A stretch of 64,000 bases of DNA, from positions 1 to 64,000 of IMG/VR virus record IMGVR_UViG_3300037294_000399; one strand, given 5' to 3'. Below the pieces are notes generated by a model. It saw nothing but the letters and a program-made list of their open reading frames with translations. It made no database searches and had not been told where the DNA came from. Below are positions 1-64,000 of this stretch, one piece after another. Positions within the stretch are counted from its first letter, which is position 1. Every line of letters begins with the position of its first letter. The translations under genes were made by a program, and so were the position numbers. This DNA is from a virus.

Positions 1-449
1 TCGTATTTTTCAATTTTAGCTAAATCAGATTTAGTTAAAAAATCTGGGCTAGATGTATAACTAGCGACCCCATGGTTCTCTATCATACTTTTTCTAATCT
101 TATTTTTAACGGTTTTTAATTTATTAGTCGAATCAACACCATATTTCTCTAGATTACTATTTTTAGTTTGTTTTACCCTTAATGAATAATCACATTCTTT
201 AGAACATGTTCTTAGTAAGATATTATCTTTATTATGTTCTCTAACTGGTCTATCACAAGTAACACATTTAGGGAATTCAAAAATATCATTTAAAATAAAT
301 TTAATTCTAATTTGGATACTAGTATTCTCTGGAGAAAAATCAGTTAGTTTATTAATTCCCTCAATTTGGGTTGGTGTTAAATTTTTAACAAAGTTGTTCT
401 TAATCCTACCATTACTGGATAAACCTTTCGTTTTTATTAACTATTTCAT
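1..449 (-). pseudogene. Degraded HEG-like zinc-finger gene running off the window
   Basis: Minus strand reads ATG AAA TAG, then ...PKCVTC...RTCSKEC...NLEKYGV, a motif typical of phage endonuclease N-termini; in-frame stop at codon 3. Confidence 0.45.
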
Positions 450-569
450 ATGGTGTATTTAAATTATTTTATTATGTTCATCATCTTAGATGTAAATAAA
501 TACCTAAAAAAGTTGTGAAAGTTAAATTATTTTCGTATCTTTGTTATTATTAATTAAAAATATAAAATT

Positions 570-1220
570 ATGAAAAAATTATTATTAGTTATTGTATTAT
601 TATTTAGTGTGGTTAGTTTTGCACAAGAAATTACTTTACCTAAATTAAATTCTAAAGAATTTAATTGGAAGGATGGTTATGGTAAAGTAAAGGAAGTAAG
701 GTTTGTTTTTCTAGGCGATAAACCTAATATAACGAATAAAATTTTGGAAAATGTCGTCATGTATTCAATGGTCAATGCTAAATCTAGTTTAACAAATCAA
801 CTTACATTTACACCTATAGCTTTAAATGTAATGGAGTATGAAGGTAATGTAATTGGAACTGTCACATTTAGAGGTAAAACTGCTGAACACAATATCCTTA
901 CAATCGTAAAATCTAACGAGATTGAAGAATTTGCAGCAACTTTCCCAGAAAGAACTGAGGAATTATTGAAACTTAAAGAAAACTATGATTTATTGACTGC
1001 AAAGTTAAATATGGTTTGGGATGAGTTGAAAATTTGCAGACCAAAAAATATAAGTAAAGAAGAACAAAAAAAATACGCTATTGCTGTTTTTGAAGTGTGT
1101 AAAACACATAAAGTTGAAAACTTCACTGGTTTATATTTCGGACTTGCACAATACAAGGTTAATTCTGTTGAAGAATTCTTGTTAAATTACGATGATAAAT
1201 TATTATACAAAATCCTTTAA
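570..1220 (+). CDS. Chimeric ORF: signal-peptide protein fused to a probable RNA ligase (Rnl1-type) C-terminal region
   Basis: N-terminal signal peptide MKKLLLVIVLLFSVVSFAQ; abrupt change at TFRG/KTAEHNILTIVKSNEIEEFAATFPER to a helical cytoplasmic-type tail. Confidence 0.45.
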   Translation: MKKLLLVIVLLFSVVSFAQEITLPKLNSKEFNWKDGYGKVKEVRFVFLGDKPNITNKILENVVMYSMVNAKSSLTNQLTFTPIALNVMEYEGNVIGTVTFRGKTAEHNILTIVKSNEIEEFAATFPERTEELLKLKENYDLLTAKLNMVWDELKICRPKNISKEEQKKYAIAVFEVCKTHKVENFTGLYFGLAQYKVNSVEEFLLNYDDKLLYKIL

Positions 1221-1258
1221 CCCACATGGGTTAAGGGATTTTAATTAAACCAAATATT

Positions 1259-1618
1259 ATGGCAATAGATTTTAAAGAAAAATTTGCAAATTTAAAGGCT
1301 AAAGATGCGGAACCTTTATCTCAAGAAGAATTGGGTTATGTTAAGATAATCGAAGATTACATCGATTCACAAATCGAATCTAAATTATCAACTGATAATG
1401 GAGAAGTTTGGGTCAACATCGTATACACTAGGTTCGCATATAATCCAGTATTAAAAAAACCTTTTCCGAACATGACAAACACTAGGCGAAGTTTTTTAAC
1501 TGATGAATTATTGAAACGTTATGAAGATGCCAACTGGTTAATCAAGTGGCAGATTGATGATGGGATGGATGGAAACATGTCTGGAGGTAATTATTTAATT
1601 TTAAAAGGTATGAAATAA
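1259..1618 (+). CDS. Hypothetical protein
   Basis: 119 aa ORF in co-oriented run. Confidence 0.7.
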   Translation: MAIDFKEKFANLKAKDAEPLSQEELGYVKIIEDYIDSQIESKLSTDNGEVWVNIVYTRFAYNPVLKKPFPNMTNTRRSFLTDELLKRYEDANWLIKWQIDDGMDGNMSGGNYLILKGMK

Positions 1619-1863
1619 TGAGAGAACAAATTACAGCCGAATGGGCAAAAAAAACAGCTGAAAGTATTTTAGGTGAGAAAATACAAAAACAAATAGGTGT
1701 GTGTTTAGACGCTATATAAAACGCTGTAAGACAAAATAAAATGTCGTGTAGTATTGGTATCTATGCAAATGCGTTTGTTATAAAAGAGTTGAATAAAAGA
1801 GGGTTCAGTGTTAAACAATATAATAACCAACTTGATGGTAATTATTTAACAATTTCTTGGTAA
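1618..1863 (+). pseudogene. Hypothetical gene with internal TAA at 1717
   Basis: ATG overlaps previous stop; frame continues past TAA to ...DGNYLTISW*, resembling the end of the upstream ORF (GGNYLILK). Confidence 0.55.
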
Positions 1864-2243
1864 TGACACATGAAGAAATGAATTTTTATTTAGCCAGTAT
1901 TGGTGGTTTAAATAGAACATATCGAGGAGACAAAGGTCCAATACTAGACTCTAAAGCTTTTGGTGTTGGTGAAGGGTGGTTACATTTAATTAAAGATATG
2001 GTTGAAGAACTAATCGCTTTAGGTTGGGATAAACGTTTGTTACAATCAAAAGAAAAGTTTGGTGGTTTAAGGTTCTACATCGAAACCTATCCAGAAGGTG
2101 GTCAAGATGTAATTATCAAATATGGAAAAATGTCATACGAAACATGTGAAGAATGTGGTGAGAAAGGTGGTTCTAAAAAAATTAAAGGTTGGATATACAC
2201 ACTATGTGAATATCATGAAAAAGAAAAATATGAAAACGATTAA
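1863..2243 (+). CDS. Conserved phage protein (KEKFGGLRFY motif, C-terminal zinc finger)
   Basis: QSKEKFGGLRFY and CEECG...LCEYH motifs. Confidence 0.75.
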   Translation: MTHEEMNFYLASIGGLNRTYRGDKGPILDSKAFGVGEGWLHLIKDMVEELIALGWDKRLLQSKEKFGGLRFYIETYPEGGQDVIIKYGKMSYETCEECGEKGGSKKIKGWIYTLCEYHEKEKYEND

Positions 2244-2664
2244 CGCACAAGGAATCATAGTAAGTTATGATTTAGAAGCTTTAGCAAATGAAGTTAACAA
2301 TATTCAATATGATAGACAAAATTATGTTGATAACCATAGAACATCTGGTGATGGTGTTTCTCTTCATGAAGGTTCACCAATAGAAGAAGAATTCAATGAG
2401 TTAAGAACTCAATTTGCTAATGATATTCTTGGTTTAGAACCTAGATTGGAAAAATTAATAGAAGATAATTTATTCCTAACTAAAAAAGGTGTCTTGGCTA
2501 AAAACAGACGTAGACCAATCTTAACAGGTGGTAGACAGTTTTATGTAAACGTTATCGATGAATACGACCACGATTTACAATTCGACAAACCTTACCTTAA
2601 ATTGGATAGAATTGGTGACAAGAAAGGTAAACTAATTATTCACGAAATGCAAACAAATTATTAA
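2230..2664 (+). CDS. Hypothetical protein
   Basis: ORF track; ATG 2230 overlaps upstream gene end. Confidence 0.65.
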   Translation: MKTINAQGIIVSYDLEALANEVNNIQYDRQNYVDNHRTSGDGVSLHEGSPIEEEFNELRTQFANDILGLEPRLEKLIEDNLFLTKKGVLAKNRRRPILTGGRQFYVNVIDEYDHDLQFDKPYLKLDRIGDKKGKLIIHEMQTNY

Positions 2665-3290
2665 ATATGTTTCCAAGTTCGATATGTAACTATTTTAAAA
2701 ATACACGCATCTTGAACTTGGAATTTTATTGCCAAATTTTTTTGTGATGTTCCATTAACAAAATATAAATCTCGAATCATTAATACTTGTTGTTCGGTTA
2801 ATTTGGCTTTAGAATTTTTTTCACCTTTTCTTTTTTCACTCATTTTTGCTTTTGCTTTTTCAGATGCTTTTTTACCTAAATTAATATTTTTTAGTTTTAA
2901 TTTTACAGTATCAGTATGTGTCTTGCCAAACATAGGATTATTTTCACCAGAAACATCGTGATGGTTTTTACTAATATTATCTTTATGTTCCTTAGTAAAA
3001 ACAATACCTTTATTACTACAACCTAAACAACCGTCACCACCTTTTGTTATGTTATAACCTATCTTTTTATTTCTAGCATCTAATTTACTTATCCAAAATA
3101 TTTCTTTTTCATTCATATCTTTTTTATCTACACAATTTTCTAAAATTTCTTTTTTAAAATTTTCTTTACCGTATTTTTTTATAGCGTTATTTAAAGCTAA
3201 ACCAGAGCCTAAATATTTAGGGTTATTTTTCGAATCTTGACCAACATAAATTTTATTATTTATTAGATTTGTTGTTTTATAAATTATCAT
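2661..3290 (-). CDS. GIY-YIG homing endonuclease with NUMOD3 repeats
   Basis: IIYKTTNLINNKIYVG, GYNITKGGDG, NPMFGKTH. Confidence 0.9.
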   Translation of the reverse strand: MIIYKTTNLINNKIYVGQDSKNNPKYLGSGLALNNAIKKYGKENFKKEILENCVDKKDMNEKEIFWISKLDARNKKIGYNITKGGDGCLGCSNKGIVFTKEHKDNISKNHHDVSGENNPMFGKTHTDTVKLKLKNINLGKKASEKAKAKMSEKRKGEKNSKAKLTEQQVLMIRDLYFVNGTSQKNLAIKFQVQDACIFKIVTYRTWKHI

Positions 3291-3399
3291 TTTAAATTGT
3301 TTATGAACCTATTGAAGATGTTATTTAATAATAAATACATAAAAACTTGTGAAAGTTAAATATATTTTGTACCTTTGTATAAAATAAAATATATTTAAT

Positions 3400-3912
3400 A
3401 TGGAATACACTGATAAATTACTAAGAGATGCTCTATTTGTTGCTGAAAATGCACATAAAAATCAAAGATACGATGAAATTTTTCCGTATATGAAACACAT
3501 ACATGATGTAATTGATGTTTTAAAACGGTTTGATTTTAAGAGTAATAAAATGTTAATAGCTGCTGCCCTACACGATGCTATCGAAGATGATGGTATTTCT
3601 TACAATGACATCAACAGACACTTTAACACGGAAGTTGCCGAGATGGTTTATTGTGTTACTGATGAGTTAGGTCGTAACAGAAAAGAGAAAAAAATAAAAA
3701 CTCTTCCTAAAACAGCTGGTAACCCAGATGCTATTATTCTTAAATTGGCTGACCGTATTGCTAACATTGAACATGGTGGTAAAATTGATATGTATGCTAA
3801 AGAGTATCAAGAGTTTAAGGGTGCTTTATATTTGAACACACCAGCACATGGTAGACCAATGTGGGAACATTTAGATAAATTATTACAAATTAATTTGGTA
3901 GAGTCAAATTAA
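3400..3912 (+). CDS. HD-domain small alarmone hydrolase (RelA/SpoT hydrolase, Mesh1-like)
   Basis: AHKNQR...PYMKH, AALHDAIED, KLADRIAN. Confidence 0.85.
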   Translation: MEYTDKLLRDALFVAENAHKNQRYDEIFPYMKHIHDVIDVLKRFDFKSNKMLIAAALHDAIEDDGISYNDINRHFNTEVAEMVYCVTDELGRNRKEKKIKTLPKTAGNPDAIILKLADRIANIEHGGKIDMYAKEYQEFKGALYLNTPAHGRPMWEHLDKLLQINLVESN

Positions 3913-3946
3913 TTTATTACCTTTGTATCAACAAAACAAAAAACAT

Positions 3947-4681
3947 ATGAAAATTAAAGACATTTTTGACGAGATTGCTGCTGAAGGTGGTACTAACCAA
4001 AAAATGGTTATTTTAGCTAAATACGCTGACAACGAATTGTTAAAACGAGTATTATATTTGGCAAACTCTAAGAGAGTTAAATTTTACATTAAACGTGTTC
4101 CAGAATACGTTGATGTTAGGAATAAAATCTCCTTGGATGACGCATTAGATGAATTATCAGTGATTAGTAATAGAACACTTACAGGTAGTGCTGCCGTGGC
4201 TCACTTAGTTGATTTATTGTCAATAACTGAACCAGAAGATGCTTATATCTTAGAACGTATCATCGAAAAAGATTGTAAAATAGGTATGGGTACCTCAAAT
4301 ATGAACAAAGTGTTCAAAAACCTTATTGAAGATACACCTTATATGGGTGCCGTATCGTTTGATGAGAAGAAAGCACGCAAGTTGTTTGAGAAAGGTGCCA
4401 AAGGTTATTCACAAGTTAAGATGGATGGTCGTTACTGCAACGCAACAATAGTTAACGGTGAAGTTTATTTGGAAAGCCGCCAAGGTGAACCAACAATCAT
4501 CACTGGTGCAAAGTTGATTGACGATTTAGCTAATTTGAATGAAGTGGTTCTTAATGGTGAATTGACCATGGATGGTTCAAAAGATATTGTATTAAAAATT
4601 GGTGAAATTATAAATATTGATGGGGTTGAGTGTAATGGAGATGAAATATTAGAAAAATTTAATAAAACCATTAAAAATTAA
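3947..4681 (+). CDS. ATP-dependent DNA ligase, N-terminal fragment
   Basis: Motif I KMDGRY, SRQG, motif III LNGEL, then a 34 aa non-ligase tail. Confidence 0.85.
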   Translation: MKIKDIFDEIAAEGGTNQKMVILAKYADNELLKRVLYLANSKRVKFYIKRVPEYVDVRNKISLDDALDELSVISNRTLTGSAAVAHLVDLLSITEPEDAYILERIIEKDCKIGMGTSNMNKVFKNLIEDTPYMGAVSFDEKKARKLFEKGAKGYSQVKMDGRYCNATIVNGEVYLESRQGEPTIITGAKLIDDLANLNEVVLNGELTMDGSKDIVLKIGEIINIDGVECNGDEILEKFNKTIKN

Positions 4682-4734
4682 ACAAGTAATCCGAACAATT
4701 AGATTTTATTAGATATTTATAATAAAAGAATATT

Positions 4735-5736
4735 ATGTATGTCTGTTATTTAATAAAATATAGTGGTGATAAACTACCAAGATTCTATATCGGGTCAACC
4801 TCATTAGATAAAATAAAAAATGGTTATCGTGGTTCAGTAGTTTCAAAAAAATATGGTAAAATTTTTAAAAATGAATTAAAAACAAACCCTCTTTTATTTG
4901 AATATGAGATATTAAGTGAACATACAACCAGAGAAGAAGCTTTAGAAGCTGAATTAATTCAGCAAAAGAAGAACAATGTTGTTAAATCAAAAGATTTTAT
5001 TAATGAATCATACGCATCTGTTAATGGAATGTTTGGTAGAGATGTTTCGGGTGAAGTGAATCCTATGTTTGGTAAAAAACATAGTGAAAAAACTAAGAAA
5101 ATACTCAGCGAAAAACGAGGTAACTTACTAAGATATAGTTTAACTGACGAACATAAATTAATTATTAGTAAAACACATAAAGGTAAAATTGTTAGTGAAG
5201 AAACAAAAAGTAAAATAAGTAATAAAAAAAATGGTACCTTTACTGCTATTGATGAATCTAGAAATTATTTTAATATTGGTAAAAATGATGAGAGGTATTT
5301 AAACGGTGAATTATCTGGTATGACTGTTGGATTTGTTGTTGTTAAAGATATTAATGGTAATAAATTATTAGTTGGTGTTAATGATGAACGTTATTTAAGT
5401 GGTGAATTAGTTCATATTAATAAAGGTAAAGTTATGAGTGATGAAACTAAGGTTAAAATATCCGAATCAAGTAAAGGTAAAATAATAAGTGAAGGGTGTC
5501 GTAAAAAAATATCCGAAGCACATAAAGGTAAAATTAAAGGTCCGTTGAGTGAGGAAATTAAAATTAAAATATCAGAAGCTAATAAAGGTAGAGTTATGAG
5601 CGAAGAAACTAAACAAAAGTTAATTATTAGTAAAACGGGGATGAAATATATTGAACGAATTTGCCCATATTGTAAAAAAGTAGGTCGGGGTGGAAATATG
5701 TTTAGGTATCATTTTGATAATTGTAAATTAAGATAA
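4735..5736 (+). CDS. GIY-YIG (Seg-like) homing endonuclease with NUMOD3 repeats inside the ligase gene
   Basis: VCYLI...FYIGS, repeated HSEKTKKI/SEETKSKIS, C-terminal CPYC. Confidence 0.85.
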   Translation: MYVCYLIKYSGDKLPRFYIGSTSLDKIKNGYRGSVVSKKYGKIFKNELKTNPLLFEYEILSEHTTREEALEAELIQQKKNNVVKSKDFINESYASVNGMFGRDVSGEVNPMFGKKHSEKTKKILSEKRGNLLRYSLTDEHKLIISKTHKGKIVSEETKSKISNKKNGTFTAIDESRNYFNIGKNDERYLNGELSGMTVGFVVVKDINGNKLLVGVNDERYLSGELVHINKGKVMSDETKVKISESSKGKIISEGCRKKISEAHKGKIKGPLSEEIKIKISEANKGRVMSEETKQKLIISKTGMKYIERICPYCKKVGRGGNMFRYHFDNCKLR

Positions 5737-5743
5737 AAATATT

Positions 5744-6583
5744 ATGGTGGAGTTTAAAAAAATTAAAAGGGTTACGAAAAATGAAGATGGTAGTGTAACA
5801 TTGACAATGGATGGTGTACCTCGTTATGAGTCTAACGGTATCATAGCATCAATCATTGATATCTGCGGGAAACGTGAGTCTAGGACTAGTGAAGAAAATA
5901 TCAAAAAAGTCTTAACTTTTGAAGACAAGCATGGTAGTTTTGAGGATGCTTTGGTTAAAATACGTTACACTGTTTGGGATATGATTACTATTGATGAGTA
6001 CAATACTACTAAATCAACTACACCATACAATGTAAGACTTAAAAATCTTTCAGAAACGTTATCAACTATCCAAAACGATAATGTTATGGTGTCAATCATT
6101 GAAAATAGAGAGGTTAATACCTTTGAAGAAGCAATGGAGCACTTCAAAGAAATGCTAGGTCGTGGTGAAGAAGGTACTATCCTTAAAGCACAAACTGGTG
6201 AGTGGAAAGATGGTAAACCAACATGGCAAATCAAACTTAAGTTGGAATTGACATTAGATTTGATGATTACTGGTTTTAATTACGGCACTAAAGGTACTAA
6301 AAATGAAAACGTTGTTAGTTCGTTTAATGCTATGACATCATGTGGTTTATTGAAAACTAGACCACAAGGATTGAAAGAAGATTTAATGAAAGAAATTACA
6401 GAAAGACAAGATGAGTTGTTAGGTACAATCATCGAAGTTAAATGTTCTGGTCTTTCATTTGACAATACTGGTGCTTATTCGTTGTTATATCCAGCGTTTA
6501 AACATTTCAGAGACGATAAGGGTGTTGCCAACTCTTTGGAAGAATGTATTGACATTCAAAATGCGGCTTTAGGTTTATCTTAA
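5744..6583 (+). CDS. ATP-dependent DNA ligase, C-terminal fragment
   Basis: Motif IIIa YTVWD, IV EGTILK, V KLK, OB domain, VI YPAFKHFRDDK. Confidence 0.85.
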   Translation: MVEFKKIKRVTKNEDGSVTLTMDGVPRYESNGIIASIIDICGKRESRTSEENIKKVLTFEDKHGSFEDALVKIRYTVWDMITIDEYNTTKSTTPYNVRLKNLSETLSTIQNDNVMVSIIENREVNTFEEAMEHFKEMLGRGEEGTILKAQTGEWKDGKPTWQIKLKLELTLDLMITGFNYGTKGTKNENVVSSFNAMTSCGLLKTRPQGLKEDLMKEITERQDELLGTIIEVKCSGLSFDNTGAYSLLYPAFKHFRDDKGVANSLEECIDIQNAALGLS

Positions 6584-6610
6584 TTATTAATTTTAAAAAC
6601 AAAAAACAAA

Positions 6611-7084
6611 ATGAAAAAAGTATTATTTTTATTAGTGGCTTTAATTAGCTTAAGTGTAAGTGGACAAACAGTTATATATTTGACAAAAGTAGAAACATCT
6701 AGAAATTTGTTCGTGTCGGTTGGTTTATCAAGAAGTCAAGGTGACTTCGCAACAAATTCATATCCTAGTATTGAATTAGGTTATGTACATGAAAACATTT
6801 CTTATTCTGCGGTATTTGGTCGTGGTGATTTTAATGGAATCTTTAGAAATGGTGACAACTTAGATAACTATTGGTTTGAAGCAAAATTCTCACCTAGTTA
6901 TAGTATTGGTCGATTGAATGGTTTCTTAATAGCTGGTGGTGGTGCGTATTTTAATTCAGACCATTATTTTGCTGAATTAGGTTTAGGGTTGAGTTATACA
7001 CATAATAGATTAACCTATGGGGCTAGTTTTAGTAACTGGGACACCAAAAATTATATAACACCGTTTATTTCGGTTAATTTTTAA
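6611..7084 (+). CDS. Putative outer-membrane beta-barrel protein
   Basis: Signal peptide, alternating beta-strand pattern, terminal Phe. Confidence 0.6.
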   Translation: MKKVLFLLVALISLSVSGQTVIYLTKVETSRNLFVSVGLSRSQGDFATNSYPSIELGYVHENISYSAVFGRGDFNGIFRNGDNLDNYWFEAKFSPSYSIGRLNGFLIAGGGAYFNSDHYFAELGLGLSYTHNRLTYGASFSNWDTKNYITPFISVNF

Positions 7085-7154
7085 GACAATGAAAAAAATG
7101 ATTAAATTCCCGTAACATTTTAATATTCCAGATATTTATTAATAAAGATAAACT

Positions 7155-7904
7155 ATGGAAACAAAAACCTGTAATAAATGTAACGATGAAAAAGAAATCA
7201 TTCATTTTCATAAAAAAAGTAATAACCACGATGGTTATAATACAATCTGTATTGAATGTATAAGTAAACAAAAAAAAGAGTATTACTATAATAATAAATC
7301 TCTTATAAAAGAGAGACAAAAAGATTATTCAAAGCAATATTACGTGAATAATAAGGTTGAGATAAAGGAACATCGGAATAAGTATTATTCCGAGAATAAA
7401 GATGTGTTTGCTAATTATTATATAGAAAATAGAGACAAGATTCTCGAAGACCAAAAAAAATATAGGGAAGAAAATAAAGAATCAATTAAAAAAACGAAAC
7501 AAGAGTATCTTAAGAATAATCCAGAAAAGATTGCTGATTATCGAAAGAAATACTACGATGAAAATAAAGATGCTATCTTAGCCAACAATAGAGCGTGGAA
7601 TAAGAAAAATGCTCACATTGTTGCGTGGAGAAGCGTTCTAAAAAGCCATTTAAGACGAATAGGGAAGAAAAAAGAAGGTCACACAATAGACCTACTTGGT
7701 TATTCGGCACTCGAATTGAAAGAACACATTGAAGCATTATTTGTTGACGGTATGTATTGGGATAATCATGGGGTATGGGAAATAGACCATGTAATGCCAG
7801 TAACTAGTTTTGATTCAGAAACATTACCAAATGTTGTAAATGCGTTATCTAATTTACAACCGTTATGGCGAGCAGATAACAGGAGCAAATATAATAACTA
7901 TTAA
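7155..7904 (+). CDS. HNH-family homing endonuclease
   Basis: N-terminal CxxC...CxxC, K/Y-rich helical repeats, WEIDHVMP...NLQPLW...N. Confidence 0.85.
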   Translation: METKTCNKCNDEKEIIHFHKKSNNHDGYNTICIECISKQKKEYYYNNKSLIKERQKDYSKQYYVNNKVEIKEHRNKYYSENKDVFANYYIENRDKILEDQKKYREENKESIKKTKQEYLKNNPEKIADYRKKYYDENKDAILANNRAWNKKNAHIVAWRSVLKSHLRRIGKKKEGHTIDLLGYSALELKEHIEALFVDGMYWDNHGVWEIDHVMPVTSFDSETLPNVVNALSNLQPLWRADNRSKYNNY

Positions 7905-7916
7905 AAATATACAATT

Positions 7917-8288
7917 ATGAATACAAACAAACGTATGGTTAAATTCCCGTCTATTGAACAATTTAGAACAGTTGTTTCTAACATCAATAGAGATTTTAAC
8001 TTTGTTGGTTTAGATGAAAATGGGGACGCTATTTATGACCCTAGTTTAAAAAAACCAACACTTACATTCAAAGGAACTGTGAAATTACACGGAACCAATG
8101 CTGGCGTGTCTTATAATGAGGTTGATGGTCTTTGGGCACAATCTCGTGAAAATATTATCACACCAGCAGCATCAAAATTAGTAGAAATTGAGTTTGAAGA
8201 TGGCTCAAAACAATTATTTGATGAAAACGCAATTATTAATGGTAAAGTAATTAATGATTTTAAAATAGGTGAGACTATTGTTTTATAG
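7917..8288 (+). CDS. RNA ligase (Rnl2 family), N-terminal fragment
   Basis: FPSIEQF, motif I KLHGTN, QSR, followed by a non-ligase tail. Confidence 0.8.
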   Translation: MNTNKRMVKFPSIEQFRTVVSNINRDFNFVGLDENGDAIYDPSLKKPTLTFKGTVKLHGTNAGVSYNEVDGLWAQSRENIITPAASKLVEIEFEDGSKQLFDENAIINGKVINDFKIGETIVL

Positions 8289-8497
8289 CATACCAATTTT
8301 TATATTTGTAAAAATCTTTATTGGTTAATCTAGTAATAATTCGTTTATTGGTAATGTTTTCATAAAGTTTGGTATAACATCCATATATGAATGGCAAATA
8401 GAGGAAGGGACTATATTTGAAGAAGATTATGTCAAAAACGTAGATGAATACGTATTCACTTTAGATGAATGGTTTGAAAAAAATAAAAAACATAAAA

Positions 8498-9334
8498 ATG
8501 GAAAAGAAAATAAAAAATATTAGAGAAATTAAAACATCTGACAACGCTGGTTTTGCTTTCTTTGTTGAAGCAAACAAAGAAACATTTATTGATTTGATGA
8601 ACCAAGTAAAAACTGAAACTGGTTTGGATTTAGTAACAAACACTATTAGCATTTATGGTGAGTGGTGTGGTGGAAACATCCAAAAGGGTGTTGGTATCAC
8701 CAATTTAGAAAAATCTTTCTTTATTTTTGGTGTTAAGGTAACACCACATACTGAAAATAAAGAAGAATTAACAGAAAACCCAGCGTATTGGGTTGATTAT
8801 AGTTACTTGGAAGCAAGTGATAAAAAAATATATAACATCGATAATTTCAAAACCTTTACTATCGATATCGATTTCAATATGCCACAATTGGTTCAAAACC
8901 AATTGTCTGAAATGACAATCGAGGTTGAAAATGAATGTCCAGTTGCCAAATCTTTTGGTTTCTCTGGTATTGGTGAAGGTATTGTTTGGTCATGTGGCTT
9001 TAAAGGTGTTGTTAATAGGTTCAAAGTAAAGGGTGAAAAACACTCTTCTAGTAAGGTAAAAACACTTGCCGCTGTTGATGTTGAAAAATTGGAGTCTATA
9101 CAAAAATTTGTTGACTATGCTGTAACTAAAAGTCGTTTTAACCAAGCACTTGAAAATGTTTTCCCAAATAATGAACCAATCGACACCAAAAAATTAGGTG
9201 ATGTTATCAGATGGGTGGTTAACGATGTTATCAAAGAAGAAATGGATACTATGGTTAAGAATAAACTTGAACCAAAAGAAATTAACAAATACATTTCTGT
9301 TAGCGTTAGAGATATGTTTTTTAAATTGGTTTAA
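8498..9334 (+). CDS. RNA ligase (Rnl2 family), C-terminal fragment
   Basis: DNAGFA, motif III IYGEW, IIIa FFIF, IV GEGIVW, V FKVKG. Confidence 0.8.
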   Translation: MEKKIKNIREIKTSDNAGFAFFVEANKETFIDLMNQVKTETGLDLVTNTISIYGEWCGGNIQKGVGITNLEKSFFIFGVKVTPHTENKEELTENPAYWVDYSYLEASDKKIYNIDNFKTFTIDIDFNMPQLVQNQLSEMTIEVENECPVAKSFGFSGIGEGIVWSCGFKGVVNRFKVKGEKHSSSKVKTLAAVDVEKLESIQKFVDYAVTKSRFNQALENVFPNNEPIDTKKLGDVIRWVVNDVIKEEMDTMVKNKLEPKEINKYISVSVRDMFFKLV

Positions 9335-9430
9335 GATGGGTGTGAATGGTATTATTATTATCGTATTAATAGTTGCCGCTATCACATCGGTAATAATAAA
9401 AGAAGTTGATAAAAACAAAAATAAAAAGTT

Positions 9431-9640
9431 ATGATACAAATTACAAATAAAGTTTACAGACTTAAAAAAGCGGCAGAAGTTGCTAAAGATATGCCACTTC
9501 CAGCTGGACAAGAAATAGAAATAGTAATGGATGTTGTTTATGTTAACGGACACATGGTTCCACCAGCAATGCAAAACTTATTCTACAATTGGGTCACAGG
9601 AAACCCGACATTATTTGATGATGTCACAAAAAAGTGGTAA
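9431..9640 (+). CDS. Hypothetical protein
   Basis: 69 aa ORF. Confidence 0.6.
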   Translation: MIQITNKVYRLKKAAEVAKDMPLPAGQEIEIVMDVVYVNGHMVPPAMQNLFYNWVTGNPTLFDDVTKKW

Positions 9641-9785
9641 ATGTATAAAAAACTTAAATTAGCTTTAAGTAAATGGTGGAAGCGTCACATATGTGATGAC
9701 TTCCCAAAAGATATTGACGAAACTTTATTTTAAAATATTTGGTTATTTAAAATAAAACAATTACCTTTGTTAAAAATAATAAAAT

Positions 9786-11093
9786 ATGATAGTAAAAGAA
9801 AATGATTTAAGATACGCTAAACTTATTCATGTATCTGTAGATAATGGATTAACTGACAACAGTAATAAAGTTTACGTTATGGAAGAACTTTCTGATGGTA
9901 GAATCAAATGTGAATATGGTCGTGTTGGTAAAAACATGACGACAGTTTATAAAAGCAGTCGTGAATGGGATAAAATTGTTAGGGAAAAAACTTCTAACAA
10001 AAAAGGTTACACGGATGTGACTGATTTATTAGCTGAACCAGTTGTTGATGATTCTAGACCAGTCAATAACAAAGTTGACAGTATCAAAGATGATATTGTT
10101 AGAAAACTAGTTGATGAGTTGATGTCTTTTGCTAACAAATCTATCCAAAGAAACTATAAGGTAACCCAAGAAGCTGTGTCTGAACAACAAGTAAATGTTG
10201 CTCAAGATGTTATCAATGCTATTAGTGGTTTATTGATATTAGGTGTTGATAAAAAACATGTTAATGATATGTTACTTAAACTATATACAATTATCCCTAG
10301 AAGAATGGATAATGTTAAGAGTCATTTAATTAACGATGTAAATACAGATTCTGATTTAGAAACAGCACAAAGATTAATTGGTGAAGAACAAAGTACTTTA
10401 GACACAATGGCTGGACAGGTTGAATTGATTCAACAACAAAAAGAAGCAACTAAAAAAGCGGCAGAAGCTGAAGCTAATGGTGTTGAAGAAGAAGTAGAAG
10501 AAGTAACTATCCTTGACCAAATGGGTTTAAGTATTGAAGTTGAAAATGATGAAGAAACGTTAGCACTTATTAAAAAACTAATGGGTTCAAATGTAAACCA
10601 AATGAAAAAAGTTTACAAGGTTGTTAATACCAAGACACAAGTTAAATTCGACAAGAACTTAGATAAATCAAGGGTTAAAAAGAAACGTCTTTACTGGCAT
10701 GGTTCTAGAAATGAGAACTGGTTCAATATTTTACAAACTGGTTTGCTTATTAGACCTTCTGGTGCGGTTCATACGGGGTCCATGTTTGGTGATGGCGTAT
10801 ATTTTTCAAACAAATCCCAGAAATCAATAGGTTACACGTCCTTGAGAGGAAGCTACTGGACTAAGGGTGGGGACGATAAAGCATATCTTGCTTTATTTGA
10901 CGTACACATTGGTAACCAGAAACACATAACAAACCATACATCTAGTTGTTATTCATTATCCCAAAAAGTCATGGATAAGGAAGGATTCGATAGCGTCTAC
11001 GCACACGGTGGAGCCGATTTACGTAATGATGAGTTCATTGTTTATAAACCAGAGCAATGTACTGTATCACATTTAATAGAAATTGGGAATTAA
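9786..11093 (+). CDS. PARP-like ADP-ribosyltransferase (WGR, regulatory and catalytic domains)
   Basis: YGRVG (WGR), LYTIIPR regulatory motif, H-Y-E triad: YWHGS, GSMFGDGVYF, NDEFIVY. Confidence 0.9.
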   Translation: MIVKENDLRYAKLIHVSVDNGLTDNSNKVYVMEELSDGRIKCEYGRVGKNMTTVYKSSREWDKIVREKTSNKKGYTDVTDLLAEPVVDDSRPVNNKVDSIKDDIVRKLVDELMSFANKSIQRNYKVTQEAVSEQQVNVAQDVINAISGLLILGVDKKHVNDMLLKLYTIIPRRMDNVKSHLINDVNTDSDLETAQRLIGEEQSTLDTMAGQVELIQQQKEATKKAAEAEANGVEEEVEEVTILDQMGLSIEVENDEETLALIKKLMGSNVNQMKKVYKVVNTKTQVKFDKNLDKSRVKKKRLYWHGSRNENWFNILQTGLLIRPSGAVHTGSMFGDGVYFSNKSQKSIGYTSLRGSYWTKGGDDKAYLALFDVHIGNQKHITNHTSSCYSLSQKVMDKEGFDSVYAHGGADLRNDEFIVYKPEQCTVSHLIEIGN

Positions 11094-11341
11094 TGAGAAT
11101 CAAAGCAATATATATTAAAAACCTTAAAATGACAGAAGGTAAAATAGCTTCACAAGTGGCTCATGCTGTTAAAAATTTAGGTTACACACCAATAGACTGC
11201 GATATAGTAGTCTTAGGTGTTTCCACCAAAAAGTTTAATGAACTTATTGAAGAAAACGATTGTTATGTTCAAACAGATAAAGGTTTAACACAAGTTGAAA
11301 GTGGTACACAAACAGCCGCTGCTTGGATTGACAAACACTAA
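11093..11341 (+). CDS. Peptidyl-tRNA hydrolase PTH2 family (compact)
   Basis: MTEGKIASQVAHA and DKGLTQVESGTQT. Confidence 0.8.
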   Translation: MRIKAIYIKNLKMTEGKIASQVAHAVKNLGYTPIDCDIVVLGVSTKKFNELIEENDCYVQTDKGLTQVESGTQTAAAWIDKH

Positions 11342-11350
11342 AATTTTAAA

Positions 11351-12064
11351 ATGGAAATAAAAAAAACAGGTTACGAATGGTGCTTAGATGCAAACATGCG
11401 TATATTAGATATCTCATCTTGGGATACTGAATTAGCTTTCTATGAAGAAGCTTATTACGAAGAAAAAATTGATGTTAAAGAGTTTTACAGGCGTATTGCG
11501 TTGTGTAAAGTCAAACCCAATTCTATGCCTCGTAAAACAATGATGTTCTTGGAGTATAGAATGTATGGTCTTGTACCTTACAATTTAAGTCCTATCCAAC
11601 AAGGTATCCAATTTGGACACTCTGTAGTTGATTATGCTAGAACAGCTGAAGGATTACCACCACATTTTGAGGTTTATAAGAAATGGGCTGATAAAGATAA
11701 AACGTTTATCATCTTGAACGGTGGTACCACAAACAATAACCCAGAAAGACTTGGTAGTTTGAACCAACACATGAATACGCTTCGTGATAATGGGGTTATT
11801 CTACAAGAGTTCCACGAACCAGACTTAGGTGACCAACTTACTGCGTTTGTATTCTTGGTGGATGAAAGAGTTTTTAATCGAACAGTTTATCCAGACTTTG
11901 TTGGGTCACCATACCCATGGCCAATGAATAAGAAACCAACAGAAAAACAATTCTCTCAATGGGAAGTTGAGAACAACAAGAACTATGCTGCTTGGGAAGA
12001 AAAAGTGGGTGGTCCTAAGAACGCTTTTCTTAGAGATTATTTAAGAAATTTGAAGTTGGCTTAA
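11351..12064 (+). CDS. PTH2-like fold phage protein
   Basis: LSPIQQGIQFGHS...IILNGG...FHEPDLGDQLTA. Confidence 0.6.
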   Translation: MEIKKTGYEWCLDANMRILDISSWDTELAFYEEAYYEEKIDVKEFYRRIALCKVKPNSMPRKTMMFLEYRMYGLVPYNLSPIQQGIQFGHSVVDYARTAEGLPPHFEVYKKWADKDKTFIILNGGTTNNNPERLGSLNQHMNTLRDNGVILQEFHEPDLGDQLTAFVFLVDERVFNRTVYPDFVGSPYPWPMNKKPTEKQFSQWEVENNKNYAAWEEKVGGPKNAFLRDYLRNLKLA

Positions 12065-12094
12065 TATTGACTATTCTATTTAGTTTCTATATAT

Positions 12095-12472
12095 TTGCGT
12101 ATGAAAACCAAAGAAAAATACTGTACCGTATTAAATTACTTATCTAAAAACTACACAATAAAAGATGGTAGTTTTTGGGATATTCATGACCCACATAAAG
12201 AACCTTATGATTATATTATAAATTCATTGGCTATAATATTTTCGTTTAACAAGGGGTTATGTAAGCTTTGTTTAAAAATGTGGTCGCTTAAAGAGGGTTT
12301 AAGTTATGAAGAATGGGCTAAACTATCTTCCACTTTAAAATTTACTTGGTCTCCAGTGCTTGTTCAAGACGTTAGTGCATTCCACAATATTTATGCTGAA
12401 GCTGAATTAACAGCGTTATTATCACATGAAATAGCACAAGAAATTGATAGAGAAATTGATAGAGATTTATAA
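12095..12472 (+). CDS. Small protein ending in a gp23-type major capsid fragment
   Basis: LKFTWSPVLVQDVSAFHNIYAEAELTALLSHEIAQEIDREI. Confidence 0.65.
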   Translation: MRMKTKEKYCTVLNYLSKNYTIKDGSFWDIHDPHKEPYDYIINSLAIIFSFNKGLCKLCLKMWSLKEGLSYEEWAKLSSTLKFTWSPVLVQDVSAFHNIYAEAELTALLSHEIAQEIDREIDRDL

Positions 12473-12481
12473 ACAAATTAT

Positions 12482-13015
12482 TTGAATTATCAAATGGACA
12501 ATAGATTAACACTTATTGGTAAGATTAGATTCGAACCAGAAGACAAGACAAAAAAACACAAGAATCAAGCATCATGGAAAAAAATGGCTATGGTGTTCTT
12601 AGATGGTGATATTTGCGAATACTATGCTTGGTTTATTAAGCGTAGATATAATCTAGTGCTAAACAAACCACTCAGAGGTGCCCATATTTCGTTTATAAAT
12701 GATAGTATGAGGGATTTGACCAACAACGGTGAAATAACAGAAGAGGAAGCCTTAAAAAAGTGGGAAGAGGTGAAAAACCGATGGGATGGTAAAGAAATTG
12801 AAATAGTATTGGACCTTAATCCAAAGAGTGACTATGACCACTGGTGGTTAAACATTCCTCATGATGAAAGAGAACTACTACAAAGTATTAGAACTGAATT
12901 AGGTCTTGGTAAACCATACTGGGGAATGCATATGACTATAGGTATAGTTCATCCAAAACATATTGAATATTCTAAGTATATTGTAAATGGTATTGTAAAT
13001 GGTTTCATACCTTAG
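12482..13015 (+). CDS. 2H phosphoesterase family protein
   Basis: Two HxS/T motifs: AHISF, MHMTIG. Confidence 0.7.
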   Translation: MNYQMDNRLTLIGKIRFEPEDKTKKHKNQASWKKMAMVFLDGDICEYYAWFIKRRYNLVLNKPLRGAHISFINDSMRDLTNNGEITEEEALKKWEEVKNRWDGKEIEIVLDLNPKSDYDHWWLNIPHDERELLQSIRTELGLGKPYWGMHMTIGIVHPKHIEYSKYIVNGIVNGFIP

Positions 13016-13700
13016 CGTGTTTATTTAGATTACCCTCATAAATAATTCCATTTATTTCTCTCGTGGTCGCCCATAATGGTTGTAAGTTACTTAACGCATT
13101 AACCACATTCATTGATGTTTCTTTATCAAACTTAGATACTGGTTTTACGTGGTCAATATGCCACTGTCCATAATTATCCCAAGACATACCTTCAGTAAAT
13201 AAAGAAGTAATATGGTTTTTAAGTTCAATAGCTGAATAACCAAGCAAATCAATAGTGTGACCTTCCTTTTGTTTACCAAGTCTAAATAATGTATCGCTAA
13301 TTAAACGCCTCCAAGCTTTTATGTGTTTAATTTTTTCATAATATATACGATTCCATTCTTTAATTTTATCTTTATTATCTTCTCTATATTTCTGTTGATT
13401 TTTTCTAACTTCATCACCTTTTTTTTGGTAGTATTTTTTTCGATATATTCTATGTTTTTCATTAATAGCTTTACGGTTTTTTTCTTTCCATTTTTTTTTA
13501 GCGATAGCACAAATTTCTTTATTTTTGCTAACATACTCTTTAGCTTTTTGTGTAAGACTATTTTTGTTTATTTTTCGATATTCTTTGGTTATCTTAATTC
13601 TACATAATTTACATTGTCCTCTATAACCATCCTTTGAATTTTTCATTTTATGAAATTCAGATAATTCTTTATCTATTTCACATACACTACATTTTTTCAT
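13005..13700 (-). CDS. HNH-family homing endonuclease (paralog of 7155..7904)
   Basis: WHIDHVKP...NALSNLQPLW; shared KEGHTIDLLGYSA. Confidence 0.85.
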   Translation of the reverse strand: MKKCSVCEIDKELSEFHKMKNSKDGYRGQCKLCRIKITKEYRKINKNSLTQKAKEYVSKNKEICAIAKKKWKEKNRKAINEKHRIYRKKYYQKKGDEVRKNQQKYREDNKDKIKEWNRIYYEKIKHIKAWRRLISDTLFRLGKQKEGHTIDLLGYSAIELKNHITSLFTEGMSWDNYGQWHIDHVKPVSKFDKETSMNVVNALSNLQPLWATTREINGIIYEGNLNKHAKV

Positions 13701-13995
13701 ATATTTTGTTTATTATAAATATCTAATATTTTAAGGAAAGTAGAGTTTGGTGGTTAAAAATTTGTTTTATTGTAAAATAATTAGTACCTTTGTTAAAACA
13801 AATATAAATTATCGTGAGAAAAGTATTAGTTAATAAAATAATTAAAAAATTAAAACTAGCTCATGTGGGTATAAAAAATTATGAATGTAAATCGTTTGAA
13901 TGTTCATTAGATAAATTTTCTTATGAGATACTTAAAGATATTGTTTTGGTTAGATTAGAAGAATTAATAAAGAATCCAAATTTAAAAAGATAATT

Positions 13996-14184
13996 TATGA
14001 CAGAGTATGGTGGTTGAATATACCAAATGACGAAAGAAACGGTTTACAGGGTATTCGTAATGAATTAGGATTAGGTAGACCATTCTTTGGTATGCATATG
14101 TCTATTGGCTACGCAAGACCAGGTATTATGGAAGAACATAGTAAATACATTCACTCTATGATTAAAGATGGTTATATACGATAA
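13996..14184 (+). pseudogene. Orphaned alternative C-terminus of the 2H gene
   Basis: YDRVWWLNIPNDERNGLQGIRNELGLGRPFFGMHMSIG... parallels YDHWWLNIPHDERELLQSIRTELGLGKPYWGMHMTIG. Confidence 0.85.
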
Positions 14185-14227
14185 AAGAGAGCATATGCTC
14201 TCTTTTATTTTAATTAATAACTATAAA

Positions 14228-14485
14228 TTATTGTTCGGTTGAAGCATCGTCATCACCTTTAATCTTCTTGGTGAAGATTTTATCAGCTGAGGCTAAACCT
14301 AAACAACCAAACGATAACATTGCCACTGCGTTTACTAGAGAATCTGACGGTTTAATGTCACCACTAGTGTAGCTGTTTACAAACATTGTAATACACAATG
14401 TTAATCCAGCGAAAATACCCATAAACCTCTTAGAGGAGTATGAACCTTTTTCATCTTGGAAAATTTGCGAAAAGAATTTTTTCAT
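14228..14485 (-). CDS. Small two-TM membrane protein (holin-like)
   Basis: SSKRF followed by two hydrophobic helices. Confidence 0.55.
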   Translation of the reverse strand: MKKFFSQIFQDEKGSYSSKRFMGIFAGLTLCITMFVNSYTSGDIKPSDSLVNAVAMLSFGCLGLASADKIFTKKIKGDDDASTEQ

Positions 14486-14619
14486 GTTTTTTTGTTTTTT
14501 TATTTTATGTTATTTTTACATACATGAATTATGTAAAATAAATCACGTATATTAATAAATATAAAAAAAATTGGTTATCTCATAAATTATATGTACCTTT
14601 GTAACTTAATATTGTAAAT

Positions 14620-15813
14620 ATGAAACAAATAACACACGAATACTTAGTAGAAAATGGTTTAATACTTTTTGAAACCATCGTTGGTTCACAAGCATACGGT
14701 ACACAAACTCCAACATCAGACATCGATAAAAAATTTGTCTATATATTACCTATGGATTCAATTTTAGGTACTGGTTATGTTGAACAAATAAATGTAGATA
14801 AAGATTACGTTGGTTGGGAGATTAGACGTTTCCTAGAACTTATGGGTTCAAACAATCCAACGGTTCTTGAACTTCTTAATAGCCCAGAAGATTGTATTGT
14901 ATCAAAACATGAGCTGTTTGACCTTATTCTTGCACACAAAGAAGATTTTATTACAAAAATTTGTAAAGATTCATTCGGTGGGTATGCAAGACAACAAATC
15001 AAGAAAGCCAAAGGATTGAATAAAAAACAAAACTGGGAAAAAGATAAAGTAACTCGAAAAGATTTACTAGATTTTTGTTACATTGTTGATGGTGAAAAAA
15101 CTATCCCATGGAAATCTTGGAATTGTGATAAATATGATGAAAAGTATATTGGTGCTGTTAATCTACCTAACGCTAGAGATGTATATGCATTATTTTATGA
15201 TAGTGTTGCAGAAATGTTACAGTCTGAAAAATATGCTGAAGATTTAAGACAAGTTTATAAAGAAACCCTTAAAAAAGCTGGTAAACCTATGGGTCACCGT
15301 TATAAAGGGTTGGTTAAAACAGGTGAAGGAGCAAACGCTGCTGAATCAAATCAATTACGTCTTTCATCAATACCAAAAGGTGAAAAAAGTATCTGTAATT
15401 TAGTTTACAATAAAGATGCTTACACCACACATTGTAAAGACTACAAAGAGTATCAAGAATGGTTAGAAAACCGTAACGAAACTCGTTATGTTGAAACACA
15501 GGAACATGGACAACGAATTGATGGTAAAAATATGATGCATTGTATTAGACTTATTCGTATGGCTCAAGAAATTGGTAGAGGGGAAGGCGTTCAAGTTCGT
15601 AGACCAGATGCTGAAGAACTATTATCGATTAGACGTGGTGAAGTTGATTTAGAACAACTTATTGATATGGCTGACAAAGCTATTGAAGAAATGGACTCAA
15701 TCTTTGATAATTCAGATTTACCAAGCAAACTTAATAGTGGCATCATCGATGCTCTGTTGGTAAATATTAGAAGAGACTTTTATAACTTGCCAATATCGGC
15801 AACTAATATTTAA
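14620..15813 (+). CDS. Pol-beta-superfamily nucleotidyltransferase (YcgL/Nuc-transf type)
   Basis: GSQAYG...SDID, NPTVLELL, KNMMHCIRL. Confidence 0.8.
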   Translation: MKQITHEYLVENGLILFETIVGSQAYGTQTPTSDIDKKFVYILPMDSILGTGYVEQINVDKDYVGWEIRRFLELMGSNNPTVLELLNSPEDCIVSKHELFDLILAHKEDFITKICKDSFGGYARQQIKKAKGLNKKQNWEKDKVTRKDLLDFCYIVDGEKTIPWKSWNCDKYDEKYIGAVNLPNARDVYALFYDSVAEMLQSEKYAEDLRQVYKETLKKAGKPMGHRYKGLVKTGEGANAAESNQLRLSSIPKGEKSICNLVYNKDAYTTHCKDYKEYQEWLENRNETRYVETQEHGQRIDGKNMMHCIRLIRMAQEIGRGEGVQVRRPDAEELLSIRRGEVDLEQLIDMADKAIEEMDSIFDNSDLPSKLNSGIIDALLVNIRRDFYNLPISATNI

Positions 15814-15817
15814 AAAT

Positions 15818-16318
15818 ATGAATATATTTGACGCACCAAAAGACTGTATCAGAACCAATAGTGGTTTATACGTCAATGTTTTCGAACCAACATCAGAAAT
15901 GATACGTGTAGAAGATATCGCTCACGCATTGGCTTCAATGCCAAGGTTCGGTGGTCACCTTAACAAACACTATTCAGTAGCACAACACAGTGTCAGATGT
16001 TGTGAAATGGCTGTGAGTTTAGAGGACAAAAAAGCGGCCCTTATGCACGATGCTAGTGAAGCGTACATGTTGGACATTCCAACACCAATAAAAGCTAAAC
16101 TACCAGATTATAAAATGTATGAAGCTAGACTTATGGGGTTCATTTCAAGACATTTTGGTTTTGAGTTTCCGTTGTCTGATACTGTACATACAATTGACCG
16201 TGATATGTTATTGCTTGAGTGGGAGAATCTGGTAGTAAACGAAAACGATGAGTTTGAGTGTTGGGACCATGCCACAGCCAAAGCTAGATTTATAGAACAA
16301 TTTAATAAATTGTTTTAA
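15818..16318 (+). CDS. HD phosphohydrolase (YfdR/5'-deoxynucleotidase-like)
   Basis: IAHALA..PRFGGH, YSVAQHS, LMHDASEAY. Confidence 0.85.
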   Translation: MNIFDAPKDCIRTNSGLYVNVFEPTSEMIRVEDIAHALASMPRFGGHLNKHYSVAQHSVRCCEMAVSLEDKKAALMHDASEAYMLDIPTPIKAKLPDYKMYEARLMGFISRHFGFEFPLSDTVHTIDRDMLLLEWENLVVNENDEFECWDHATAKARFIEQFNKLF

Positions 16319-16495
16319 TTAAAAAATGGGTTGTTCTTCAATAAGAAGCTGATACTTTTGTCAGCTTCTTTACAATCATCTATAAATGAAATAACTTGTT
16401 CATCAGTTAGTTCTTCACCATGAATGTTTCCTTCTAAAATTAAATACACATATCCCATAATCAAATATACTAATTTATCCAGGAACTGTCAAGTC

Positions 16496-17233
16496 TTAAA
16501 GCATAGAAATTGCTTTGTTGATATCCTTTAACATTTGAATACAACGATTAGTCAAATAATCAGTATTTTCATCATTCATATAAGCAGTAACGTTTATTGG
16601 TTTATTTGTAAATCTAATAAATTCGTTTTCATGTGACATCCTAGAAAGAACACTAAAATATTCGGATTTAAAAATAAATTCATCTGGGTTGGTGTTGTAG
16701 GCCAAAATAAAAGGAAGTCTTAAATCTTCACGTATAACATCATTTAATAATTTCATCAATCCATCTTCAGTGTCAATATAGTCAATTTTGGCAACAATTT
16801 CGTAAAAACTTTCATAACTACCAAAATTAGCTGCTGACTCATAAGCCATAGACCAACTTTGAACTAAACTATTCGCTTTATAAACATAACGATTACCCTT
16901 TTCAAGTTCAATGGCTTGCTTGTTTTTGATAAAATAAGACATTGGAATCATTGTTCCTCTATAAGTTGTAATATTTTCTGGGACCAATATGTCTGGGTAT
17001 TGATTCATACAACCTTTTAGGTTTGATAAAGCAGAAATAAATTCCTGTGTAGTTTCTTCACCATACATATTATCGGTAAAATCTTTTATTTGCTCTATAT
17101 AATCATTTTCAGTTGGCGTATTACGCTCAGCTCCACCAAATTGGTCACCAAATAATTCATGACCGAAATTCTTAACACAAGATGTTACTTCGTTTTCATT
17201 TACGATGGATTCATATAACTTATAGATTTTCAT
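16496..17233 (-). CDS. Possible R-S-E class ADP-ribosyltransferase
   Basis: TYRG ... QSWS ... ENE in the expected order. Confidence 0.45.
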   Translation of the reverse strand: MKIYKLYESIVNENEVTSCVKNFGHELFGDQFGGAERNTPTENDYIEQIKDFTDNMYGEETTQEFISALSNLKGCMNQYPDILVPENITTYRGTMIPMSYFIKNKQAIELEKGNRYVYKANSLVQSWSMAYESAANFGSYESFYEIVAKIDYIDTEDGLMKLLNDVIREDLRLPFILAYNTNPDEFIFKSEYFSVLSRMSHENEFIRFTNKPINVTAYMNDENTDYLTNRCIQMLKDINKAISML

Positions 17234-17302
17234 AGTGTTACAGTTTATTTACTATAAATATCGAAAAAACTTGTAAAAAAACTTGACAAATCAAAATAAA
17301 TG

Positions 17303-17342
17303 TAGTATCTTTGTGTAACTTTTAGAAATAGAGGTATATTTA
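17303..17342 (+). promoter_or_regulatory. tRNA-operon promoter cassette, copy 1
   Basis: tagtatctttgtgtaacttttagaaatagaggtatattta; TAnnTTTG plus TATTTAT motif; near-identical at 18284 and 31824. Confidence 0.8.
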
Positions 17343-17364
17343 TAGACAAATAAAAACAACAACA

Positions 17365-17442
17365 ATGAAAACTTTTAACAACGCAGTAGTCCTTTTAGTC
17401 TTATGTTTACTAGTAGTAGACAGGATGGGTTATGCATGTTAA
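17365..17442 (+). CDS. Attenuator leader peptide 1 (Val/Leu/Cys): MKTFNNAVVLLVLCLLVVDRMGYAC
   Basis: 11 consecutive V/L/C codons upstream of a terminator and Cys/Leu/Val/Leu tRNAs. Confidence 0.85.
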   Translation: MKTFNNAVVLLVLCLLVVDRMGYAC

Positions 17443-17469
17443 TTAAGTAGTCAAATACGATAACAACTG

Positions 17470-17500
17470 AAACCCATCTAAGCAATTAGGTGGGTTTTTT
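17470..17500 (+). terminator. Attenuator terminator 1
   Basis: aacccatctaa-GCAA-ttaggtgggtt + T run; alternative pairing with gatgggtt 17424-17431. Confidence 0.85.
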
Positions 17501-17507
17501 GCATTAT

Positions 17508-17582
17508 GCACGTGTGGTCGAGTGGTCAAAGGCAACGGATTGCAAATCCGTAAAACCGCTGGTTCGAATCCAGCCACGTGTT
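17508..17582 (+). tRNA. tRNA-Cys(GCA)
   Basis: Cloverleaf; anticodon arm acgga-ttGCAaa-tccgt. Confidence 0.92.
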
Positions 17583-17598
17583 CAAAATAGAAAATAAG

Positions 17599-17883
17599 AT
17601 GGATACAAATGAAGTAAAAAAAGACTTATATAAGTCAAAGAACATGGCTAAATTTAGTCATTATGTAAGTGGGAATTGATACTACACAGTTGAGTTAGCT
17701 ATCGGAACATATCAATTCCCGATATTAACGGTAGAAGAATCAGAATTATATGATTCTGAAGGTAGTGTTAAATTATCCTCAGATTTAGGAACAACAACCT
17801 TTGAGGTAGAAATGAAAGGGTTAGACCTTAACAGATGGATAACAAAAGCCATAGAAAATGAAACATTTATAAAGATAGGGTAA
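17599..17883 (+). pseudogene. Hypothetical gene with internal TGA at 17677
   Basis: Open frame on both sides of a single stop. Confidence 0.55.
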
Positions 17884-17895
17884 AACCTATCATAA

Positions 17896-17979
17896 GCGGA
17901 TATGGGGGAATTGGTAGACCCGCTGGTCTTAGAAACCAGTGCTGAAATAAGCGTGCGAGTTCGAGTCTCGCTATCCGTA
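17896..17979 (+). tRNA. tRNA-Leu(TAG)
   Basis: ctggt-ctTAGaa-accag, long variable arm. Confidence 0.93.
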
Positions 17980-17985
17980 CAACAT

Positions 17986-18063
17986 GCATCTGTAACTCAG
18001 TTGGTTTAGAGTGCTTCCTTTACACGGAAGAAGTCGGGGGTTCGAGTCCCTCCAGATGCACCA
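17986..18063 (+). tRNA. tRNA-Val(TAC)
   Basis: cttcc-ttTACac-ggaag, encoded CCA. Confidence 0.95.
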
Positions 18064-18064
18064 A

Positions 18065-18145
18065 AAGATAGTTACTGCAAACAAAAAGGTTAACAATTTA
18101 TTCGCAAAATAAATCTAAGTGGTTCAATCCCACAAAACTATCTTG
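18065..18145 (+). ncRNA. tRNA-fragment element (anticodon-like GCA arm plus T-arm in a closing stem)
   Basis: aagatagtt/aactatctt stem; atttat-tcGCAaa-ataaat; gtgg-ttcaatc-ccac. Confidence 0.55.
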
Positions 18146-18150
18146 AATTT

Positions 18151-18235
18151 GGCCGAGTGGTGGAACGGTATACACACTAGACTTAAAATCTAGCGGTCCG
18201 AAAGGGCCTTGCGGGTTCGAATCCCGCCTCGGCTA
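18151..18235 (+). tRNA. tRNA-Leu(TAA)
   Basis: ctaga-ctTAAaa-tctag, long variable arm. Confidence 0.93.
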
Positions 18236-18283
18236 CAATAAAATAAAAAAAACACAAAAAGACTTGCTTTTTTAAAATAAATG

Positions 18284-18323
18284 TAGTACCTTTGTGTAAC
18301 TTTTAGAAATAAGAGTATATTTA
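18284..18323 (+). promoter_or_regulatory. tRNA-operon promoter cassette, copy 2
   Basis: tagtacctttgtgtaacttttagaaataagagtatattta. Confidence 0.8.
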
Positions 18324-18364
18324 TTAAACAACAAAGGGGAAACCCACATTAAAAAATAGAAACA

Positions 18365-18454
18365 ATGAAAAAAAATAACAACATATTTGATTTTGCATTT
18401 TTTGCTGCCGAGGCTGATGAAAGCTTGGGAAGGTCATCTATTGTCATAAGTTAA
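18365..18454 (+). CDS. Attenuator leader peptide 2 (Phe/Asp/Ala/Glu): MKKNNNIFDFAFFAAEADESLGRSSIVIS
   Basis: 12 consecutive F/D/A/E codons upstream of a terminator and Phe/Glu/Asp/Ala tRNAs. Confidence 0.85.
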   Translation: MKKNNNIFDFAFFAAEADESLGRSSIVIS

Positions 18455-18477
18455 TGTAAATCATTAAACGAATCGAT

Positions 18478-18512
18478 AAAAGCTCTGACCTAAAAATCAG
18501 AGCTTTTTTTTT
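18478..18512 (+). terminator. Attenuator terminator 2
   Basis: aaaagctctga...tcagagctttt + T run; alternative pairing aggtca 18431-18436 with tgacct 18486-18491. Confidence 0.8.
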
Positions 18513-18596
18513 GTTTAAAAAATAAATAAAAAAAAAATGTAAAAAGTTTGGATGTTTAAAAAATATTTCATACCTTTGCAGAGTCAAAATAGACAA

Positions 18597-18623
18597 GGTA
18601 CCTTAGCTCAGTTGGTAGAGCAA
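18597..18623 (+). pseudogene. 5' half of interrupted tRNA-Phe
   Basis: ggtaccttagctcagttggtagagcaa, matching the intact tRNA-Phe at 21416. Confidence 0.8.
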
Positions 18624-18635
18624 GTTTAAAATAAT

Positions 18636-18709
18636 GGACTTCTGGTGTAAATGGTGTGTCATGCTAGTCTGAAGAACTAGAGGTTTCGGTTCGAGTCCGA
18701 GGGAGTCCA
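18636..18709 (+). tRNA. tRNA-Phe(GAA), divergent copy carried by the insertion
   Basis: ctagt-ctGAAga-actag; acceptor ggacttc/ggagtcc. Confidence 0.8.
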
Positions 18710-18789
18710 CAGATAACTTTTTGTAGAACATAATACAAAGTTTTTAGAGCTTTTAGATATAATTAGATATTTATATAAAAACGTAAATT

Positions 18790-19281
18790 ATGTTATTAGA
18801 AGAATTAGTAAAAAAGGGGTTGAATAATACTGAAATAGGTGAAATTTTAGGTATACATAGAACAACAGTTGCAAAGCAAATAAAAAAAGCTGGCATTGAA
18901 CGTGAAATATCAGATACTTGTGTTATTTGTAAAAGTAAAACAAAATCAACTAGAAAAAGATGTGATAGTTGTAACACTAAAATTAGAAGATACAGGGCAA
19001 AAAAAGCGAGTGTTCAATATTTGGGCGGTAAATGTAAAAAATGTGGTTGGAGTGGAAATTTAGCTGGTTATGATTTTCACCATCTAGACCCAGAAAAAAA
19101 AGATTTTAAACCAAGTGCTAATGAATTAGCAAATAAATCTTGGATTAAAGTAAAAGAGGAATTAGATAAATGTGAATTATTATGTGCAATATGTCATAGA
19201 TTAGAACATAATGATTATGAAAATAAAATATTTTTAAAAATAGCTGATTCAGAAAGTGATGATTTAATTTTTAAAAATTAA
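18790..19281 (+). CDS. HNH endonuclease with N-terminal HTH
   Basis: LGGKCKKCG...DFHHLDP...KCELLCAICH. Confidence 0.88.
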   Translation: MLLEELVKKGLNNTEIGEILGIHRTTVAKQIKKAGIEREISDTCVICKSKTKSTRKRCDSCNTKIRRYRAKKASVQYLGGKCKKCGWSGNLAGYDFHHLDPEKKDFKPSANELANKSWIKVKEELDKCELLCAICHRLEHNDYENKIFLKIADSESDDLIFKN

Positions 19282-19293
19282 AACAAGATGCGG

Positions 19294-19323
19294 GTGTCAC
19301 TGGTTCGAATCCAGTAGGTACCA
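19294..19323 (+). pseudogene. 3' half of interrupted tRNA-Phe
   Basis: gtgtcactggttcgaatccagtaggtacca; aggtacc pairs with ggtacct at 18597. Confidence 0.8.
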
Positions 19324-19407
19324 CAAAAGACAAATAGACCACACCTAGGGTTAGTGATTTAATTAAAGGGTCTCATTCAGTATACAAGTCTGAAATTTGT
19401 CTTTCAT

Positions 19408-19482
19408 GCTGCCATCGTCTAACGGTTAGGACGCTAGGTTTTCAACCTAGAAATCGGAGTTCGATTCTCCGTGGCAGCACCA
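19408..19482 (+). tRNA. tRNA-Glu(TTC)
   Basis: ctagg-ttTTCaa-cctag, CCA. Confidence 0.95.
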
Positions 19483-19576
19483 AGGTTCGATATATGTGTT
19501 GGTTTACGAGATTTGCACATAAAAAGGTTTAACAAAGCGAAAGCTACAGCTTTTTAAGAACCAAAATTATTACTAT

Positions 19577-19648
19577 GGCCCGTTCGTCTAACGGTTAGGA
19601 CGCTAGGTTTTCAACCTAGTAACAGGGGTTCGATTCCCCTACGGGCTA
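19577..19648 (+). tRNA. tRNA-Glu(TTC)
   Basis: ctagg-ttTTCaa-cctag. Confidence 0.93.
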
Positions 19649-19718
19649 CTATCAAGCAAGTGCTGCAACATTTGTAAGAGAAACCAATGAACAGATTGCA
19701 GTTTGGTAAGTTGGTTTT

Positions 19719-19792
19719 TGGGTGTTCGTCTAATTGGTTAAGACGCTGGGCGTTGAGGCTCGGAAATATGGGTTCAAGTCCCATACACTCTA
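19719..19792 (+). tRNA. Glu-like tRNA body with atypical 8-nt anticodon loop
   Basis: Glu-type D arm tcgtctaattggttaagacg; ctggg-cgttgagg-ctcgg; normal T arm. Confidence 0.55.
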
Positions 19793-19800
19793 CTAAAATA

Positions 19801-19875
19801 CGGATTAGAGGTCAAATGGTTAAGATGTCACCCTGTCACGGTGTTCGGAGCGGGTTCGACTCCCGTCTATTCCGC
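19801..19875 (+). tRNA. tRNA-Asp(GTC), divergent
   Basis: cacc-ctGTCac-ggtg; imperfect acceptor. Confidence 0.75.
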
Positions 19876-19932
19876 TAGCAGAAATGGTTGTTAACACCGC
19901 AAACTGAAAATGAAAGAAAGTTAACATAAACT

Positions 19933-20005
19933 GGGGATGTAGCTCAACTGGCTGAGCGTTACCTTTGCAAGGTAAAGGATGTGGGTTCGAATCTCATCAT
20001 CTCCA
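19933..20005 (+). tRNA. tRNA-Ala(TGC)
   Basis: ttacc-ttTGCaa-ggtaa; G3:U70. Confidence 0.93.
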
Positions 20006-20164
20006 CGAAACATCTAGTGAGGTAAGACTGGTAGGCTACTAATCCTAATGCTCGAAAGAGTACTGGAGAGGCTAACGAAAGAACCGAACGAGTAGTTAGT
20101 TGAAGGGATTTGCTTGAAAAATAAGTTTGGTGTAGAGCAAATTGTGTAATTAGATGTTTTAATT

Positions 20165-20241
20165 GGTCTGTTAGTAGAGTTGGTTACAATATCGCACTGT
20201 CACTGCGAAGGTCACGGGTTCGAATCCCGTACAGACCGCCA
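20165..20241 (+). tRNA. tRNA-Asp(GTC)
   Basis: tcgca-ctGTCac-tgcga, GCCA end. Confidence 0.95.
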
Positions 20242-20402
20242 GATAGCCCTCTGATGGTGCACCATCATGGAACGAAGACAGAGATTACAGATGTAGGTTG
20301 AAATAAAAAATACTTTCGGGTACACTTACATGTTGGCGTGGACGCTCTCCGAATCGTAGGTCGGCACAGTTGTAACTCTGGGGGTATTACAAAAGTTACA
20401 TT

Positions 20403-20476
20403 GGGGGATTAGCTCAGCTGGCTAGAGCACTTGCCTTGCACGCAAGGGGTCATCGGTTCGACTCCGATATCCTCCA
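20403..20476 (+). tRNA. tRNA-Ala(TGC)
   Basis: cttgc-ctTGCac-gcaag; G3:U70. Confidence 0.95.
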
Positions 20477-20479
20477 CAA

Positions 20480-20608
20480 CGATGTTGTTGGTGAGTATTC
20501 CGTTCGATTCGGATTTGGTCTTGGTGGCTGTGTGGTTCAAGTCCACGTTAAATAATAGGCAACACAATAGTAGGCATCCGCTCAAGGGTTCGACTCCCTT
20601 AACATCGA
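20480..20608 (+). ncRNA. tRNA-like RNA with three T-loop hairpins
   Basis: Acceptor-like cgatgtt/aacatcg; tccg-ttcgatt-cgga, gtgg-ttcaagt-ccac, aaggg-ttcgact-ccctt. Confidence 0.6.
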
Positions 20609-20613
20609 CAAAT

Positions 20614-20686
20614 TGGGGGATACTTTAATTGGTTAGAAGGCCACCTAGACGGGTGGTAGCGTAGGGTTCGAAACCCTCTCCCTCAA
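20614..20686 (+). tRNA. tRNA-like gene with non-canonical anticodon loop (undetermined)
   Basis: Acceptor tggggga/tccctca and T arm present; ccacc-tagacg-ggtgg loop is not 7 nt. Confidence 0.55.
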
Positions 20687-21114
20687 CTAAAAATAAAAAT
20701 ATTGTTTTACTACTTGATAGTGTAAAATAAATGTAGTACATTTGTATATGAAAAGAAAAATTTTACAATATTTAGCTGATTATATTATTAAACAACTAAA
20801 AACATCTATTGGTGATGATAGAGCATTTAATTTTTACTTAGAAATGGGTATGTGGTTAGATTTTTACGCTTTAAATAGTGATATTGAACTAAATTAAAAA
20901 AAAACAGAAAAATACTTGCAAGTTTAAAAATTAGTTAGTACCTTTGTAATATAAATCGAGAGGGTGTTTGAGAGTAGTAGCTATTAGGAAAGTTCCTCCT
21001 CTTTATCGAAAGATAAATGAAACTTTGTACTGGCGGTGGTATCAAACACAAGGTCGTAAATCTCTGGGGCAGATATGTCACGGAACAAGTCCTCGGTGTG
21101 TCACTGGGGCAAAT

Positions 21115-21191
21115 GGGAGAATAGTTCAGTTGGTAGATAGTCGCTGTCTTCGGAGGGCGAAAGGTCGTTGGTTCGAGTCCAGCTTCTTCCA
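21115..21191 (+). ncRNA. Anticodon-less tRNA mimic with Ala identity
   Basis: Acceptor gggagaa/ttcttcc (G3:U70, A73); D and T arms normal; anticodon arm capped by cUUCGg. Confidence 0.65.
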
Positions 21192-21415
21192 CAATTTAAG
21201 TAGCGTTGCATATAGACCTAGGAAGCTTATGTTGATTTCTATTTAGAGTTGCCGACAACTCAAGTTCGGGGGTTTACGGTTGTACCTTAACAACTAGGTT
21301 AGAGTTCGTTAACCTTCTTCCAAGAGCAAATGACGAATTGGTTTAGTAACATTTATCCACTTCTAGAGAAAAAAAGTTACTAGGGTAAACACTTGGAATA
21401 TGTTTACCCATTAAA

Positions 21416-21488
21416 GGTACCGTAGCTCAGTTGGTAGAGCAATGGACTGAAAATCCATGTGTCACTGGTTCGAATCCAGTCGGTACCA
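21416..21488 (+). tRNA. tRNA-Phe(GAA)
   Basis: atgga-ctGAAaa-tccat. Confidence 0.95.
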
Positions 21489-21496
21489 CAAACATT

Positions 21497-21620
21497 CGGA
21501 AGGTGGCCAAATTGGTAAAGGCGGCAGTAAGTAAAAAAGGTTAACTTGTTTAAAAGTTATGTTCAGCAGAAAAACTACATTGGGAACTGCTATTTGTTGG
21601 TTCGAGTCCAGCCCTTCCGA
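21497..21620 (+). tRNA. tRNA-Pro(TGG)-like gene with a 50-nt insertion in the anticodon arm
   Basis: Acceptor cggaagg/ccttccg; stem gcagt/actgc; removing 21529-21578 leaves loop atTGGga. Confidence 0.65.
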
Positions 21621-21635
21621 CTAAAATAAAAGAGA

Positions 21636-21989
21636 GTGAAGAATGTTTTAATTATTGTTTTATTGACTGTTACATTATTTAGTTGTAAACCAGAAACTAG
21701 TAACGTTGAGGTAAAAGAAGTTCCATTAGATTCAATTTATATTGAAGTGGAAGGAAAACCAGAAACTAGTAACGTTGAAGTAAAAGAAGTTAGGTATTGG
21801 TCTTCTTCTGAAACTAAATTACCAAGAGGTGTGGTTTATAGTTACGATTGTTCAAATAGAAATAAACCGAACCAAAAAATAAAAGATAATTATGTTACGA
21901 TTAAACGAACCAATGGTTATCTTACAATAGTTAAAGATATCGATGAAGATTTATTTTTAAATATTGAAATAGATGATGTAATTGATTAA
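21636..21989 (+). CDS. Lipoprotein with an internal 12-aa duplication
   Basis: Lipobox LFSC; KPETSNVEVKEV twice. Confidence 0.7.
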   Translation: MKNVLIIVLLTVTLFSCKPETSNVEVKEVPLDSIYIEVEGKPETSNVEVKEVRYWSSSETKLPRGVVYSYDCSNRNKPNQKIKDNYVTIKRTNGYLTIVKDIDEDLFLNIEIDDVID

Positions 21990-22180
21990 CAGAAGAGTGA
22001 GCAGCTATAGCCAAGTTGGAACCAGAACCAGCGTTTAGGTCAAAAATACTGGGCTTGCGACTTCTAAATAAAGTCAGAGTGCCCTCAACACTATAATAAA
22101 AGGGGTTTGATAAACCATGTGAGAAATTGCATGAGTTATTACTAGACATTGAAAGCTTATTTCAGCAACAAAAAATCTAT

Positions 22181-22260
22181 AGCCTGTTAAGCTCGTGATA
22201 TGGGTTCGAATCCCATACTGTCCGATATTACTGGGCGGTTAGCTTAATGGTTAGAGCACG
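22181..22260 (+). tRNA. Circularly permuted tRNA-Asn(GTT)
   Basis: 3' part (anticodon loop ctGTTaa, T arm, actgtcc) at 22181-22225 precedes 5' part (gggcggt, D arm, cg) at 22232-22260; joining gives the stem cgagc/gctcg. Confidence 0.75.
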
Positions 22261-22291
22261 AAAAGAAAAAAGTTAAGCTTGTTGTCTAAAT

Positions 22292-22409
22292 ATGAGGGTG
22301 GCTTATTGGAAGAGCACTCCCCCTAAATACGTGTGTAAGGTTCGATTCCTTTTTGGTTTGGAAGCATGGCGTATCGGGAGTTGCGTGGGTTCGAATCCCA
22401 CCCCTTGTA
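22292..22409 (+). ncRNA. tRNA-like RNA with a structured insertion replacing the anticodon loop
   Basis: Acceptor atgaggg/cccttgt; stem ctccc/gggag encloses about 54 nt containing an extra T-loop hairpin aagg-ttcgatt-cctt. Confidence 0.55.
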
Positions 22410-22726
22410 CTAGAACAAACTCAAGTAGTTTAGAGGTGGCTCCCTTTCCCACATTTGGGATATGTAGAAAAAGAGCTGTGGCTGACCACGGGCATCTAAT
22501 TGGGTTAAATACTCAATGATACAGGGGGCGAAGTTAGACGAAAGGTTTCTAGAATCGAGGTATGGGTATTCCCTTGAGTCCCTGTTCTTCTAGTTTTTTG
22601 TTTGTTTTAGTAAAAACAAACTGGTGGACAGTCAGATTGTTAATTCCAATCGACCCAAAAAAAATGACGTTATCATTTGGTAGTGTCATTTTTTATTTGT
22701 ACCTTTGTAATCTAAAAATAAAAGAA

Positions 22727-23200
22727 ATGACATTAAATTATCAATTAGGATTGTATGTTGGTGAATATATAGTAGCATTGCGTTTGCCAACGTTAAGTAC
22801 TGACATGTTAAAAACTAGAACAATCATTGATGTGTCACCAGAAGAAACAGCTGAGTGGGAAGTGTTGGATGCCCAATATGGTCCAATATATATTAGCGAT
22901 AAAGACCCAGATAAAGAAGCTAAAGAAGAAGCTAGAACTAGGATTTTTTATGAAAATCGTAAATGGTATCATAAGTTAGAAGAAAAATATCTACCAGAAA
23001 CTATAAAAGTACAAGTTCCTAGAGTTGTACCAACTAACATGAAGGAATTTACCAAAGGAATTGAGGATACTTTATGGGATAGTGATTTATCACATTATAG
23101 AATTAATGAAGGTTATTTCGAGCAAACATCTAAGTGTGCATGGTGTTCTTATATTATTTTAACAAGACACATAGAAAAAATTCCAGAAAAATTTGCATAA
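22727..23200 (+). CDS. Hypothetical protein
   Basis: ATG downstream of TACCTTTG promoter. Confidence 0.7.
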   Translation: MTLNYQLGLYVGEYIVALRLPTLSTDMLKTRTIIDVSPEETAEWEVLDAQYGPIYISDKDPDKEAKEEARTRIFYENRKWYHKLEEKYLPETIKVQVPRVVPTNMKEFTKGIEDTLWDSDLSHYRINEGYFEQTSKCAWCSYIILTRHIEKIPEKFA

Positions 23201-23259
23201 TTTAAATATTATTCATACCTTTGTACTCAACAAGTAAAAAAAACTTAAAAAAATAAAAA

Positions 23260-23976
23260 ATGGGATTAAAAGATTTATTTATCGTTAGTGATGAAAAACC
23301 TATCGATAAACCAGTACAAGAACCTGTGAAACAATCTGCTCCAAGCACGACAAAGTTTCCTAGTTCTACACCTAAAACGGAAGAAACGACTTCAAATCCG
23401 TTTAGTTCATTCGGTTTTGGTAGTTCACCAACACCTACTTATCAAGCTGCAACTGTAAGCAATGAAGTATTAGCTAAAACCTTAGAAATGTATGAAGCTG
23501 GTTTTGATTCCCTTAACCAACCAGGATACGACTTCTATGAGTTTTTCAAAACTGTAATGGCTGGTGGTGCTGACAACCCAGCAATCTACGGTATGGCTTT
23601 CGGTATGGGTAGTGCAATGGATAAAACTATTACCAAAGACAAATTATTGATGCAGTCTGAATTTTATATTACTGAAATAAACAAAGTTTACAATGACTAT
23701 GTTGCTAAAGGTAATGGTAAAAGACAAGAAGTTATCAACCAAAAGAATCATGAAAACGAATCATTATTAGGTGAATTGAATTTAATGAGACAACAATTAG
23801 AACAACTTCAAGTTCAAATTTCTGACCGTGAAAACAAACTATCTGTAATTGATAGCAAATATGGTCCAATCTTAAATGAAGTTGAAACTAAAATTACCGC
23901 TAATGATTTAGCAAAACAAAAGATAGTTAGTTCTATCGAACAAGTTAAAAACGGAATTATTAATAATTTAAAATAA
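23260..23976 (+). CDS. Coiled-coil protein (transporter-associated operon)
   Basis: LNQPGYDFYEF motif, C-terminal heptads. Confidence 0.75.
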   Translation: MGLKDLFIVSDEKPIDKPVQEPVKQSAPSTTKFPSSTPKTEETTSNPFSSFGFGSSPTPTYQAATVSNEVLAKTLEMYEAGFDSLNQPGYDFYEFFKTVMAGGADNPAIYGMAFGMGSAMDKTITKDKLLMQSEFYITEINKVYNDYVAKGNGKRQEVINQKNHENESLLGELNLMRQQLEQLQVQISDRENKLSVIDSKYGPILNEVETKITANDLAKQKIVSSIEQVKNGIINNLK

Positions 23977-23987
23977 AAAAAAGAGAT

Positions 23988-25118
23988 ATGCAAACTCAAA
24001 CTCAAACAAGGACATCTACTTTAAATGCAAATTTATCGGAGTTGCCAATTTTAAAACACTTTAACCAAAACGAAATCTCAACCAAAGTTGATACGTTTAG
24101 AAAAGGTGAGAAAAACATGTTCTGGTTCTTTAAATTAGCTGCACTTATTGGTGTTGGTTATTTAACTTGGACATATGTGTTACCGCCAGTATTCCAAGCA
24201 ATTGGACAAATGTTAGCAATTGCGGCTACCGCAGTAATGATTGTTGCGGGTGTTATTATGGCCCCAGTAATTGTTAAAGGTATTCGTTTACTTACTAGAG
24301 CGATTCACAAATCACTTATTAAGTATGACCCATTTGCTCAGTTAGAAATTGAAAGACAAAAAATGCTTGTGAATCAAACAACATTCAGAGTTGCTAAAGG
24401 GAACATTGTTCAATTAAAACAAGAAATGGAAATTGAAGCTGATAGGTCACAAAAAGAAGCTGAAAGTGGTCAAACAAGAGTAATCGCTTTGCAAGGTAAA
24501 GCTGAGAAGTTAAAATTTTCCATGGATGAAATGATTAAATCACAAGGTGTTGCTGCTAAAGGTGAAGATGAGTATGTTAACATGGCTGCTGAATTACAAA
24601 AAGTACTTGCAGAAGCACAACGTGTTGCTAACAAATACAACCAATCAAAAAACTTCGTTCAAAAGTACGGTACTCGTGCTAATGTAATGAAAAAAATGGG
24701 TCAAAAATTAACCCTTGTTGAAACTGCGATGGATATTAAAATCCAAGACTTTGATGCAACTATTGATATGTTGAAAAAAGACTACGAGTTCGGTCAAAAA
24801 TCTAATGCTGCAACAACTGCCGCTAAGTCTGCAATGGGCTTCACAAAAGGCTGGGAGTTTGATTATGCCTTGGATGTTGTTACATCTACGATTGCTGCTG
24901 ATATCGCAATCACGGCTGGTAACTTGAAAGATATTGAAAGTATTACAAGCAACTACACGTTAGATTCTGACGAGTTGTATGCTAACTTGAATGCAGTTGC
25001 TGATAAAATTAAAATTGGTACTGATATCATTCCAGATGCTAGTCAGTATTCAAACCCAGAGTACACTTTGTCATCAAGTGACAAATTAAAATCTGGTGGA
25101 TTTGGTGACATGTTCTAA
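23988..25118 (+). CDS. Membrane-anchored coiled-coil protein (PspA-like architecture)
   Basis: Two TM helices followed by long coiled coil. Confidence 0.7.
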   Translation: MQTQTQTRTSTLNANLSELPILKHFNQNEISTKVDTFRKGEKNMFWFFKLAALIGVGYLTWTYVLPPVFQAIGQMLAIAATAVMIVAGVIMAPVIVKGIRLLTRAIHKSLIKYDPFAQLEIERQKMLVNQTTFRVAKGNIVQLKQEMEIEADRSQKEAESGQTRVIALQGKAEKLKFSMDEMIKSQGVAAKGEDEYVNMAAELQKVLAEAQRVANKYNQSKNFVQKYGTRANVMKKMGQKLTLVETAMDIKIQDFDATIDMLKKDYEFGQKSNAATTAAKSAMGFTKGWEFDYALDVVTSTIAADIAITAGNLKDIESITSNYTLDSDELYANLNAVADKIKIGTDIIPDASQYSNPEYTLSSSDKLKSGGFGDMF

Positions 25119-25384
25119 GAAATATTAGATAAAAAACTGTTCGAGTAGCTATTGCGTCTTATCAACCGATTGTAAAGTAGTGGACAAAATATATACGGGA
25201 TTGCTGAGCCTAAATGAGTAAGAAGGAAGTCATAAGAGTTTTAAACCGATAAGGGTAGTTTCTCCGATGGCGAAAAAAAAAAAAGAAAAAAAAAATGACA
25301 AAATGTTTGGTAGATTAAAAAAGAATATGTACCTTTGTCATGTTAAATTAAATAAAGTAAATTTTATAAACTAAAAATAAACAA

Positions 25385-27199
25385 ATGGGAAGAATTTTAA
25401 AACAAGCTAAATTAACAACTTTAGCTGAAAGTGTAATCGTAGCGTTAGGTGTAATCTTAATCTGTGGAATCGTTTATATGGTATCTCCTGGGTTACGAGT
25501 TGAAGTTTCAAAACAATTAACTGGTCTAGAATTAAATAGTGACGAGTTAAACAATGTGACGAGTGGTGCTAAATTACCGTTACCATCTACACAACCATCT
25601 ACCGCTGTTGCGAATCAAGGACTTATTCGTATTGCAGAATATGCTTGGAATGGTAACTCTGGTATGATTGTAGCAAATGGTGGACCACGTACAACACAAG
25701 GGTCTCTTATGGAAGCTGCTGGTGTTAACCTTGAAATCGTAAGACAAGATATGGTTGGTGGGTTACGTGATATGCAAATAAAATTCGTTGAAGAATATGA
25801 TAAAGGTTTTGCTTATCCAAAATCAGACAAATCAGCTTGGGGTGTTAGTATAATGGGTGACGGTGTTCCGTTCTATATTACTACAACACAAAAAGCGTTA
25901 GATGAAAAGTTTGGTAAAAACAAATATCATGTACAAGTTATCGGTGCTTACGGATTATCTTATGGTGAGGATAAATTAATTGGTCCAAAAATTTGGAAAG
26001 AAAACCCACAATCAATGAGAGGTGCTGTAGTTTCTTCTGTAATTGGTGATGGTGACTGGGTTGTTGCGTGTAACTATGCGTTTGCTAATAAAGTACCAGT
26101 AAATCCAGACCCAACAACTTACGATGCAGATGCCTTGAATTTTTTCCCATCACAAGACGATGACTACATCAACTCAGTTAAAGAATTAATCAAATCTCAA
26201 AAAACAGGGTTTATAGTTCCTTTGAAAGAAGTTAAAGATGGTAAATTAACTGGTAAGACAGTAAATAGAAAAATTGATGGTGCAACTACTTGGACTCCTG
26301 GTGATAAGATGGCGTTTGATGCGTTGACTGGGTTTACCGATGTAGTTTCAACTAAAGAGTTCGTTAACCAAATGGCTACTACTTTAGTAGTGATTAAAGA
26401 GTGGGCTTTGCAACATGAAAAAGAAGTTGTGTCTATCTTAAAACAAACTTATACTGCAACTAATCAAATTAAGTTATATGATGAATGGGCTGTAAAAGCT
26501 TCTGAAGCCGTAGCTAAAACTTATGACTTTGAAACACCAGCTTATTGGTATAAAATGTTTAAAGGTCAAAAAGGTACTAAAGATGGTTTAGATTATAATA
26601 TTGGTGGTACACGTGTCTTCAATTATGCTGATGCTATGCAATATTACGGAATTACTGATGGTAACAACCGATACAAAGCAGTTTACAATCAAATCTCTAC
26701 TTATTTGACTGACTTGAACCCAATGGGTTTCAATGAATCAAACCCTAATGGTGTAGTAGCTTATGAAGATGCAGTTAACTTATATTTCTTAAAAAGTGTT
26801 ACCGATGTTGCGGTAGGTAAAGCTGAAAAAATTAACTACGATGGTAATAAGACTAAAGTATTAGCTAGTGGTCAATGGAACATAAACTTTGCAACTGCAA
26901 GTACGTCAATTCAAGGTTCGGATAAAGACTTAGAGGCCATATACAACTTATTAATGCAAGCTGAACAAGCCAAATTGAAAATTGTTGGTCATACCGATAA
27001 CGTAGGTGATTCTGGTTCTAATCTAACATTATCAAAAGGTCGTGCTAATTCAGTTGTTGAGTGCTTAATTAATAGAGGTATTTCTAAAAATCGTTTCCAA
27101 TTGGTTGATGGTAAAGGTGATGCTTCTCCAATTGCGACTAATGCAACTCCAGCTGGTAAAGCTAAGAACAGACGTGTGGAAATCACATTGTTAGACTAA
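25385..27199 (+). CDS. ABC substrate-binding protein (SsuA/TauA-like) with C-terminal OmpA domain
   Basis: N-terminal TM; GHTDNVG...NLTLSKGRA...NRRVEI. Confidence 0.85.
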   Translation: MGRILKQAKLTTLAESVIVALGVILICGIVYMVSPGLRVEVSKQLTGLELNSDELNNVTSGAKLPLPSTQPSTAVANQGLIRIAEYAWNGNSGMIVANGGPRTTQGSLMEAAGVNLEIVRQDMVGGLRDMQIKFVEEYDKGFAYPKSDKSAWGVSIMGDGVPFYITTTQKALDEKFGKNKYHVQVIGAYGLSYGEDKLIGPKIWKENPQSMRGAVVSSVIGDGDWVVACNYAFANKVPVNPDPTTYDADALNFFPSQDDDYINSVKELIKSQKTGFIVPLKEVKDGKLTGKTVNRKIDGATTWTPGDKMAFDALTGFTDVVSTKEFVNQMATTLVVIKEWALQHEKEVVSILKQTYTATNQIKLYDEWAVKASEAVAKTYDFETPAYWYKMFKGQKGTKDGLDYNIGGTRVFNYADAMQYYGITDGNNRYKAVYNQISTYLTDLNPMGFNESNPNGVVAYEDAVNLYFLKSVTDVAVGKAEKINYDGNKTKVLASGQWNINFATASTSIQGSDKDLEAIYNLLMQAEQAKLKIVGHTDNVGDSGSNLTLSKGRANSVVECLINRGISKNRFQLVDGKGDASPIATNATPAGKAKNRRVEITLLD

Positions 27200-27312
27200 G
27201 AATAAATATAAATTAAAAATCCTCAGAGAAATCTGGGGATTTTTTTTGTAAAAAGATTTGGAAGTTCGAATTAAATTTCGTACCTTTGTCTTATAAATTT
27301 TAAAACAATAAA

Positions 27313-28083
27313 ATGAAAAGATTATTTAAACCGTTTGAGCGACTTAAAGGTTCTAGTACAACAACAATACTAGTTTCTTGGTTAGTTATCTTATTTGTGT
27401 TTTGGGGTGTAAATAGCTTAGGAACAACAAACATGTTCCCAACACCAAAACAAGTACTACATGGATTACAAAATTTATGGTGGGAAGGTCTCATTGTTCA
27501 TTTGGGTAGTTCAATTGCGTTGTGTGGTCAAGCAGTATTTATTTCAATAGTGATTTCATTACTATTTGCTTATACGTCAGCAATTCCATTTTTTAAACCA
27601 GTAGGTACCTTTATATCTAAGCTTAGATATTTGCCATTGACGGGTATTGCGTTTTATTTAGCTATAATAATTCAAGATGCTAGAAATCTTCAAGTATGGG
27701 TTCTTGTAGTGTTTATGACAACATTCTTAACTACTGGTCTTATGCAAATGATTAAAGATATACCAGAAGAAGAATTTGACCACGCTAGAACACTTGGGTG
27801 TAACAGATGGGAAACACTTTGGGAAGTTGTAATTAAAGGTCGTATTGACTACGTATTTGAGTTAGTAAGGCAAAACTTAGCTATTGTGTGGATGATGCTT
27901 GTAACTGTTGAATCTATTCTTGTAGCTGCTGGTGGGTTAGGGTTCCTAATTAAAAACAATGATAAGTTAGGTGATGCTGGTAAAGTAATTGCTTTGCAAA
28001 TAATCATAGTAGTGGTAGGGTTGTCTTTGGACTTCATCATCACAAAATTGAGAAAATTAATCTTTAGATATTCAAACTATTAA
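27313..28083 (+). CDS. ABC transporter permease (SsuC/TauC-like)
   Basis: FPTP, RYLP, EAA-like loop ARTLG, GLGFLI. Confidence 0.88.
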   Translation: MKRLFKPFERLKGSSTTTILVSWLVILFVFWGVNSLGTTNMFPTPKQVLHGLQNLWWEGLIVHLGSSIALCGQAVFISIVISLLFAYTSAIPFFKPVGTFISKLRYLPLTGIAFYLAIIIQDARNLQVWVLVVFMTTFLTTGLMQMIKDIPEEEFDHARTLGCNRWETLWEVVIKGRIDYVFELVRQNLAIVWMMLVTVESILVAAGGLGFLIKNNDKLGDAGKVIALQIIIVVVGLSLDFIITKLRKLIFRYSNY

Positions 28084-28086
28084 TAT

Positions 28087-28908
28087 ATGAGTTATAAAGC
28101 AGAACAAACGTTATTATACGTTAAGGACCTAAGTGCTGGTTATGATGGGAAGATTATCCTTAAAGATATATCATTTGAGGAAAAAGACATCGTTAGAGAA
28201 GGGGTAGAATCGACAGGGCAAATAATTGCATTTATTGGTCGCTCTGGTCGTGGTAAATCTACATTGTTTAAAACACTTACTGGTTTATTAAAGCCACTAA
28301 CTGGACAAATGTTGATATCAGATATGTCAACAGATGAAATGGATGACGCTAAAAAATTGTCTGAGGGTGATATAGGTTTTGTGGACCAAAAGTATACGCT
28401 TTTCCGTCACAAAACAATCATACAGATTTGTGAATATGCGTTGCGTAAATCAACACTTACAAAAGAGGAAAAGAAAGTGCTTATCACAGAGTACTTGACT
28501 GATTGGGGTCTTGAAGAACACAAAGATAAATATTCATGTGAGTTATCTGGTGGTCAAAGACAAAGAACAGCAATCATTGAGCAAATGCTTTCGTCTAAAC
28601 GTTTTATGATTCTAGACGAACCATTTTCTGGTTTAGATGTTGGGAATATTGAGAAAGTAAAAGAGTCTTTCAATCGAATTAGCGCTACCAACGAATATAA
28701 TACGATTATTTTTTCAACACATGATTTACGTCTTGCTGCTGAATTGGCTGATAGTATTTACATCGTTGGTTTTCCAGAAGGCACTACTGATTATTCTACT
28801 ATCGTTGGTCACTACGACTTAAAAAAACTAGGATTAGCTTGGCAACCATATGGTGATGGACATACAAGGTTAGTTGAAGAAATGAAACAATTGTTATTGC
28901 ATTCATAA
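28087..28908 (+). CDS. ABC transporter ATPase
   Basis: GRSGRGKST, LSGGQRQR, ILDEPF, STHD. Confidence 0.93.
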   Translation: MSYKAEQTLLYVKDLSAGYDGKIILKDISFEEKDIVREGVESTGQIIAFIGRSGRGKSTLFKTLTGLLKPLTGQMLISDMSTDEMDDAKKLSEGDIGFVDQKYTLFRHKTIIQICEYALRKSTLTKEEKKVLITEYLTDWGLEEHKDKYSCELSGGQRQRTAIIEQMLSSKRFMILDEPFSGLDVGNIEKVKESFNRISATNEYNTIIFSTHDLRLAAELADSIYIVGFPEGTTDYSTIVGHYDLKKLGLAWQPYGDGHTRLVEEMKQLLLHS

Positions 28909-29025
28909 TGAATAAAGAATAAAAAACCATATATTACATCTAAAAAACACATTGAATATATTTATAGTATGTGTTAATGTTAAATTGAGTACCAAAACAT
29001 AATATTAACCTTAAACAAAGATAAA

Positions 29026-29190
29026 ATGAAAAAAATGATTCTTGTTCTTGTTGTGATAGCGTCTTTAACAGCATGTACTGGTAAAGCTAAAACACAAGAT
29101 ACTACTGCTACGGATTCGACAGCGGTAACAATTGATTCAGTTGCTACTAGTGTAGATACTACAACAGTAGATACAACTGCAACTAAATAA
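29026..29190 (+). CDS. Small Thr/Asp-rich lipoprotein
   Basis: MKKMILVLVVIASLTAC lipobox; DTT/DST/DSV repeats. Confidence 0.75.
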   Translation: MKKMILVLVVIASLTACTGKAKTQDTTATDSTAVTIDSVATSVDTTTVDTTATK

Positions 29191-29333
29191 TTATGAGTGG
29201 GGCATTAATTTGCCCCTCTTATACTAGGAAAAATAAGACCCATCATGTGTTTAAAAGCACTAGGTCACGACTAAATATAATACTATGGACAGTGAGAGGA
29301 ACAGTAACGAGAAAAGTGATGGCGACAGTCTGC

Positions 29334-30251
29334 CTAATTTATTAAACCCTTAAATAATACATCAATATCATTAATTTTATTAAATTTAACCCTAATTAAT
29401 TTAGGGTTTTCTTTTTTATTACAATATAAGGTCTTAATTTTATCTCGTTTTTTAACCATTGATAAATTACTATTTTTATGAGTAAATACGCTTATTTCTT
29501 TAAAGTGTTGCTCTCCGTCATATTCAATGCAAATATCGTAATCTGGTAAGTAAAAGTCAAAAGGTAATGGTCTAATATCCCTACAATCTTTAAACTTATG
29601 TTGTTTAACATATTTTATGTTATGCTTATCTAACCATTGTTTAATTGTACGTTCACCTTTAGATTCATTACACATAGGACAACCATTTTTATTTGATATG
29701 TGGTCATTAGGTGTTTGTTCGAATCCACCATGTTTAGGGCAGACGATTCTCACTTTCTTATTAGTTTTTTCGTATGTTACTTTTGAGTAATCGTAAAATA
29801 AACCATGCACATTAGTGGCTTTATTAATAAAATACTCAGTTGACTTGGTTCTACCATTGGCTCTTGTTATTTGTCCACACAATTGACAACCATAACCAAA
29901 TAAATGATTTGATGCTGTTTGTTCAAATTGCCCATGTTCTGGGCATGTTATCTTAATTAGTTCATTAGATTTATTAAACGAAACTAATTTGTAACAATAT
30001 TTGTTATTATGTTTTTCATTTGCTTTAGATATAAAATCAGTTAGTGTTAATTTAGTACCACCATTACATTTTGGACAACTATGATTCCTAACATGACTAT
30101 CTGGTGTTTGTTCAAACTCACCATGATTAGGGCAAATTATTGTTACTTTATTATGTGGTCCTTCATAGGTTACTTTTGAGTAATCATACTTATCACCATG
30201 AGTATTTATAGCTCTGTCGATAAATTTTGTTTGTTTTAATTCTTGTTTCAT
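29334..30251 (-). CDS. Homing endonuclease: DUF723-like zinc repeats plus Vsr/DUF559-like nuclease
   Basis: Repeated YDYSKV...ICPxHGxFxQ; LPFDFYLP...IEYDGEQH. Confidence 0.85.
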   Translation of the reverse strand: MKQELKQTKFIDRAINTHGDKYDYSKVTYEGPHNKVTIICPNHGEFEQTPDSHVRNHSCPKCNGGTKLTLTDFISKANEKHNNKYCYKLVSFNKSNELIKITCPEHGQFEQTASNHLFGYGCQLCGQITRANGRTKSTEYFINKATNVHGLFYDYSKVTYEKTNKKVRIVCPKHGGFEQTPNDHISNKNGCPMCNESKGERTIKQWLDKHNIKYVKQHKFKDCRDIRPLPFDFYLPDYDICIEYDGEQHFKEISVFTHKNSNLSMVKKRDKIKTLYCNKKENPKLIRVKFNKINDIDVLFKGLIN

Positions 30252-30359
30252 ATGTTTCTGTATAATAAATATCTAGGTTTTCGATAAAAACCGTTTCTAA
30301 CACAAAATAGTTTCGAAATATTTGCATTTTAATTAAATTTTTAGTACCTTTGCTTATAA

Positions 30360-30875
30360 ATGAAAAAATTAGAAATATATAGTAAATCTCATTCAATCGA
30401 AGACTGGGAGAAAATAATAAGATTAAAATTCTACGATATACCATTCAGAACTAGAGGAGATGATATTTATAAAATTTTAGGTACTGATGATAAGGAAAAA
30501 AATATAATAAATGAAGCATCACTATTAATTTATAGTAAAGATATTGGTGTATTATCTTTTGAAGATGCTTGTAATAAATTGCAAATTTCAAATGTAATTC
30601 AAAATATTCCCAATGAGTTTGTAGCTGGATATAAGTTAAAGATTATAATCAAAGCACTTAACGAAGGTTGGGTACCAGATTGGAATAACTCTAATCAACT
30701 TAAGTATTTTAACTATTTTAATATGAAGGGTGGTTTTTCGTATTTTTATACTTATTATTACGCTACTAATACGATTGTTCCCTCGGCCCTTTTATTTAAG
30801 AACTTTGATTTAGCTCTTTACTGTGGTAAACAATTTGAATATTTATTTGAAGAATATTATAAACAAATATTATAA
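30360..30875 (+). CDS. Hypothetical phage protein
   Basis: ALNEGWVPDWNN motif. Confidence 0.65.
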   Translation: MKKLEIYSKSHSIEDWEKIIRLKFYDIPFRTRGDDIYKILGTDDKEKNIINEASLLIYSKDIGVLSFEDACNKLQISNVIQNIPNEFVAGYKLKIIIKALNEGWVPDWNNSNQLKYFNYFNMKGGFSYFYTYYYATNTIVPSALLFKNFDLALYCGKQFEYLFEEYYKQIL

Positions 30876-30926
30876 TCTTTATATTTATATTAAAATAAGA
30901 TAGTGTAAATTTAATTATGGATAAAA

Positions 30927-31358
30927 GTGATAATGATAAACAGGAAGGTGATAGGTACACTATGTTTGGTTCTGGCCAGCTTTCTAAACCCGTTTGGGTT
31001 CGATATTTTGGTTTTCAAACTAACTCAGTTAACCAACGACTATTGGAGTACAATGTACGTGCTATATTTATTAGCATTCCTATCGTTCTCTTTGTCTTAC
31101 TTGTTCTTTAAAACTGGGAAACGAAAAATAGGTAACTTATCAATTACTTTGGCACTATTTTTAAATCCTTTGGGTTATGATTTGGTTGTTCACGGTATCA
31201 TGTTACTAACAAAAAGTTATTGGTTAACAATGACTATAATGTATGCGATAACAACATTATTCTTTGGGTTGTTTGCTTATTTTGAAAACATAAAATTCAT
31301 TAGTCGTGTTAAAAATATACATATAAAAATTAAAAATAAATTTAGTAAAAATGGATAA
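30927..31358 (+). CDS. Membrane protein with internal repeat
   Basis: FLNPFGFD / FLNPLGYD duplicated two-TM unit. Confidence 0.7.
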   Translation: MIMINRKVIGTLCLVLASFLNPFGFDILVFKLTQLTNDYWSTMYVLYLLAFLSFSLSYLFFKTGKRKIGNLSITLALFLNPLGYDLVVHGIMLLTKSYWLTMTIMYAITTLFFGLFAYFENIKFISRVKNIHIKIKNKFSKNG

Positions 31359-31815
31359 ATCTTTTGATGACCTATTCAACCAATTTTTTGGTGGTAAAAG
31401 AAATAAAAAAAACTCTGATGATAAACCAACTGATTTTAATAAAGCCAAAAATGAGAATATCAAAAAAATGATTGATATGATATCTAATATGGAAGAAGTT
31501 ACTGGTTCACATATTGCTGGTCAGATTGATGATGGATTAGGTGAACCAAACCAAGTTGAATATTATGAAGAAGATGGAATGTATTTTGAAAAGAAAACAT
31601 GGAAAGTATTTGGTGGTGAAATGGTAAAAGTAATCATGTCAGATGAACCATTTAACGAATATGCGGAAGAAAATAAAGAATCTCAGTTAACATTACAAGA
31701 ACAATTAGAGGATGCTGTAAAAAATGAAAACTATGAAATGGCAGCAAAATTAATGGGTTTAATAAAAAAAGAAGAAAAAAAACAAAAAAAAATACAAAAA
31801 GACTTGCTTTTATAA
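31351..31815 (+). CDS. UVR (UvrB/C motif) domain protein
   Basis: LEDAVKNENYEMAAKL. Confidence 0.7.
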   Translation: MDKSFDDLFNQFFGGKRNKKNSDDKPTDFNKAKNENIKKMIDMISNMEEVTGSHIAGQIDDGLGEPNQVEYYEEDGMYFEKKTWKVFGGEMVKVIMSDEPFNEYAEENKESQLTLQEQLEDAVKNENYEMAAKLMGLIKKEEKKQKKIQKDLLL

Positions 31816-31823
31816 AATAAAAG

Positions 31824-31863
31824 TAGTACCTTTGTGTAACTTTTAGAAATAGAGGTATATTTA
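31824..31863 (+). promoter_or_regulatory. tRNA-operon promoter cassette, copy 3
   Basis: tagtacctttgtgtaacttttagaaatagaggtatattta. Confidence 0.8.
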
Positions 31864-31897
31864 TTAGAAAAGAGGTAAAACTCACAAACAAAAAATT

Positions 31898-31999
31898 ATG
31901 AAAACAACAACGACATATCAAACGCAATATCAACCGAAGGGCGGGAAGCCTCAAGGGAAGACTGGGTATGTCATGTTTGAAGACGTGATATTAGGATAA
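31898..31999 (+). CDS. Attenuator leader peptide 3 (Lys/Thr/Tyr/Gln/Pro/Gly): MKTTTTYQTQYQPKGGKPQGKTGYVMFEDVILG
   Basis: Residues 2-24 use only K,T,Y,Q,P,G; downstream tRNAs are Pro, Gln, Tyr, Thr, Gly, Lys. Confidence 0.88.
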   Translation: MKTTTTYQTQYQPKGGKPQGKTGYVMFEDVILG

Positions 32000-32024
32000 A
32001 ATTATAAACGTATAATTTTTACAC

Positions 32025-32057
32025 AACCCAGTCAGAGAAATCTAGGCTGGGTTTTTT
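32025..32057 (+). terminator. Attenuator terminator 3
   Basis: aacccagtcaga-GAAA-tctaggctgggtt + T run; alternative pairing gactgggt 31960-31967 with acccagtc 32026-32033. Confidence 0.85.
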
Positions 32058-32064
32058 ATTTTAT

Positions 32065-32140
32065 CTAGGTGTGGGAAAGTTGGTAATCCGCATGGTTTGG
32101 GACCATGAGACCGCAAGTTCGACCCTTGCCACTTAGACCA
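32065..32140 (+). tRNA. tRNA-Pro(TGG)
   Basis: catgg-ttTGGga-ccatg, CCA. Confidence 0.92.
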
Positions 32141-32198
32141 GAAGAGACTGTTACCAATTCATAGAACTACATGTTGTGAGCGTAGAATTGGAAATTAT

Positions 32199-32272
32199 CG
32201 AGTAGTATAGGAGCGGTTTATCTAACCTACCTTGGACGTAGGAGCACGCTGGTTCAAATCCAGCCTATTCGA
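32199..32272 (+). tRNA. tRNA-Pro(TGG), divergent
   Basis: cctac-ctTGGac-gtagg. Confidence 0.8.
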
Positions 32273-32276
32273 CTAA

Positions 32277-32348
32277 TGAAGAATCGTCTAATTAATAAGA
32301 CAAACACGTTAAAGTGTTAAATGTAGGTGTGAATCCTACTTCTTCTAC
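32277..32348 (+). pseudogene. Degenerate tRNA
   Basis: Cloverleaf outline with 6-nt loop aacac-gttaaa-gtgtt and altered T loop. Confidence 0.45.
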
Positions 32349-32356
32349 TAATATAA

Positions 32357-32427
32357 TGTCGTATAGTGTAATGGCAGCACGTCTGGTTTTGAGCCAGAAG
32401 ATATAGGTTCGACCCCTGTTATGACAA
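32357..32427 (+). tRNA. tRNA-Gln(TTG)
   Basis: tctgg-ttTTGag-ccaga; U1-A72. Confidence 0.88.
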
Positions 32428-32558
32428 CAAAACGAGATAACCCTTTTGAGTGGGGCGGTACTAAGAGTAATTAACTTAGTTTGTGGGTTCGAATTCTATT
32501 ACCTCCACGATATGCTGTTAGATTTTAAGCTTTATTGGTAAAGGTAAAAAATTATTAT

Positions 32559-32641
<83 letters not shown>

Positions 32642-32703
32642 CTGTGAAATAGGTGAGATTAAATAAATGGGTCTGAGGGAGTCCATTAAGGAACCCTCTC
32701 CAT

Positions 32704-32777
32704 GCTCTGTACGCACGAAAGGTGGTGCACTGGATTTGTAACCCAGAATAGAATCGGTTCGATTCCGATACAGAGCT
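32704..32777 (+). tRNA. tRNA-Thr(TGT)
   Basis: ctgga-ttTGTaa-cccag; acceptor gctctgt/acagagc. Confidence 0.85.
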
Positions 32778-32825
32778 CAATAAATAAGTATAATACGCAT
32801 TGAAATATACGTATTATACCAAAAT

Positions 32826-32899
32826 GCGGATATAGCTCAATTGATTAGAGCACTAGCCTTCCAAGCTGGGGGTTGTGGGTTTGAGTCCCACTATCCGCT
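32826..32899 (+). tRNA. tRNA-Gly(TCC)
   Basis: ctagc-ctTCCaa-gctgg. Confidence 0.92.
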
Positions 32900-32973
32900 C
32901 TAGTTTAAAAATCGTTGCATGTAGCGAAGATAGTCAAGCTAACTATCACCCAGTTAAGCGATTCTGGGTAAAT

Positions 32974-33036
32974 GCGAGAGTAGCTCAGTGGTAGAGCATC
33001 TGGTTACCAACTAGAGGGTCGTTGGTTCGAACCCCA
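32974..33036 (+). pseudogene. Truncated tRNA-Gly(ACC)
   Basis: gcgagag start, tctgg-ttACCaa-ctaga, 3' acceptor strand missing. Confidence 0.6.
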
Positions 33037-33188
33037 CAAATGTATATTACAATATACAAAAAGATATAAAAACAGTAAAATGTATATTATAATATACAAA
33101 ACAAAATGATTATGAAAACAACAAAATTGGTATAATAGAACATTATAAATACCTTCATTGGTTCAAATCCAATCGGGGGTACTAAAAA

Positions 33189-33260
33189 TCCCTCGTAGCA
33201 AACTGGCGTAGGCAATAGACTTTTAATCTATGGGGCTGGGTTCGACTCCCAGCGGGGGAA
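33189..33260 (+). tRNA. tRNA-Lys(TTT)
   Basis: ataga-ctTTTaa-tctat. Confidence 0.9.
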
Positions 33261-33756
33261 CAATTAGTTGATAATCAAGTCACTAAACTATATTTTGCAC
33301 AATAAAGTAGATTGGTTTATTGTGCAATTTTTGCTTTATTATAATACTATTTGGTCTGTATTTTTTATTAATATTTCATATATTTATAATAAAACAACAA
33401 TGTGAAAGACTTACTGAAAGTGTTACTTAGAGAGAACATATTAACTGAGATTGATTGGAATGAAAAATACAAAGATGTTTCTAAACAACCAACGAAAAAG
33501 GTAAAGTTGTGTTCATCAACGGTAAAAATGGCGCTAACGAATTAAAAAATCGTTTAGGTAAACTTTACAATGTTGAACCTTCTACTATATTAACTTATGA
33601 TGAAATGTTAAGTATGCCAGAAGGTGAACCATTATCATATAATGTTATCGTAAATCCTAAAGGTGATGGCGATAGAGGAGCACAAAGAAATGATATTAAA
33701 ACTAGTTTCTTATTGTTTCATTAAAAAAAAAATACTATGGATATTAAAAAAAAAAA

Positions 33757-34302
33757 TTGAGAAGTGCTTTATTAAAAGAAGGTAAACACAAAACACATAA
33801 AAATGAGTATGGTTGTCTAATGGTTTATTTAGATGTTACCAAAGAAGATTGGAATGAGTTACAGGACATGATTGATGATGATGACTTATATGTTGATAAA
33901 GAAGACCCAAGCTACGGTAGAGAGAATGAACCACATGCAACGGTTTTATTTGGTTTTCATGCAGACGTTAAAGATGTAGATATAGAAAAAGAGATTTATA
34001 AGGTTAAAACACCTAAAATTGGTTTTAAAGGTATATCAGCATTTAGCAATGAAAAGTTTGATGTGTTGAAGTTTGATGTTGATAGTGAAGATATGCATAA
34101 AATGAATTCAAAATTTAAGCAATTCCCACACACAAATAATTTCCCAGATTACCACCCACATGTTACTATTGCGTATTTAAAACCAAAAACTGCTGATAAA
34201 TACATAAAGAAAATGAAAGGTATGGAAGAAATGCCAATCAAACTAGATAAGTTGGTTTATTCAAAACCAGATGGTGATAAAAAAACCTACGAATTAAAAT
34301 AA
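33757..34302 (+). CDS. 2H phosphoesterase, T4 gp57B/Acb1-like
   Basis: EPHATV and YHPHVTIAY; located beside a tRNA cluster like T4 57B. Confidence 0.7.
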   Translation: MRSALLKEGKHKTHKNEYGCLMVYLDVTKEDWNELQDMIDDDDLYVDKEDPSYGRENEPHATVLFGFHADVKDVDIEKEIYKVKTPKIGFKGISAFSNEKFDVLKFDVDSEDMHKMNSKFKQFPHTNNFPDYHPHVTIAYLKPKTADKYIKKMKGMEEMPIKLDKLVYSKPDGDKKTYELK

Positions 34303-34328
34303 AAAAGGGCCTTGAGCCCTTTTTTTTA

Positions 34329-34475
34329 TTACTTACCTTGTCCGTTATACTTTTTTAAGTAGCTTTTAGAACGTTTAAGTTTGGAGGATTTACATTTTGA
34401 ATGTATACTTGGTCTTTTTTTTCTGGTTTTTTGGTTTGCACCAGAAGATGTTGAAGTTTGTTTTGCTTTTGCCAT
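34329..34475 (-). CDS. Small basic protein
   Basis: MAKAKQ...KSYLKKYNGQGK, preceded by GTATTTAT motif. Confidence 0.55.
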   Translation of the reverse strand: MAKAKQTSTSSGANQKTRKKRPSIHSKCKSSKLKRSKSYLKKYNGQGK

Positions 34476-34549
34476 AATAACTATTTTTTCTAATAAATAC
34501 TTGCATTTTTTCTTTTATTTGTGTATATTTGTAAAAAAACATAAATTAT

Positions 34550-34825
34550 ATGAAAAACACTATTTATATCGATATCGATACGGAAAGAGAACAACCGATT
34601 CTTATTGGAAAAGGTCCAGAAACATCACCACCAGAAACTAGGGAAGAAGCTGGTAAAATGATAGTTGAAGACATTGCATGTGTATGTGATGCACTAATTA
34701 ATTTGATACATGTAGCTGACCAAAATAGTTACGGTACCAAAGAAAGTTTAATTGAAAAAGTTAAAGGTCAGTTAAATGAGTACTTGTCAAATCCAACACC
34801 AAAAGATAACGAAAAATCAGAGTAA
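34550..34825 (+). CDS. Hypothetical protein
   Basis: 91 aa ORF. Confidence 0.65.
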   Translation: MKNTIYIDIDTEREQPILIGKGPETSPPETREEAGKMIVEDIACVCDALINLIHVADQNSYGTKESLIEKVKGQLNEYLSNPTPKDNEKSE

Positions 34826-35038
34826 TGATGGTTGGAAGAGATATTAATAACTGAAGACCAGAGAAAGAGAGCTAAAGAGCTTTACGAGTTCAATGTGTTG
34901 AACGGGTCAGTAACAGAAGGTAAAGGTAATGAAGTAGGTGCCTTGGGTGAAATTATTGTTTAAACATAGGTGAACTTGAAAATAAGTCTAAAAAGATTTG
35001 GAAGAAACAAATTAATTTAGTACCTTTGTTAAAAATAA

Positions 35039-35473
35039 TTGATTATGATTATAGACAAAACACAAAAAGATAAATTAACCGCTGTGCATTCGTTTACCGT
35101 TTTACCTCAAGACTTAAATTATGCAGATACTTTATTTGGGGGGAAAATAATGGCTGAGATGGATATTGCTGGTGTTAAAGTTGTAAGACGTGCTTTGTAT
35201 GGTACAGGTGCTGAAGGTTCGGTTACCGCAAGTGTTGATAGAATAGATTTTAAAAAACCAGCTTTCTTGGGTGATTAAATCACCATGATTGCCGAAATTA
35301 AAACGTTAGGTAAATCCAGCATTCAAATAAAAATTAGTGTGTCTAGAGAAAGTATTCAAGGGTTTATTGAAGACATATGTGCGGCTAATTTTACTTTTGT
35401 TGCTATGAAAGATAAGAAATCTTATCCACATGGGTTAAATTTTGATAAATTAGAAATTAAGGATGATGAGTGA
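35039..35473 (+). pseudogene. Acyl-CoA thioesterase (hotdog fold) with internal TAA at 35276
   Basis: DLNYADTLFGGKIMAEMD, VTASVDRIDFKKP...GD*, then in-frame GKSSI...FTFVAM. Confidence 0.75.
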
Positions 35474-36533
35474 ATCTAAAAAAAAAGCAAAGGAAAAAAG
35501 TGTTTTGGTAATTAAATCATGTGTTAATTGTAACCATATCAAATGTGCTAAATTATATTTAGATTTATATCTTTTAAGGTTCAATGACCTAGAATCATAT
35601 AATGAGTTATTACTTATCTACGATAAAAAGAAACAAGTCTTAAATTGTGAAAAACTATAATATGGTTGAGTTAGGTGAATTTACTATAGAGGAAATAATA
35701 GAACACTTAGAGTGGGAAGCTGATAATATAACGTTACATGAATTTAAGAAATTAAAAGAAATAGTAAAAGATGTTGACGAAGTTTTTAGTGAAAAAACAT
35801 TGGCCGAAAATTACTTGTACCAAAAAATATTATCTTTAGAATGTGCAATCGATAGATGGAAGTTGGATATCATATTAGAAAATTTACATAAACACACCTA
35901 TAATGAAATTTGTGAATTTTTTGAAAATAAATAAATAAATAAATATAATAAGTGATTATGGATGTAACATTTAGAAAAGAAATACACGGTAAAGAACTTT
36001 ACCTATATAACGCTAAAGGTGAACTAATATTTAAGCGTTGGTTAAATCAAAATAGGTCAGTGGTTTTTGATGTGATGACCTATGATAAACACACCCTAGT
36101 TTCGATAACAGATAAAATGTTGGAGGATGATAAAGGTAGTCAAAAAAGTACATAAAAAGTTGCATATTGTTAAATTAGTTAGTACCTTTGTTATATTATG
36201 AGTGATGAAAGAAAAAAAGCTGATAAAAAACCAGTTCCTAAATTGGAACCCAAAAAAAGGGTTGCGCCAATTCCCGTTCCAAAGGTAGAACCTAAGAAAC
36301 GAGCAGAGGTTAAACTTATAGCCAAGGAAATTCCTAAACCAATTATTCTAGAACCAACTGAAAAAGTTAAAAGGTCTGAAAATAAATATGTTAGAATATC
36401 TTTAGATGCTAAACAAGAAGAAAGAAAAGAGTTTAGTGAAAAAATGCAAAGGGGCGAATTAAAATTAGCTTATTATGCGATAGATGGTGATAAAAGTTAT
36501 CACTATTATTTAGTAATGAAAAAATAAACGGAT

Positions 36534-36929
36534 ATGACTTTAAAAGAGCAAATCAATGCGGGTTTCATGACTGCATTTAAAGCAAAAGATATGGAAAGAA
36601 AAAACTTCTTAGGTCTTGTTAAAGGTGAAATCCAAAATGAAGAAGGAAGAGGTACAGTAACTACTGATGGAAGTGTTTTGATTATTCTTAGAAAATTAGA
36701 AAAATCTATTAAACAAACAAACTCACCGCAGTCGTTAGTTGAATTGGAATATTTAAAACCTTATTTACCAAATCTTATGAGTGAAGACCAAATCAAAACA
36801 ATTATTCAAGGTTATAAAGAATCTGGTTTAACTAATACTGGTCAAATTATGGGCCAATTTAACAAAGAACACAAAGGGTTAGCTGATAATAAATTAGTTT
36901 CTGAAATTATTAAAGAATTGTTGCCTTAA
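36534..36929 (+). CDS. GatB/YqeY domain protein
   Basis: AFKAKD...LKPYLPNLMSE...GQIMG. Confidence 0.8.
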   Translation: MTLKEQINAGFMTAFKAKDMERKNFLGLVKGEIQNEEGRGTVTTDGSVLIILRKLEKSIKQTNSPQSLVELEYLKPYLPNLMSEDQIKTIIQGYKESGLTNTGQIMGQFNKEHKGLADNKLVSEIIKELLP

Positions 36930-37303
36930 TGTGGGTTTTTCTTTACATATTATTAGTACATTGGGTTGCTGATTTCTTATTACAAACTAGACACATGGCA
37001 ACTAGAAAAAGTGAAAGTAATTATTACCTTAATTTTCATGTTACGATTTATTCGTTTACGACTATTGTGTTATGGGTTTTATTTTTATTAACTATAGGTG
37101 TTCACGTTACTAAAATTAGTATATTATTATCATTTGGTGTAACCTTTGCAACACATTGGTTGACTGATTATGTTACCAGTAGACAAACAAGTAAATTTTA
37201 TAAAGCTGAAAATTATAAGGGTTTTTTTGATATGATTGGTTTTGACCAATTAATCCATGTTTTAATATTATTTTTAACATACAATTACATCATATTAAAT
37301 TAA
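36929..37303 (+). CDS. DUF3307 membrane protein
   Basis: HWVADFLLQ, HWLTD, DQLIH. Confidence 0.8.
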   Translation: MWVFLYILLVHWVADFLLQTRHMATRKSESNYYLNFHVTIYSFTTIVLWVLFLLTIGVHVTKISILLSFGVTFATHWLTDYVTSRQTSKFYKAENYKGFFDMIGFDQLIHVLILFLTYNYIILN

Positions 37304-37343
37304 AATTATGAATTAAGAACAAATCCATGCTAACTTAGATAAC

Positions 37344-37874
37344 ATGTTGGCAGACCATAAATCTAAAAAATTCCTTAATCATTTAGTTAGAGCTTACATG
37401 CCAGTAACTAATATTGAAAAAGTTTGGGATACACCAACAGGTGATTTCAAATGTGTTTTAACGAGAGAACCATTGTTTTCTTTGCAAGATATATTAAAAG
37501 GTGTCCAAACTGAAGAATATAAAGTTGCTTTAATGAACAATCTTAAAACAATGTTTGATGAAAACGCTAAAACATCCAACCCAATCACTGAAGTAATTGG
37601 AGATAAAAAAATGGGTCTTACTGGTAAAGATACAACAACTTTTATGACAGTTGAGGCGTTTCAAAGTTTTTATGATTGGGTAATGACAAAAGTGTTAAGA
37701 GGCGATAAACACATCAATTGGTTGGTTAGGGGTATAAACCGAAACTTTTCTGATAACTCTACAAATAGCCCTGTTGTTCAAGTAAAAGAAACTAAAAGTA
37801 GTAAAGCAACCTATACATTAGGTGATGCTAGTGAAGCTTTATTAAAATTAAAAGAAAAATTAGAAAATAAATGA
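37344..37874 (+). CDS. Hypothetical protein
   Basis: 176 aa ORF. Confidence 0.65.
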   Translation: MLADHKSKKFLNHLVRAYMPVTNIEKVWDTPTGDFKCVLTREPLFSLQDILKGVQTEEYKVALMNNLKTMFDENAKTSNPITEVIGDKKMGLTGKDTTTFMTVEAFQSFYDWVMTKVLRGDKHINWLVRGINRNFSDNSTNSPVVQVKETKSSKATYTLGDASEALLKLKEKLENK

Positions 37875-38461
37875 GAATAAAATTAGATGACCAAAATATA
37901 TGGTTTACTTCAGATTGTCACTTTTGTCATACAAATGTGATTAAGTATGATAACCGTCCATTTAATGATGTCGAAGAAATGAATGAAAAGTTAATACTTA
38001 ACTGGAATTCAGTTGTTGGTGAAAAAGATGTAGTGTTTTATTTAGGTGACCTATCATTCGATAGGGGTGGTGGGAACACTGAAAGAATAGTAAATGAATT
38101 GAACGGAAAGATTCATTACATACTTGGGAATCACGATGACGAAAGAGATATACGTAAATTAAATCGTTTTGAAAGTATTAGTGATTATATCAACTTATCA
38201 GTTAATGATTTGGATAACCCAAGAAAAAAACAAGGTATTGTTATGATGCACTACCCTATTTTATCGTGGGATAAAGCACACCATGGTGATTGGCATCTGC
38301 ATGGTCATTCCCATCAAAGTCTTGTTACTCAGAATCCAGAATACTACAAACGTAAAGTTTTAGATATGGGTTGTAATGGATGGGGTTATAAACCAGTTAG
38401 TTACAATGAAATAAAAACAATAATGAACATAAAAGAAATAGAAAGAATTGACCATCATTAA
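37871..38461 (+). CDS. Calcineurin-like metallophosphoesterase
   Basis: SDCHFCH, LGD, GNHD, HGHSH. Confidence 0.9.
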   Translation: MRIKLDDQNIWFTSDCHFCHTNVIKYDNRPFNDVEEMNEKLILNWNSVVGEKDVVFYLGDLSFDRGGGNTERIVNELNGKIHYILGNHDDERDIRKLNRFESISDYINLSVNDLDNPRKKQGIVMMHYPILSWDKAHHGDWHLHGHSHQSLVTQNPEYYKRKVLDMGCNGWGYKPVSYNEIKTIMNIKEIERIDHH

Positions 38462-38481
38462 TCAAATTTAAAAATAAAAAA

Positions 38482-39873
38482 ATGAGTGAAAATAAAAAAA
38501 AGAATACTGAAGTGACAAATTCAAATAAAAATCGTGAAACTAGACTACCTAAAAATTTAGAGGATTTAGTTAGAGGTTTACCAACAATGGATGTTGAAAC
38601 GATGAATGAAGTTGCTATTGCAATAGCGTTAAGTGAGGATGAAACTTTCGAAAACCCAAATGATTCATTTTCAAATCAAACATATGATAGTGATGAAGAA
38701 GATGATGAACCGTACTTAACTAATTCATACACTGAAGAAGTTAGTTTTATTGAGTTTGCAATTATCAACGCTTATTTACATTCAGTGATGAAGGGTAAAC
38801 AAAGTGGTATGGTTGTAAATAGTTACGGTACTAGTGATAATATTGGTAGAGTAGAGTTTGGGGGTAATTTTGAGGTTACAGGTTCTTACTGGTTCATTTG
38901 TAAATTAGAAGATGATGAGAATGATTATATCTTTCAAACAAAAATGTTTTTAGATGGTCGAAATGACTTAATCAATCAATTCCATTTAACTTCTAAAAAA
39001 GGTATTGAGTTCAATGATTTCGAAAAACTAATGAAGAAAATCAAAACCCTTGCGTTCAACGAGTCTGAATACAAAGGTAAATGTATCAAAGTTAAATTGA
39101 GAGAAGGTCGTTTCAAAGGTATTGAAATCATCGATATTAAAGCTGCCAGTAACGAACTTATCCTTAATGATGTTCAAATGAAATTCATAGAACACTTTAT
39201 ATCACGTGTGGCTAGAGGTGGTAATGCAAGATACTTACTTAATGGTGAACCAGGAACTGGAAAAACAGAATCGATTCGTGAGATTGCTAGAAAACTTATC
39301 CCTAACGTAACATTTGTTATACCAGACTTCGGTAACTCTGAAGACTTAACGTCAATCATGGAAGCATGTGAGATTTTTGAGAACGCTGTAATCATCATGG
39401 ATGATATTGACTTGTACTTAGGTTCAAGAGACAATGGTAGCTACACTCGTTTGTTAGGTCAATTCTTATCGTTCTTTGATGGGGTTAAGAAAAGAAAAAT
39501 TAGTTTATTGGCTTCTACCAATGACAAAGGTTTAGTTGATAAAGCGGCTGAAAGACCTGGACGTTTTAACTTCACGTTAGATTATAGTTTCTTAGATGAC
39601 GAACAAATAATCAAAGTATGTAACATTCACTTACCAGAGCAATGGAAGGTTCAAGAAGTATACGATGCACTTTCTGGTAAAATAAACGGTAAAAAAGTTA
39701 ACATTACAGGTGCTTTCATAGCAAACTTAGCTGATAACATCAAAGAGATGTCTGAGGATGATGCTGAATGGGGTATTGACGATACTGTTAGTTTAATTAA
39801 AGAATCATACAAAGGGTTTTACTCAAGCCAAGTGGAAAAAGAGAAACAAACAATGGGTTTCCAAGTTAAATAA
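38482..39873 (+). CDS. AAA+ ATPase
   Basis: GEPGTGKT, IIMDDID, STN, RPGRF. Confidence 0.9.
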   Translation: MSENKKKNTEVTNSNKNRETRLPKNLEDLVRGLPTMDVETMNEVAIAIALSEDETFENPNDSFSNQTYDSDEEDDEPYLTNSYTEEVSFIEFAIINAYLHSVMKGKQSGMVVNSYGTSDNIGRVEFGGNFEVTGSYWFICKLEDDENDYIFQTKMFLDGRNDLINQFHLTSKKGIEFNDFEKLMKKIKTLAFNESEYKGKCIKVKLREGRFKGIEIIDIKAASNELILNDVQMKFIEHFISRVARGGNARYLLNGEPGTGKTESIREIARKLIPNVTFVIPDFGNSEDLTSIMEACEIFENAVIIMDDIDLYLGSRDNGSYTRLLGQFLSFFDGVKKRKISLLASTNDKGLVDKAAERPGRFNFTLDYSFLDDEQIIKVCNIHLPEQWKVQEVYDALSGKINGKKVNITGAFIANLADNIKEMSEDDAEWGIDDTVSLIKESYKGFYSSQVEKEKQTMGFQVK

Positions 39874-39942
39874 AAAACGTCTCGATAATTTGTTTTATCG
39901 AGATTTTTTTTGTACCTTTGTACTATCAAAACAAACTCAAAT

Positions 39943-40011
39943 ATGGATATTAGAAAAAACATAGAACCAACAGATTTTGAAGTTGGGGTCATAATAGGGC
40001 GATTTATTTAA
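39943..40011 (+). pseudogene. Orphaned N-terminus of the NMNAT gene
   Basis: MDIRKNIEPTDFEVGVIIGRFI* parallels EVGVVVGRFQ at 40870. Confidence 0.85.
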
Positions 40012-40091
40012 TTTATTTCTTTTTGAAATAGGTTTTATTATAGGTTAGTTGATATTTATTATTAAATAACAATTAATAATTTTAAAATAAA

Positions 40092-40865
40092 ATGGAAAAT
40101 AAACCCGTAGTGTATAAAATCACAAATTTGATTAACAATAAAAAATATGTTGGTAGTGCTAAATCATTTATTAAACGTAAAAAAGACCATTTAAATAGAT
40201 TAAAAAATAATAAACACCATTCTAAAAAGTTACAAAATTCTTTTAACAAATATGGTGAAGACGCTTTTGAATTTAATATTTTAGAAGTTGTAGAAGATAT
40301 CAATCTATTAATTCAAACCGAACAAAAATGGATTGATGAATTAAAACCAGAGTATAATATGACATTAATCGCTGGATTAAATAGTCATTTAGGTATGAAA
40401 CGTTCAAATGAAACTAAAAAGAAAATTAGTGATGCTTTGACTGGTAGAAAATTGAGTGATGAACATAAAGAAAAAGTTAGGCAAACGCTAACTGGTAAAA
40501 AATTTAGTGAAGAACGTAAAGAAAAACACAAAAAGGCTTTAAATGAGTCGACAAAATTTAAAGAAATGTTAAAATCAAAAGAAAGAAACGAAAAAATTAA
40601 ACAAACTAGATTAAAAAACGGAGGGTACATCGTTACCTATGAAACAAAAAAATTAATAAGTGAAACGTTAAAAAAACAAAATCTACAATCAGCTATTAGT
40701 GTTGAAATAGAAAAATATAGTTTAGATGGTGGTTTTATTGAATCTTATCCGAGTATGCTCAAAGCTGAAAACGATAATAACATAGGTAGAGGTTGTTTGT
40801 ATTATAATTTGGTTAAAAATAAAAAAGAAGAGTATAAAGGATTTATTTGGAAATTTAAAAATTAA
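40092..40865 (+). CDS. GIY-YIG homing endonuclease
   Basis: VVYKITNLINNKKYVGS, NUMOD3 and NUMOD1-like motifs. Confidence 0.9.
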   Translation: MENKPVVYKITNLINNKKYVGSAKSFIKRKKDHLNRLKNNKHHSKKLQNSFNKYGEDAFEFNILEVVEDINLLIQTEQKWIDELKPEYNMTLIAGLNSHLGMKRSNETKKKISDALTGRKLSDEHKEKVRQTLTGKKFSEERKEKHKKALNESTKFKEMLKSKERNEKIKQTRLKNGGYIVTYETKKLISETLKKQNLQSAISVEIEKYSLDGGFIESYPSMLKAENDNNIGRGCLYYNLVKNKKEEYKGFIWKFKN

Positions 40866-40869
40866 TTAT

Positions 40870-41874
40870 ATGGAAATTAAAAACTATAAAGAAGAAATAA
40901 TTAAAAATGCAGAAGTTGGTGTTGTTGTGGGGAGATTTCAAACAAACCGATTACATACAGGACATATTGACTTGATTAGCCACGTCCTATCAAATCATAA
41001 AAAAACTGTACTTATCCTAGGTGTGTCTAGAGTACAAAACACCAAGAAAAACCCTTTGGATTTTGCTAGTCGTAAAGCTATGATTCAAAAATTGTTTCCT
41101 AGTTTAATGATTTTACCAGTAATGGACCAAAGATACGATGAGAAATGGAGTTCAGAAATTGATTCAGCTATTTCTATGCCGTTTGGTGAAAAGAAAACAG
41201 TTATCTATGGTAGCCGTGATTCATTTATTCCTCATTACAAAGGTAAGTTTCAAGTTATTGAGTTAGAAGCTATTCCTTACCATAACGCCACAAACATTAG
41301 AGCAGATATTGCTAAAGAAACTATTGACTCTACTGATTTTAGGTCTGGTGTTATCTACTCAGCATTCAATCAAAGACCAGTTTCTTATCCAACAGTTGAT
41401 ATCTGTGCATACAACGATGATGGTGAGATTCTTATGGGTAGAAAACCTAACGAGAAGTATTGGAGATTCGTTGGTGGGTTTGTTGACCCGACAGATGAAA
41501 GCTATGAAAAAGCAGCTTTGAGAGAGTTTCATGAAGAAACTGGTGGTAATTGTGTTATCAGCGACTTAAAATATATCTTAAGTCACAGAGTAAAAGATTG
41601 GAGATATGCCAAAGAAGAGTCTGGGATAATGACTACTTTATTCTTGGGGCGCAGAAATATGGGTTACGCAAAAGCTAGTGATGATATCGCAGATGTTAAA
41701 TGGTTTCCAATTAGGGAGTTCAGCAACTTTGATACTGTTAGAACTAAAGTAATGCCAGAACACCGTGAAATGATGTTAGCTTTGGTTAACAAAGTGTACA
41801 GCGAAAAACTTATACCAAATATTGGTGAAAGATTAGCTGAAAGAACTGATAATGTAACTTACATTGGTGAATAA
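40870..41874 (+). CDS. nadM: Bifunctional NMN adenylyltransferase / Nudix hydrolase
   Basis: GRFQ..HTGH, NPL, NATNIR; Nudix box GGFVD...ALREFHEETG. Confidence 0.9.
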   Translation: MEIKNYKEEIIKNAEVGVVVGRFQTNRLHTGHIDLISHVLSNHKKTVLILGVSRVQNTKKNPLDFASRKAMIQKLFPSLMILPVMDQRYDEKWSSEIDSAISMPFGEKKTVIYGSRDSFIPHYKGKFQVIELEAIPYHNATNIRADIAKETIDSTDFRSGVIYSAFNQRPVSYPTVDICAYNDDGEILMGRKPNEKYWRFVGGFVDPTDESYEKAALREFHEETGGNCVISDLKYILSHRVKDWRYAKEESGIMTTLFLGRRNMGYAKASDDIADVKWFPIREFSNFDTVRTKVMPEHREMMLALVNKVYSEKLIPNIGERLAERTDNVTYIGE

Positions 41875-41894
41875 TATTAAATAAAAATAAAAAT

Positions 41895-42329
41895 ATGGGT
41901 TTACAAAAAAAAGTAATTGAAAAATTAGAAACTGCAATAGAAAACAAAGATTGGGTGTCTATTGAAGATATTCAAAAGTATCTTAGCAAAGCATTAACAA
42001 AACCGAACAACTTGATTTTGTGTTCAGATGCTTACAAATATTCACATCACAGATTCTATGGTGGTGAAATGACCAAGATGGTATCTTACTTGGAATCAAG
42101 AGGTGGTAAATTCTCTGAGACAGTATTCTACGGATTACAAATCTTCTTAAAACAATACTTAGAAGGTGTTGCCATTACGAAAGAAGAAGTTGATGAAGCA
42201 TTTGACTATTTAGGTACAAAGCACGGTGTGTTTGGCCGTGACGATGTATTCGATAGAACAAAATTCGATTATATTATCGAGATGTATGATGGTAAATTAC
42301 CTATCAGCCTAAAAGCAGTTCCAGAAGGT
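41895..42329 (+). CDS. nadV: Nicotinamide phosphoribosyltransferase, exon 1
   Basis: SDAYKYSH, FYGLQ, KAVPEG. Confidence 0.9.
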
Positions 42330-43299
42330 TAACAAATGTAGCCATTCATACTAGTAATAGTATGTCTAAAGAAATCTAATTGCTGGGAACCCCTTAGAGC
42401 CTTTAACACTACAACGTAGATAGCAATATCAAGCGTGAATGTTTGAAAAGATAAAGGATTGGGAAATCAGCAGCGAAGTTTCTAAATTTAATTTCAATTA
42501 ATTAGTGCGTTTTTAAAAGTTTATGATATTTATTAATAAACGCATTAATCATGAGAGAGTATAAAAAAGGGAAAGAATCACCATTGTTTAAAGATTTAAC
42601 TGGTGAAAAGTTTGGTAAATTAACAGCTAAAAACTACATTTACGATGACACAAAGAAATATAAAAAACATATGTGGATTTGTGATTGTGATTGTGGTAAT
42701 GAAGCTAAAGTTAGAACCAATGAATTAACAAAGGGTGAAAGAACACAGTGTAAACAATGTTCAATCAATGAAGTATCAAAAACTAGAACAAGACCAGATA
42801 ATGGTGCATTAATAACAAGAGTTATTAAACAGTATAAAGCTGGTGCTAAAAGAAGAGGTTATGAATTCTTATTAACAGATGAAAAACTAAAGGAATTAAT
42901 TTTTTCAAATTGTTATTATTGTGGTGAAGAACCAAAAATAAATAAGGGTGAAGAACGTTATTTTAGAGGTGGTTTAGAGTTTAAAAGAAATGGAATTGAT
43001 AGATTGAATAATAAAATTGGTTATACAAATGAAAATGTTGTTACTTGTTGTGAAACATGTAATAGAGCTAAAATGTGTTTAGAGCATGATGATTTTTTAA
43101 CCCTTATTAATAAAATATACTTAAATTTAGAAAAACGTTCAACGACTATCCCACAAGGGAGTACAGAACAAGCTAATGGTTCTGGAAATGGTTTTGACCC
43201 TAGTAAATAGGGTTTTGATATAGTCTAGTCTTTATCTAAAGATAAAGCAGTTCGTAAGAGAACGTATTCAACTGTTGCGAGTTGAGTAGAATGTAAACG
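42330..43299 (+). mobile_element. Group I intron in NAMPT carrying an HNH ORF
   Basis: 5' exon ends in U; P aattgctgggaa, Q aatcagcagc, R gttcaacgactat, S gatatagtctag; terminal G 43299; splicing restores AVPEG|SVVGTKNVLF. Confidence 0.92.
42551..43210 (+). CDS. Intron-encoded HNH endonuclease
   Basis: DLTGEKFGKL, CDCG, NGIDRLNN..GY...NVVTCCETCN. Confidence 0.88.
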   Translation: MREYKKGKESPLFKDLTGEKFGKLTAKNYIYDDTKKYKKHMWICDCDCGNEAKVRTNELTKGERTQCKQCSINEVSKTRTRPDNGALITRVIKQYKAGAKRRGYEFLLTDEKLKELIFSNCYYCGEEPKINKGEERYFRGGLEFKRNGIDRLNNKIGYTNENVVTCCETCNRAKMCLEHDDFLTLINKIYLNLEKRSTTIPQGSTEQANGSGNGFDPSK

Positions 43300-44418
43300 T
43301 CAGTAGTTGGAACTAAAAATGTTTTGTTCGTTATCGAATCTTTAGATGAGAACTGCGCATGGTTAACCAATTTTTTAGAAACTATCTTGTTGCAAGTATG
43401 GTATCCAATTACGGTTGCTACACTTTCAAGAGAAGTTCGTAAAATCGTAGATGCTAGTTTTCAAAAAAACACATCATATGATACTGGGTTAAGAGAGTTT
43501 CTGGTTGATTACGTGTTGAATGACTTCGGTTTCCGTGGTGTATCGTCTGTACAATCAGCTGGTATTGGTGGGTCTGCTCACTTGGTAAACTTTAGAGGTT
43601 CTGATACAATCATGGCATCTAAATACATCAGAGATTACTACAATACAGAAACAGTTTATGGGTTATCTATCCCAGCAACTGAACACTCTATCATGACACT
43701 TAAAGGTGAAGAAGGTGAATTGGAAATGATGAAACGAGTACTTACAACATTCCCTACTGGGTTAGTTGCGTGTGTATCTGATTCATACAATATCTTTCGT
43801 GCATGTTCTGAGTATTGGGGAACTGAATTGAGAGACTTAGTACTATCTCGCCCATCAGAACCAGGAAATCAACTAGTTATCCGTCCAGATTCTGGTGACG
43901 TGTTAATGACATTGAAAGAAATTTTCACTATATTATTCGACAAATTCGGTTACACAGTAAACGATAAGGGTTATAAAGTGTTACCACCACAAGTTCGTGT
44001 GATTCAAGGTGATGGTGTTAATCTAGATTCAATTAAAGAAATCTACGCATTGTTAGAGGAAGAAAAAATATCACCAGAAAACTTAGCTTTAGGTATGGGT
44101 GGTAAATTATTACAAGCAGTGGACCGAGACACATGTGCATTTGCTACCAAAGCTTGTACAGCCGTAGTTGACGGTGTTGAAGTTGAAGTACAGAAAAATC
44201 CTACCGAAATGGACGAGAATGGGAATTTAACAAAAAGTTTCAAAAAGTCTAAAAAGGGTAGATTGAAGTTGGTAAAAACTGATAACGGTTATATTACTTT
44301 AACTTCTAAAGATGAAGGATTCGAAGAAGCTAAGGATGAACTCGTAGAGGTTTTCCGCATGGGAGATATTCTTAAAGAGTGGTCTTTTGAGGAAATCCGT
44401 GAGAGAGCCAAAATTTAA
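43300..44418 (+). CDS. nadV: Nicotinamide phosphoribosyltransferase, exon 2
   Basis: DFGFRG, PATEHS, VSDSY, IRPDSG, QGDG, KKSKKG. Confidence 0.92.
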   Translation, partial: SVVGTKNVLFVIESLDENCAWLTNFLETILLQVWYPITVATLSREVRKIVDASFQKNTSYDTGLREFLVDYVLNDFGFRGVSSVQSAGIGGSAHLVNFRGSDTIMASKYIRDYYNTETVYGLSIPATEHSIMTLKGEEGELEMMKRVLTTFPTGLVACVSDSYNIFRACSEYWGTELRDLVLSRPSEPGNQLVIRPDSGDVLMTLKEIFTILFDKFGYTVNDKGYKVLPPQVRVIQGDGVNLDSIKEIYALLEEEKISPENLALGMGGKLLQAVDRDTCAFATKACTAVVDGVEVEVQKNPTEMDENGNLTKSFKKSKKGRLKLVKTDNGYITLTSKDEGFEEAKDELVEVFRMGDILKEWSFEEIRERAKI

Positions 44419-44433
44419 CTAATAAAAGCCATT

Positions 44434-45345
44434 CTATAGAATGGCTTTTATGTTTTTTAATATATCATCTTCATCATGTTTGATACTAATTAGGTTAATC
44501 TTTTTGAAACTACAATAATCAAGTTTTATCTTATCTTTCTTTTGTCGGTCCTTTAAACCCAATACACCACCCCATTGTTGTATAGTTTCAAAGTGTTGTC
44601 TACCTTGATATTCAATACATGTATTATATTTTGGTAAATAGAAATCGAATGGTAATGGTCTTTTATCTCTACAATCTGGAAATCTGTGTTGTGGTGTAAA
44701 TTCAATATCATTTTCAAGTAACCATTCTAAAATTTTTTCTTCACCTTTGGATATTATACATAATGGACATCTAGTACCACTTTTATGGTTCGATGGTAAT
44801 TGTTCAAAATCACCATGTTTAGAACAGATAATAGTAACCTTGGTCCTATTATCAACATAATTTACTTTAGAGTAATCATATTTGTTTCCGTGAACCAATT
44901 TAGCTTTTTTAATAAAAGTATCTGTATCGTCACTAAAATCGTTTGAAACCTTATCTAATGAACATTGTTTACAACCACTACCATTTAAATGATTAGTGGC
45001 TTTTTGTGTAAATTCACCATGCAACGGACATTCTATAGTAATACAATTTAATGCACCAATATAATTTATGTTACTATAATTGTAAAAAAAACCATGAATT
45101 TTTTCAGCTTTTTCAATAAATTTATTTCTAGTTGTTTTTGTGCTATTTCTACCACATGAATAGCATCCGTAACCCTTTAAGTGACCATTTGGTGTTTGTT
45201 CAAATTCTCCATGAATAGGACATATAATGATTACTTTAATATTTCTATTGGTATAGTTAACTTTAGTGTAATCATATTTATCACTATGTAGAATAGTTGC
45301 CTCAATAACAAACTCAGCTGTTGTTTTACGTTTCTCAGCACCCAT
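44434..45345 (-). CDS. Homing endonuclease (DUF723-like repeats plus Vsr/DUF559-like nuclease)
   Basis: Paralog of 29334..30251; LPFDFYLP...IEYQGRQH. Confidence 0.85.
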   Translation of the reverse strand: MGAEKRKTTAEFVIEATILHSDKYDYTKVNYTNRNIKVIIICPIHGEFEQTPNGHLKGYGCYSCGRNSTKTTRNKFIEKAEKIHGFFYNYSNINYIGALNCITIECPLHGEFTQKATNHLNGSGCKQCSLDKVSNDFSDDTDTFIKKAKLVHGNKYDYSKVNYVDNRTKVTIICSKHGDFEQLPSNHKSGTRCPLCIISKGEEKILEWLLENDIEFTPQHRFPDCRDKRPLPFDFYLPKYNTCIEYQGRQHFETIQQWGGVLGLKDRQKKDKIKLDYCSFKKINLISIKHDEDDILKNIKAIL

Positions 45346-45497
45346 TATTTAAGAGAATTAAAATGTTGTTCTAATAACCAGTTAATTAATTTAGATTTAT
45401 TGATTTTTTCATCAGACATTAATTCATAATTATCTTTTGAAATAGATAACGATATTTTTGTTTTTTTATCTTCTTGTGGTTTTATTTTTCTTCCCAT
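45345..45497 (-). CDS. Small ribbon-helix-helix-like protein
   Basis: KISLSIS...INKSKLINWLL; stop overlaps HEG start. Confidence 0.6.
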   Translation of the reverse strand: MGRKIKPQEDKKTKISLSISKDNYELMSDEKINKSKLINWLLEQHFNSLK

Positions 45498-45567
45498 GAT
45501 ATTTTATTTAAGTATTTGTTATACTAATAAATATCTAGAAATAATATAAAAGTCATAAAATTATGAA

Positions 45568-45705
45568 TTATTTTAATTTTTTATCTTCATAGTGTTTGGT
45601 TAATAACTCATCGATAAGTTTAGAACGATTATAATTACCCTCATCTATTTTTTTAATTAGGTTTTTATCTATGGCTACACCAATAATTTTATTTTCTTGT
45701 TTCAT
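45568..45705 (-). CDS. Small ribbon-helix-helix-like protein
   Basis: KIIGVAID...NRSKLIDELL. Confidence 0.55.
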   Translation of the reverse strand: MKQENKIIGVAIDKNLIKKIDEGNYNRSKLIDELLTKHYEDKKLK

Positions 45706-45778
45706 AATCTTTTTATATAAATATATGTTTTTTATTGATATTGTAAATTAAATGTTGTATCTTTGTAAAAAATATAAT

Positions 45779-46087
45779 ATGATAAAATTAAGTGATACAC
45801 AAAACTTTGCAACCAAAGCATGTTATGCCATTGTAAATGGTGAAGAAAAGAACATAATCAAGTCACCAACTGAAATGGACGCTAACGGTAACATTACAAA
45901 ATCATTTAAGAAATCAAAACAAGGTTTGCTTAAATTGGTTAAGAATGAAGATGGTACCTTTAGAACAGTAACTTCAATGGATACTGAGTTCAACAATGTT
46001 ACAGACGAGTTGGTAGAAGTATTTAGAAACGGTATAATCACTAAAGAATGGACATTCGAAGAAGTGAGAGAACGAGCAAAACTTTAA
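45779..46087 (+). pseudogene. Orphaned alternative C-terminus of NAMPT
   Basis: DTQNFATKAC...KSFKKSKQG...EEVRERAKL parallels the last ~97 aa of 43300..44418. Confidence 0.88.
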
Positions 46088-46089
46088 TT

Positions 46090-46584
46090 ATGGGAACAAA
46101 AAACGTTACAATAACAGACGAGTTTGTGTTCTTTTGGAATGGGGTTTACAGTCAATGGCATCCATCAAAGTTTGTAATTGCTGGAATCACTTACACTAGT
46201 TGCGAACAATACATGATGGCACAAAAAGCTTTATATTTCAAAGATATGGAAGTATATGAAACTATCATGGTTTCTAACAACCCAAAAGAACAAAAAGCTT
46301 TGGGTCGTAGTGTTAAAAATTTTGACACTAAGCGTTGGAATGAAGTATGTAGAGAATTTGTTTATCAAGGTAACTTGGCCAAGTTTACACAAAATTATAA
46401 CTTTAAATCGACACTATTAGCGACTGAAGATAAAGAAATTGTTGAAGCAAGTCCCTACGATAAAATATGGGGAATTGGAATGGGTATTGAGCACCGAAAT
46501 ATTGAAGATAAGAGCAAATGGGAAGGTCTTAATTGGTTAGGTGAAGCTATTATGCGAGTAAGAGAAACTTTAAAACAAAAATAA
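46090..46584 (+). CDS. NADAR family protein
   Basis: SQW, EQYMMAQKA, LGRSV, KFTQN, VEASPYDKIWGIG, GLNWLG. Confidence 0.92.
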   Translation: MGTKNVTITDEFVFFWNGVYSQWHPSKFVIAGITYTSCEQYMMAQKALYFKDMEVYETIMVSNNPKEQKALGRSVKNFDTKRWNEVCREFVYQGNLAKFTQNYNFKSTLLATEDKEIVEASPYDKIWGIGMGIEHRNIEDKSKWEGLNWLGEAIMRVRETLKQK

Positions 46585-46586
46585 AT

Positions 46587-47036
46587 ATGATAAAATACAT
46601 TGATGGTGACTTAGTTAAAGATGCCGAATTATTTGATGTGGTTGCACACTGTTGTAACTGCTTCTGTAGTATGGGTGCTGGTATAGCCCCACAAATCAAA
46701 AATAAATTTCCAGAAGCTTACGAGGTTGATTGTGAAACAATAAAAGGTGGTAAAAGTAAGTTAGGTACAATTACCTATACCGAAAACACGACACCTATAA
46801 TTGTTAATTTGTATGGTCAATATGACTATACTGTAAGACGAAATGGCCAAATGGATTTAGATTATGATGCTTTACGTTCTGCGTTAAGAGAAATGAAAAA
46901 CCAATTTACGGGGTTACTTTTTGGTATGCCACTTATTGGTTGTGGGCTTGCTGGGGGTGATTGGGATGTGATTGAGGCAATCATTGAAGAAGAACTAGAA
47001 GGTGAAAGAGTGATTGTGGTAAATTACGTTCCCTAA
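46587..47036 (+). CDS. Macrodomain (ADP-ribose processing) protein
   Basis: GDL, HCCNC..MGAGIA, PLIGCGLAGGDW. Confidence 0.92.
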   Translation: MIKYIDGDLVKDAELFDVVAHCCNCFCSMGAGIAPQIKNKFPEAYEVDCETIKGGKSKLGTITYTENTTPIIVNLYGQYDYTVRRNGQMDLDYDALRSALREMKNQFTGLLFGMPLIGCGLAGGDWDVIEAIIEEELEGERVIVVNYVP

Positions 47037-47146
47037 TTTATTTCACTAAAACATTTGATTTATGTAAATTTTTTAGTACCTTTGTAATATAAAAGTAATG
47101 TTCTTAGATATTAAAGATAAAATAATAAGTTTTTCGGACAAATAAT

Positions 47147-47590
47147 ATGAGTATAATAAAATCAATAAATGTAAATCATTTTGGGTATATGGTTTCTAAA
47201 AACTGGGATAGAACTTTTTGGGCGTTTGATATCCATGGCACCATACTTAAACCTAATTACGAATATGGTAACACTCCAGATGAGTTTTACCCTATGGCAA
47301 AAGAAACCTTGCAATTAATTAGCAAGTTGCCAGATGTTGTTATGTTTTTATATACATGTTCTCACCCACATGAAGTCAATGAGTATTTAGCTTTATTCAA
47401 AGCTAACGATATTCTATTCAAGTATGTCAACGATAATCCAGAGGTGCCTACTCAACCAGATGGTTATGGGAACTACGATAAAAAACCTTATATGAATGTT
47501 TTGTTTGAAGACAAAGCTGGTTTTGACCCAATCACTGATTGGTCAGAGGTTTATGATTTATTAACTAAACACTATGGCGAGTTTAAATAA
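47147..47590 (+). CDS. HAD-like protein
   Basis: FDIHGT, KPY...EDKAGF. Confidence 0.7.
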   Translation: MSIIKSINVNHFGYMVSKNWDRTFWAFDIHGTILKPNYEYGNTPDEFYPMAKETLQLISKLPDVVMFLYTCSHPHEVNEYLALFKANDILFKYVNDNPEVPTQPDGYGNYDKKPYMNVLFEDKAGFDPITDWSEVYDLLTKHYGEFK

Positions 47591-47945
47591 CCCTTACAAT
47601 TTATCTTTCGATGATAGTCGAAAAGATTATATAAAAATAAAAACGGTTAATGATGAAACTGTTTTGATGTCAGCAGATGATTTGAAAGCTATTATGGTTG
47701 ATTACCTAAAGACAGAAATAGATTTTTTCGTTGATGGTATCACTGAACAAGATAAAATAAAATTCAAAGACCGTTTAGATTTTAAGCTAAAGCAAATCGA
47801 AAATGATATATTAAGACACATTGATGATAAGATAAATTGTATTACTGAAAAAATAATTTCAAATTGTACCACTAGAATCATTGAAGGTGAAGTTGACCGA
47901 AGAATTAACGAAAAATTAAAAATTAAATACGATGTTAGAATTTAA
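47574..47945 (+). CDS. Hypothetical protein
   Basis: 123 aa ORF. Confidence 0.6.
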   Translation: MASLNNPYNLSFDDSRKDYIKIKTVNDETVLMSADDLKAIMVDYLKTEIDFFVDGITEQDKIKFKDRLDFKLKQIENDILRHIDDKINCITEKIISNCTTRIIEGEVDRRINEKLKIKYDVRI

Positions 47946-48122
47946 AACCCCAATACCAGTAATTGTTGAAGAAGACAAAGAAGGTTATGCTATTTATGTC
48001 GCTAATGGTGGAACATTTGAAAACGATATCTGGTGTGTGGTTTTATGTGATGGTGGTATTGTTAGACATTATCTTAGTAACCAAATTAAAATTTATAAGA
48101 ACTTAACCTTTAAGATTACAAA

Positions 48123-48425
48123 ATGAAAAAATTAATTATATTATTTGCGTTTTTTACGCTATTATTAATAACTGGATGTGCTGATGTTTCACAAATCCAA
48201 TATATGAATCCTAGTGAGCATGTATATGGCTTTTGGGGTGGTACATGGCATGGTATGATTACGATACCTTCATTTATCGGTAGTCTTATCTGGAATGATG
48301 TAGCTATCTATGCTGTTAATAATAACGGTGGGTGGTATGATTTCGGTTTCATCGGTGGGTTTTATTTAATAGTTAAAGTTATCAAAACCATGATTCTTGG
48401 GGTTAAATCGGCTGTTCAGAAGTAA
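48123..48425 (+). CDS. Membrane lipoprotein
   Basis: Lipobox ITGC; GFWGGTWHG...WYDFGF. Confidence 0.7.
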   Translation: MKKLIILFAFFTLLLITGCADVSQIQYMNPSEHVYGFWGGTWHGMITIPSFIGSLIWNDVAIYAVNNNGGWYDFGFIGGFYLIVKVIKTMILGVKSAVQK

Positions 48426-49153
48426 TGAAAAAGAAAGTAGTTATATTTACAGGTGCTGGAATAAGCAAAGAATCTGGTGTTGATACATTCAGAGATTCGG
48501 TAGATGGCCTTTGGGAAAACCATAAGATTGAAGAAGTTTGTACTCTTGATGGTTGGAGAAAAGACCGTGAGAAAGTACTTAACTTTTACAATGACCGCAG
48601 AAGACAAATGCCAAGTGTTGAACCTAACAATGCACATAAAGCATTGGCTAGGTTAGAAGAAGACTTTGATGTAACTATCGTTACACAAAATGTTGATGAT
48701 TTGCACGAAAGAGGTGGGTCCACTAACATCATTCACTTGCATGGTGAGTTAACTAAAGCTAGGAGTTCTTATTTAACTGGTAATCTTTTAAAAGTTAAGT
48801 TAGATTCTATTGACATTGGTTATTCTGATATTAATATTGGTGATAAATGCGAGAAGTATGGTGCACAATTAAGACCACACATTGTATGGTTTGGTGAATA
48901 TCCTTTTGATATAAATAAAGCTTATGATGCTTTTTTAACAGCTGATATTGTAATAATTGTTGGAACTAGTTTACAAATTGGTTATACCTTAAGTTTTTTT
49001 GATAACCTACCGAAAGGTTTTAACGTAATATACATTGACCCTAACCCTAGTCATGATTTAGACACACTTGATTTAAACATTGAGTACGTAGAGAAAAGTG
49101 CTGTTGAAGGGGTGACAGAAATTGTGGAAAGAATTATTAACGAACAAAATTAA
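48425..49153 (+). CDS. cobB: Sir2/CobB NAD-dependent deacylase
   Basis: TGAGISKESG..TFR, TQNVDDLHERGG, HLHG, RPHIVWFGE, VGTS. Confidence 0.92.
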   Translation: MKKKVVIFTGAGISKESGVDTFRDSVDGLWENHKIEEVCTLDGWRKDREKVLNFYNDRRRQMPSVEPNNAHKALARLEEDFDVTIVTQNVDDLHERGGSTNIIHLHGELTKARSSYLTGNLLKVKLDSIDIGYSDINIGDKCEKYGAQLRPHIVWFGEYPFDINKAYDAFLTADIVIIVGTSLQIGYTLSFFDNLPKGFNVIYIDPNPSHDLDTLDLNIEYVEKSAVEGVTEIVERIINEQN

Positions 49154-49157
49154 ATAT

Positions 49158-49505
49158 ATGCATTATTTTTTAGATGGTACAATTAAACAAATTGGAGAGA
49201 TACAGGAATTTGGTAACTTTAAAAAGAGAGAATTTGTTGTAAAAACAGAAGAACAATACCCAGAGATTGTTAAGTTAGAATTTATTAATGAAAACGTTGA
49301 AACGTTAGAAAGATTTAGCCTTAATGAAGTAGTAACAGTTGCTTTTGTGGTTAAAGGAAACGAACATAACGGTAAATTTTATAACAATTTAAGGGCAATA
49401 GCTATTTGTGAGTATATGGATAATAGAGTTGAGAAAGAACAAGCGAAAGCTAAAAAAGAAAATAAAAGGGTTCAAGCATTATTGGACGCTAAGGTAAAAA
49501 ATTAA
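49158..49505 (+). CDS. DUF3127 OB-fold protein (Bacteroidota)
   Basis: FKKREFVV..EQYPE...GNEHNGKFYNNL. Confidence 0.75.
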   Translation: MHYFLDGTIKQIGEIQEFGNFKKREFVVKTEEQYPEIVKLEFINENVETLERFSLNEVVTVAFVVKGNEHNGKFYNNLRAIAICEYMDNRVEKEQAKAKKENKRVQALLDAKVKN

Positions 49506-49509
49506 TAAA

Positions 49510-49878
49510 ATGTCAGTACTAAAATTAGAACTAAAAAAAGAACACGTAACATTGTTATCAAAATTACGTTGGTCGATGAAAGATAACATTATTTCTGGTG
49601 TTAAACATGATGGTGAAGAATATATGCCACCATTTAATGGTGATAGTCTTTACGAAGAGGTTGACCTTATATTGAATGGTATGCCAGCAGATTTTGACCC
49701 ATTTACTACAGAAGAACCTAGAGAATATTCAGAGGAACAAAAAGCCGAATGGGATAAATTATATTCTGAATTACCGATGGCTTTAGATATCATATTACAC
49801 AACAATAGTTTTGAGTTGGGAACGTATAAAACAAAATTTCATGACCGAATGTGGAAAAAAATAAATAATATTTTGTAA
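49510..49878 (+). CDS. Hypothetical protein
   Basis: 122 aa ORF. Confidence 0.65.
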   Translation: MSVLKLELKKEHVTLLSKLRWSMKDNIISGVKHDGEEYMPPFNGDSLYEEVDLILNGMPADFDPFTTEEPREYSEEQKAEWDKLYSELPMALDIILHNNSFELGTYKTKFHDRMWKKINNIL

Positions 49879-49918
49879 ATTAAATTAATGGTTGTGCCTT
49901 TGTTAAAAATATGCCAAT

Positions 49919-50122
49919 ATGATAGAATCAGTTGATTATTTTGGTGGTACAAGTGGTTTAAAAGAACAACAGAAGAAAGATAAAATAAAAAAAGATTACT
50001 GTGACAATAATAAAATAAAGTTAATAATAATAAAATACAATGAAAAAACAGATAATTTATTAACTAAAATAAATAAAATAAATAAAATAAATAAAATTTT
50101 AAAAAATAATGGTAAAAATTAA
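49919..50122 (+). pseudogene. C-terminal remnant of a Vsr-like HEG
   Basis: FGG..GLKEQQKKDKIKKDYC...IIIKY matches the ends of 44434 and 51704 ORFs. Confidence 0.7.
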
Positions 50123-51722
50123 ATTTAAAGATTTAACTGAAATTGAAATTGAGAAATTTAGGTTAGAATATGTTAATAGGTTAGAAAATAATTTAACAGT
50201 TGAGAAATTAGCAATTAAAATTAGTAATGACTTAGGGTTATCGGAAAGAACCGTTAGAAAATGGTTTAAAAAATTAAACTTCAAAGAAAAAGTTGAAATT
50301 GAACCAGAACAGTATGTAAAAGCCAAAACAAGAGTCCATGACGGGACTAAAAAACGTTTTATAATAAGTTGGGCCCAGAACAATACACCTGTTCATACTG
50401 GTTTGATGAAAAACTTAGAAGCTTATGGTGAATTTATCGATGCTGATATCCATATCATAGCTGGTAGGTATAGAAACCCTACTAGTATGTGGACAAATCA
50501 ACAAGAAGAATCAGAATTTTGGGTTTCAGAGGTATTACCATACTTAGACGCTAATAGACATGACATACATAAGTATGTGTCTATTATGTCAGATATTAAG
50601 ATTCAACCAACTGCTGTGAACCCAATGACTGGGTTACAAGCGTTGAGTGGTATTAATTCTTGTGTGTTTGGTAGTCCAAAGGTTCAATTAGAAATGATTC
50701 CAGTATTAGAAGGTAACAACCCTAAAATGATGACTACTACTGGTGCGGTAACTAAAAAGAATTATACTGATTCTAAAGCTGGTAAAACTGGTGACTTCCA
50801 TCATACATTTGGTTTTGTTATCGTTGAGATTAAAGATGATAATACTTTTTTCCTAAGACAGGTAACTGCTGATGACAAAACAGGTAACTTTACTGATTTA
50901 TATTATCGAGTTGAAAAAGGTGAAGTAAGTGAAGTAACTAAATTTGCTGCGGCTATCTTAGGTGATATTCACTACGGACATCATGACCAAGAAGTTTTAG
51001 ATACAACGCTTAGTTTATTTGAACGAGTAAAACCACAGCACGTTATATTACATGACGTATTTGATGGTTCTTCAATTAGTCATCATGAGATGAAAGACCC
51101 TTTCATTCAATACGGTAAAGAAATATCTGGCACCAACGACTTAGGTAAAGAGGTTGATTTTATGTTGGAATCTTTAAAGTCGTTTGAAAAGTTTGATAAT
51201 GTGGTTATTGTTAGAAGTAATCATGATGATTTCTTAGACCGTTGGCTTAAGAATGAAGATTGGAAGAAACAACCAACATACAAAAATTCTAGGCTTTATA
51301 TGAAAATGTCTGATATGTTATTAGAACAATATGCTAATGACCCATACAACGTAAAAGGTGTAATCCCAAGTATCATCAATCAGAAGTTTCCTAAGTTTAT
51401 CACACTAGGTCGAAGTGCTTCTTATCGAGTTAAAGATTGGGAACTGGGTCAACATGGTGATATTGGTTCAAATGGTAGTCGAGGTTCATTATTACAATTC
51501 AGAAAATTAAACACTAAGATTGTTGTTGGACATTACCACTCGCCTGGTCGTAAGGACGGAGCGTTAGCCGTAGGTACATCAACAAAATTAAGGGTAGGTT
51601 ATAACAGAGGTGCGAGTTCATGGTTACAATCACATGTTATCATCCACACAGATGGTCGAGCCCAACACATAAATTTTATGCTAGATAAAGACGGTAACTT
51701 GGGTTATACTACTTTTGAATAA
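50109..51722 (+). CDS. HTH plus metallophosphoesterase protein
   Basis: LSERTVRKW; GDIH, HD, SNHD, QHG, GHYHS. Confidence 0.8.
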   Translation: MVKIKFKDLTEIEIEKFRLEYVNRLENNLTVEKLAIKISNDLGLSERTVRKWFKKLNFKEKVEIEPEQYVKAKTRVHDGTKKRFIISWAQNNTPVHTGLMKNLEAYGEFIDADIHIIAGRYRNPTSMWTNQQEESEFWVSEVLPYLDANRHDIHKYVSIMSDIKIQPTAVNPMTGLQALSGINSCVFGSPKVQLEMIPVLEGNNPKMMTTTGAVTKKNYTDSKAGKTGDFHHTFGFVIVEIKDDNTFFLRQVTADDKTGNFTDLYYRVEKGEVSEVTKFAAAILGDIHYGHHDQEVLDTTLSLFERVKPQHVILHDVFDGSSISHHEMKDPFIQYGKEISGTNDLGKEVDFMLESLKSFEKFDNVVIVRSNHDDFLDRWLKNEDWKKQPTYKNSRLYMKMSDMLLEQYANDPYNVKGVIPSIINQKFPKFITLGRSASYRVKDWELGQHGDIGSNGSRGSLLQFRKLNTKIVVGHYHSPGRKDGALAVGTSTKLRVGYNRGASSWLQSHVIIHTDGRAQHINFMLDKDGNLGYTTFE

Positions 51723-52292
51723 GTTAATTTATCACCAACATTGTCATTATATTTAATAATAATAAGTGGAATATTGTTTAGTAAACAATATTCCCTTTTT
51801 ATTTTATCATTAATTTTCCTAGAATTAAACCCTTGAACCCCACCAAAATGTTCAACTACTTTATAATGTTGAATCCCGTTAAATTCAATACAAATATTAA
51901 AATCTGGTAAATAGAAATCAAAAGGTAATTTTAATTTATTTTTACAATTATTAAATTTATATTGTGGTAAATAATTGATATTAAATGACTCTAAAAAAAA
52001 CTCTAATTTTTTTTTCACCTAGTGATTCATTACAAGTTGGGCAACCATTACCATTCTTATGATTATTTGGTGTTTGGTTAAAAACCCCGTGTTTTAAACA
52101 TTTTATAATTATTTTTTTATGGGCTGAAACATAAATAACTTTAGAATAATCATATGTTTCACCATGTATTTTTTTAAAATCGTTAATTAATTTTAAGATT
52201 GTTGGTTTTTCTAACCCAGCACATTGTTTACAACCTTGGCCATTTTTATGGTTATTAATTGTTTGTGTGAAATTACCACTTTTTTTTATCAT
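51704..52292 (-). pseudogene. Truncated, frameshifted DUF723/Vsr-like HEG
   Basis: Two overlapping frames joined at a homopolymer run near 52010. Confidence 0.75.
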
Positions 52293-52331
52293 TTACTTGC
52301 ATAATTTAAAATATAGTAGTACCTTTGTAAT

Positions 52332-52763
52332 ATGAAAAATACAATTGAAATCAACGTGGATTTTGACGGAACGTGTGTTACGCACGACTACCCAAGAGTT
52401 GGTCATGATATAGGTGCGATTACTGTTTTAAAAAAATTAGTTGAGAATGGTCATAGACTTATTCTTTTTACTATGAGAAGTGATGGTAGCGGTTTTGAAA
52501 GACTTGACGGTACTGTTGATAACCATGGTTTAAGCGATGCAATAAATTGGTTTAAAGAAAATGAAATACCTTTGTATGGTATTCAAACGAATCCAACTCA
52601 GTTGAATTGGACGACATCACCTAAAAGCTATGCTCCGTTAATGATTGACGATAGTGCTTTAGGTTGCCCTTTGAAAATGGACCTTAGTGTTTCACCAAGA
52701 CCATTTGTTGATTGGGTTAAAGTAGAAGAAATATTAACTGAAATGGGTTTAATAAATGTATAA
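52332..52763 (+). CDS. HAD-family phosphatase (BT0820-like)
   Basis: VDFDGT, FTMR, K...IDD. Confidence 0.8.
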   Translation: MKNTIEINVDFDGTCVTHDYPRVGHDIGAITVLKKLVENGHRLILFTMRSDGSGFERLDGTVDNHGLSDAINWFKENEIPLYGIQTNPTQLNWTTSPKSYAPLMIDDSALGCPLKMDLSVSPRPFVDWVKVEEILTEMGLINV

Positions 52764-52921
52764 AGTATCAATAGCACATTTAAAAGCTTTTAAAGAAGCG
52801 TTACAAGAATCAAATAGGTTACTTAAAATTACGTTAGAAACTTTTGATGACGATGTAATTAAACGGGCCATTTACTCTAACGATAAACAAATTAAAATAA
52901 TTACTGAACAATTCCACATAG

Positions 52922-53254
52922 ATGAAACAAGAAATTAGCTTTGACGAATTTTTAGAAATCGAAAGCAAACTAGAAATTAAAGTTGGTCTAATCACAGAAG
53001 CGTCATCAATACCAAAAAGCTACGGTATTAAAATGATTGTTGATTTTGGTGATGGTGATATTAGAAGTGTTTTTACCAATTTAGGTAAAACATATAAACC
53101 AGAACAATTTATTAACTTCACAACAAATTTTGTAACTAATTTAACGCCTTTTGAAATTAAAGGAGTTTTAAGTCAAGCAATGATTTTACCACCAAAGAAT
53201 ATTTCTGGTGGTGAAGAATTTGGCGAGTTATTAGTTGGTACTAAAATAATTTAA
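52922..53254 (+). CDS. tRNA-binding OB-fold protein (CsaA/Trbp111-like)
   Basis: ISFDEF..LEIKVG, VDFG, NL.P..IKGVLSQAMIL. Confidence 0.8.
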   Translation: MKQEISFDEFLEIESKLEIKVGLITEASSIPKSYGIKMIVDFGDGDIRSVFTNLGKTYKPEQFINFTTNFVTNLTPFEIKGVLSQAMILPPKNISGGEEFGELLVGTKII

Positions 53255-53255
53255 A

Positions 53256-53711
53256 ATGGCAAAAACAATAGCAGCGGGTCTTTTTATCGTAAGAAAAAAT
53301 AAAAAGTTATTAGTAGCTCACCCAACAAATCACAAACCCGATTTTTGGAGTATTCCAAAAGGAAAAGTTGAGTTTAATGAAACATTCTTAGAAGGGGCTT
53401 TGCGTGAAACGTATGAAGAAACAAACCTAGAATTAACTGATTCTACCAATTTTGATATTTTTCCGATGTTAGGTGTTAATTACGGACATAAGAAAAAAAT
53501 TCTTTACCCATTTTTGTATTTGGAAAAAGAAGAATCGACATTTAATTGGGATGAACAAGAACTTAAATGTAATTCTAATGTTCCAGCTGAACGTGGTGGT
53601 TTTCCAGAAATGGACGATTATAAATGGGTTACTTTAGATGAAGCTAGAGGCTTATTGCATGAAACGCAAGTTGCCTGTATTGATAAAATTTTAGAAACAA
53701 TAAATAAATAA
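53256..53711 (+). CDS. Nudix hydrolase
   Basis: WSIPKG...GALRETYEET, FPEMD. Confidence 0.88.
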   Translation: MAKTIAAGLFIVRKNKKLLVAHPTNHKPDFWSIPKGKVEFNETFLEGALRETYEETNLELTDSTNFDIFPMLGVNYGHKKKILYPFLYLEKEESTFNWDEQELKCNSNVPAERGGFPEMDDYKWVTLDEARGLLHETQVACIDKILETINK

Positions 53712-53811
53712 ATAAAAAAAAATGGGTAAGGCGTTGCCATTAGGTGAGTCTGTGACCTCCGAAGCCCAACCCATCGGCTCTGCCGTGGGTTGGTAGTTCA
53801 CTTGGACATGT

Positions 53812-54144
53812 ATGCAGACTAACTCGAATCAAGCGACAGTAATTACTGGTATCAACTACGCATATGCTTATGATGGTTACGGTAGTGCAATGGTACCTAA
53901 ACCTAAAAAAGGTATTTCTGCTTTTGCTAAAAACATCATTGATAAAATACATGATGATAGTGAAGACAGTGAAGACAGTAATATGGTAAGCGAAGAGAGA
54001 GTAATGCCTTCTAAACCAATAAGAGTTAAATCAGTTGATAGAATTAGCCATTCTGATATTAGTGAAAGCTTTTTACGAAGTGATTCATTCATTGAATCAT
54101 ATAGTGGTTCAGAAGGAATTTCAGAAGGCCCTTCACAAGGATAA
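53812..54144 (+). CDS. Hypothetical Ser-rich ORF behind a GC-rich structured leader
   Basis: 110 aa ORF; start uncertain. Confidence 0.4.
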   Translation: MQTNSNQATVITGINYAYAYDGYGSAMVPKPKKGISAFAKNIIDKIHDDSEDSEDSNMVSEERVMPSKPIRVKSVDRISHSDISESFLRSDSFIESYSGSEGISEGPSQG

Positions 54145-54620
54145 AAACAAATAAATTTAAAGAGTATGTATAACAAAATAAGACATATTGGTGATGGAAA
54201 ATTCGAAGCAGTAATGCCAGACGGAGAAATCAAGTCTGTTGGTCCCAACATTAGTGGTATGATTCGTTATACATACTTTGAAGATTATACATTACCACCA
54301 ATTGGTTGGTCAGTTACACGAGAAAAATTGTTGAACGATTACCAAGAAAAGGTAATACCAGATATTATTGCTGGTAAAATAACACCAAATACTATGAATG
54401 GTTAAATGTTAATAAGAAAAAAGGTAGATTTAGGGGAATATATCATCGACATAGAATACGATGACGTAACTGGTGCAATTGAAGTGACCGTATTAGACGA
54501 ACTTGAAGGAGTAATTGAATCTATTACTATTAATAACACAGACGATTCTAGTGATGACGAAGATAATAATGATGATGTAGGTTTTAACGATTACACTATC
54601 AACTTGAATTAAAATGTTTC

Positions 54621-55082
54621 ATGGAAAAATCAAAAGAAATACAAGCACCAAATGATTTGACATTCGCTAAAAACAATAAATGTATTTTTTTGGCTGGGTC
54701 AATCGAAATGGGTAAAGCCGAGAATTGGCAAAAAAGAATAGTAGACGAGTTATCTGATAAAGGTTACACGTTTTTAAACCCAAGAAGAGATGACTGGGAC
54801 AGCTCATGGGAGCAAAAAATTGAGAATAAACAATTCAATGAACAAGTATCTTGGGAATTGAAAGCGTTAGAGATGGCAGACATCATTTTGATGTACTTTG
54901 ACCCTAACACGCAATCACCAATTTCATTGTTGGAATTGGGACTACACGCCAAAGATGGCAAACTAATCGTTTTATGTCCAGAAGGTTTCTGGAGAAAAGG
55001 CAACGTTGATATCGTATGTGAGAAATACGGGGTTAAACAGGTTGAATCGTTTGAAGAATTAATCAAAGCAATTAATGAGTAA
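54621..55082 (+). CDS. Nucleoside 2-deoxyribosyltransferase-like protein
   Basis: FLAGSI, WQ, NPRR, QVSWE, SPISLLELG. Confidence 0.85.
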   Translation: MEKSKEIQAPNDLTFAKNNKCIFLAGSIEMGKAENWQKRIVDELSDKGYTFLNPRRDDWDSSWEQKIENKQFNEQVSWELKALEMADIILMYFDPNTQSPISLLELGLHAKDGKLIVLCPEGFWRKGNVDIVCEKYGVKQVESFEELIKAINE

Positions 55083-55569
55083 AAAAAGAAGAGAACATAA
55101 ACTTAATTCAGAGATAACAGCAAGTGAATTGCGTATTACTGATGAGGGAATAATGGCATTAGCTGATGCCATTAAATTAGCCAAATCAAAAGAACTTGAT
55201 TTGGTTATGATTAACGAAAAAGCGCAACCACCTGTTTGTCGTATAATGAATTATGAAAAGTTTATATACGAACAAAGTAAAAAACCTAAGAATAAAACAC
55301 TTGACATGAAAGAAATCAAACTAGGACCTAATACGTCTGAGAATGATTTGAACTACAGAATCAAACACATGGTTGAGTTTTTACAAAAAGGTCATAGGGT
55401 TAAAATTAGTCTTCAATTTAGGGGTCGACAAATGCAACATATTGACATTGGTCAAGAACAAATTCTTAAGATGATACTTGCTGTTGAACAATATGGTAGT
55501 CCAGAGGCTATGCCTAAGTTAGAAGGTAAAAAAATGTTCGCCACGATTAAACCAAAACCGTCTAAATAA
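55075..55569 (+). CDS. infC: Translation initiation factor IF-3
   Basis: LDLV...PPVCRIMNYEKF, KEIKLGP, FRGRQ. Confidence 0.92.
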   Translation: MSKKRREHKLNSEITASELRITDEGIMALADAIKLAKSKELDLVMINEKAQPPVCRIMNYEKFIYEQSKKPKNKTLDMKEIKLGPNTSENDLNYRIKHMVEFLQKGHRVKISLQFRGRQMQHIDIGQEQILKMILAVEQYGSPEAMPKLEGKKMFATIKPKPSK

Positions 55570-55708
55570 CTTTTACTAGTCTTAGGGTTATATGTAATGT
55601 TGTATATTAGTTTTTTTAATATCTCGATTAATTTTTTCTTTATTATTCTCACGCCAAAGTTTAGAACGTTCTCTAGCTAAAATTTTATTTTCTTCTGGTG
55701 TCATATCA

Positions 55709-55846
55709 TTACAAATTTTTAATTAGGTCCTCAATAAATTTAGATTTATTATTTGTTAATTTTTCTAATTTTAAATTAGTTTCATTAGATAAAGTAATAC
55801 TAACTTTTACTTTTTTATCTTCTTTTGGTAATTTAGGTCGTGCCAT
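55709..55846 (-). CDS. Small ribbon-helix-helix-like protein
   Basis: MARPK...KVSITLS...NKSKFIEDLI. Confidence 0.55.
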   Translation of the reverse strand: MARPKLPKEDKKVKVSITLSNETNLKLEKLTNNKSKFIEDLIKNL

Positions 55847-55945
55847 ATTTTATTCTTTGTTAATAAATATCACGAAAAAATAAAAAAAGTAGCATTTAAA
55901 CAAGATTTTTATTTACTTATAATAAAAATGAGTTAAAATTAACTC

Positions 55946-56401
55946 ATGGAAAAATTCATATACACTTACTTATCGGAAAATTATTATATACAAACTAGTG
56001 ATGTTGGGAACCAAGGTATCTATCAAAGGTATGATGACTTAAGAATCCCAATTCCATTCAATGGTGATAGGCTTGTAAAAGATATCACAACCGTTTTTGG
56101 TGTTACTAAAGTTGAAGCCAAAGGTTACATAAGTGGATGGGCACAAGTTGTCGAACCTAATATTAATTTAGATTTTTATTGGAAAATTGCTGAAGTATTT
56201 GGTAACCTTGTGTTTCCAGTAATTCAAAACATTGCCGCAAGTACAATTTCACGAGATTTAATTAGCGTTCAATCAATGTCAGCACCAACGGGTGAGTTGT
56301 ATTACATAGATTATGTTTACTCAAACAAAAATATATTTGAAAAGGTTATTAAATTTTTACAAAATATTTATAAACGAATATTTGGAATATTCAAAAATTA
56401 A
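55946..56401 (+). CDS. Small protein containing a gp23-type major capsid fragment
   Basis: FPVIQNIAASTISRDLISVQSMSAPTGELYYIDY. Confidence 0.6.
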   Translation: MEKFIYTYLSENYYIQTSDVGNQGIYQRYDDLRIPIPFNGDRLVKDITTVFGVTKVEAKGYISGWAQVVEPNINLDFYWKIAEVFGNLVFPVIQNIAASTISRDLISVQSMSAPTGELYYIDYVYSNKNIFEKVIKFLQNIYKRIFGIFKN

Positions 56402-56428
56402 GATTACCTTTGTAAAAGAAAAAAAAGA

Positions 56429-56932
56429 ATGAAATTTGATATATTAAAAACAAGACGGGGGAAACTTTCAGAAAAACTAAATAATGAGATTCAAAAACCC
56501 AAACCAAACATTGAAAATGTTTTAAGAATCATAGATGATTATGAAAAAAATAACTTGGAAACTATAGATAAATTAAAGAAAGAAAAGTTATTTGAAACAA
56601 AAAGAATAAGTGGTGCGCTTAAACAAACAATAAATGCACATTCAAATATAACAAAAGAATTAATTGGGAGTGCAACTAAAAGAATAATGGGTGCGTTAAA
56701 ATCAAATGATTTAACTCAATCCCAAAAAATTTGTAAAAAAATTAGTAGTATTTATCATACTTTTATAAATATAATTATATTTATAATTAAACTAGAGTTT
56801 ATGAAAACAAATAAAGATAAAATATCTGTAACTATTTCAAATAAAAATAATGAGTTATTAAATAACTTATCTATTAATAAATCTAAATTAATAGATAAGT
56901 TATTAGATAATTATTTCAAAAAGATTGATTAA
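56429..56932 (+). CDS. Hypothetical protein read through into an RHH-like ORF
   Basis: Internal MKTNKDKISVTIS...INKSKLIDKLL from 56801. Confidence 0.6.
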   Translation: MKFDILKTRRGKLSEKLNNEIQKPKPNIENVLRIIDDYEKNNLETIDKLKKEKLFETKRISGALKQTINAHSNITKELIGSATKRIMGALKSNDLTQSQKICKKISSIYHTFINIIIFIIKLEFMKTNKDKISVTISNKNNELLNNLSINKSKLIDKLLDNYFKKID

Positions 56933-56934
56933 TT

Positions 56935-57720
56935 ATGGGTTGTATTATTGAAAATATATCAATAGAAAATAACTATAACGTTATTTATGGTTTGTTAGAA
57001 CCAAACACACATGAGATTAAATATATTGGTAAAACAATTAATTTAAAAGAAAGAGTTAGGAAACATTTACAACCGTCAAAATTGGTTAAAAAGAATTATA
57101 AAAACAATTGGTTAAATAAATTAATTAAAAATAACGAGAGACCAATTGTTGTTGTTCTAGAAAATTGTTCAAGTGAAGAAAACTTAAATGATGCAGAGAT
57201 TAAATGGATTTCTCACTACTTGGATATAGGTTGTAGTTTAACAAATGCAACTATAGGTGGTGATGGTGGTAAAATGTTACCCGAATCGATTACCAAAATG
57301 AAGATGACCAAAAAAGAAAACCCTCAAACACCGTACTGGTTAAATAAAGTTTTTAGTGAAACACATCGAAATAATATATCGTGTGGGAAAAAAGGTTATA
57401 CACCAACAATTGAAACTCGTAATAAATTGTCAGAATCACACAAGGGTTTAAATATTTGGAGTAAGGGTAAACAATTAAGTTTAGAAATTAAAGAAAAAAT
57501 GAGTATGAGTAAGTCTGGTAAACCAAAAAATTTAACTCCAGTTTATCAATTATCATTAAATAACGAAATAATAAAGGAATGGGGTAACCCATACGAAGCC
57601 GAGCAATTTCTATCAATAAGTCGAGGAAAAATAAATTCTGTTTGTAATGGAAAAAGAAAAACGACTGGTGGTTTTAAATGGGTTTATATCAAAGACTATA
57701 AGGATGGCGATGAAAATTAA
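56935..57720 (+). CDS. GIY-YIG homing endonuclease
   Basis: VIYGL...KYIGKT, LTNATIGGDG, NUMOD1-like C-terminus. Confidence 0.88.
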   Translation: MGCIIENISIENNYNVIYGLLEPNTHEIKYIGKTINLKERVRKHLQPSKLVKKNYKNNWLNKLIKNNERPIVVVLENCSSEENLNDAEIKWISHYLDIGCSLTNATIGGDGGKMLPESITKMKMTKKENPQTPYWLNKVFSETHRNNISCGKKGYTPTIETRNKLSESHKGLNIWSKGKQLSLEIKEKMSMSKSGKPKNLTPVYQLSLNNEIIKEWGNPYEAEQFLSISRGKINSVCNGKRKTTGGFKWVYIKDYKDGDEN

Positions 57721-57736
57721 AATAAAAAAAATAATA

Positions 57737-57901
57737 CCAATAACTTCAGTGTTGATTGGTTCAGCAACAAAAAGAATACATGGTGCTCTTTTAAGTAATG
57801 GTTCAAAACATAATCACTATCTAAGGGTTCACAAAGCAACATTAATGCTAATAACAATGGTTTTAATAGTGGCAAGTGTATTTGTGGTATTAATAAAATA
57901 A
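57737..57901 (+). pseudogene. Orphaned alternative C-terminus of the 56429 gene
   Basis: ITSVLIGSATKRIHGALLSN parallels ITKELIGSATKRIMGALKSN. Confidence 0.8.
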
Positions 57902-57914
57902 AGTTTTAAATTAA

Positions 57915-58757
57915 ATGACAAAATTAACAGCTATCTTTAAAGAAAATTGGGGTTCAATATTATTTTCATATTTCCTTTTTTCGATGCAATCCATTTTTAT
58001 ATTGATTTACCCAAAAGTTTTAGGTGAATCAATTGACCACTTGATAGCTAAAGATTATTCTTTTATGTTTTATCTGGTTTTAACTTTTTTTGGTATGATG
58101 ATTTTTAATTATTTTAGTAGAGTTTATGATACTATAGTTTTCTCTAGAATATATAGACGTTTTGCTTCTATTGAAACTAGTAAACAGTTTGATAATAATA
58201 TTGAAACAACTAAAATTAATGGTAGATTAACATTAATGTCTAGTATTGTTAACTTTTTTGAACGAGATATGGTTAGTATACTTAACGCTGCTTTTGGTCT
58301 AATTGGTTCAATTTATTTTATATCTTTAGTTGACGCAACATTAGTACCTTATTTAATTTTTAGTGGTGTATTAACGTTAATAATTAGTTATTATTTTTCA
58401 CCAAAAATAGCGTTAATAACTAAAGATTCGAATGATATATCTGAAGAACAAACTGACATCATCAACCAACGAAAAATATCATTAGTAAATAATTTGTTAA
58501 GAAGAAAACAATCATTATCTGTTAAATTGTCTAATCTAGATGCTAAATTCTTTTTTCTTATTCAATTTATTGCTTATGGAACAGTGACAGCTCTATTAAC
58601 ATATTATGTAGTATTCAATAATGTAAGTGTGGGTAGCGTATTCTCAACTTATAGGTATCTTTTTGACTTTGTGGTTTCTGTGTCGATACTACCACACATA
58701 ATAATATCATTTATTAACATTAAAGACGTAATTAAACGTTTAGAAACAGAAAATTAG
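57915..58757 (+). CDS. ABC-transporter transmembrane-domain-only protein
   Basis: About six TM helices; RVYDTIVFSRIY, FFE. Confidence 0.7.
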   Translation: MTKLTAIFKENWGSILFSYFLFSMQSIFILIYPKVLGESIDHLIAKDYSFMFYLVLTFFGMMIFNYFSRVYDTIVFSRIYRRFASIETSKQFDNNIETTKINGRLTLMSSIVNFFERDMVSILNAAFGLIGSIYFISLVDATLVPYLIFSGVLTLIISYYFSPKIALITKDSNDISEEQTDIINQRKISLVNNLLRRKQSLSVKLSNLDAKFFFLIQFIAYGTVTALLTYYVVFNNVSVGSVFSTYRYLFDFVVSVSILPHIIISFINIKDVIKRLETEN

Positions 58758-58761
58758 AATT

Positions 58762-58821
58762 ATGGAAAATATAAATAAATTATCGGTATTTGATTTTGAT
58801 GGAACGTTGGTTGTAAAATAA
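58762..58821 (+). pseudogene. Orphaned N-terminus of the HAD gene
   Basis: MENINKLSVFDFDGTLVVK* parallels MEKKITRLAVFDFDGTLL at 59559. Confidence 0.85.
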
Positions 58822-58867
58822 ATTTGATTTTGAGAAATATTGTGATATTTATTAATAAAACAATATT

Positions 58868-59554
58868 ATGGAAAAAAAGATTTGTCAAATTTATAAAATA
58901 GTTTCGCCATCTGGTAGAATTTATATCGGTAAAACGAGTAATTTAAAATTAAGACTTGATTATTATAGACGTTTAAAATGTAAAAAACAACCATTAATAT
59001 ATTACTCATTATTAAAATATGGTTTTAGCGGTCATAGTTTTGATGTTATATACGAAGGTGAACATTCGTTAAATGAAATAAATGAAATTGAAATCAATTA
59101 TATAAATGAATATAATTCTTTTCATGGTAATAATGAAAACGGAATGAATTTAACATTAGGTGGTGATGGTGGTTTTGGTGTTATTTATTCAGAGGAACGT
59201 AAACAAAAAATAAGAGAAGCAAATAAAAATAGAGTTTATAACCCACATTCAGAAGAAACAAAAAAATTAATTTCTGAAAATAGAAAAAAAACTGGTAAAA
59301 CTTTAGCTCACCAGAAAGCTATTGATAACCTTAGAGGTAAAAAAATAATTAAATCTGAAGAATGGGTTAAAAATAATGCTGAAAGTATTAAAAAACCTAT
59401 TTTACAATACGATTTAAATAACAATTTTATTAAAGAATGGAAAAGTGCACAAGATGTTGAGAATGAACTTGGGTTGTCTAGAAAAAACATTAGTGCAAAT
59501 TTAAGAAATAAAACAAAACACGCTTATAAATACATTTGGAAATATAAAAACTAA
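58868..59554 (+). CDS. GIY-YIG homing endonuclease
   Basis: QIYKIVSPSGRIYIG, MNLTLGGDG. Confidence 0.9.
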   Translation: MEKKICQIYKIVSPSGRIYIGKTSNLKLRLDYYRRLKCKKQPLIYYSLLKYGFSGHSFDVIYEGEHSLNEINEIEINYINEYNSFHGNNENGMNLTLGGDGGFGVIYSEERKQKIREANKNRVYNPHSEETKKLISENRKKTGKTLAHQKAIDNLRGKKIIKSEEWVKNNAESIKKPILQYDLNNNFIKEWKSAQDVENELGLSRKNISANLRNKTKHAYKYIWKYKN

Positions 59555-59558
59555 TATT

Positions 59559-60083
59559 ATGGAAAAAAAAATAACTAGACTAGCTGTTTTCGATTTTGAC
59601 GGCACTTTATTAATGACACCTCTTCCAGAATTTGGTAAAAAAGAATACCAAGAAAAAACTGGAAAGGTTTGGCCTTTCCCTGGATGGTGGGGACAACCTT
59701 TGAGCTTAGATATGGATATCTTTGATATGCCAACGGTGCCAATGGTTACTTCAGCATATAAGAAAGAGAAAGTTAACGCAAACACATGTATGGTTATGTT
59801 GACTGGTCGAATAGTGAAGCTAGGTGACTTGGTAAAGAAAATCTTAGACGCAAAAGGGTTAATATTCGATGAGTACCATTTCAACAGAGGTGGTAGTACT
59901 GATGTTGCTAAAATAAAAACAATGGAATCATTGTTAGAAAAATATGCTAACGTAAATGAATTAGAAGCTTGGGATGACCGTAAGGAGCATATCCCAATAT
60001 TTCAAGAATTTGGTGATAAGTTGGTTAAAGCTGGTCGATTAACGAGTTTTAAAATTAATTTAGTTCCAGCACATAGACATTAA
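59559..60083 (+). CDS. HAD phosphatase (RNA-repair-associated type)
   Basis: FDFDGTL..TP, WW, LTGR, K, WDDR. Confidence 0.8.
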   Translation: MEKKITRLAVFDFDGTLLMTPLPEFGKKEYQEKTGKVWPFPGWWGQPLSLDMDIFDMPTVPMVTSAYKKEKVNANTCMVMLTGRIVKLGDLVKKILDAKGLIFDEYHFNRGGSTDVAKIKTMESLLEKYANVNELEAWDDRKEHIPIFQEFGDKLVKAGRLTSFKINLVPAHRH

Positions 60084-60093
60084 TAAAAAGAGA

Positions 60094-60738
60094 TTAATAT
60101 TGGTCTCTTTTTATATTTCTATTAGTATAACTACAAAGTGGTTGTAGATTGGTGTAGTGATTAAGTTTAATAACGTCTTCTTCACACATTGCTGAACTAA
60201 GTGGTAGTATATGGTCAATATCCCAAGCAGTATTAATTTCTTTGGGTACCCCATTCCAATTACCACGATTTTTCCAATTCATCCATTGTTCAAACTTAGA
60301 TTCGATATGGGTTTTAAATTCTTCATAAGAACACCCAAGTATTTCATACGACCTAGATTTTCTATAAAAACCTTTTTTCTTTAAACTTTGATTTATTGAT
60401 GCGGAAACACATCTCTTTAGTTTATAAAGAATATCAGTACTCATCATTTTCTTTACATAACCATATTTAGCTTTTTTATGTTTTTCTGGGTTTTCTAACC
60501 CCCATAATTTCTTTTTTAAATTTAATTTTTCTTTATTTTTAATAGCATATTCTTTATCTTTTTTTTTCTTTTTTTCTTTATCTAATTTTTCGTATTTATT
60601 TTTATTAATGATTAAACGTTCTTCATCACTTAAAGCATTATATCTAGCTTTTTGTTGTTTTGATATTCTTAATTTATTTTTTTTACGATATTCCATATCG
60701 TAAAGTCTTTTAGCTTCTTTTTTTTCTTCTAGTGTCAT
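60094..60738 (-). CDS. HNH-family homing endonuclease
   Basis: ILGCS, WDIDHILP, NHYTNLQPLC. Confidence 0.85.
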   Translation of the reverse strand: MTLEEKKEAKRLYDMEYRKKNKLRISKQQKARYNALSDEERLIINKNKYEKLDKEKKKKKDKEYAIKNKEKLNLKKKLWGLENPEKHKKAKYGYVKKMMSTDILYKLKRCVSASINQSLKKKGFYRKSRSYEILGCSYEEFKTHIESKFEQWMNWKNRGNWNGVPKEINTAWDIDHILPLSSAMCEEDVIKLNHYTNLQPLCSYTNRNIKRDQY

Positions 60739-60836
60739 AATTTATATTTATTATAAATATCCACATATTTTTAAAAAGACGATAGAATTGAACATTATTA
60801 TTTGGATATATAAAAAATTAATAGTACCTTTGTAAT

Positions 60837-61145
60837 ATGAAAGAATATATTTTATGCGCAGCCAATCATTATGATGATGGTAAAGAGATGGTTCATGGAC
60901 CAAAAAACATTGAAAGTGGATTTGTAATTTGTGGTAGAAGACACCATAACTGTATTAGCATGTTTGCTGAAATGGTTGGGTTTCCATATGATGAAAACGC
61001 ACATGCTTTGATGCGAACTGAAAGACAAGGGTTCTTAACCAATACTGATAGATTTGTTGAACGTGAAGAAGCGGCACAAATCGCTTTTGAGGCTGGGCAA
61101 ATAACACAACACAAAATAGTGTTGTTCTCTGAAGACTTATATTAA
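60837..61145 (+). CDS. Conserved phage protein
   Basis: GRRH, QGFLT..RFVEREEA, LFSEDLY. Confidence 0.75.
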   Translation: MKEYILCAANHYDDGKEMVHGPKNIESGFVICGRRHHNCISMFAEMVGFPYDENAHALMRTERQGFLTNTDRFVEREEAAQIAFEAGQITQHKIVLFSEDLY

Positions 61146-61660
61146 TGATAGACAAAAAAATCATAGATAAACTAATTGAACGTGATGGAAAATACGATTT
61201 CATCAAATTGGTTCAGTTTATGGTGGGTTCTGAATTTGTTTATAAAGATAGAAAACTTAGAGGACCTTTGGCCATTGCTACGCTTAATGGTGTATTGTTG
61301 GATATGTCGGTGATTAATAGATACCATGACAAGTTGGTTTACTTCATATTGCTTCACGAAACTGCACACATGAAACGTATTAGTAGAATGGGTAAAGACT
61401 TGATGTTAGCTAATTTATCAATAGAAGACTTTAATGAATTCACAGCACATATCTTTGAAGAAGAAATTTTTGCAGACAGATACGCATGTAGATTGTTCTA
61501 CCACTTCAACAAGGAAATCTACCCATGGTATGAAACACAACAATTAAACCTAAAATATAAACAAGAACAGTATGGGCCAATGGCTAGAATGTATTACGGG
61601 AAAATACAAAATAACGAAGAAAAGTACAATGAGATGATTAATGATTTCATTGTCGATTAA
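61145..61660 (+). CDS. Zincin metallopeptidase-like protein
   Basis: LLHETAH ... EEIFADRYA. Confidence 0.7.
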   Translation: MIDKKIIDKLIERDGKYDFIKLVQFMVGSEFVYKDRKLRGPLAIATLNGVLLDMSVINRYHDKLVYFILLHETAHMKRISRMGKDLMLANLSIEDFNEFTAHIFEEEIFADRYACRLFYHFNKEIYPWYETQQLNLKYKQEQYGPMARMYYGKIQNNEEKYNEMINDFIVD

Positions 61661-61669
61661 TAAAAAAGA

Positions 61670-63652
61670 ATGATTAAAATAAACGATATATTAGAAGGAA
61701 GACTAAGCATGAACGCTAGTGGGTCCGCATATTTGGTGAGTGAGAATTTACCAAAAGACATTTATGTCCATAAAACCAACACTAACCATGCGTTGCATTT
61801 GGATAAGGTAAAGATTGAAGTAATGGCTGGTCAAGGTCGTACACTTGAGGGTAAAGTAATTGAGGTGGTTGAACGCTTTAGAACTGAGTTTGTTGGTGTA
61901 ATCCAAATAAACCCTAAATTTGCTTTCTTTGTTCCAGATAGCAACAAACTACCTATTGACTTTTTTATTCCATTAAACAAGACAATGGGTGCTACAGAAG
62001 GCCAAAAAGTAATTGCAAGTATAACTGAATGGAAAGAAGGTGCTAAAAACCCTAACGGTGAAGTTATAAGAATTATAGGTAATGCTGGTGAACACGAAAC
62101 TGAGATACATAGTATTTTAGAAGAATATGGTTTACCTTACGATTTTGAAACAGATGTAATCATGGAGGCCAATTTAATTTCCACAGAAATCACACAAGAA
62201 GAAATTGATAAACGTAGAGATATGCGTGATATACTTACCTTCACAATTGACCCAGCTGACGCCAAAGACTTTGACGATGCGTTGAGTGTGGAATGGGTTG
62301 ACGGTGAGTTGTATGTTGGTGTTCATATTGCCGATGTATCACATTACTTACGTCCAGATACCGAATTGGATAAAGAAGCTTTTGCCAGAGGTACAAGTGT
62401 TTACTTAGTTGATAGATGTGTCCCTATGCTTCCAGAGAACTTATCTAACGGTTTGTGTTCGTTAAGACCTAACGAAGATAAATTATGTTTTTCTGCTATT
62501 TTTAAGTTAGACCACAATGGTCATGTGTTAGAAGAATGGTTTGGTAGAACCGTAATTAATTCTGACCACAGATTTACCTACGAAGAAGCACAAGCTATCA
62601 TTGAATTAGATAAGCTACCTAAAGACGATGTTGAGGGTAGAACCAAAATACTATTGGAAGACACTGGTTTAAGGTTATTAGGTTGGGACCCAGCTAGAAA
62701 ACTAGCCGATGCTGTATTGGCGTTGAACAAGATAGCTAAAAAGATGCGTAAAGTTCGTTTGATAAAAGGTTCTTTATCATTTGATAAACAAGAGGTCAAA
62801 TTCAAATTGGATGAGAATAGTAAACCAACTGGGATTATATTCAAGGTTGCCAAAGACTCAAACAAACTTATTGAAGAATACATGTTGTTAGCGAATAAAC
62901 ACGTAGCTCAGTTCATCAACACGAAAGGTTTACCCAACGTGAATAGAGCACACGATAAACCTAACGAAGAAAAGTTAGCAGCGTTAAAAGACTTTATTGT
63001 TCAGTTTGGTTACGATATTAAAATCGATACACCAGAAGAAACTACAAAAACACTTAACAAATTGTTAACGGATGTGCGTGGTACTGCTGAAGAAGATATG
63101 GTTAATAACTTAGTTGTTAGGACAATGCAAAAAGCAAACTATACGACAAAAAACATTGGTCACTATGGTTTAGGTTTTGCTAACTATTCACACTTTACTA
63201 GTCCAATCAGACGTTACAGTGATATATTAGTTCATAGATTGTTAGCTTTGTATTTGGATGAGAACAAGAAAACAACACCTAAGTTAGAGAAGTTAGAAAC
63301 TAGATGTATTCATTTATCTGAAAGAGAAAAGAAAGCACAGAAAGCTGAACGTGACTCAATCAAATTCATGCAATGTATTTACATGAGTGAACACATAGGT
63401 AAAGTATTTGAAGGTATCGTTACATCAGTTGCTGAGTATGGTGTTTTCGTTGAAATACTTGAGAACAAATGCGAAGGACTTATTAAGTTATCTGAAATTT
63501 CTGGTGATACATATCAAGTTGATATGAGTAACTATTGTGTTAAAGGGTATAACACAGGTGATAAGATTCGTTTGGGTGATATGGTTCACGTTGTAGTTTC
63601 TAGTGTAGATATCGATAAAAAGAATATTAATTTAACAATGATTCGATTATAG
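61670..63652 (+). CDS. rnr: Ribonuclease R
   Basis: TIDPADAKDFDDA, HIADVS, YSHFTSPIRRY, C-terminal S1. Confidence 0.95.
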   Translation: MIKINDILEGRLSMNASGSAYLVSENLPKDIYVHKTNTNHALHLDKVKIEVMAGQGRTLEGKVIEVVERFRTEFVGVIQINPKFAFFVPDSNKLPIDFFIPLNKTMGATEGQKVIASITEWKEGAKNPNGEVIRIIGNAGEHETEIHSILEEYGLPYDFETDVIMEANLISTEITQEEIDKRRDMRDILTFTIDPADAKDFDDALSVEWVDGELYVGVHIADVSHYLRPDTELDKEAFARGTSVYLVDRCVPMLPENLSNGLCSLRPNEDKLCFSAIFKLDHNGHVLEEWFGRTVINSDHRFTYEEAQAIIELDKLPKDDVEGRTKILLEDTGLRLLGWDPARKLADAVLALNKIAKKMRKVRLIKGSLSFDKQEVKFKLDENSKPTGIIFKVAKDSNKLIEEYMLLANKHVAQFINTKGLPNVNRAHDKPNEEKLAALKDFIVQFGYDIKIDTPEETTKTLNKLLTDVRGTAEEDMVNNLVVRTMQKANYTTKNIGHYGLGFANYSHFTSPIRRYSDILVHRLLALYLDENKKTTPKLEKLETRCIHLSEREKKAQKAERDSIKFMQCIYMSEHIGKVFEGIVTSVAEYGVFVEILENKCEGLIKLSEISGDTYQVDMSNYCVKGYNTGDKIRLGDMVHVVVSSVDIDKKNINLTMIRL

Positions 63653-63700
63653 TATTGATTTACACCAAAAAAAAGATTACACTGGTAAAAAATTAATACC

Positions 63701-64000
63701 ATGACTGACGAAAAATTAATTACAGATTTCCTAGAAAAAAACTACAGAGTAATTGCTAATGATACTTATTTTAAAGTAGCCGAGATAGATAGTTATAAAC
63801 GTATAACGCTGAGTGAATTTTTGGATACGTTTAAAACTATCTTTGGTGATTTTACAACACTTGATAATGAAACTAGTATTGAGCTATTTCAGAAATGGTT
63901 TAGCTTTCATAAGCGTATATTAACAAAAAAACTTACAGAGTATTTAGAGACATTAGATATGTCTGAGGGTAGTGTTAAACTACTTTTTAAAGCTGTTAAT
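63701..64000 (+). CDS. Hypothetical protein, partial
   Basis: Open to window end; starts MTDEKLITDFLEKNY. Confidence 0.6.
   Translation, partial: MTDEKLITDFLEKNYRVIANDTYFKVAEIDSYKRITLSEFLDTFKTIFGDFTTLDNETSIELFQKWFSFHKRILTKKLTEYLETLDMSEGSVKLLFKAVN

What the first reader, a model, noticed from the sequence alone, without database searches (positions are those of the whole stretch)
3947..6583. DNA ligase split at motif III with a 16-bp direct repeat and a permuted small domain on the new ends
Seen: attgaccatggatggt (4561-4576) and attgacaatggatggt (5800-5815), both encoding LTMDG, flank the insert. Joining at the repeat gives an intact ligase (NGELTMDG-VPRYESNG). The leftover pieces join the other way into a coherent 58-aa protein, MVEFKKIKRVTKNEDGSVTLTMDG-SKDIVLKIGEIINIDG... 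No group I elements and no intein C-terminal His-Asn are present. Established: Aeh1 nrdA split by mobE works as two assembled polypeptides. Inference: the added tail and leader fold together as a clasp that rejoins the halves, or the repeat allows excision or RNA-level rejoining.
Basis: partly seen in the sequence, partly recalled or inferred. Interest (0 to 1): 0.78.

Follow-up and report, generated by a model that had tools for sequence, protein, structure and literature searches.

The report
Two-piece phage ligase with endonuclease-borne tails
A phage DNA ligase gene is cut in two by a mobile endonuclease cassette that carries two short conserved peptides, fused to the broken ends, which probably let the enzyme work as two chains; one such case is known for another phage enzyme.

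Summary
A T4-type ATP-dependent DNA ligase is split just after motif III into a 244-aa N-half (3947-4681) and a 279-aa C-half (5744-6583). A 333-aa GIY-YIG/NUMOD3 homing endonuclease gene (4735-5736) lies between them. The 1239-bp insert is bounded by a 16-bp direct repeat, and about 200 intact relatives are colinear with a join at that repeat.

New here:
- The 34-aa tail and the roughly 20-aa leader are conserved. At least 37 diverged split N-halves carry the same tail motif at 28-41 aa, and eight C-halves share one leader motif.
- Tail, endonuclease and leader move as one unit. The block is 99.5% identical between two ligase alleles whose flanks are about 88% identical.
- On the ligase tree the split state needs at least 12 well-supported gains or losses.
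- Tail and leader persist where the endonuclease is lost or decayed.
- AlphaFold2 predicts both as ordered beta-hairpins beside the motif III strand.
- No intron, no intein residues and no fused form were found.

Most likely this is a non-covalent two-piece ligase whose cassette-borne peptides help assembly, as in Aeh1 NrdA (Crona 2011). The "permuted domain" and any intein descent are not statistically supported. This scan noted the same layout earlier on other DNA (e1-5375031, e1-5375055).

The parts
3947..4576 (+). Ligase N-half core: DNA-binding domain and first part of the adenylation domain. Motif I lysine K158 is at 4418-4420; motif III N-G-E is at 4553-4561.
   Evidence: K158, D160, G161 and E205 invariant in 37 split N-halves. 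The read-through AF2 model of a homologue matches T4 ligase 6dt1 at Z 26.2.
4561..4576 (+). Left copy of the 16-bp direct repeat, encoding the last residues of the motif III strand (L-T-M-D-G).
4577..4681 (+). Cassette-borne tail: 34 codons plus stop, fused in frame to the N-half. Predicted as strand, hairpin and short helix.
   Evidence: Absent from intact relatives. Conserved motif in 37 N-halves with lengths 28-41 aa. Lies inside the 99.5%-identity mobile block. pLDDT 77-85 in the homologous model.
4709..4728 (+). Promoter-like 20-mer just upstream of the endonuclease gene, shared with other endonuclease cassettes in the window.
   Evidence: 4 matches against 0.1 expected. Function is inferred only.
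4735..5736 (+). Free-standing GIY-YIG / NUMOD3 homing endonuclease gene (333 aa) with a C-terminal Cys/His cluster.
   Evidence: NUMOD3 E 9e-20; GIY-YIG weak. It is 99% identical in a second phage whose ligase halves are only 85% and 92% identical. A 60% identical homologue occupies the same site in L109.
5744..5799 (+). Cassette-borne leader: start codon plus 18 codons, predicted as a beta-hairpin, fused in frame to the C-half. The start lies 7 nt after the endonuclease stop.
   Evidence: Absent from intact relatives. Shared motif in eight C-halves. pLDDT 70-83 in the homologous model.
5800..5815 (+). Right copy of the direct repeat (one mismatch), encoding a second L-T-M-D-G.
   Evidence: It is a perfect 16/16 repeat in L071.
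5816..6583 (+). Ligase C-half core: rest of the adenylation domain (motif IV E-G-T-I-L-K, motif V W-Q-I-K-L-K) and the OB domain.
   Evidence: (PF01068 E 5e-9).

Best explanation
A mobile cassette sits in the ligase gene at the end of the motif III strand. The cassette consists of a tail-coding segment, a GIY-YIG homing endonuclease gene with its own promoter-like element, and a leader-coding segment.

The phage therefore makes the ligase as two polypeptides: N-half plus tail, and leader plus C-half. These assemble non-covalently into a T4-type ligase.

The tail and leader are part of the mobile element, not of the ligase. They are small ordered beta-rich peptides. They most likely dock next to the motif III strand, and probably on each other, so that the two parts of the adenylation domain are held together. 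That makes the insertion harmless and lets the cassette spread by homing.

Shown:
- the anatomy of the locus;
- that the cassette moves as a unit;
- conservation of both peptides;
- their retention after endonuclease loss;
- intact catalytic motifs in both halves.

Inferred: separate translation, non-covalent assembly, and the docking role of the peptides.
For: 1. Empty and filled sites. About 200 intact relatives join exactly at the repeat.

2. The mobile unit. Window and L071 differ at 6 of about 1260 positions across 4547-5805, but are about 88% identical on both flanks. On a tree of the N-core (37 split and 78 intact alleles) the split state needs 23 changes, at least 12 of them forced by well-supported branches. 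Split alleles sit next to intact sisters at very short distances, and one tail type occurs in several ligase clades.

3. Constraint on the peptides.
- 37 N-halves at 49-85% identity all keep a tail of 28-41 aa in AT-rich DNA.
- Several tail columns are near-invariant, for example D 34/37, G 33/37, E/D 35/37, F/Y 33/37.
- Eight leaders share one motif.
- Third codon positions vary most, and dN/dS is mostly below 1.

4. Persistence without the endonuclease.
- L149 has only a 69-nt spacer with three stop codons between the halves.
- L201 and L227 have frameshifted endonuclease genes.
- L212 has lost the endonuclease gene.
- All four keep the tail and leader.

5. Ligase motifs I, III, IV and V are kept in the split forms.

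6. AlphaFold2 on the natural read-through of L149 gave mean pLDDT 89.3 and pTM 0.78. The tail scored 77-85, the leader 70-83 and the spacer 31-38. The first tail strand forms a hairpin with the motif III strand. The fold matches T4 ligase.

7. Precedent. In phage Aeh1, tails that came with mobE are essential for the split NrdA (PMC3045599).
Against: - No direct evidence that tail and leader touch. The tools gave no coordinates or two-chain prediction.
- The isolated tail-spacer-leader model is of low confidence (pLDDT 48.6, pTM 0.36).
- Tails are less conserved than the core (36% against 58% pairwise identity), and the dN/dS estimates are noisy.
- There is no clear charge complementarity (tail mean -1.7; leaders -1 to +2), unlike Aeh1.
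- In Aeh1 the tails were not needed for pairing of the fragments but for a later dimerisation step, so 'clasp' may be the wrong picture.
- One split relative (L212) has a broken C-half, so not every split ligase is functional.
- No expression data: no RNA run holds the stretch.
Confidence: 0.6

Rival explanations
1. The tail and leader are needed by each half on its own and do not bind each other. They would cap the beta-sheet edge and hydrophobic surface exposed by the cut, or aid folding and solubility. The halves would then associate through the native ligase interface.
For: The first tail strand is predicted to pair with the N-half's own motif III strand. In Aeh1 the fragments paired without their tails. 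There is no charge complementarity.
Against: Tail and leader always occur together and are inherited together. The weak structural matches of the isolated model span both peptides as one compact unit.
Confidence: 0.2
2. Function is supplied by a subpopulation of genomes, or by copies in the replicating pool, in which recombination between the 16-bp repeats has excised the cassette precisely and restored an intact ligase gene. The two-piece form itself would be inactive.
For: There is a perfect or near-perfect 16-17-bp in-frame repeat. The tree requires many gains or losses, and intact sisters lie very close to split alleles.
Against: In L149 and L227 the repeat has eroded to chance level, yet both halves, tail and leader stay open. 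Tails would then be under no protein-level constraint, contrary. No contig in three metagenome runs joins across the cassette, though contigs cannot show rare variants.
Confidence: 0.07
3. The split ligase is a decaying pseudogene. Tail and leader are chance read-through and a chance upstream start.
For: L212 has a deletion/frameshift in its C-half. The phage also carries RNA ligases, and the host has its own ligase.
Against: Tail length and motif are uniform in 37 diverged lineages in AT-rich DNA. Catalytic motifs are invariant in the split forms. Both halves are kept after endonuclease loss.
Confidence: 0.05
4. The halves are rejoined covalently or co-translationally, by protein trans-splicing with a tiny intein, by RNA splicing, or by ribosomal bypass between the repeated G-G-T codons.
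For: The layout (N-half, endonuclease, C-half) is that of 'fractured genes' with split inteins (PMC2677866). A real split intein occurs in the RNA ligase of related phages. The best weak structural matches of the isolated model are inteins.
Against: No conserved Cys/Ser/Thr at the tail start, where the position is S/P/D/E/G. No block B. No terminal His-Asn, and valine stands at +1. The two peptides total about 55 aa against at least 120 for a Hint domain. No Rfam intron match. The gap of 1239 nt is far beyond known bypass distances, and no stop follows the take-off codon.
Confidence: 0.03

Closest known systems
Aeromonas phage Aeh1 nrdA-a / mobE / nrdA-b (Friedrich et al. 2007; Crona et al. 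2011, PMC3045599)
   Same: An essential DNA-metabolism enzyme gene is cut inside its catalytic core by a free-standing homing endonuclease gene. Unique C- and N-terminal tails, absent from intact homologues and thought to have arrived with the endonuclease, sit on the two fragments. There is no RNA or protein splicing. In Aeh1 the tails were shown to be essential for activity.
   Different: - The enzyme is a monomeric DNA ligase, not a tetrameric RNR subunit.
- The endonuclease is GIY-YIG/NUMOD3, not HNH.
- The Aeh1 tails are oppositely charged, gave no database matches and are known from one phage.
- Here the tail and leader form a sequence family found in dozens of phages, are shown to move with the endonuclease, and survive its loss.
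- Function here is untested.
'Fractured genes' with split inteins and a free-standing endonuclease gene (Dassa et al. 2009, PMC2677866), including one DNA ligase locus and the intein-less SbcD-like locus
   Same: Same gene order: N-part, endonuclease gene, C-part starting next to the endonuclease stop. Phage DNA-metabolism genes, with GIY-YIG among the endonuclease types. The intein-less SbcD-like case has 25-aa and 9-aa extensions at the break.
   Different: The reported ligase locus carries a real split intein. Here all splicing residues and most of the Hint domain are absent. The SbcD extensions were noted but not analysed for conservation or mobility.
T4 gene 39 / mobA / gene 60 topoisomerase split
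   Same: An endonuclease-associated split of a phage enzyme with tail-like extensions, as noted by Crona et al..
   Different: The T4 element also uses a 50-nt translational bypass. Nothing comparable is present here.

Membership tests
Endonuclease-fragmented gene with element-borne tails (Aeh1 NrdA type) | Gene interrupted by a free-standing homing endonuclease gene, giving two ORFs | tested here: met
Endonuclease-fragmented gene with element-borne tails (Aeh1 NrdA type) | C- and N-terminal extensions absent from uninterrupted homologues | tested here: met
   There is also no profile similarity to ligase segments.
Endonuclease-fragmented gene with element-borne tails (Aeh1 NrdA type) | Extensions arrived with the mobile element | tested here: met
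   The identity block 4547-5805 covers tail, endonuclease and leader. The same tail type occurs in several ligase clades that have intact sisters.
Endonuclease-fragmented gene with element-borne tails (Aeh1 NrdA type) | Tails present in the mature proteins and required for activity | not testable with these tools
   Needs protein work. Only conservation and predicted order are available.
Split intein ('fractured gene' sensu Dassa 2009) | Conserved Cys/Ser/Thr as first residue of the N-part, and block B (T-x-x-H) | tested here: not met
   The position after the ligase sequence varies (S 15, P 8, D 5, E 4 of 37). The tail is only about 34 aa and has no T-x-x-H.
Split intein ('fractured gene' sensu Dassa 2009) | C-part ending in (His-)Asn followed by Cys/Ser/Thr | tested here: not met
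   Leaders end in the repeated L-T-M-x-G, followed by V/I/L.
Split intein ('fractured gene' sensu Dassa 2009) | Hint fold | tested here: inconclusive
   The low-confidence isolated model has its best, weak matches to inteins (Z 3.9, 3.8, 3.7, with 59-61 residues at about 3 A). Foldseek finds none. Profile searches of PDB sequences find none. Pairwise scores against a real split intein from related phages are not above shuffles (p 0.09-0.46).
Group I / II intron carrying an endonuclease ORF | Match to an intron covariance model; flanks not under protein-level constraint | tested here: not met
   No intron family matches at E up to 10 in 4400-6000. Tail and leader are conserved as protein.
GIY-YIG homing endonucleases (Seg-like, with NUMOD3) | N-terminal GIY-YIG domain plus NUMOD3 DNA-binding repeats; evidence of mobility | tested here: met
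   NUMOD3 matches at E 9e-20. The GIY-YIG match is below Pfam's cut-off (E 0.0095). The gene is 99% identical across two diverged ligase backgrounds. Cleavage activity was not tested.
ATP-dependent DNA ligase, T4 type | Motifs I, III, IV and V plus an OB domain and an N-terminal DNA-binding domain | tested here: met
   The read-through model of a homologue aligns to 6dt1 at Z 26.2 over 427 residues.

The most novel reading that the evidence does not exclude
The tail and leader are a portable docking module: a shrunken, splicing-dead remnant of a split intein that homing-endonuclease cassettes carry with them. The cassette would then bring its own non-covalent 'antidote' to any gene it breaks.

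The same strategy, with site-specific peptide pairs, recurs at several other break points in this phage group. There are two sites in the RNA ligase, one of them in this window. Real split inteins at a further site would represent the ancestral state.
Probability: 0.25. Interest if true: 0.8.

Novelty: new variant of a known kind. Interest (0 to 1): 0.58.

Why it matters
Crona et al. proposed in 2011 that element-borne tails may be a general third way, besides introns and inteins, to neutralise gene fragmentation. They had one phage and tails with no database matches.

This ligase cassette gives that idea an evolutionary data set:
- dozens of diverged copies;
- filled and empty sites;
- copies with live, decayed and lost endonucleases;
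- a conserved peptide pair whose role can be tested directly on a simple monomeric enzyme with an easy assay.

If the peptides prove to be a self-sufficient docking pair, they could also be useful as small split-protein tags.

Tried and rejected
- **Group I/II intron:** the Rfam E-value scan of 4400-6000 gave only three chance-level hits, none an intron.
- **Origin of tail or leader by duplication of neighbouring ligase sequence:** hhalign against an intact-ligase profile gave E 0.2 and 0.11, and at the wrong places. Rejected beyond the five repeated residues.
- **Similarity between the DNA-ligase appendages, the RNA-ligase appendages and a real split intein (L115):** Smith-Waterman scores were not above composition-matched shuffles (p 0.08-0.49). 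The shared K-K-I-K, E-D-G-S and K-I-G-E words are not significant.
- **Pfam on 37 N-halves:** nothing consistent in the tail.
- **PDB profile searches with tail and leader:** only chance hairpin matches such as a cupin.
- **ESM Atlas on a tail:** scores under 0.9, ligase fragments only.
- **Fused forms (tail and leader inside one long ligase):** none among proteins of 428-2000 aa. This is weak evidence.
- **Endonuclease relatives elsewhere (L147, L148):** they are intergenic, with no tails.
- **Sequencing runs:** no RNA holder was listed. Contigs of three salt-lake runs carry the cassette, and none joins across it. Contigs cannot show rare forms.
- **MAFFT could not combine N-halves with intact ligases**, so the full-length fold used a shallow alignment for tail and leader.
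Full report
**Observation**

The region holds three ORFs on the + strand:
- 3947-4681, 244 aa from the ATG at 3947;
- 4735-5736, 333 aa;
- 5744-6583, 279 aa.

Pfam puts the ligase N-terminal domain and the first part of the adenylation domain on the first ORF. The rest of the adenylation domain is on the third. NUMOD3 (E 9e-20) and a weak GIY-YIG match are on the middle ORF.

The 16-mer at 4561-4576 recurs once, at 5800-5815, with one mismatch. No shuffle of the window gave any match. The copies are 1239 bp apart, so the two halves are in one frame.

The window is part of a 96-kb viral metagenome record. Its nearest cultured relatives are Cellulophaga phages phi17:2 and phi4:1, whose intact ligase is about 52% identical.

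**The join at the repeat is the native gene**

The intact phi17:2 ligase aligns without indels to N residues 1-210 followed by C residues 25-279.

Among loci fetched from viral contigs, 206 have an intact ligase. In these the matches to the two halves typically overlap by just the five repeated residues.

The closest intact allele (L070/L006) is 92-95% identical on both sides and shows the empty site. The window has exactly 1239 extra bases.

The tail (34 aa after L-T-M-D-G) and the leader (19 aa before the second L-T-M-D-G) are therefore extra.

**The extras are a conserved family**

A length-restricted protein search returned dozens of 240-250-aa proteins that cover the whole N-half at 49-85% identity. 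All carry a tail of 28-41 aa with one motif. Several of its columns are near-invariant: D 34/37, G 33/37, E/D 35/37, I/V 35/37, Y 29/37, F/Y 33/37.

Pairwise identity is 36% in the tail against 58% in the core. In AT-rich DNA an unconstrained extension would not stay open at one length in 37 lineages.

Eight C-halves share a leader motif: a lysine-rich strand, an N-[D/E]-D-G-S turn, and a second strand running into the repeated L-T-M.

Codon analysis on five loci shows the third position varying most, with dN/dS mostly below 1. The estimates are noisy.

**Tail, endonuclease and leader move together**

The window and L071 are another phage pair from salt-lake samples. They differ at 6 positions between 4547 and 5805, but at roughly one position in eight to ten on either flank. 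The endonuclease protein is 99% identical, while the ligase halves are 85% and 92% identical.

A tree of the N-core with 37 split and 78 intact alleles needs 23 changes of state. At least 12 of these are forced by well-supported branches. Split alleles often lie next to an intact sister at very short distance, and one tail type appears in several ligase clades.

This is the pattern of repeated homing, or of precise loss. It shows that the peptides belong to the element.

**The split outlives the endonuclease**

- L109 has a 60% identical endonuclease at the same site.
- In L201 and L227 the endonuclease gene is frameshifted.
- In L212 it is gone, though two small ORFs remain.
- In L149 only a 69-nt spacer with three in-frame TAA codons separates the N-half stop from the C-half start.

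All four keep tail and leader.

The DNA repeat is 16-17 bp where the endonuclease is intact and recently mobile. It is 12 bp in L109, 10 bp in L212, and at chance level in L149 and L227. The repeat is thus not needed to keep the two-piece gene.

L212 also has a deletion/frameshift at motif V, so some split copies do decay.

**Structure**

The L149 read-through is a natural single chain once its three TAA codons are read as glycine. Folded with an alignment of intact and split ligases, it gave mean pLDDT 89.3 and pTM 0.78. Regional pLDDT values were:
- tail 77-85;
- leader 70-83;
- spacer 31-38.

The motif III strand (201-209) runs straight into the first tail strand (212-217) as a hairpin. A small hairpin and a helix follow. 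The leader is a 6+6-residue hairpin that leads into the ligase helix.

The model aligns to T4 ligase 6dt1 at Z 26.2 over 427 residues, rmsd 9.7 A.

The isolated tail-spacer-leader piece folded poorly (pLDDT 48.6, pTM 0.36) but with the same strands. Its best matches in an all-against-representatives search are inteins: 1dq3 Z 3.9, 5bkh 3.8, 2cw8 3.7, 8ubs 3.5, each spanning both peptides. These scores are below the tool's noise level, and Foldseek finds nothing.

The tools gave no coordinates, so tail-leader contact is inferred, not seen.

**What it is not**

- No intron model matches.
- No conserved nucleophile, no T-x-x-H, no terminal His-Asn and no Cys/Ser/Thr at +1.
- The two peptides together are about 55 aa.
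- Neither peptide is detectably derived from neighbouring ligase sequence.
- The permuted 58-aa ORF is in frame by construction. It could not be tested further.
- No fused form was found.

**Comparison with what is known**

In phage Aeh1, mobE splits nrdA. [quoted passage not shown] The authors suggested that the tails came with the element, might be intein remnants, and might be overlooked elsewhere (PMC3045599).

Dassa et al. described fractured genes with split inteins, including one ligase. They also described an intein-less SbcD-like gene with 25-aa and 9-aa extensions (PMC2677866).

The present locus fits this kind, with these differences:
- the host gene is different;
- the endonuclease family is different;
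- the enzyme is monomeric;
- the peptide pair is a conserved, demonstrably mobile sequence family.

Earlier notes of this scan report the same ligase layout in other genomes. I treat those as leads only.

**Verdict**

The most likely reading is a two-piece, non-covalently assembled ligase whose cassette-borne peptides aid assembly. I put the anatomy and the mobility of the unit at about 0.85, and the docking role at about 0.55-0.6. Intein descent of the peptides is possible but unsupported by statistics (about 0.25).

Noticed in passing
window 7917-8288 and 8465-9334: An Rnl2-like RNA ligase is also in two pieces: a 123-aa N-part with a 37-aa tail and a 289-aa C-part with a leader of about 25 aa. 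Only 176 nt lie between them, and there is no endonuclease gene. Most relatives have the gene intact and colinear. L102/L104 and L096 keep the same tail and leader with an insert of about 0.9-1.2 kb.
   Followed up: partly
L114, L115, L118 (L115:7005-7475 and 8344-9348): In related phages the RNA ligase is cut at motif I by a bona fide split intein. The N-part starts with Cys and has a T-x-x-H-type block; the C-part ends in His-Asn followed by Ser. A Vsr-like endonuclease ORF lies between the parts, which is the 'fractured gene' layout of Dassa 2009.
   Followed up: partly
L094, L096, L112, L226 (e.g. L094:5885-6739 and 7744-8226): There is a third break point in the RNA ligase, just before the G-E-G-I-V-W motif. 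It has a different conserved pair: a tail of about 56 aa and a leader of about 30 aa, with about 1 kb between the parts. L096 is split at two sites, giving three pieces.
   Followed up: no
window 4709-4728, 13707-13726 (-), 18763-18782, 33376-33395: A shared AT-rich 20-mer lies upstream of the ligase endonuclease gene and recurs at three more sites in the window (4 matches against 0.1 expected). It is possibly a common promoter of the endonuclease cassettes.
   Followed up: no
window 2661-3290 (-) and 7155-7904 (+): There is a second GIY-YIG/NUMOD3 endonuclease gene upstream of the HD-domain gene. A 249-aa ORF with no Pfam match (possibly an endonuclease) lies between the DNA and RNA ligase genes. 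The neighbourhood is crowded with endonuclease genes.
   Followed up: no
L212:1910-2679: The C-half of this split ligase stops after W-Q-I-K. It resumes in another frame about 25 residues later, losing part of motif V. This is either a decaying copy or an assembly error.
   Followed up: no
L013:2922-4188: A ligase of the intact type has a frame break and a small deletion right at motif III, the cassette's target site.
   Followed up: no
L052:2877-3221; L011:5892-6026; L007:7869-8195: Extra partial copies of the ligase or RNA-ligase C-terminal parts lie a few kb downstream of the full genes. This suggests further rearrangements around these genes.
   Followed up: no
window 4770-4944 (run X4): An estuary metagenome holds a 175-nt contig identical to part of the endonuclease gene. 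The other holders of the stretch are salt-lake samples. The share is small, so this is a lead only.
   Followed up: no

Follow-up and report, generated by a model that had tools for sequence, protein, structure and literature searches.

The locus examined here raises the question of how an RNA ligase gene that is divided in two by inserted DNA persists, and what the short peptides at the broken ends of its two products do. Introns and inteins are the textbook ways for a homing endonuclease to occupy a gene without destroying it. To our knowledge, a third way, in which the separate chains are re-joined by peptides that belong to the element, has one biochemically studied case, Aeh1 NrdA. The window, that is, the whole stretch of DNA analyzed, covers the initial 64 kb of an IMG/VR virus contig of 96 kb (31% GC), and the contig is a distant relative of the Cellulophaga phages.

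As an earlier note on this DNA had proposed, an RNA ligase is encoded by two ORFs with appendages, at positions 7917–8288 (123 aa) and 8498–9334. Comparison by tblastn with phage records and 80 IMG/VR relatives demonstrated that homology to intact ligases ends with ...ITP (8165) and restarts with DNAGF (8540). The N fragment aligned to positions 3–68 and the C fragment to positions 65–330 of the RNA ligase family PHROG 548 (341 positions), and the two halves jointly covered the profile. A profile built from 48 intact relatives had T4 Rnl2 (PDB ID: 2HVQ) as its best match, with an E-value of 4.9e-9, and an AlphaFold model of the ligase of the closest intact relative, L004 (pLDDT 89.6), had T4 Rnl2 (PDB ID: 2HVR) as its best PDB neighbor (E-value 4e-12). 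The ligase was assigned to the Rnl2 type by this profile match, by motif I KLHGTN (KxHGxN) in the N fragment, and by the two-domain fold. T4 Rnl2 resembles it in motif I and in the two-domain layout, but is a single chain rather than the product of two ORFs and shares only ~15% identity with the ligase family of the window. The break maps, in the L004 model, to a coil of eight residues (79–86) that separates a short strand from the helix of residues 87–93, and profile alignment placed its T4 Rnl2 counterpart in the stretch between motif Ia and the next helix. On this modeling, the cassette was inserted into the coil that connects motif I/Ia to the helix preceding motif III. No second RNA ligase was found in the 96-kb contig, which CheckV estimated to be 27% complete. 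The features of the locus are listed in Table 1.

Table 1. Parts of the divided RNA ligase gene and of the inserted cassette, in window coordinates
Feature	Position	Strand	Comparison with relatives
RNA ligase N-terminal core, 83 aa, with nucleotidyl-transferase motif I KLHGTN	7917–8165	+	81–89% identity to the N-terminal part of intact relatives
Junction residues AAS, 37-aa acidic tail, and TAG stop, cassette-borne	8166–8288	+	Absent in ~77 intact relatives; 75–92% identity in L006, L007, and L166
GIY-YIG endonuclease remnant, last ~33 codons	8275 to ~8374	-	Aligns with the 3′ terminus of the L006 endonuclease gene (276 aa; 2779–3609)
86-aa passenger ORF remnant, C-terminal half	8365–8490	+	86% identity to residues 44–85 of the L006 ORF 3693–3953
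Start codon and basic leader, 14 aa, cassette-borne	8498–8539	+	Identical in L006/L007; one conservative change in L166; absent from intact ligases
RNA ligase C-terminal core, 264 aa, motifs III–V and helical C-domain	8540–9334	+	77–87% identity to relatives; PHROG 548; Pfam RNA_ligase

Comparison with the relatives identified the origin of the split. The gene was uninterrupted in ~77 of the 80 IMG/VR relatives, in which the junction reads ITP-EK-DNAGF. In relatives L006, L007, and L166, the tail and leader seen in the window flank an intact GIY-YIG homing endonuclease gene on the reverse strand. The tails of L006 and L007 were 90–92% identical to that of the window and their leaders were identical to the window leader; their insert of 1.3 kb contains two genes, encoding a 276-aa GIY-YIG-type homing endonuclease (opposite strand; PHROG 314, E-value 1.8e-15) and an 86-aa ORF. 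L166 carries a more diverged copy (tail, 75% identity; endonuclease, 89%) without the 86-aa ORF and with one Arg-to-Lys change in the leader. Directly upstream of the leader ATG, L166 contains the promoter-like sequence TTTG-N20-TATATTTG (reverse complement 3367–3415), and the same element (TTTG-N20-TAnnTTTG) precedes the 86-aa ORF in L006 (3648–3700), so that in both cassettes it sits between the endonuclease and the leader. We take this element to fit the Bacteroidetes −33/−7 promoter consensus TTTG...TAnnTTTG. The 86-aa ORF of L006 seems to have entered precisely at the ATGGAAAAG start common to both cassettes. In other phages this ORF is an ordinary small gene; its homologues there precede unrelated genes, and it was rejected as a guide to the donor context of the leader. 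The simplest cassette, that of L166, thus comprises a small recoded portion of the exon upstream, followed by the 37-aa acidic tail and its stop; the endonuclease gene, which runs on the other strand; the Bacteroidetes-type promoter-like element; and a start codon with the basic leader of 12–14 aa fused to the downstream ligase half.

The window carries a deletion derivative of this cassette. DNA alignment showed that the window matches both ends of the L006 insert, with ~955 bp missing in the middle and the deletion junction at ~8365–8375. The 209-nt gap between the two ORFs holds only debris and no endonuclease gene, in agreement with the earlier note; we could identify the debris as the 3′ end of the endonuclease gene (minus strand) and the C-terminal half of the 86-aa ORF. 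The deletion took out the endonuclease, the promoter, and half of the passenger ORF, and spared the tail, the leader, and both ligase halves. The window has both chain-end signals, the TAG stop (8286) and the ATG (8498), and an additional in-frame ATG upstream of the leader start, at 8465, has arisen through a 7-nt deletion. Because the promoter-like element of the cassette is deleted, expression of the downstream ligase half in the window depends on read-through. Since the endonuclease is intact in L006/L007 and L166 and lost through the ~955-bp deletion in the window, the split has outlived the invading endonuclease, as had been suggested from the window sequence. We regard this anatomy, a mobile cassette with its own tail and leader and a deletion derivative of it, as established. 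The proposal that crossing between two copies of catc would restore the ligase junction fared differently: the tetranucleotide is present at 8170 and 8535, but the intact junction is one residue shorter than the one so restored, and a 4-bp repeat in DNA of 31% GC provides no evidence of a crossover.

The distribution of the cassette indicated repeated mobility. Nucleotide identity between the window and L006 was 93–100% in the cassette, compared with 77–82% in the flanking exons. In a maximum-likelihood tree, the window ligase was sister to the intact ligase of L004 (support 100/100), and the L006/L007 ligases were nested among the intact ligases of L011, L012, and L034; the well-supported branches forced at least two changes of state between split and intact. 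The exons of L166 were 98.2% identical to the intact gene of L017. The 18 nt adjoining the insert contained four synonymous changes between L166 and L017, and the downstream exon was identical from its first base, as co-conversion would produce, or as would be seen if the element brought along a recoded flank resistant to cleavage. By homing, the cassette has therefore reached no fewer than three ligase lineages, each of them sister to an intact allele.

The tail (37–40 aa) and the leader (12–14 aa) have no counterpart in intact ligases. To characterize the tail, we compared its three cassette sequences. Between the window and L166 there were 10.5 synonymous and 8.5 non-synonymous differences (20.8 and 90.2 sites, respectively), giving a pS of 0.50 and a pN/pS of 0.19 (binomial P = 9e-4 against neutrality); between L006 and L166 there were 8.5 and 5.5 (20.5 and 90.5 sites), giving a pS of 0.415 and a pN/pS of 0.15 (P = 1.4e-3). 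These ratios were near those of the ligase exons (0.21–0.28) and of the endonuclease (0.14). The differences clustered at codon position 3 (11/19), residues 1–15 of the tail were invariant among the copies, and the other frames had higher ratios or stop codons, with the open antisense frame being broken by a stop in L006. The purifying selection on the tail points to a peptide that is used, and the appendages look functional rather than junk.

This result bears on the main rival to an active ligase, namely that the split killed the enzyme, that the gene is dispensable, and that tail and leader are passenger DNA of a selfish endonuclease whose conservation reflects recent spread. The far greater similarity of the cassette than of the exons between genomes is what recent homing predicts, the promoter of the cassette has been lost in the window, and the L166 ligase, broken twice as described below, could indicate that the gene is dispensable. 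Moreover, the 98% identity of the L166 exons to an intact allele shows that the insertions in L166 are recent, and the intactness of the exons is weak evidence of function. Against passenger DNA stands the low pN/pS of the tail at a pS of 0.4–0.5. In addition, both halves were open in every copy seen, the terminal branch of the window (0.083) was called no longer than that of its intact sister (0.068), and the ~955-bp deletion left the tail, the leader, and both halves in place. We consider the death of the ligase unlikely.

The tail has a net charge of −4 (pI 4.3) and the leader of +3 (pI 10), and the L166 sequences give the same charges; each value taken on its own is common, occurring in 15–18% of comparable segments, and the second cassette of L166, described below, lacks the pattern. 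AlphaFold2 predicted, with moderate confidence (pLDDT ~70–74), that the 15 invariant residues of the tail form a β-hairpin at residues 88–102 (strands 88–92 and 98–102). A derivation of tail and leader from diverged ligase copies was rejected; in a MAFFT alignment they fell on the N-terminus of the ligase and on motif IV, and their ligase-profile scores were at the level of shuffled sequences.

In protein searches, the tail was carried only by five RNA ligase N fragments, and no further loci with the tail were found in IMG/VR or GTDB genomes. The tail query retrieved only RNA ligase clusters from the ESM Atlas, at lead-level scores, and three metagenome matches, one of them to a tape-measure-like protein, were rejected as chance matches of 8 aa. 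No free-standing small ORF equal to leader plus tail was present among 5.8 billion proteins (22–70 aa). An exhaustive HMMER search of 1.8 billion representatives with the tail returned two weak matches, neither of them an intein, one being a "YeVeFEDG" repeat protein with Tudor-like Pfam matches. The profile of this repeat gave the first hairpin of the tail 20 bits, above 3000 shuffles, a score that follows selection of the best among 1.8 billion; the leader contributed nothing to it. We regard an SH3/Tudor-like nature of the hairpin as a weak lead.

The earlier note had described the appendages as resembling the β-strands of intein Hint domains, and a related explanation is that tail and leader are the remnant of a Hint domain that no longer splices and still docks the halves in the manner of an inactive split intein. 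The arrangement has the topology of a split intein, with a tail on the N-half, a leader on the C-half, and the endonuclease between them, as in the "fractured genes" (PMC2677866); the tail starts with a conserved Ser and is predicted to be β-rich; a mini-intein and Npu DnaE were among the fold matches of the N-fragment model; and the same idea was raised for Aeh1 by Crona et al. (PMC3045599). These fold matches, though, had E-values of 1.7–3.6 and probabilities of 0.08–0.14 and lay amid Tudor domains, antibodies, and ribosomal proteins, and Foldseek with the N-fragment model yielded nothing below an E-value of 0.8. No Hint or intein Pfam family was matched, even at E ≤ 10, by the tail, by the tail of the DNA ligase described below, or by either of the reconstructed peptides, and the likeness to Hint domains was thus not borne out. 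The tail contains neither His nor a TxxH block, the leader ends in ...KT instead of the terminal HN, and the Hint catalytic blocks B, F, and G are absent; a Ser precedes DNAGF and a Ser begins the tail. The two peptides total ~50 aa, compared with at least 125 aa in the smallest inteins, and the absence of inteins from the HMMER matches speaks in the same direction. A Hint origin is accordingly very unlikely in our judgment. An intein at the same site in a homologue was also considered and rejected; the intein in the RNA ligase of Pseudaeromonas phage KLEP7 is real but lies elsewhere, in motif III.

Fractured genes are split inteins with a free-standing endonuclease gene between their halves (Dassa et al., 2009, PMC2677866). 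They share with the present locus the gene order and the phage-like DNA, and DNA ligase and GIY-YIG endonucleases are among the cases. Their appendages, however, are true split inteins of ~100 and 40 aa with catalytic blocks, by which the chain is rejoined, whereas those described here comprise 37 and 14 aa and have neither splicing residues nor a match to a Hint profile.

Group I introns with endonuclease genes often interrupt phage genes. A single-chain ligase could accordingly be produced if the insert, which is located in a conserved coding stretch, were removed at the RNA level as a self-splicing intron or bypassed by the ribosome. The insert had no match in Rfam even at E ≤ 10, its folding z-score of −0.67 indicated no unusual fold, and its GC content was ~25%. 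In the intact cassettes the endonuclease is on the opposite strand, and the tail is selected as protein in the frame of the upstream exon. At 374–1330 nt, the insert is also far longer than the known 50-nt bypass. Splicing or bypass thus seems extremely unlikely.

A second split gene in the window allowed the appendages to be compared. A DNA ligase is encoded at 3923–4681 and 5744–6583, split after motif III by another cassette, with the halves in the same frame. This cassette encodes a 333-aa GIY-YIG/NUMOD3 endonuclease on the same strand, is flanked by a direct repeat of 14 of 15 bp encoding LTMDG, is 99% identical in relative L085, and is absent from ~60 other relatives. The two pairs of appendages had been proposed to represent one reusable module, which would be a small permuted protein of common origin. 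The shared motifs KKIK, EDGS, and KIGE are indeed present in the appendages of both ligases, and four exact 4-mers occur in the same order, compared with 0.2 expected in shuffles (P about 5e-4); this statistic, however, was picked after the matches had been seen, and it was the only unusual one. Smith–Waterman local alignment under five gap regimes gave P values of 0.1–0.55, that is, shuffle level, as did the HMM comparison, and tail–tail and leader–leader comparisons did not exceed shuffles. Both endonucleases are of the GIY-YIG type and distantly related (28% identity over 106 aa, E-value 5e-6), and in both pairs the tail is acidic and the leader basic; on the other hand, the endonuclease genes do not have the same orientation in the two cassettes, EDGS is part of the leader in one ligase and of the tail in the other, and the "YeVeFEDG" repeat profile that gave the RNA ligase tail 20 bits gave the DNA ligase module 0.4. 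The tail was, moreover, found on no free-standing small ORF and on no other gene, and had no homologues at other split sites in the collections searched. Finally, a third cassette, in L166, whose endonuclease is a close relative of that of the DNA ligase, has unrelated appendages. Neither the relationship between the two modules nor the reuse of the RNA ligase tail was thus upheld, and we consider a common origin distinctly improbable. The general idea of a non-splicing aid to reassembly is already published (Crona et al., 2011, PMC3045599).

The third cassette was observed in the same RNA ligase gene, which in L166 (IMGVR_UViG_3300006484_000013, reverse complement 2149–5538) is in three pieces. 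There, the downstream ligase half is itself split at motif IV (GIGEGIVW) by another GIY-YIG endonuclease, of 319 aa, whose cassette adds a 56-aa tail and an acidic leader of ~24–30 aa of its own. The catalytic domain of this endonuclease was ~60% identical to that of the DNA ligase endonuclease, and its tail and leader were unlike either other pair and did not show the charge pattern; a similarity between its leader and that of the DNA ligase was rejected (P = 0.49).

Other endonuclease genes were observed in the same region of the window. The gene immediately preceding the RNA ligase encodes a free-standing HNH/endonuclease VII-like protein (7155–7904, plus strand; PHROG 1035, E-value 5e-21) and is missing from this place in L004 and L006, representing a third endonuclease insertion within a 6-kb stretch. 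A further free-standing GIY-YIG/NUMOD3 endonuclease gene is located upstream of the ligase region (2661–3290, minus strand; Pfam NUMOD3, E-value 3e-9). In public records, homologues of the RNA ligase are annotated as two adjacent proteins in Ralstonia phage RsoM2USA (MG752970, 266701–267720) and in several Klebsiella and Escherichia phages (e.g., OP296941 and PQ133625, with annotations such as "hypothetical protein" twice or "RNA ligase 2" and "hypothetical protein"); such records may represent additional ligases that are split or frameshifted.

The closest precedent for the RNA ligase locus is nrdA-a/mobE/nrdA-b of phage Aeh1 (Friedrich et al., 2007; Crona et al., 2011, PMC3045599). In Aeh1, the insertion of mobE in nrdA created tails that are essential for activity and oppositely charged (Crona et al., 2011, PMC3045599). 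As in that system, a free-standing homing endonuclease resides, in the intact cassettes, within an enzyme gene whose two halves would here be independently translated, the peptides at the break have opposite charges, and neither RNA nor protein splicing is involved. The ligase gene is contiguous in close relatives and split exactly at the homing endonuclease gene, and the tail and leader, which are absent from all intact ligases and have no ligase-profile match, are inherited with the insertion. Judged by its DNA, the locus fits the Aeh1 nrdA class in every feature that can be seen at this level. It differs in the host enzyme (RNA ligase instead of ribonucleotide reductase), in the endonuclease (GIY-YIG on the opposite strand instead of HNH on the same strand), and in the polarity of the charges, the tail being acidic and the leader basic. 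In contrast to Aeh1, the cassette is also found here in several diverged genomes, which allowed the selection test, and in the window the endonuclease has been deleted and the split remains. A possible parallel pointed out by Crona et al. (PMC3045599) is provided by the T4 topoisomerase genes 39/60 with mobA, in which a phage enzyme is likewise divided at an endonuclease insertion and its products have tail-like extensions; T4 gene 60 also contains a 50-nt translational bypass, to which nothing at the RNA ligase locus is comparable.

We favor separate chains and tail-assisted assembly, in line with the findings on the cassette-derived tails of Aeh1 NrdA-a and NrdA-b. A mobile GIY-YIG homing-endonuclease cassette has invaded the Rnl2-type RNA ligase gene; each ligase half would be made as its own chain, and the chains would come together without a covalent bond to give a functional enzyme. 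Assembly or stability would require the tail, which would probably pair with the leader emerging beside it at the break, and the two peptides would constitute the element's own remedy for the damage that it causes. Joint action of the two chains as an active ligase, aided by the tail, is the reading that we prefer and hold to be reasonably probable.

An extension of this reading is that the homing-endonuclease cassettes of this phage group carry "antidote" peptides selected on the element, the acidic β-hairpin tail and the basic leader forming an autonomous heterodimerizing mini-domain that re-joins whatever enzyme is cut. This extension is speculative and, in our estimate, improbable. If it were true, such antidote peptides would let endonucleases colonize coding sequence without an intron or an intein, and tail and leader would provide a natural pair of very small tags for reassembling split proteins.

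Crona et al. (2011, PMC3045599) noted that tails on other fragmented genes are hard to find by similarity and predicted that more such cases exist. With tail-assisted assembly, the RNA ligase would be a second enzyme family for the route by cassette peptides. Nothing known is overturned by this locus. What it adds to Aeh1 are several diverged copies of the cassette, evolutionary evidence of selection on the tail, repeated homing, a stage in which the endonuclease has decayed and the split gene lives on, and a relative with a ligase in three pieces. The locus offers a ready system for testing the generality and modularity of such peptides.

Follow-up and report, generated by a model that had tools for sequence, protein, structure and literature searches.

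Homing endonuclease genes set between a gene and its displaced native end in an uncultured salt-lake phage

The 64,000-nt stretch of uncultured salt-lake phage DNA analyzed here (IMG/VR record IMGVR_UViG_3300037294_000399; hereafter the window) contains six loci at which a free-standing endonuclease gene lies between an intact gene and an orphaned copy of one end of that gene. A seventh, at SmpB, lies just outside the window, making seven such events on one 96-kb contig. The elements are arranged in the order gene core, foreign in-frame end, endonuclease open reading frame (ORF) and displaced native end, or as the mirror image of this in the N-terminal cases; the third geometry is replacement of a whole tRNA. 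An initial annotation of this DNA had reported at least six homing endonuclease genes between diverged versions of one gene segment, and all six loci display that structure; its assignments of C-terminal (2H, NAMPT and 56429) and N-terminal (NMNAT and HAD) replacement are also borne out by comparison of the paired pieces. The in-gene end and the orphan copy are only ∼56–67% identical across the loci (∼58–70% at the nucleotide level for the duplicate pieces). The same comparison between mismatched flanks of 80 other loci gave no such matches, and relatives map the insertion points to within ∼16 nt or less; thus, a chance origin of the paired pieces is excluded. Both junctions of the occupied alleles differ from the empty site. 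A search of the phage GenBank collection gave no near-DNA relative, so the relatives used (L and X numbers below) are IMG/VR loci and runs, the endonuclease-free ones coming from independent metagenomes.

The NAMPT locus has the following features:
43300..44418, plus strand: NAMPT exon 2, hybrid, with a foreign C-terminal piece from 44118
44434..45345, minus strand: treble-clef/DUF723 zinc-finger homing endonuclease gene, family B (PHROG 559)
45345..45497, minus strand: small ribbon-helix-helix (RHH)-like ORF directly upstream of the family B gene, part of the inserted unit
45792..46087, plus strand: orphaned native NAMPT C-terminus, overlapping the NADAR start as in relatives

The two C-terminal pieces (44128–44418 and 45794–46087) share 62 of 96 amino acids. 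Exon 2 is 98–100% identical to that of L003 up to ∼44117, and relative to the L003 protein the N part is 99.2% identical, the orphan 95.9% and the in-gene piece 64.9%. The family B gene is missing from L003, L004, X3 and X4, and in contigs from two further runs the sequence at 44117 is joined directly to that at 45792 with 11 ancestral bases between them; by comparison with these endonuclease-free relatives, 1,674 bp were inserted in place of 11 nt. The protein closest to the foreign NAMPT end matches it at only 84%. A separate insert in NAMPT (42330–43299) looks intron-like and is the sole intron-like case among those examined.

The NMNAT and 56429 loci are organized as follows:
39943..40005, plus strand: orphaned native N-terminus of the NMNAT/Nudix gene, ending exactly after GRF
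40092..40865, plus strand: GIY-YIG homing endonuclease gene C3 (Pfam GIY-YIG, E 2.5e-10)
40870..41874, plus strand: NMNAT/Nudix gene with foreign first 23 codons (40870–40938)
56429..56932, plus strand: gene 56429, hybrid, native to ∼56716 (..SNITK), then a foreign piece from LIGSATKR to the tail
56801–56932: RHH-like tail fused in frame to the foreign 56429 piece
56935..57720, plus strand: GIY-YIG/NUMOD3 homing endonuclease gene C1, missing from L062
57736..57901, plus strand: orphaned native C-terminus of gene 56429, colinear with the intact L062 gene

Both N-terminal pieces of NMNAT (40870–40938 and 39943–40005) end with GRF. From CAAAC onward the gene is 94.5% identical to that of L003, and the orphan is colinear with L003 up to its position 2584. 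C3 is missing from L003 and L004, and relative to the endonuclease-free sequence the insertion lies directly after ..CGATTT with no bases lost. The aligned 56429 pieces (56591–56707 and 57683–57799) have 22 of 39 amino acids in common, and an endonuclease-free relative places that boundary to within ∼5 nt.

At the tRNA-Phe locus the resident gene lies in two halves:
18597..18623, plus strand: 5′ half of the resident tRNA-Phe, now an orphan; colinear with L071 679–705, where the tRNA-Phe is intact
18636..18710, plus strand: replacement tRNA-Phe(GAA), cassette-borne
18790..19281, plus strand: HNH homing endonuclease gene with an N-terminal helix-turn-helix (HTH), family D (PHROG 2255, E 7e-24; HTH matches)
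19294..19324, plus strand: orphaned 3′ half of the resident tRNA-Phe

Comparison with an endonuclease-free relative shows a 670-bp insert (18624–19293) in place of 16 nt of the anticodon arm (the L004 record lacks the tRNA region). The replacement tRNA agrees with the resident type at 48 of 75 nt; its identity to the tRNA-Phe of L073, which is native there and free of an endonuclease gene, is 95%. Replacement of the whole gene had been proposed in the initial annotation and stands; the copy at 21416, taken there as the orphan, is instead an intact paralogue (21416–21489), the orphan being the gene split around the cassette. The paralogue and the disrupted gene do not differ in the anticodon arm, yet the paralogue is uninvaded; therefore, either the HNH target includes other positions or the enzyme is weak.

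The remaining cassettes have these parts:
12482..13015, plus strand: 2H-like phosphoesterase gene, hybrid (PHROG 12204; HxS/HxT motifs read by eye)
from ∼12842 (WWLNIP): foreign C-terminal piece of the 2H-like gene
13005..13700, minus strand: endonuclease VII-like (HNH-type) homing endonuclease gene, family A (PHROG 1035, E 7e-19)
14008..14184, plus strand: orphaned native 2H C-terminal piece, including its own stop codon
58762..58821, plus strand: orphaned HAD N-terminus, 19 codons to DFDGTLVVK and then a stop, lying just downstream of 56429, which is its ancestral position
58868..59554, plus strand: GIY-YIG/NUMOD1 homing endonuclease gene C2, also in L061 and L062 at 99%
59559..60083, plus strand: HAD gene (HAD_SAK_1), with a replacement N-terminus up to DFDGTL
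71.1–73.1 kb of the same contig, outside the window: SmpB cassette (T5orf172)

The 2H pieces (12842–13015 and 14008–14184) are identical at 34 of 60 amino acids, and 23 of 31 endonuclease-free relatives are nearer the orphan (six are nearer the in-gene piece and two are ties). All eight SmpB relatives are likewise nearer the orphan than the in-gene piece. These two comparisons suggest, as weaker trends in the same direction as NAMPT, NMNAT, 56429 and tRNA-Phe, that the orphan is ancestral. The HAD N-terminal pieces (59559–59615 and 58762–58821) match at 12 of 18 amino acids; no close endonuclease-free relative of this locus was found and the orphan is only 19 codons long, so its place as the ancestral copy is no more than hinted at. 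A 17-nt similarity between the C2 start and the HAD start was considered as a scar of formation and dropped as a likely AT-rich coincidence.

Thus, at NAMPT, NMNAT, 56429 and tRNA-Phe it is the orphan that continues the ancestral allele, the in-gene piece being foreign, as the initial annotation had predicted, and a duplication without the endonuclease gene, which would have spoken against it, was sought among the relatives and not found; its overall interpretation is supported. Cassettes of the window are missing from one or more of L003, L004, L062, L071, X3 and X4 and others are common to L029, L061 and L062, and both occupied and empty alleles are reproduced in independent assemblies. The duplications do fall at conserved motifs in a qualitative sense, but the positions are not exceptional (the NAMPT window ranks ∼45–65 of 361 and the 2H window ∼69 of 166). 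A donor genome, in which the endonuclease gene would adjoin a matching gene end without an orphan, was not found, and homologues of the family B endonuclease in that search were at most 51% identical.

The cassette ORFs have recognizable homing-nuclease and DNA-binding domains (GIY-YIG with NUMOD, the PHROG 2255 HNH, PHROG 1035, and PHROG 559 with its treble-clef fingers). Pfam and PHROGs agree with the initial annotation that the nucleases belong to distinct families; the sequence families number four. We take these four to represent probably two superfamilies, GIY-YIG/T5orf172 and HNH/endonuclease VII. Sequence searches against solved structures and NCBIfam gave no match for families A and B. 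Domain and profile searches found no tyrosine or serine recombinase domain in the cassette ORFs, in accord with the earlier statement that no integrase is visible, and no Rfam intron was found at the six cassettes. The gene ends are present twice and are not interrupted, and three of the separate ORFs lie on the opposite strand. Other endonuclease genes of the contig (7152–7901, 29334–30251, 2661–3290, 4735–5736, 60094–60738, 51704–52292 and 16496–17233) yielded no flank duplicate, and the first two are plain intergenic insertions with cargo genes. A tblastx search (E<0.05) of the flanks of 13 window endonuclease genes recovered only four of the cassettes, because short N-terminal pieces escape it.

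The 2H cassette is the one for which movement can be seen directly. Its family A endonuclease is 100% identical in amino acid sequence to the L029 copy, and a mismatch-free block of 1,210 bp (12806–14015), in a 3.9-kb alignment with 252 mismatch columns, takes in the new gene end together with the endonuclease gene and spacer and ends 36 and 8 nt from the cassette ends. The flanks differ from L029 by ∼6.5% and the orphan from the L029 orphan by ∼9% of nucleotides, which is comparable to the flanks. Since the cassette is 100% identical while its flanks are diverged, the replacement piece travels with the endonuclease gene, and this cassette was transferred as a unit.

It is quite probable that these loci are composite homing cassettes, each made of an endonuclease gene and the stretch of a donor phage's target gene that lay between the cut site and that endonuclease gene. 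Their origin would most likely be one-sided double-strand-break repair after cleavage of the empty site by the nuclease. One broken end would invade the donor by homology and copy the donor gene end together with the endonuclease gene, and the other would be joined illegitimately, with little or no homology, leaving the recipient's own gene end as an orphan. The resident gene remains whole as a hybrid, and with its target site split and the neighboring sequence spelled differently it should resist cleavage. One-sided, illegitimate break repair is documented in phage T4 homing, as are cut sites distant from free-standing endonuclease genes (reviewed in PMC2988022), and the same architecture in fungal mitochondria has been attributed to an endonuclease of shown activity (PMC3630166). 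In subsequent spread, of which there is one direct observation, the orphan may serve as a second homology arm; the cassette could therefore home into naive alleles like a mobile intron, without splicing.

The strongest competing explanation is that ordinary intronless homing was followed by sloppy repair, of which each orphan is a one-off scar, with no defined unit and no role in spread. Illegitimate one-sided repair is indeed known in T4, four of the cassettes are seen in one lineage only, and the flank duplicate is missing at most family B loci elsewhere; only ∼2–3 independent duplicate-flank events occur among 80 other loci, and hence the cassette state is unusual for this family. Seven events per 96-kb contig are, however, many for accidents, and in the 2H case a block of 1,210 bp is identical despite diverged flanks and orphans and stops at the cassette edges. 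We therefore regard simple scars as unlikely. Far less credible is that precise deletion removed the cassettes from the relatives or that the structures are assembly chimeras. Every sequence is a metagenome assembly and direct repeats are able to mediate deletion, but the 11 nt (NAMPT) and 16 nt (tRNA-Phe) of the empty alleles are not in the window and so cannot have arisen by deletion, the genes are uninterrupted in all distant relatives, and occupied alleles recur in independent samples (L029, L061 and L062). Local divergence of tandemly duplicated gene ends, with endonuclease genes lodged between the copies later, is already contradicted, as the in-gene piece diverges by ∼35–40% next to a part of the same gene that is 98–100% identical to relatives, whose working gene the orphan matches at ∼96%. 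Moreover, a duplication lacking the endonuclease gene occurs in no relative, and another lineage has the replacement tRNA-Phe as its native allele.

As composite cassettes, these elements mean that homing endonucleases can enter functional phage genes at conserved motifs without a ribozyme or intein, and they account for orphan fragments and chimeric gene ends that mislead phage annotation and phylogeny. They also provide natural, sequence-defined pairs of candidate cut sites (the empty alleles) and presumed resistant alleles for several uncharacterized nucleases. Endonuclease genes otherwise colonize genomes as introns or inteins or by intergenic lodging. Replacement-carrying cassettes might, as a tentative proposal, be a general, convergently evolved third route into conserved coding and tRNA genes of phages and small-genome microbes, and such cassettes may recurrently carry a small RHH protein as an accessory. 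If so, the displaced native end would be a portable homology arm that makes homing independent of neighboring gene order, and mosaic gene ends at catalytic motifs would be driven by cassettes.

Among known systems, intronless homing in T4 (SegF, SegG, SegB and MobE; PMC2988022, PMC2330249) also involves free-standing GIY-YIG or HNH genes beside a presumed target, presence or absence in close relatives and a donor flank that moves with the endonuclease gene and, with SegB, a tRNA cluster as one target. T4 homing, however, overwrites the recipient segment and leaves no orphan, whereas here the displaced piece is retained and the insertion point is the presumed cut site, as for introns. In the Aeh1 nrdA-a/mobE/nrdA-b arrangement (PMC3045599), as in group I introns and inteins, an endonuclease invades conserved coding sequence and function is kept, but here there is neither a two-chain split nor splicing, and a spare end keeps the gene whole. 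The window also contains a split ligase (3923–6583) and the intron-like NAMPT insert; thus, three solutions coexist in it. Integrase-driven islands and prophages that restore tRNA or tmRNA genes likewise replace the gene part they displace; the present elements differ in having no integrase and, since the duplicates are only ∼60% identical, no identical att repeats.

As a kind, the cassette is already known: the mobile ORFs (mORFs) of fungal mitochondria do likewise, in hybrid genes that include Allomyces macrogynus atp6, Glomus atp6, atp9, cox2 and nad3, Rhizopus atp9 and Mortierella cox2 (PMC3630166 and references therein). There, too, an endonuclease ORF separates an in-frame foreign C-terminus from the displaced native one, the native piece is near-identical to a close relative's gene and the inserted piece ∼60–80% identical, and the structure is read as endonuclease-driven horizontal transfer (PMC3630166). 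No phage precedent was found in the searched literature (subscription papers being outside its reach). The present cases differ from mORFs in that a phage takes the place of the organelle as host, the nucleases belong to GIY-YIG, HNH, endonuclease VII-like and zinc-finger types rather than being mostly LAGLIDADG, and the endonuclease has an ORF of its own, often on the opposite strand, rather than one fused in phase with the gene. N-terminal and whole-tRNA replacements also occur here, there are seven cases in one genome, and one cassette is found as an identical block in two diverged genomes. Synthetic Cleave-and-Rescue gene drives combine a nuclease with a rescue copy made uncuttable by recoding; this is an engineered analogy only, in which, as here, the element supplies the replacement. 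The phage cassettes thus tie phage biology to the 30-year-old mORF phenomenon of fungal mitochondria and, by analogy, to cleave-and-rescue drives.

Gene-end duplications around endonuclease genes are confirmed in the window. They were sought by all-against-all comparison of translated ORFs and then by flank-against-flank comparison, and these recovered every duplication listed in the initial annotation, each with an endonuclease gene between its two copies. In these cassettes a free-standing endonuclease gene and a foreign replacement gene end (or a whole tRNA) are inserted in the target gene; the foreign end is now part of an intact hybrid gene (the in-gene piece), and a second copy of the same end is displaced (the orphan).

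Duplicated gene ends (with match between the copies) and cassette endonuclease genes
In-gene 12842–13015, orphan 14008–14184: 2H-like phosphoesterase gene, C-terminus (34/60 aa, 61% nt)
13005–13700 (-): endonuclease VII-like gene of the 2H cassette
In-gene 44128–44418, orphan 45794–46087: NAMPT, C-terminus (62/96 aa, 61% nt)
44434–45345 (-): treble-clef/DUF723 zinc-finger (family B) endonuclease gene of the NAMPT cassette
In-gene 56591–56707, orphan 57683–57799: gene 56429 (22/39 aa, 58% nt)
56935–57720: GIY-YIG gene of the gene 56429 cassette
In-gene 59559–59615, orphan 58762–58821: HAD, N-terminus (12/18 aa, 70% nt)
58868–59554: GIY-YIG gene of the HAD cassette
In-gene 40870–40938, orphan 39943–40005: NMNAT, N-terminus (8/19 aa, 67% nt)
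40092–40865: GIY-YIG gene of the NMNAT cassette
18790–19281: HNH gene with helix-turn-helix, of the tRNA-Phe cassette

About half (41–60%) of the amino-acid-identical codons are spelled differently between the copies of the NAMPT, HAD, 2H and gene 56429 pairs, and "recoded" is apt as a plain description of these pieces. The 57936–58682 region, with an ABC_membrane_3-like gene (57915–58757), lies between the gene 56429 and HAD orphans and is missing in L062, a relative without the gene 56429 cassette. The ORF at 12095–12472 has a short fragment match to Pfam Gp23 (major capsid); L029, a relative that carries the 2H cassette, has no counterpart between 12067 and 12501.

Relatives without the endonuclease genes indicate which copy is ancestral. 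The NAMPT proteins of two such relatives, L003 and L004, are 99.2% identical to the window in the N part and 95.9% in the orphan, but only 64.9% in the in-gene end. At the DNA level L003 is 98–100% identical up to about 44115 and about 60% thereafter, and homology to the orphan starts at about 45791; contigs of two further runs carry an empty allele in which 44117 is joined directly to 45792 with 11 ancestral letters between. In NMNAT, L003 aligns colinearly first with the orphan, as far as ..CGATTT, and from CAAAC on with the in-gene copy, and the insertion therefore lies exactly after GRF with zero bases lost. In gene 56429, L062 follows the N part as far as ..SNITK and is colinear from there on with the orphan. 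The orphan is thus continuous with the ancestral allele in NAMPT, NMNAT and gene 56429, as had been predicted, and no duplication without an endonuclease gene was seen among the relatives. For 2H, the orphan is the nearer copy in 23 of 31 endonuclease-free relatives and the in-gene piece in six (two ties). Close relatives all carry the HAD cassette too; the HAD orphan, which lies at the ancestral position adjoining gene 56429 and reads DFDGTLV as distant relatives do, may tentatively be taken as ancestral. The structural and evolutionary parts of the initial interpretation are supported.

The tRNA-Phe cassette is a 670 bp insert (18624–19293) at the exact position of the intact tRNA-Phe of the relative L071, where 16 nt of the anticodon arm have been replaced. 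The resident gene is split into halves at 18597–18623 and 19294–19324, which retain a matching T7-A66 acceptor pair, and the insert contains the HNH gene and a different tRNA-Phe (18636–18710) that has 48 of 75 nt in common with the resident type. Its identity to L073's native tRNA-Phe is 95%, and L073 lacks the endonuclease gene. The tRNA-Phe at 21416–21489 had been taken for the orphaned copy; this was wrong, as it is a separate, intact paralog while the true orphan is the pair of halves around the cassette. Its anticodon arm is the same as that of the disrupted gene (only the 7-66 acceptor pair differs), and that it is uninvaded is an exception to the homing mechanism proposed below. A 6 kb block at 22675–28728, with an OmpA-domain protein, an ABC ATPase (28087–28908) and other genes, is missing in L071.

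Three of the junction sites are established as conserved (motif I, DxDxT, in HAD; the nucleotide-binding motif in NMNAT; the anticodon arm in tRNA-Phe), and the claim that junctions fall at conserved motifs holds in a qualitative sense; measured conservation is less striking for NAMPT (junction window in about the top 15%) and 2H (mid-range).

The window and L029, which both carry the 2H cassette, show 252 differing columns over 3.9 kb aligned, with zero differences in 12806–14015 (1,210 bp). This identical block extends from 36 nt upstream of the foreign end to 8 nt inside the orphan, and the two orphans differ by about 9%, like the flanks. The simplest reading is that the new 2H end, endonuclease gene and spacer homed recently into two already diverged genomes, with the gene's N part as one homology arm and the native end present in each genome as the other. 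Phage endonucleases of the free-standing kind typically cut a neighboring gene away from their own gene, with co-conversion of the intervening donor sequence, and in T4 illegitimate repair results from one-sided homology (PMC2988022). A first event might likewise have involved a distant cut, copying of donor sequence and one-sided illegitimate repair; it would yield just the features observed, with a homologous crossover at one edge, a sudden AT-rich junction at the opposite edge and hardly any recipient bases lost. The losses in four cases are 0 (NMNAT), ~5 (gene 56429), 11 (NAMPT) and 16 nt (tRNA-Phe). Afterwards the putative cut site would be the insertion site, as for introns, and the spare end, not splicing, would keep the target gene intact.

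A seventh cassette lies outside the window, in SmpB (L154 1138–3060, contig 71138–73060), where the orphan is nearer than the in-gene N-terminus to 8/8 relatives.

SmpB cassette
71138–71230: orphaned SmpB N-terminus
71236–72186 (-): T5orf172/zinc-finger endonuclease gene with small ribbon-helix-helix (RHH) ORF
72608–73060: intact SmpB (Pfam E 7e-53)

Flank comparison found no flank duplicates at the contig's other endonuclease genes, and elsewhere the family B endonuclease has only ~2–3 independent flank-duplicate events in 80 other loci (mismatched controls, 0). Relative to L071 and L029, 28982–30877 (endonuclease 29334–30251) and 6606–9409 (7152–7901) are plain intergenic insertions of an endonuclease gene and cargo ORFs, with no gene-end duplication. 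The domains of an ATP-dependent DNA ligase are split between ORFs 3923–4681 and 5744–6583 around a NUMOD3 endonuclease gene (4735–5736), a genes-in-pieces layout that shares its genome with the cassettes. NAMPT (41895–44418) is also interrupted by a 970 bp intron-like insert (42330–43299) with an HNH ORF (42551–43210). The last base of the 5′ exon is T and that of the insert is G, and the insert's Rfam group I intron match is below threshold (E 7.5e-5). L001 and L006 lack the insert, and L002 has it at the identical site; L003 and L004, the nearest relatives, have a 79%-similar insert 100 bp further downstream, after which the first exon codons are synonymously recoded.

Upstream of family B endonuclease genes lies a small ORF of RHH-like (weakly CcdA-like) type, and such an ORF also lies upstream of endonuclease genes in L085 and L097. 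In gene 56429 the same sequence forms a tail that is joined to the new end and lies in front of the GIY-YIG gene, and a lone copy lies within a 338 bp stretch missing in L062.

RHH-like copies
45345–45497 (-)
56801–56932 (+)
55721–55846 (-)
L154 2188–2322 (-)

Family B decay is seen as a C-terminal fragment (+) and a copy split in two ORFs (-), at 49907–50119 and 51704–52292.

The window covers the first 64 kb of a 96,307 bp virus contig (GC ~31%), whose source is likely a salt-lake metagenome, since no other run contains the whole stretch. Auxiliary genes are abundant, with about 21 tRNAs as well as PARP-like, RNase R/II-like, RlaP and HAD_SAK (RNA repair), NAMPT, NMNAT/Nudix and NADAR genes. 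No near relative was found among GenBank phages; related IMG/VR contigs reach 230–370 kb, and the phage is therefore probably large or jumbo.

Two reviews on the T4 family, a pangenome paper and a recent survey of phage endonucleases make no mention of such duplications, and a literature search of incomplete coverage found no phage report of such cassettes. The architecture itself is already known from fungal mitochondria: it is that of the mobile endonuclease ORFs of Allomyces atp6 and Glomus atp6, atp9, cox2 and nad3, and the native end is recognized by the same test as in that work (PMC3630166).

Follow-up and report, generated by a model that had tools for sequence, protein, structure and literature searches.

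The window analysed here, by which we mean the whole stretch of 64,000 nucleotides, corresponds to the first 64 kb of the 96-kb IMG/VR virus record IMGVR_UViG_3300037294_000399. This record is rated 27% complete and is thus a fragment of a giant phage. The G+C content is 31%, and 38 promoter-like sites of the Bacteroidota type (TTG, ~20 nt, TAnnTTTG) were found on the + strand of the window. Among the encoded proteins, an RNase R-like protein, an RlaP RNA-repair nucleotidyltransferase, a PARP-like protein and a NAPRTase were identified; the nearest deposited relatives of the RNase R-like protein, at ~50% identity, belong to uncultured "huge phages" of 635–642 kb. The source is a giant phage of Bacteroidota.

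The unit under study, referred to as unit 1, is presented in Table 1. A promoter and a conserved 5' UTR cassette are followed by a short leader ORF, a hairpin with a U-run, and four tRNA genes that enclose a small ORF and an odd tRNA-like element. After the last tRNA gene, the promoter of the next cassette is located at 18264. The small ORF contains an in-frame TGA (17677–17679) in this record, where its relatives have TTA. Pfam returned no match for this ORF (a 92-aa form in the relatives) or for the gene upstream of the unit, and in the PHROGs search with both, phrog_20427 was the only match. The small ORF and the tRNA-like element, together with the protector helix between segments 1 and 2, are additions to the earlier description of this DNA.

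Table 1. Features of unit 1, with positions counted from the first letter of the window.
Feature	Position	Strand	Remarks
Bacteroidota-type promoter (TTG, 21 nt, TAtcTTTG)	17283..17313	+	Regex scan; promoter families D1, D2, D5
Conserved 5' UTR cassette	17310..17350	+	Common to the three tRNA-operon leaders of the record
Leader ORF, 25 codons + TAA	17365..17442	+	ATG 17365, stop TAA 17440–17442
Control block, codons 8–18 (VVLLVLCLLVV)	17386..17418	+	gta gtc ctt tta gtc tta tgt tta cta gta gta
Segment 1 (GTCC)	17389..17392	+	In untranslated RNA, base-paired to the GGGT core of segment 2 (MFE fold, RNAalifold)
Segment 2 (GGATGGGTT), antiterminator 5' strand	17423..17431	+	Ends 9 nt before the stop codon
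Segment 3, terminator 5' arm and antiterminator 3' strand	17470..17481	+	
Segment 4, terminator 3' arm and U-run (17495–17500)	17486..17500	+	
tRNA-Cys(GCA)	17508..17583	+	ARAGORN, Rfam
Small ORF, 94 codons	17599..17883	+	phrog_20427 (unknown function); inside the operon
tRNA-Leu(TAG)	17896..17980	+	ARAGORN, Rfam
tRNA-Val(TAC)	17986..18063	+	ARAGORN, Rfam
Odd tRNA-like element	18065..18145		
tRNA-Leu(TAA)	18151..18236	+	ARAGORN, Rfam; last gene of the unit

The promoter at the head of the unit is the sole motif of its kind upstream of the four tRNAs, as a regex scan of 17314–18240 found no second -7 motif (TAnnTTTG). Any transcript reaching the four tRNAs must therefore cross the hairpin and the U-run. 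The earlier note had described the stretch between the U-run and the first tRNA as free of promoter motifs and had placed that tRNA 8 nt after the U-run. Both statements were confirmed: the gap is 7 nt long (gcattat), and tRNA-Cys begins at the eighth base past the last U. In 11 of 13 homologous units, tRNA-Cys starts 2–10 nt past the U-run, leaving no room for a promoter in front of it. The generic promoter/terminator scanner relies on a sigma-70 promoter model that is not applicable to Bacteroidota. At the 5' end, repeat family D11 spans 17256–17350, 18237–18331 and 31777–31871, and the 96-kb record has only three exact copies; the 5' UTR cassette may support ribosome loading or bind a regulator.

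Within the control block of the leader ORF, each operon anticodon has a cognate codon: TGT for Cys-GCA, TTA (three times) for Leu-UAA, CTA for Leu-UAG and GTA (three times) for Val-UAC. This agrees with the earlier claim that the control codons suit the four downstream tRNAs, including both Leu boxes. Under strict wobble, the operon tRNAs do not decode the remaining codons, GTC (twice) and CTT, which would need U34 four-box reading or host tRNAs; their conservation may instead reflect the helix between segments 1 and 2. GTT, the commonest Val codon of the phage (54%), is absent from the block. The 11-residue run drawn from {C,L,V} has a P of ~2e-8 at phage amino-acid frequencies, a figure that is weak alone since hydrophobic runs are not independent draws, and the unit-1 peptide by itself resembles an ordinary hydrophobic segment. 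A lipoprotein signal peptide (L-V-L-C) was considered for this peptide and rejected, as position -1 is Leu, the mature part would have 12 residues and the sister leaders are non-hydrophobic.

The best blastn matches listed against the phage collection cover ~3% of the query, largely tRNA genes; homologues were therefore sought through the conserved UTR motif. This motif retrieved 6 loci and, in a degenerate form, 23 viral and 45 metagenome loci. A scripted search of these 68 loci yielded 57 distinct promoter-leader units, which group into four classes, each associated with its own tRNA set. The record contains three paralogous cassettes (17256, 18237 and 31777), including unit 1, and the family has four, all of which share one promoter and UTR. 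In unit 1, the block VVLLVLCLLVV forms a run of 11 residues from the unit's own set and precedes tRNAs for Cys, Leu and Val. Unit 2 carries the block FDFAFFAAEADE (own-set run of 12) before tRNAs for Phe, Glu, Asp and Ala, while unit 3 has 23 residues drawn from K, T, Y, Q, P and G (run of 23) before those for Pro, Gln, Tyr, Thr, Gly and Lys. Unit 4, identified in relatives, shows the block INIHMISISNWRRNSH (run of 16) and tRNAs for His, Trp, Ser, Ile, Met, Asn and Arg. The sister runs of 12, 23 and 16 residues have P values of 2e-7 to 2e-11, and no leader has more than 4 consecutive residues from the set of another unit. The four amino-acid sets are disjoint and add up to 20, and the leaders partition them exactly as the tRNA operons do. 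In the leader of unit 4, Ser and Arg are each represented by both of their codon boxes and Ile by both codon types. All four units were found together on one 233-kb contig, on a single strand. In two relatives, tRNA-His is located in the unit-3 operon, and the leader there has no His codon.

The same correspondence was observed in LR745206.1, an unrelated deposited phage of 635 kb in which the tRNAs are grouped differently and the leaders follow that grouping. Upstream of each of its arrays lie a promoter, a short ORF and a terminator, and the ORF contains a complement of the terminator arm. The Asn, Arg, Leu, Val, Ile, Thr and Met tRNAs follow a leader in which 20 consecutive residues come from {N,R,L,V,I,T,M}, and the Pro, Asp and Gln tRNAs follow one containing PQPQDQDP. 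A third leader, in which H, K, F, S and W are abundant, stands before the His, Phe, Trp, Lys, Arg and Ser tRNAs, and a fourth, with SYESYYEEG, precedes Glu, Tyr and Gly tRNAs (set {E,Y,G,...}). Leu and Val are grouped with polar residues in this phage, and the corresponding leader is not hydrophobic; the hydrophobicity of the unit-1 peptide thus follows from its tRNA set and not from a membrane function.

These two partitions bear on the possibility that the leaders form a general translational-stress switch, in which host shut-off, toxins or antibiotics would open all operons and leader composition would be incidental, reflecting, for instance, common ancestry with adjacent sequence. Such a switch would be in line with the promoter and UTR common to the four cassettes, and the circuit would be unable to distinguish a shortage of tRNA from a shortage of amino acid. 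A precedent is offered by the trn operon of Anabaena sp. PCC 7120, a silent accessory tRNA array that is turned on when translation is impaired (PMC8421152, PMC10272220) and is induced by general translational stress (PMC8421152). A general sensor would nevertheless have no need of a match at the level of isoacceptors (both Leu, Ser and Arg boxes), and the leaders divide the 20 amino acids as the operons do, and do so again under the other partition of LR745206.1. We regard this explanation as improbable.

Read from the sequence, the layout of unit 1 is the four-segment arrangement of trp-, his- and ilv-type attenuators. Segment 2 occupies nucleotides 59–67 of the ORF, with the stop codon at nucleotide 76. 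The terminator hairpin (17470–17497) comprises a G+C-rich stem of 12 bp followed by 6 U, and the hairpin alone has a predicted energy of -15.4 kcal/mol. The generic scanner found the unit-2 terminator and missed the unit-1 hairpin because its basal A:U pairs consume part of the T-run. The antiterminator is formed by pairing of 17423–31 with 17471–79 over 9 bp, 8 of them Watson-Crick. Its core is the 8-mer GATGGGTT at 17424–17431 (+ strand), which the earlier note had given as the exact complement of 17471–17478; this complementarity was verified, and the window has just 3 occurrences of the 8-mer, counting both strands. The duplex between the ORF and the terminator arm reaches -14.0 kcal/mol, better than 300 shuffles (p = 0.003). 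In the MFE fold of the untranslated RNA, an inner hairpin and an outer helix, the latter between codons 4–6 and the last codon plus stop, were obtained with z = -3.45 versus shuffles.

The effect of ribosome position was modelled in constrained folds, in which the nascent transcript was cut upstream of the terminator 3' arm and the ribosome footprint was masked. Pairing of segment 2 with the terminator arm was obtained for an A site at codon 10 (-17.0 kcal/mol) and at codon 14 (-16.2 kcal/mol); it is impossible when the A site is at codon 18 or the ribosome sits on the stop codon. The proposal that a ribosome at the stop codon would cover segment 2 therefore stands, and its counterpart, that a stall in the control block would free segment 2, holds to about codon 15 and fails at codon 18. 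The last two Val codons of the block lie too near segment 2 (A site at codon 18). A single Cys codon is situated inside the productive stall range, and the second Cys codon is the last codon of the ORF, where a stall would mask segment 2. Without a ribosome, the full-length RNA folds as the protector helix plus the terminator. At equilibrium, the full-length RNA with a stalled ribosome prefers the terminator over the antiterminator in 15 of 16 homologues, by a margin of 0.6–3 kcal/mol in most and by a larger one in L006, L050 and L052 (fixed register). As equilibrium favours the terminator, the switch would have to be kinetic. In the classical trp attenuator, the terminator is likewise more stable at equilibrium and the choice is kinetic.

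The conservation of these elements was examined in an alignment (A1) of 16 distinct unit-1 leaders from lake and estuary viromes. The ATG, the stop codon and the reading frame are kept in the 16 homologues; the ORF shows two indels, each of 3 nt, and indels in the spacer can have any length. The C-terminal G-Y-x-C of the peptide is conserved, and the U-run is present in 16 of 16. For the terminator, 98.8% of cells are paired and 4 pairs covary, a level reached by 0 of 500 shuffles. For the antiterminator, 95.1% of cells are paired, compared with 29–57% in slid controls, and 2 covarying pairs were detected, both at synonymous codon sites. The synonymous alternations ggt/ggc (Gly) and gtg/gta (Val) track changes in both terminator arms; at the third position of the Gly codon, C-G, U-A and U-G alternate and are matched in both arms, and in L056 a G-C pair of the antiterminator is replaced by A-U. 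The protector helix between segments 1 and 2 (GTCC with GGGY; RNAalifold columns 25–28 with 66–69) is kept in 14–15 of the 16 homologues, and the inner hairpin is conserved with one A-U to G-C compensation (RNAalifold). An alignment-free comparison of the ORF-to-5'-arm duplex with 300 shuffles gave p < 0.05 in 16 of 16, with the complementary stretch ~8 nt (median 8) before the stop codon.

The sister units vary in this respect. In unit 2, 0 of 10 antiterminators were better than shuffles, and a 5-bp GGTCA/TGACC pairing was rejected as an antiterminator because it extends just 3 nt into the stem; most genomes have a second promoter between the unit-2 terminator and tRNA-Phe. Segment 2 of units 3 and 4 ends 29–30 nt before the stop codon, a distance at which a ribosome on the stop codon would leave it uncovered. 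Two hairpins are present within the antiterminator loop of these units, and we infer that a translating ribosome may melt them, with timing relative to the polymerase replacing masking.

The covariation also counts against a fixed, leaky terminator or a processing or stability element, an account in which the ORF would encode a functional small hydrophobic peptide and the tRNAs would be expressed constitutively by partial read-through. A peptide that looks like a membrane segment and keeps its C-terminus would agree with this account, as would a terminator that wins at equilibrium and a unit 2 that has no antiterminator. Yet synonymous codon changes in the ORF follow changes in the terminator arm, and the conserved terminal TGT-TAA pairs with codons 4–6, which provides an RNA-level reason for its conservation. 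The sister leaders, for their part, are non-hydrophobic and all match their own tRNA sets, and an unregulated leaky terminator placed 7 nt before a tRNA has no evident purpose. We consider this account quite improbable. Very improbable, too, is an action of leader stalling after transcription, through RNase P or RNase E cleavage or precursor stability: the hairpin does lie 7 nt from the RNase P site of tRNA-Cys and the phage does encode RNA-metabolism enzymes (the RNase R-like protein and RlaP), but the element has the full form of an intrinsic terminator (G+C-rich stem, 6 U), its 5' arm is precisely the part engaged by the competing helix, and the U-run, for which a processing model has no need, is kept throughout the homologues.

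The leader-peptide attenuator reading put forward in the earlier note is thus supported at the level of sequence, and we judge it likely that unit 1 is a ribosome-mediated leader-peptide transcription attenuator that gates the tRNA operon and provides feedback on tRNA supply. The elements themselves, their conservation and covariation, and the agreement of leaders with tRNA sets are observed; leader translation, stalling and regulated read-through are the steps that we infer. Transcription would start at the promoter, and a ribosome would translate the 25-codon leader. When Val, Leu and Cys codons are decoded fast, the ribosome would reach the stop codon and cover segment 2, the terminator would form, and the transcript would end 7 nt short of tRNA-Cys. 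A ribosome that stalls within the control block, at about codons 5–15, would cover segment 1 and leave segment 2 free, allowing the latter to pair with the terminator 5' arm before the 3' arm is synthesized. The resulting read-through would yield tRNA-Cys, the small ORF, tRNA-Leu(UAG), tRNA-Val(UAC) and tRNA-Leu(UAA). In an untranslated RNA, segments 1 and 2 would pair and the terminator would form, giving a default off state. The tRNAs are thus probably made only while Val, Leu and Cys codons are decoded slowly. Because the operon yields the tRNAs by which the control codons are decoded, the circuit would exert negative feedback on the decoding capacity for those isoacceptors, and unit 1 would be one of four such circuits jointly covering the 20 amino acids. 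Extra tRNA would bring no relief to a stall caused by lack of an amino acid, and the signal sensed in nature is therefore uncertain.

Among known systems, the leaders of ilvGMEDA, ilvBN, thrL, trpL, hisL, leuL and pheL contain an ORF rich in the regulatory amino acids. Enterobacterial leaders of this type form alternative 1:2, 2:3 and 3:4 helices, carry an intrinsic terminator before the genes, and have segment 2 masked by a ribosome at the stop codon. Unit 1 shares all structural features of membership with the enterobacterial multivalent leaders (ilv, thr). The enterobacterial leaders regulate biosynthetic enzymes, whereas here the targets are tRNAs, so that the sensed molecule would be the product itself. 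They also have no sequence relation to the unit described here, which belongs to a phage of Bacteroidota and to a group of four units serving all 20 amino acids. The usual scope of the family is genes for amino-acid biosynthesis, transport or aminoacyl-tRNA synthetases, and the genes under putative control in unit 1 are four tRNAs and a small ORF. The tRNA-gene targets lie outside the known scope of the attenuator family and are the point of novelty, without bearing on the mechanism.

A translation component is controlled by leader-peptide attenuation via charged tRNA at E. coli pheST, through the pheM leader. This attenuator differs in that it controls an aminoacyl-tRNA synthetase and not tRNA genes, and in that one amino acid is sensed. 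A Phe-rich leader at the E. coli tRNA-Phe gene pheV was also considered, and no such ORF was found in the 105 nt upstream in MG1655. T-box riboswitches likewise couple antitermination of translation-related genes to tRNA charging status; they bind uncharged tRNA directly via a specifier codon, without translation, whereas the phage element is an ORF. The T-box Rfam model gave no match at E <= 1 in 17200–18700. Of the Rfam leader families (Thr, Leu/Phe, His and Trp), none was found at gathering score in the window, which yields tRNA matches only; a sub-threshold Thr_leader match (22.5 bits, cut-off 55) falls on the terminator of unit 2.

The nearest published conditional accessory tRNA array is the Anabaena trn operon, which relies on a protein repressor, TrcR, that binds direct repeats in the promoter, and its response is global and not specific to an amino-acid set (PMC8421152, PMC10272220). 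The terms "attenuat", "leader peptide" and "terminator" are absent from the Anabaena induction paper (PMC8421152). A search of the full-text literature that can be queried returned nothing relevant on attenuation or leader peptides for tRNA operons or phage tRNAs. To our knowledge, all reported cases of leader-peptide attenuation concern genes for the synthesis, import or charging of amino acids. Regulation of tRNA genes is held to occur at promoters and by processing.

A codon sensor whose product is the cognate tRNA would constitute a direct feedback loop, and this phage appears to run four of them, spanning the genetic code. It is possible, although we put it forward tentatively, that the four attenuators act as a per-isoacceptor surveillance system in which host ribosomes report failure of the tRNA pool and only the needed operon is switched on. 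With similar reserve, such failure might arise through anticodon nucleases or host shut-off, in which case the phage would possess a counter-defence that tunes itself and extends to all 20 amino acids. This class of cis-regulator might conceivably be widespread in giant Bacteroidota phages, a suggestion about which we remain doubtful. If the proposed regulation is true, it would account for the way in which giant phages carrying dozens of tRNA genes spare unneeded synthesis, and it would establish a testable tie between phage tRNA arrays and host defences that target tRNA. The leaders would also offer compact, orthogonal sensors of codon decoding for Bacteroidota, and the tRNA content of an unannotated phage operon would become predictable from a 30-codon ORF.

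A segment of about 40 nt in the 5' UTR, with the consensus TTTGTRTAACTTTT, 3 nt, AA, 6 nt, TATATTTA, is conserved across many phages and was observed in all four types of tRNA unit, each comprising a promoter, UTR cassette, leader ORF, terminator and tRNA operon. In the present record (three exact copies) and in G003, a 233-kb contig encoding all four units (four matches), this segment is confined to tRNA-operon leaders. Its role may be ribosome loading without Shine-Dalgarno pairing, or regulator binding. The same design of leader, terminator and tRNA array was also identified in LR745206.1, a published, unannotated huge phage of 635 kb, with a different amino-acid grouping of its arrays.

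Coordinates of the features described (window positions unless a genome is named)
Feature	Position	Strand	Remark
5' UTR segment, three copies	17310-17350, 18291-18331, 31831-31871		about 40 nt
Small ORF, phrog_20427	17599-17883	+	inside unit-1 tRNA operon; function unknown
Second full promoter motif, unit 2	18548-18578		between terminator and tRNA-Phe
Second tRNA-Phe call	18636-18710		within 18597-19327
ORF in tRNA-Phe insert	18790-19281		weak HTH matches
PARP-like gene	9786-11093		flanks tRNA region
RlaP (RNA-repair nucleotidyltransferase) gene	14620-15813		flanks tRNA region
NAPRTase gene	43324-44418		flanks tRNA region
RNase R-like gene	61670-63652		flanks tRNA region
LR745206.1 arrays (L099-L102)	342.3-344.3, 364.9-369.2, 387.7-390.3, 406.7-408.1 kb

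In unit 2, an antiterminator helix was not detectable. The second promoter motif of this unit is kept in most relatives and missing from L037 and L039, in which tRNA-Phe begins 11–16 nt downstream of the U-run. In this record, tRNA-Phe (18597-19327) is split by approximately 650 nt; because the tRNA is uninterrupted in the near-identical relative L001 (679-752), the insertion is both recent and mobile.

For the unit-3 cluster, two tRNAs missed by ARAGORN were detected by Rfam (32704-32777 and 32981-33037). The anticodon loop of the former, judged by eye, is TGT (Thr), and this tRNA completes the six-amino-acid set of the unit (Pro/Gln/Tyr/Thr/Gly/Lys). The unit-3 operon of L035, L038 and G003 includes tRNA-His(GTG) despite the lack of a His codon in their unit-3 leaders, and in this respect departs from the correspondence between leaders and tRNAs. 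Furthermore, in unit 4 of G003 (L096, reverse strand), the UTR cassette is separated from the leader by an inserted ORF of 36 codons, which encodes a highly basic peptide.

A homologue of the small ORF in the unit-1 operon occupies the same position in the G001 lineage. The near-identical relatives L003 and L062 carry TTA (Leu) where this record has an in-frame TGA (17677-17679), so the TGA either arose by point mutation or faulty assembly or marks a pseudogene. The PARP-like, RlaP, NAPRTase and RNase R-like genes are consistent with management of both RNA damage and NAD by the phage.
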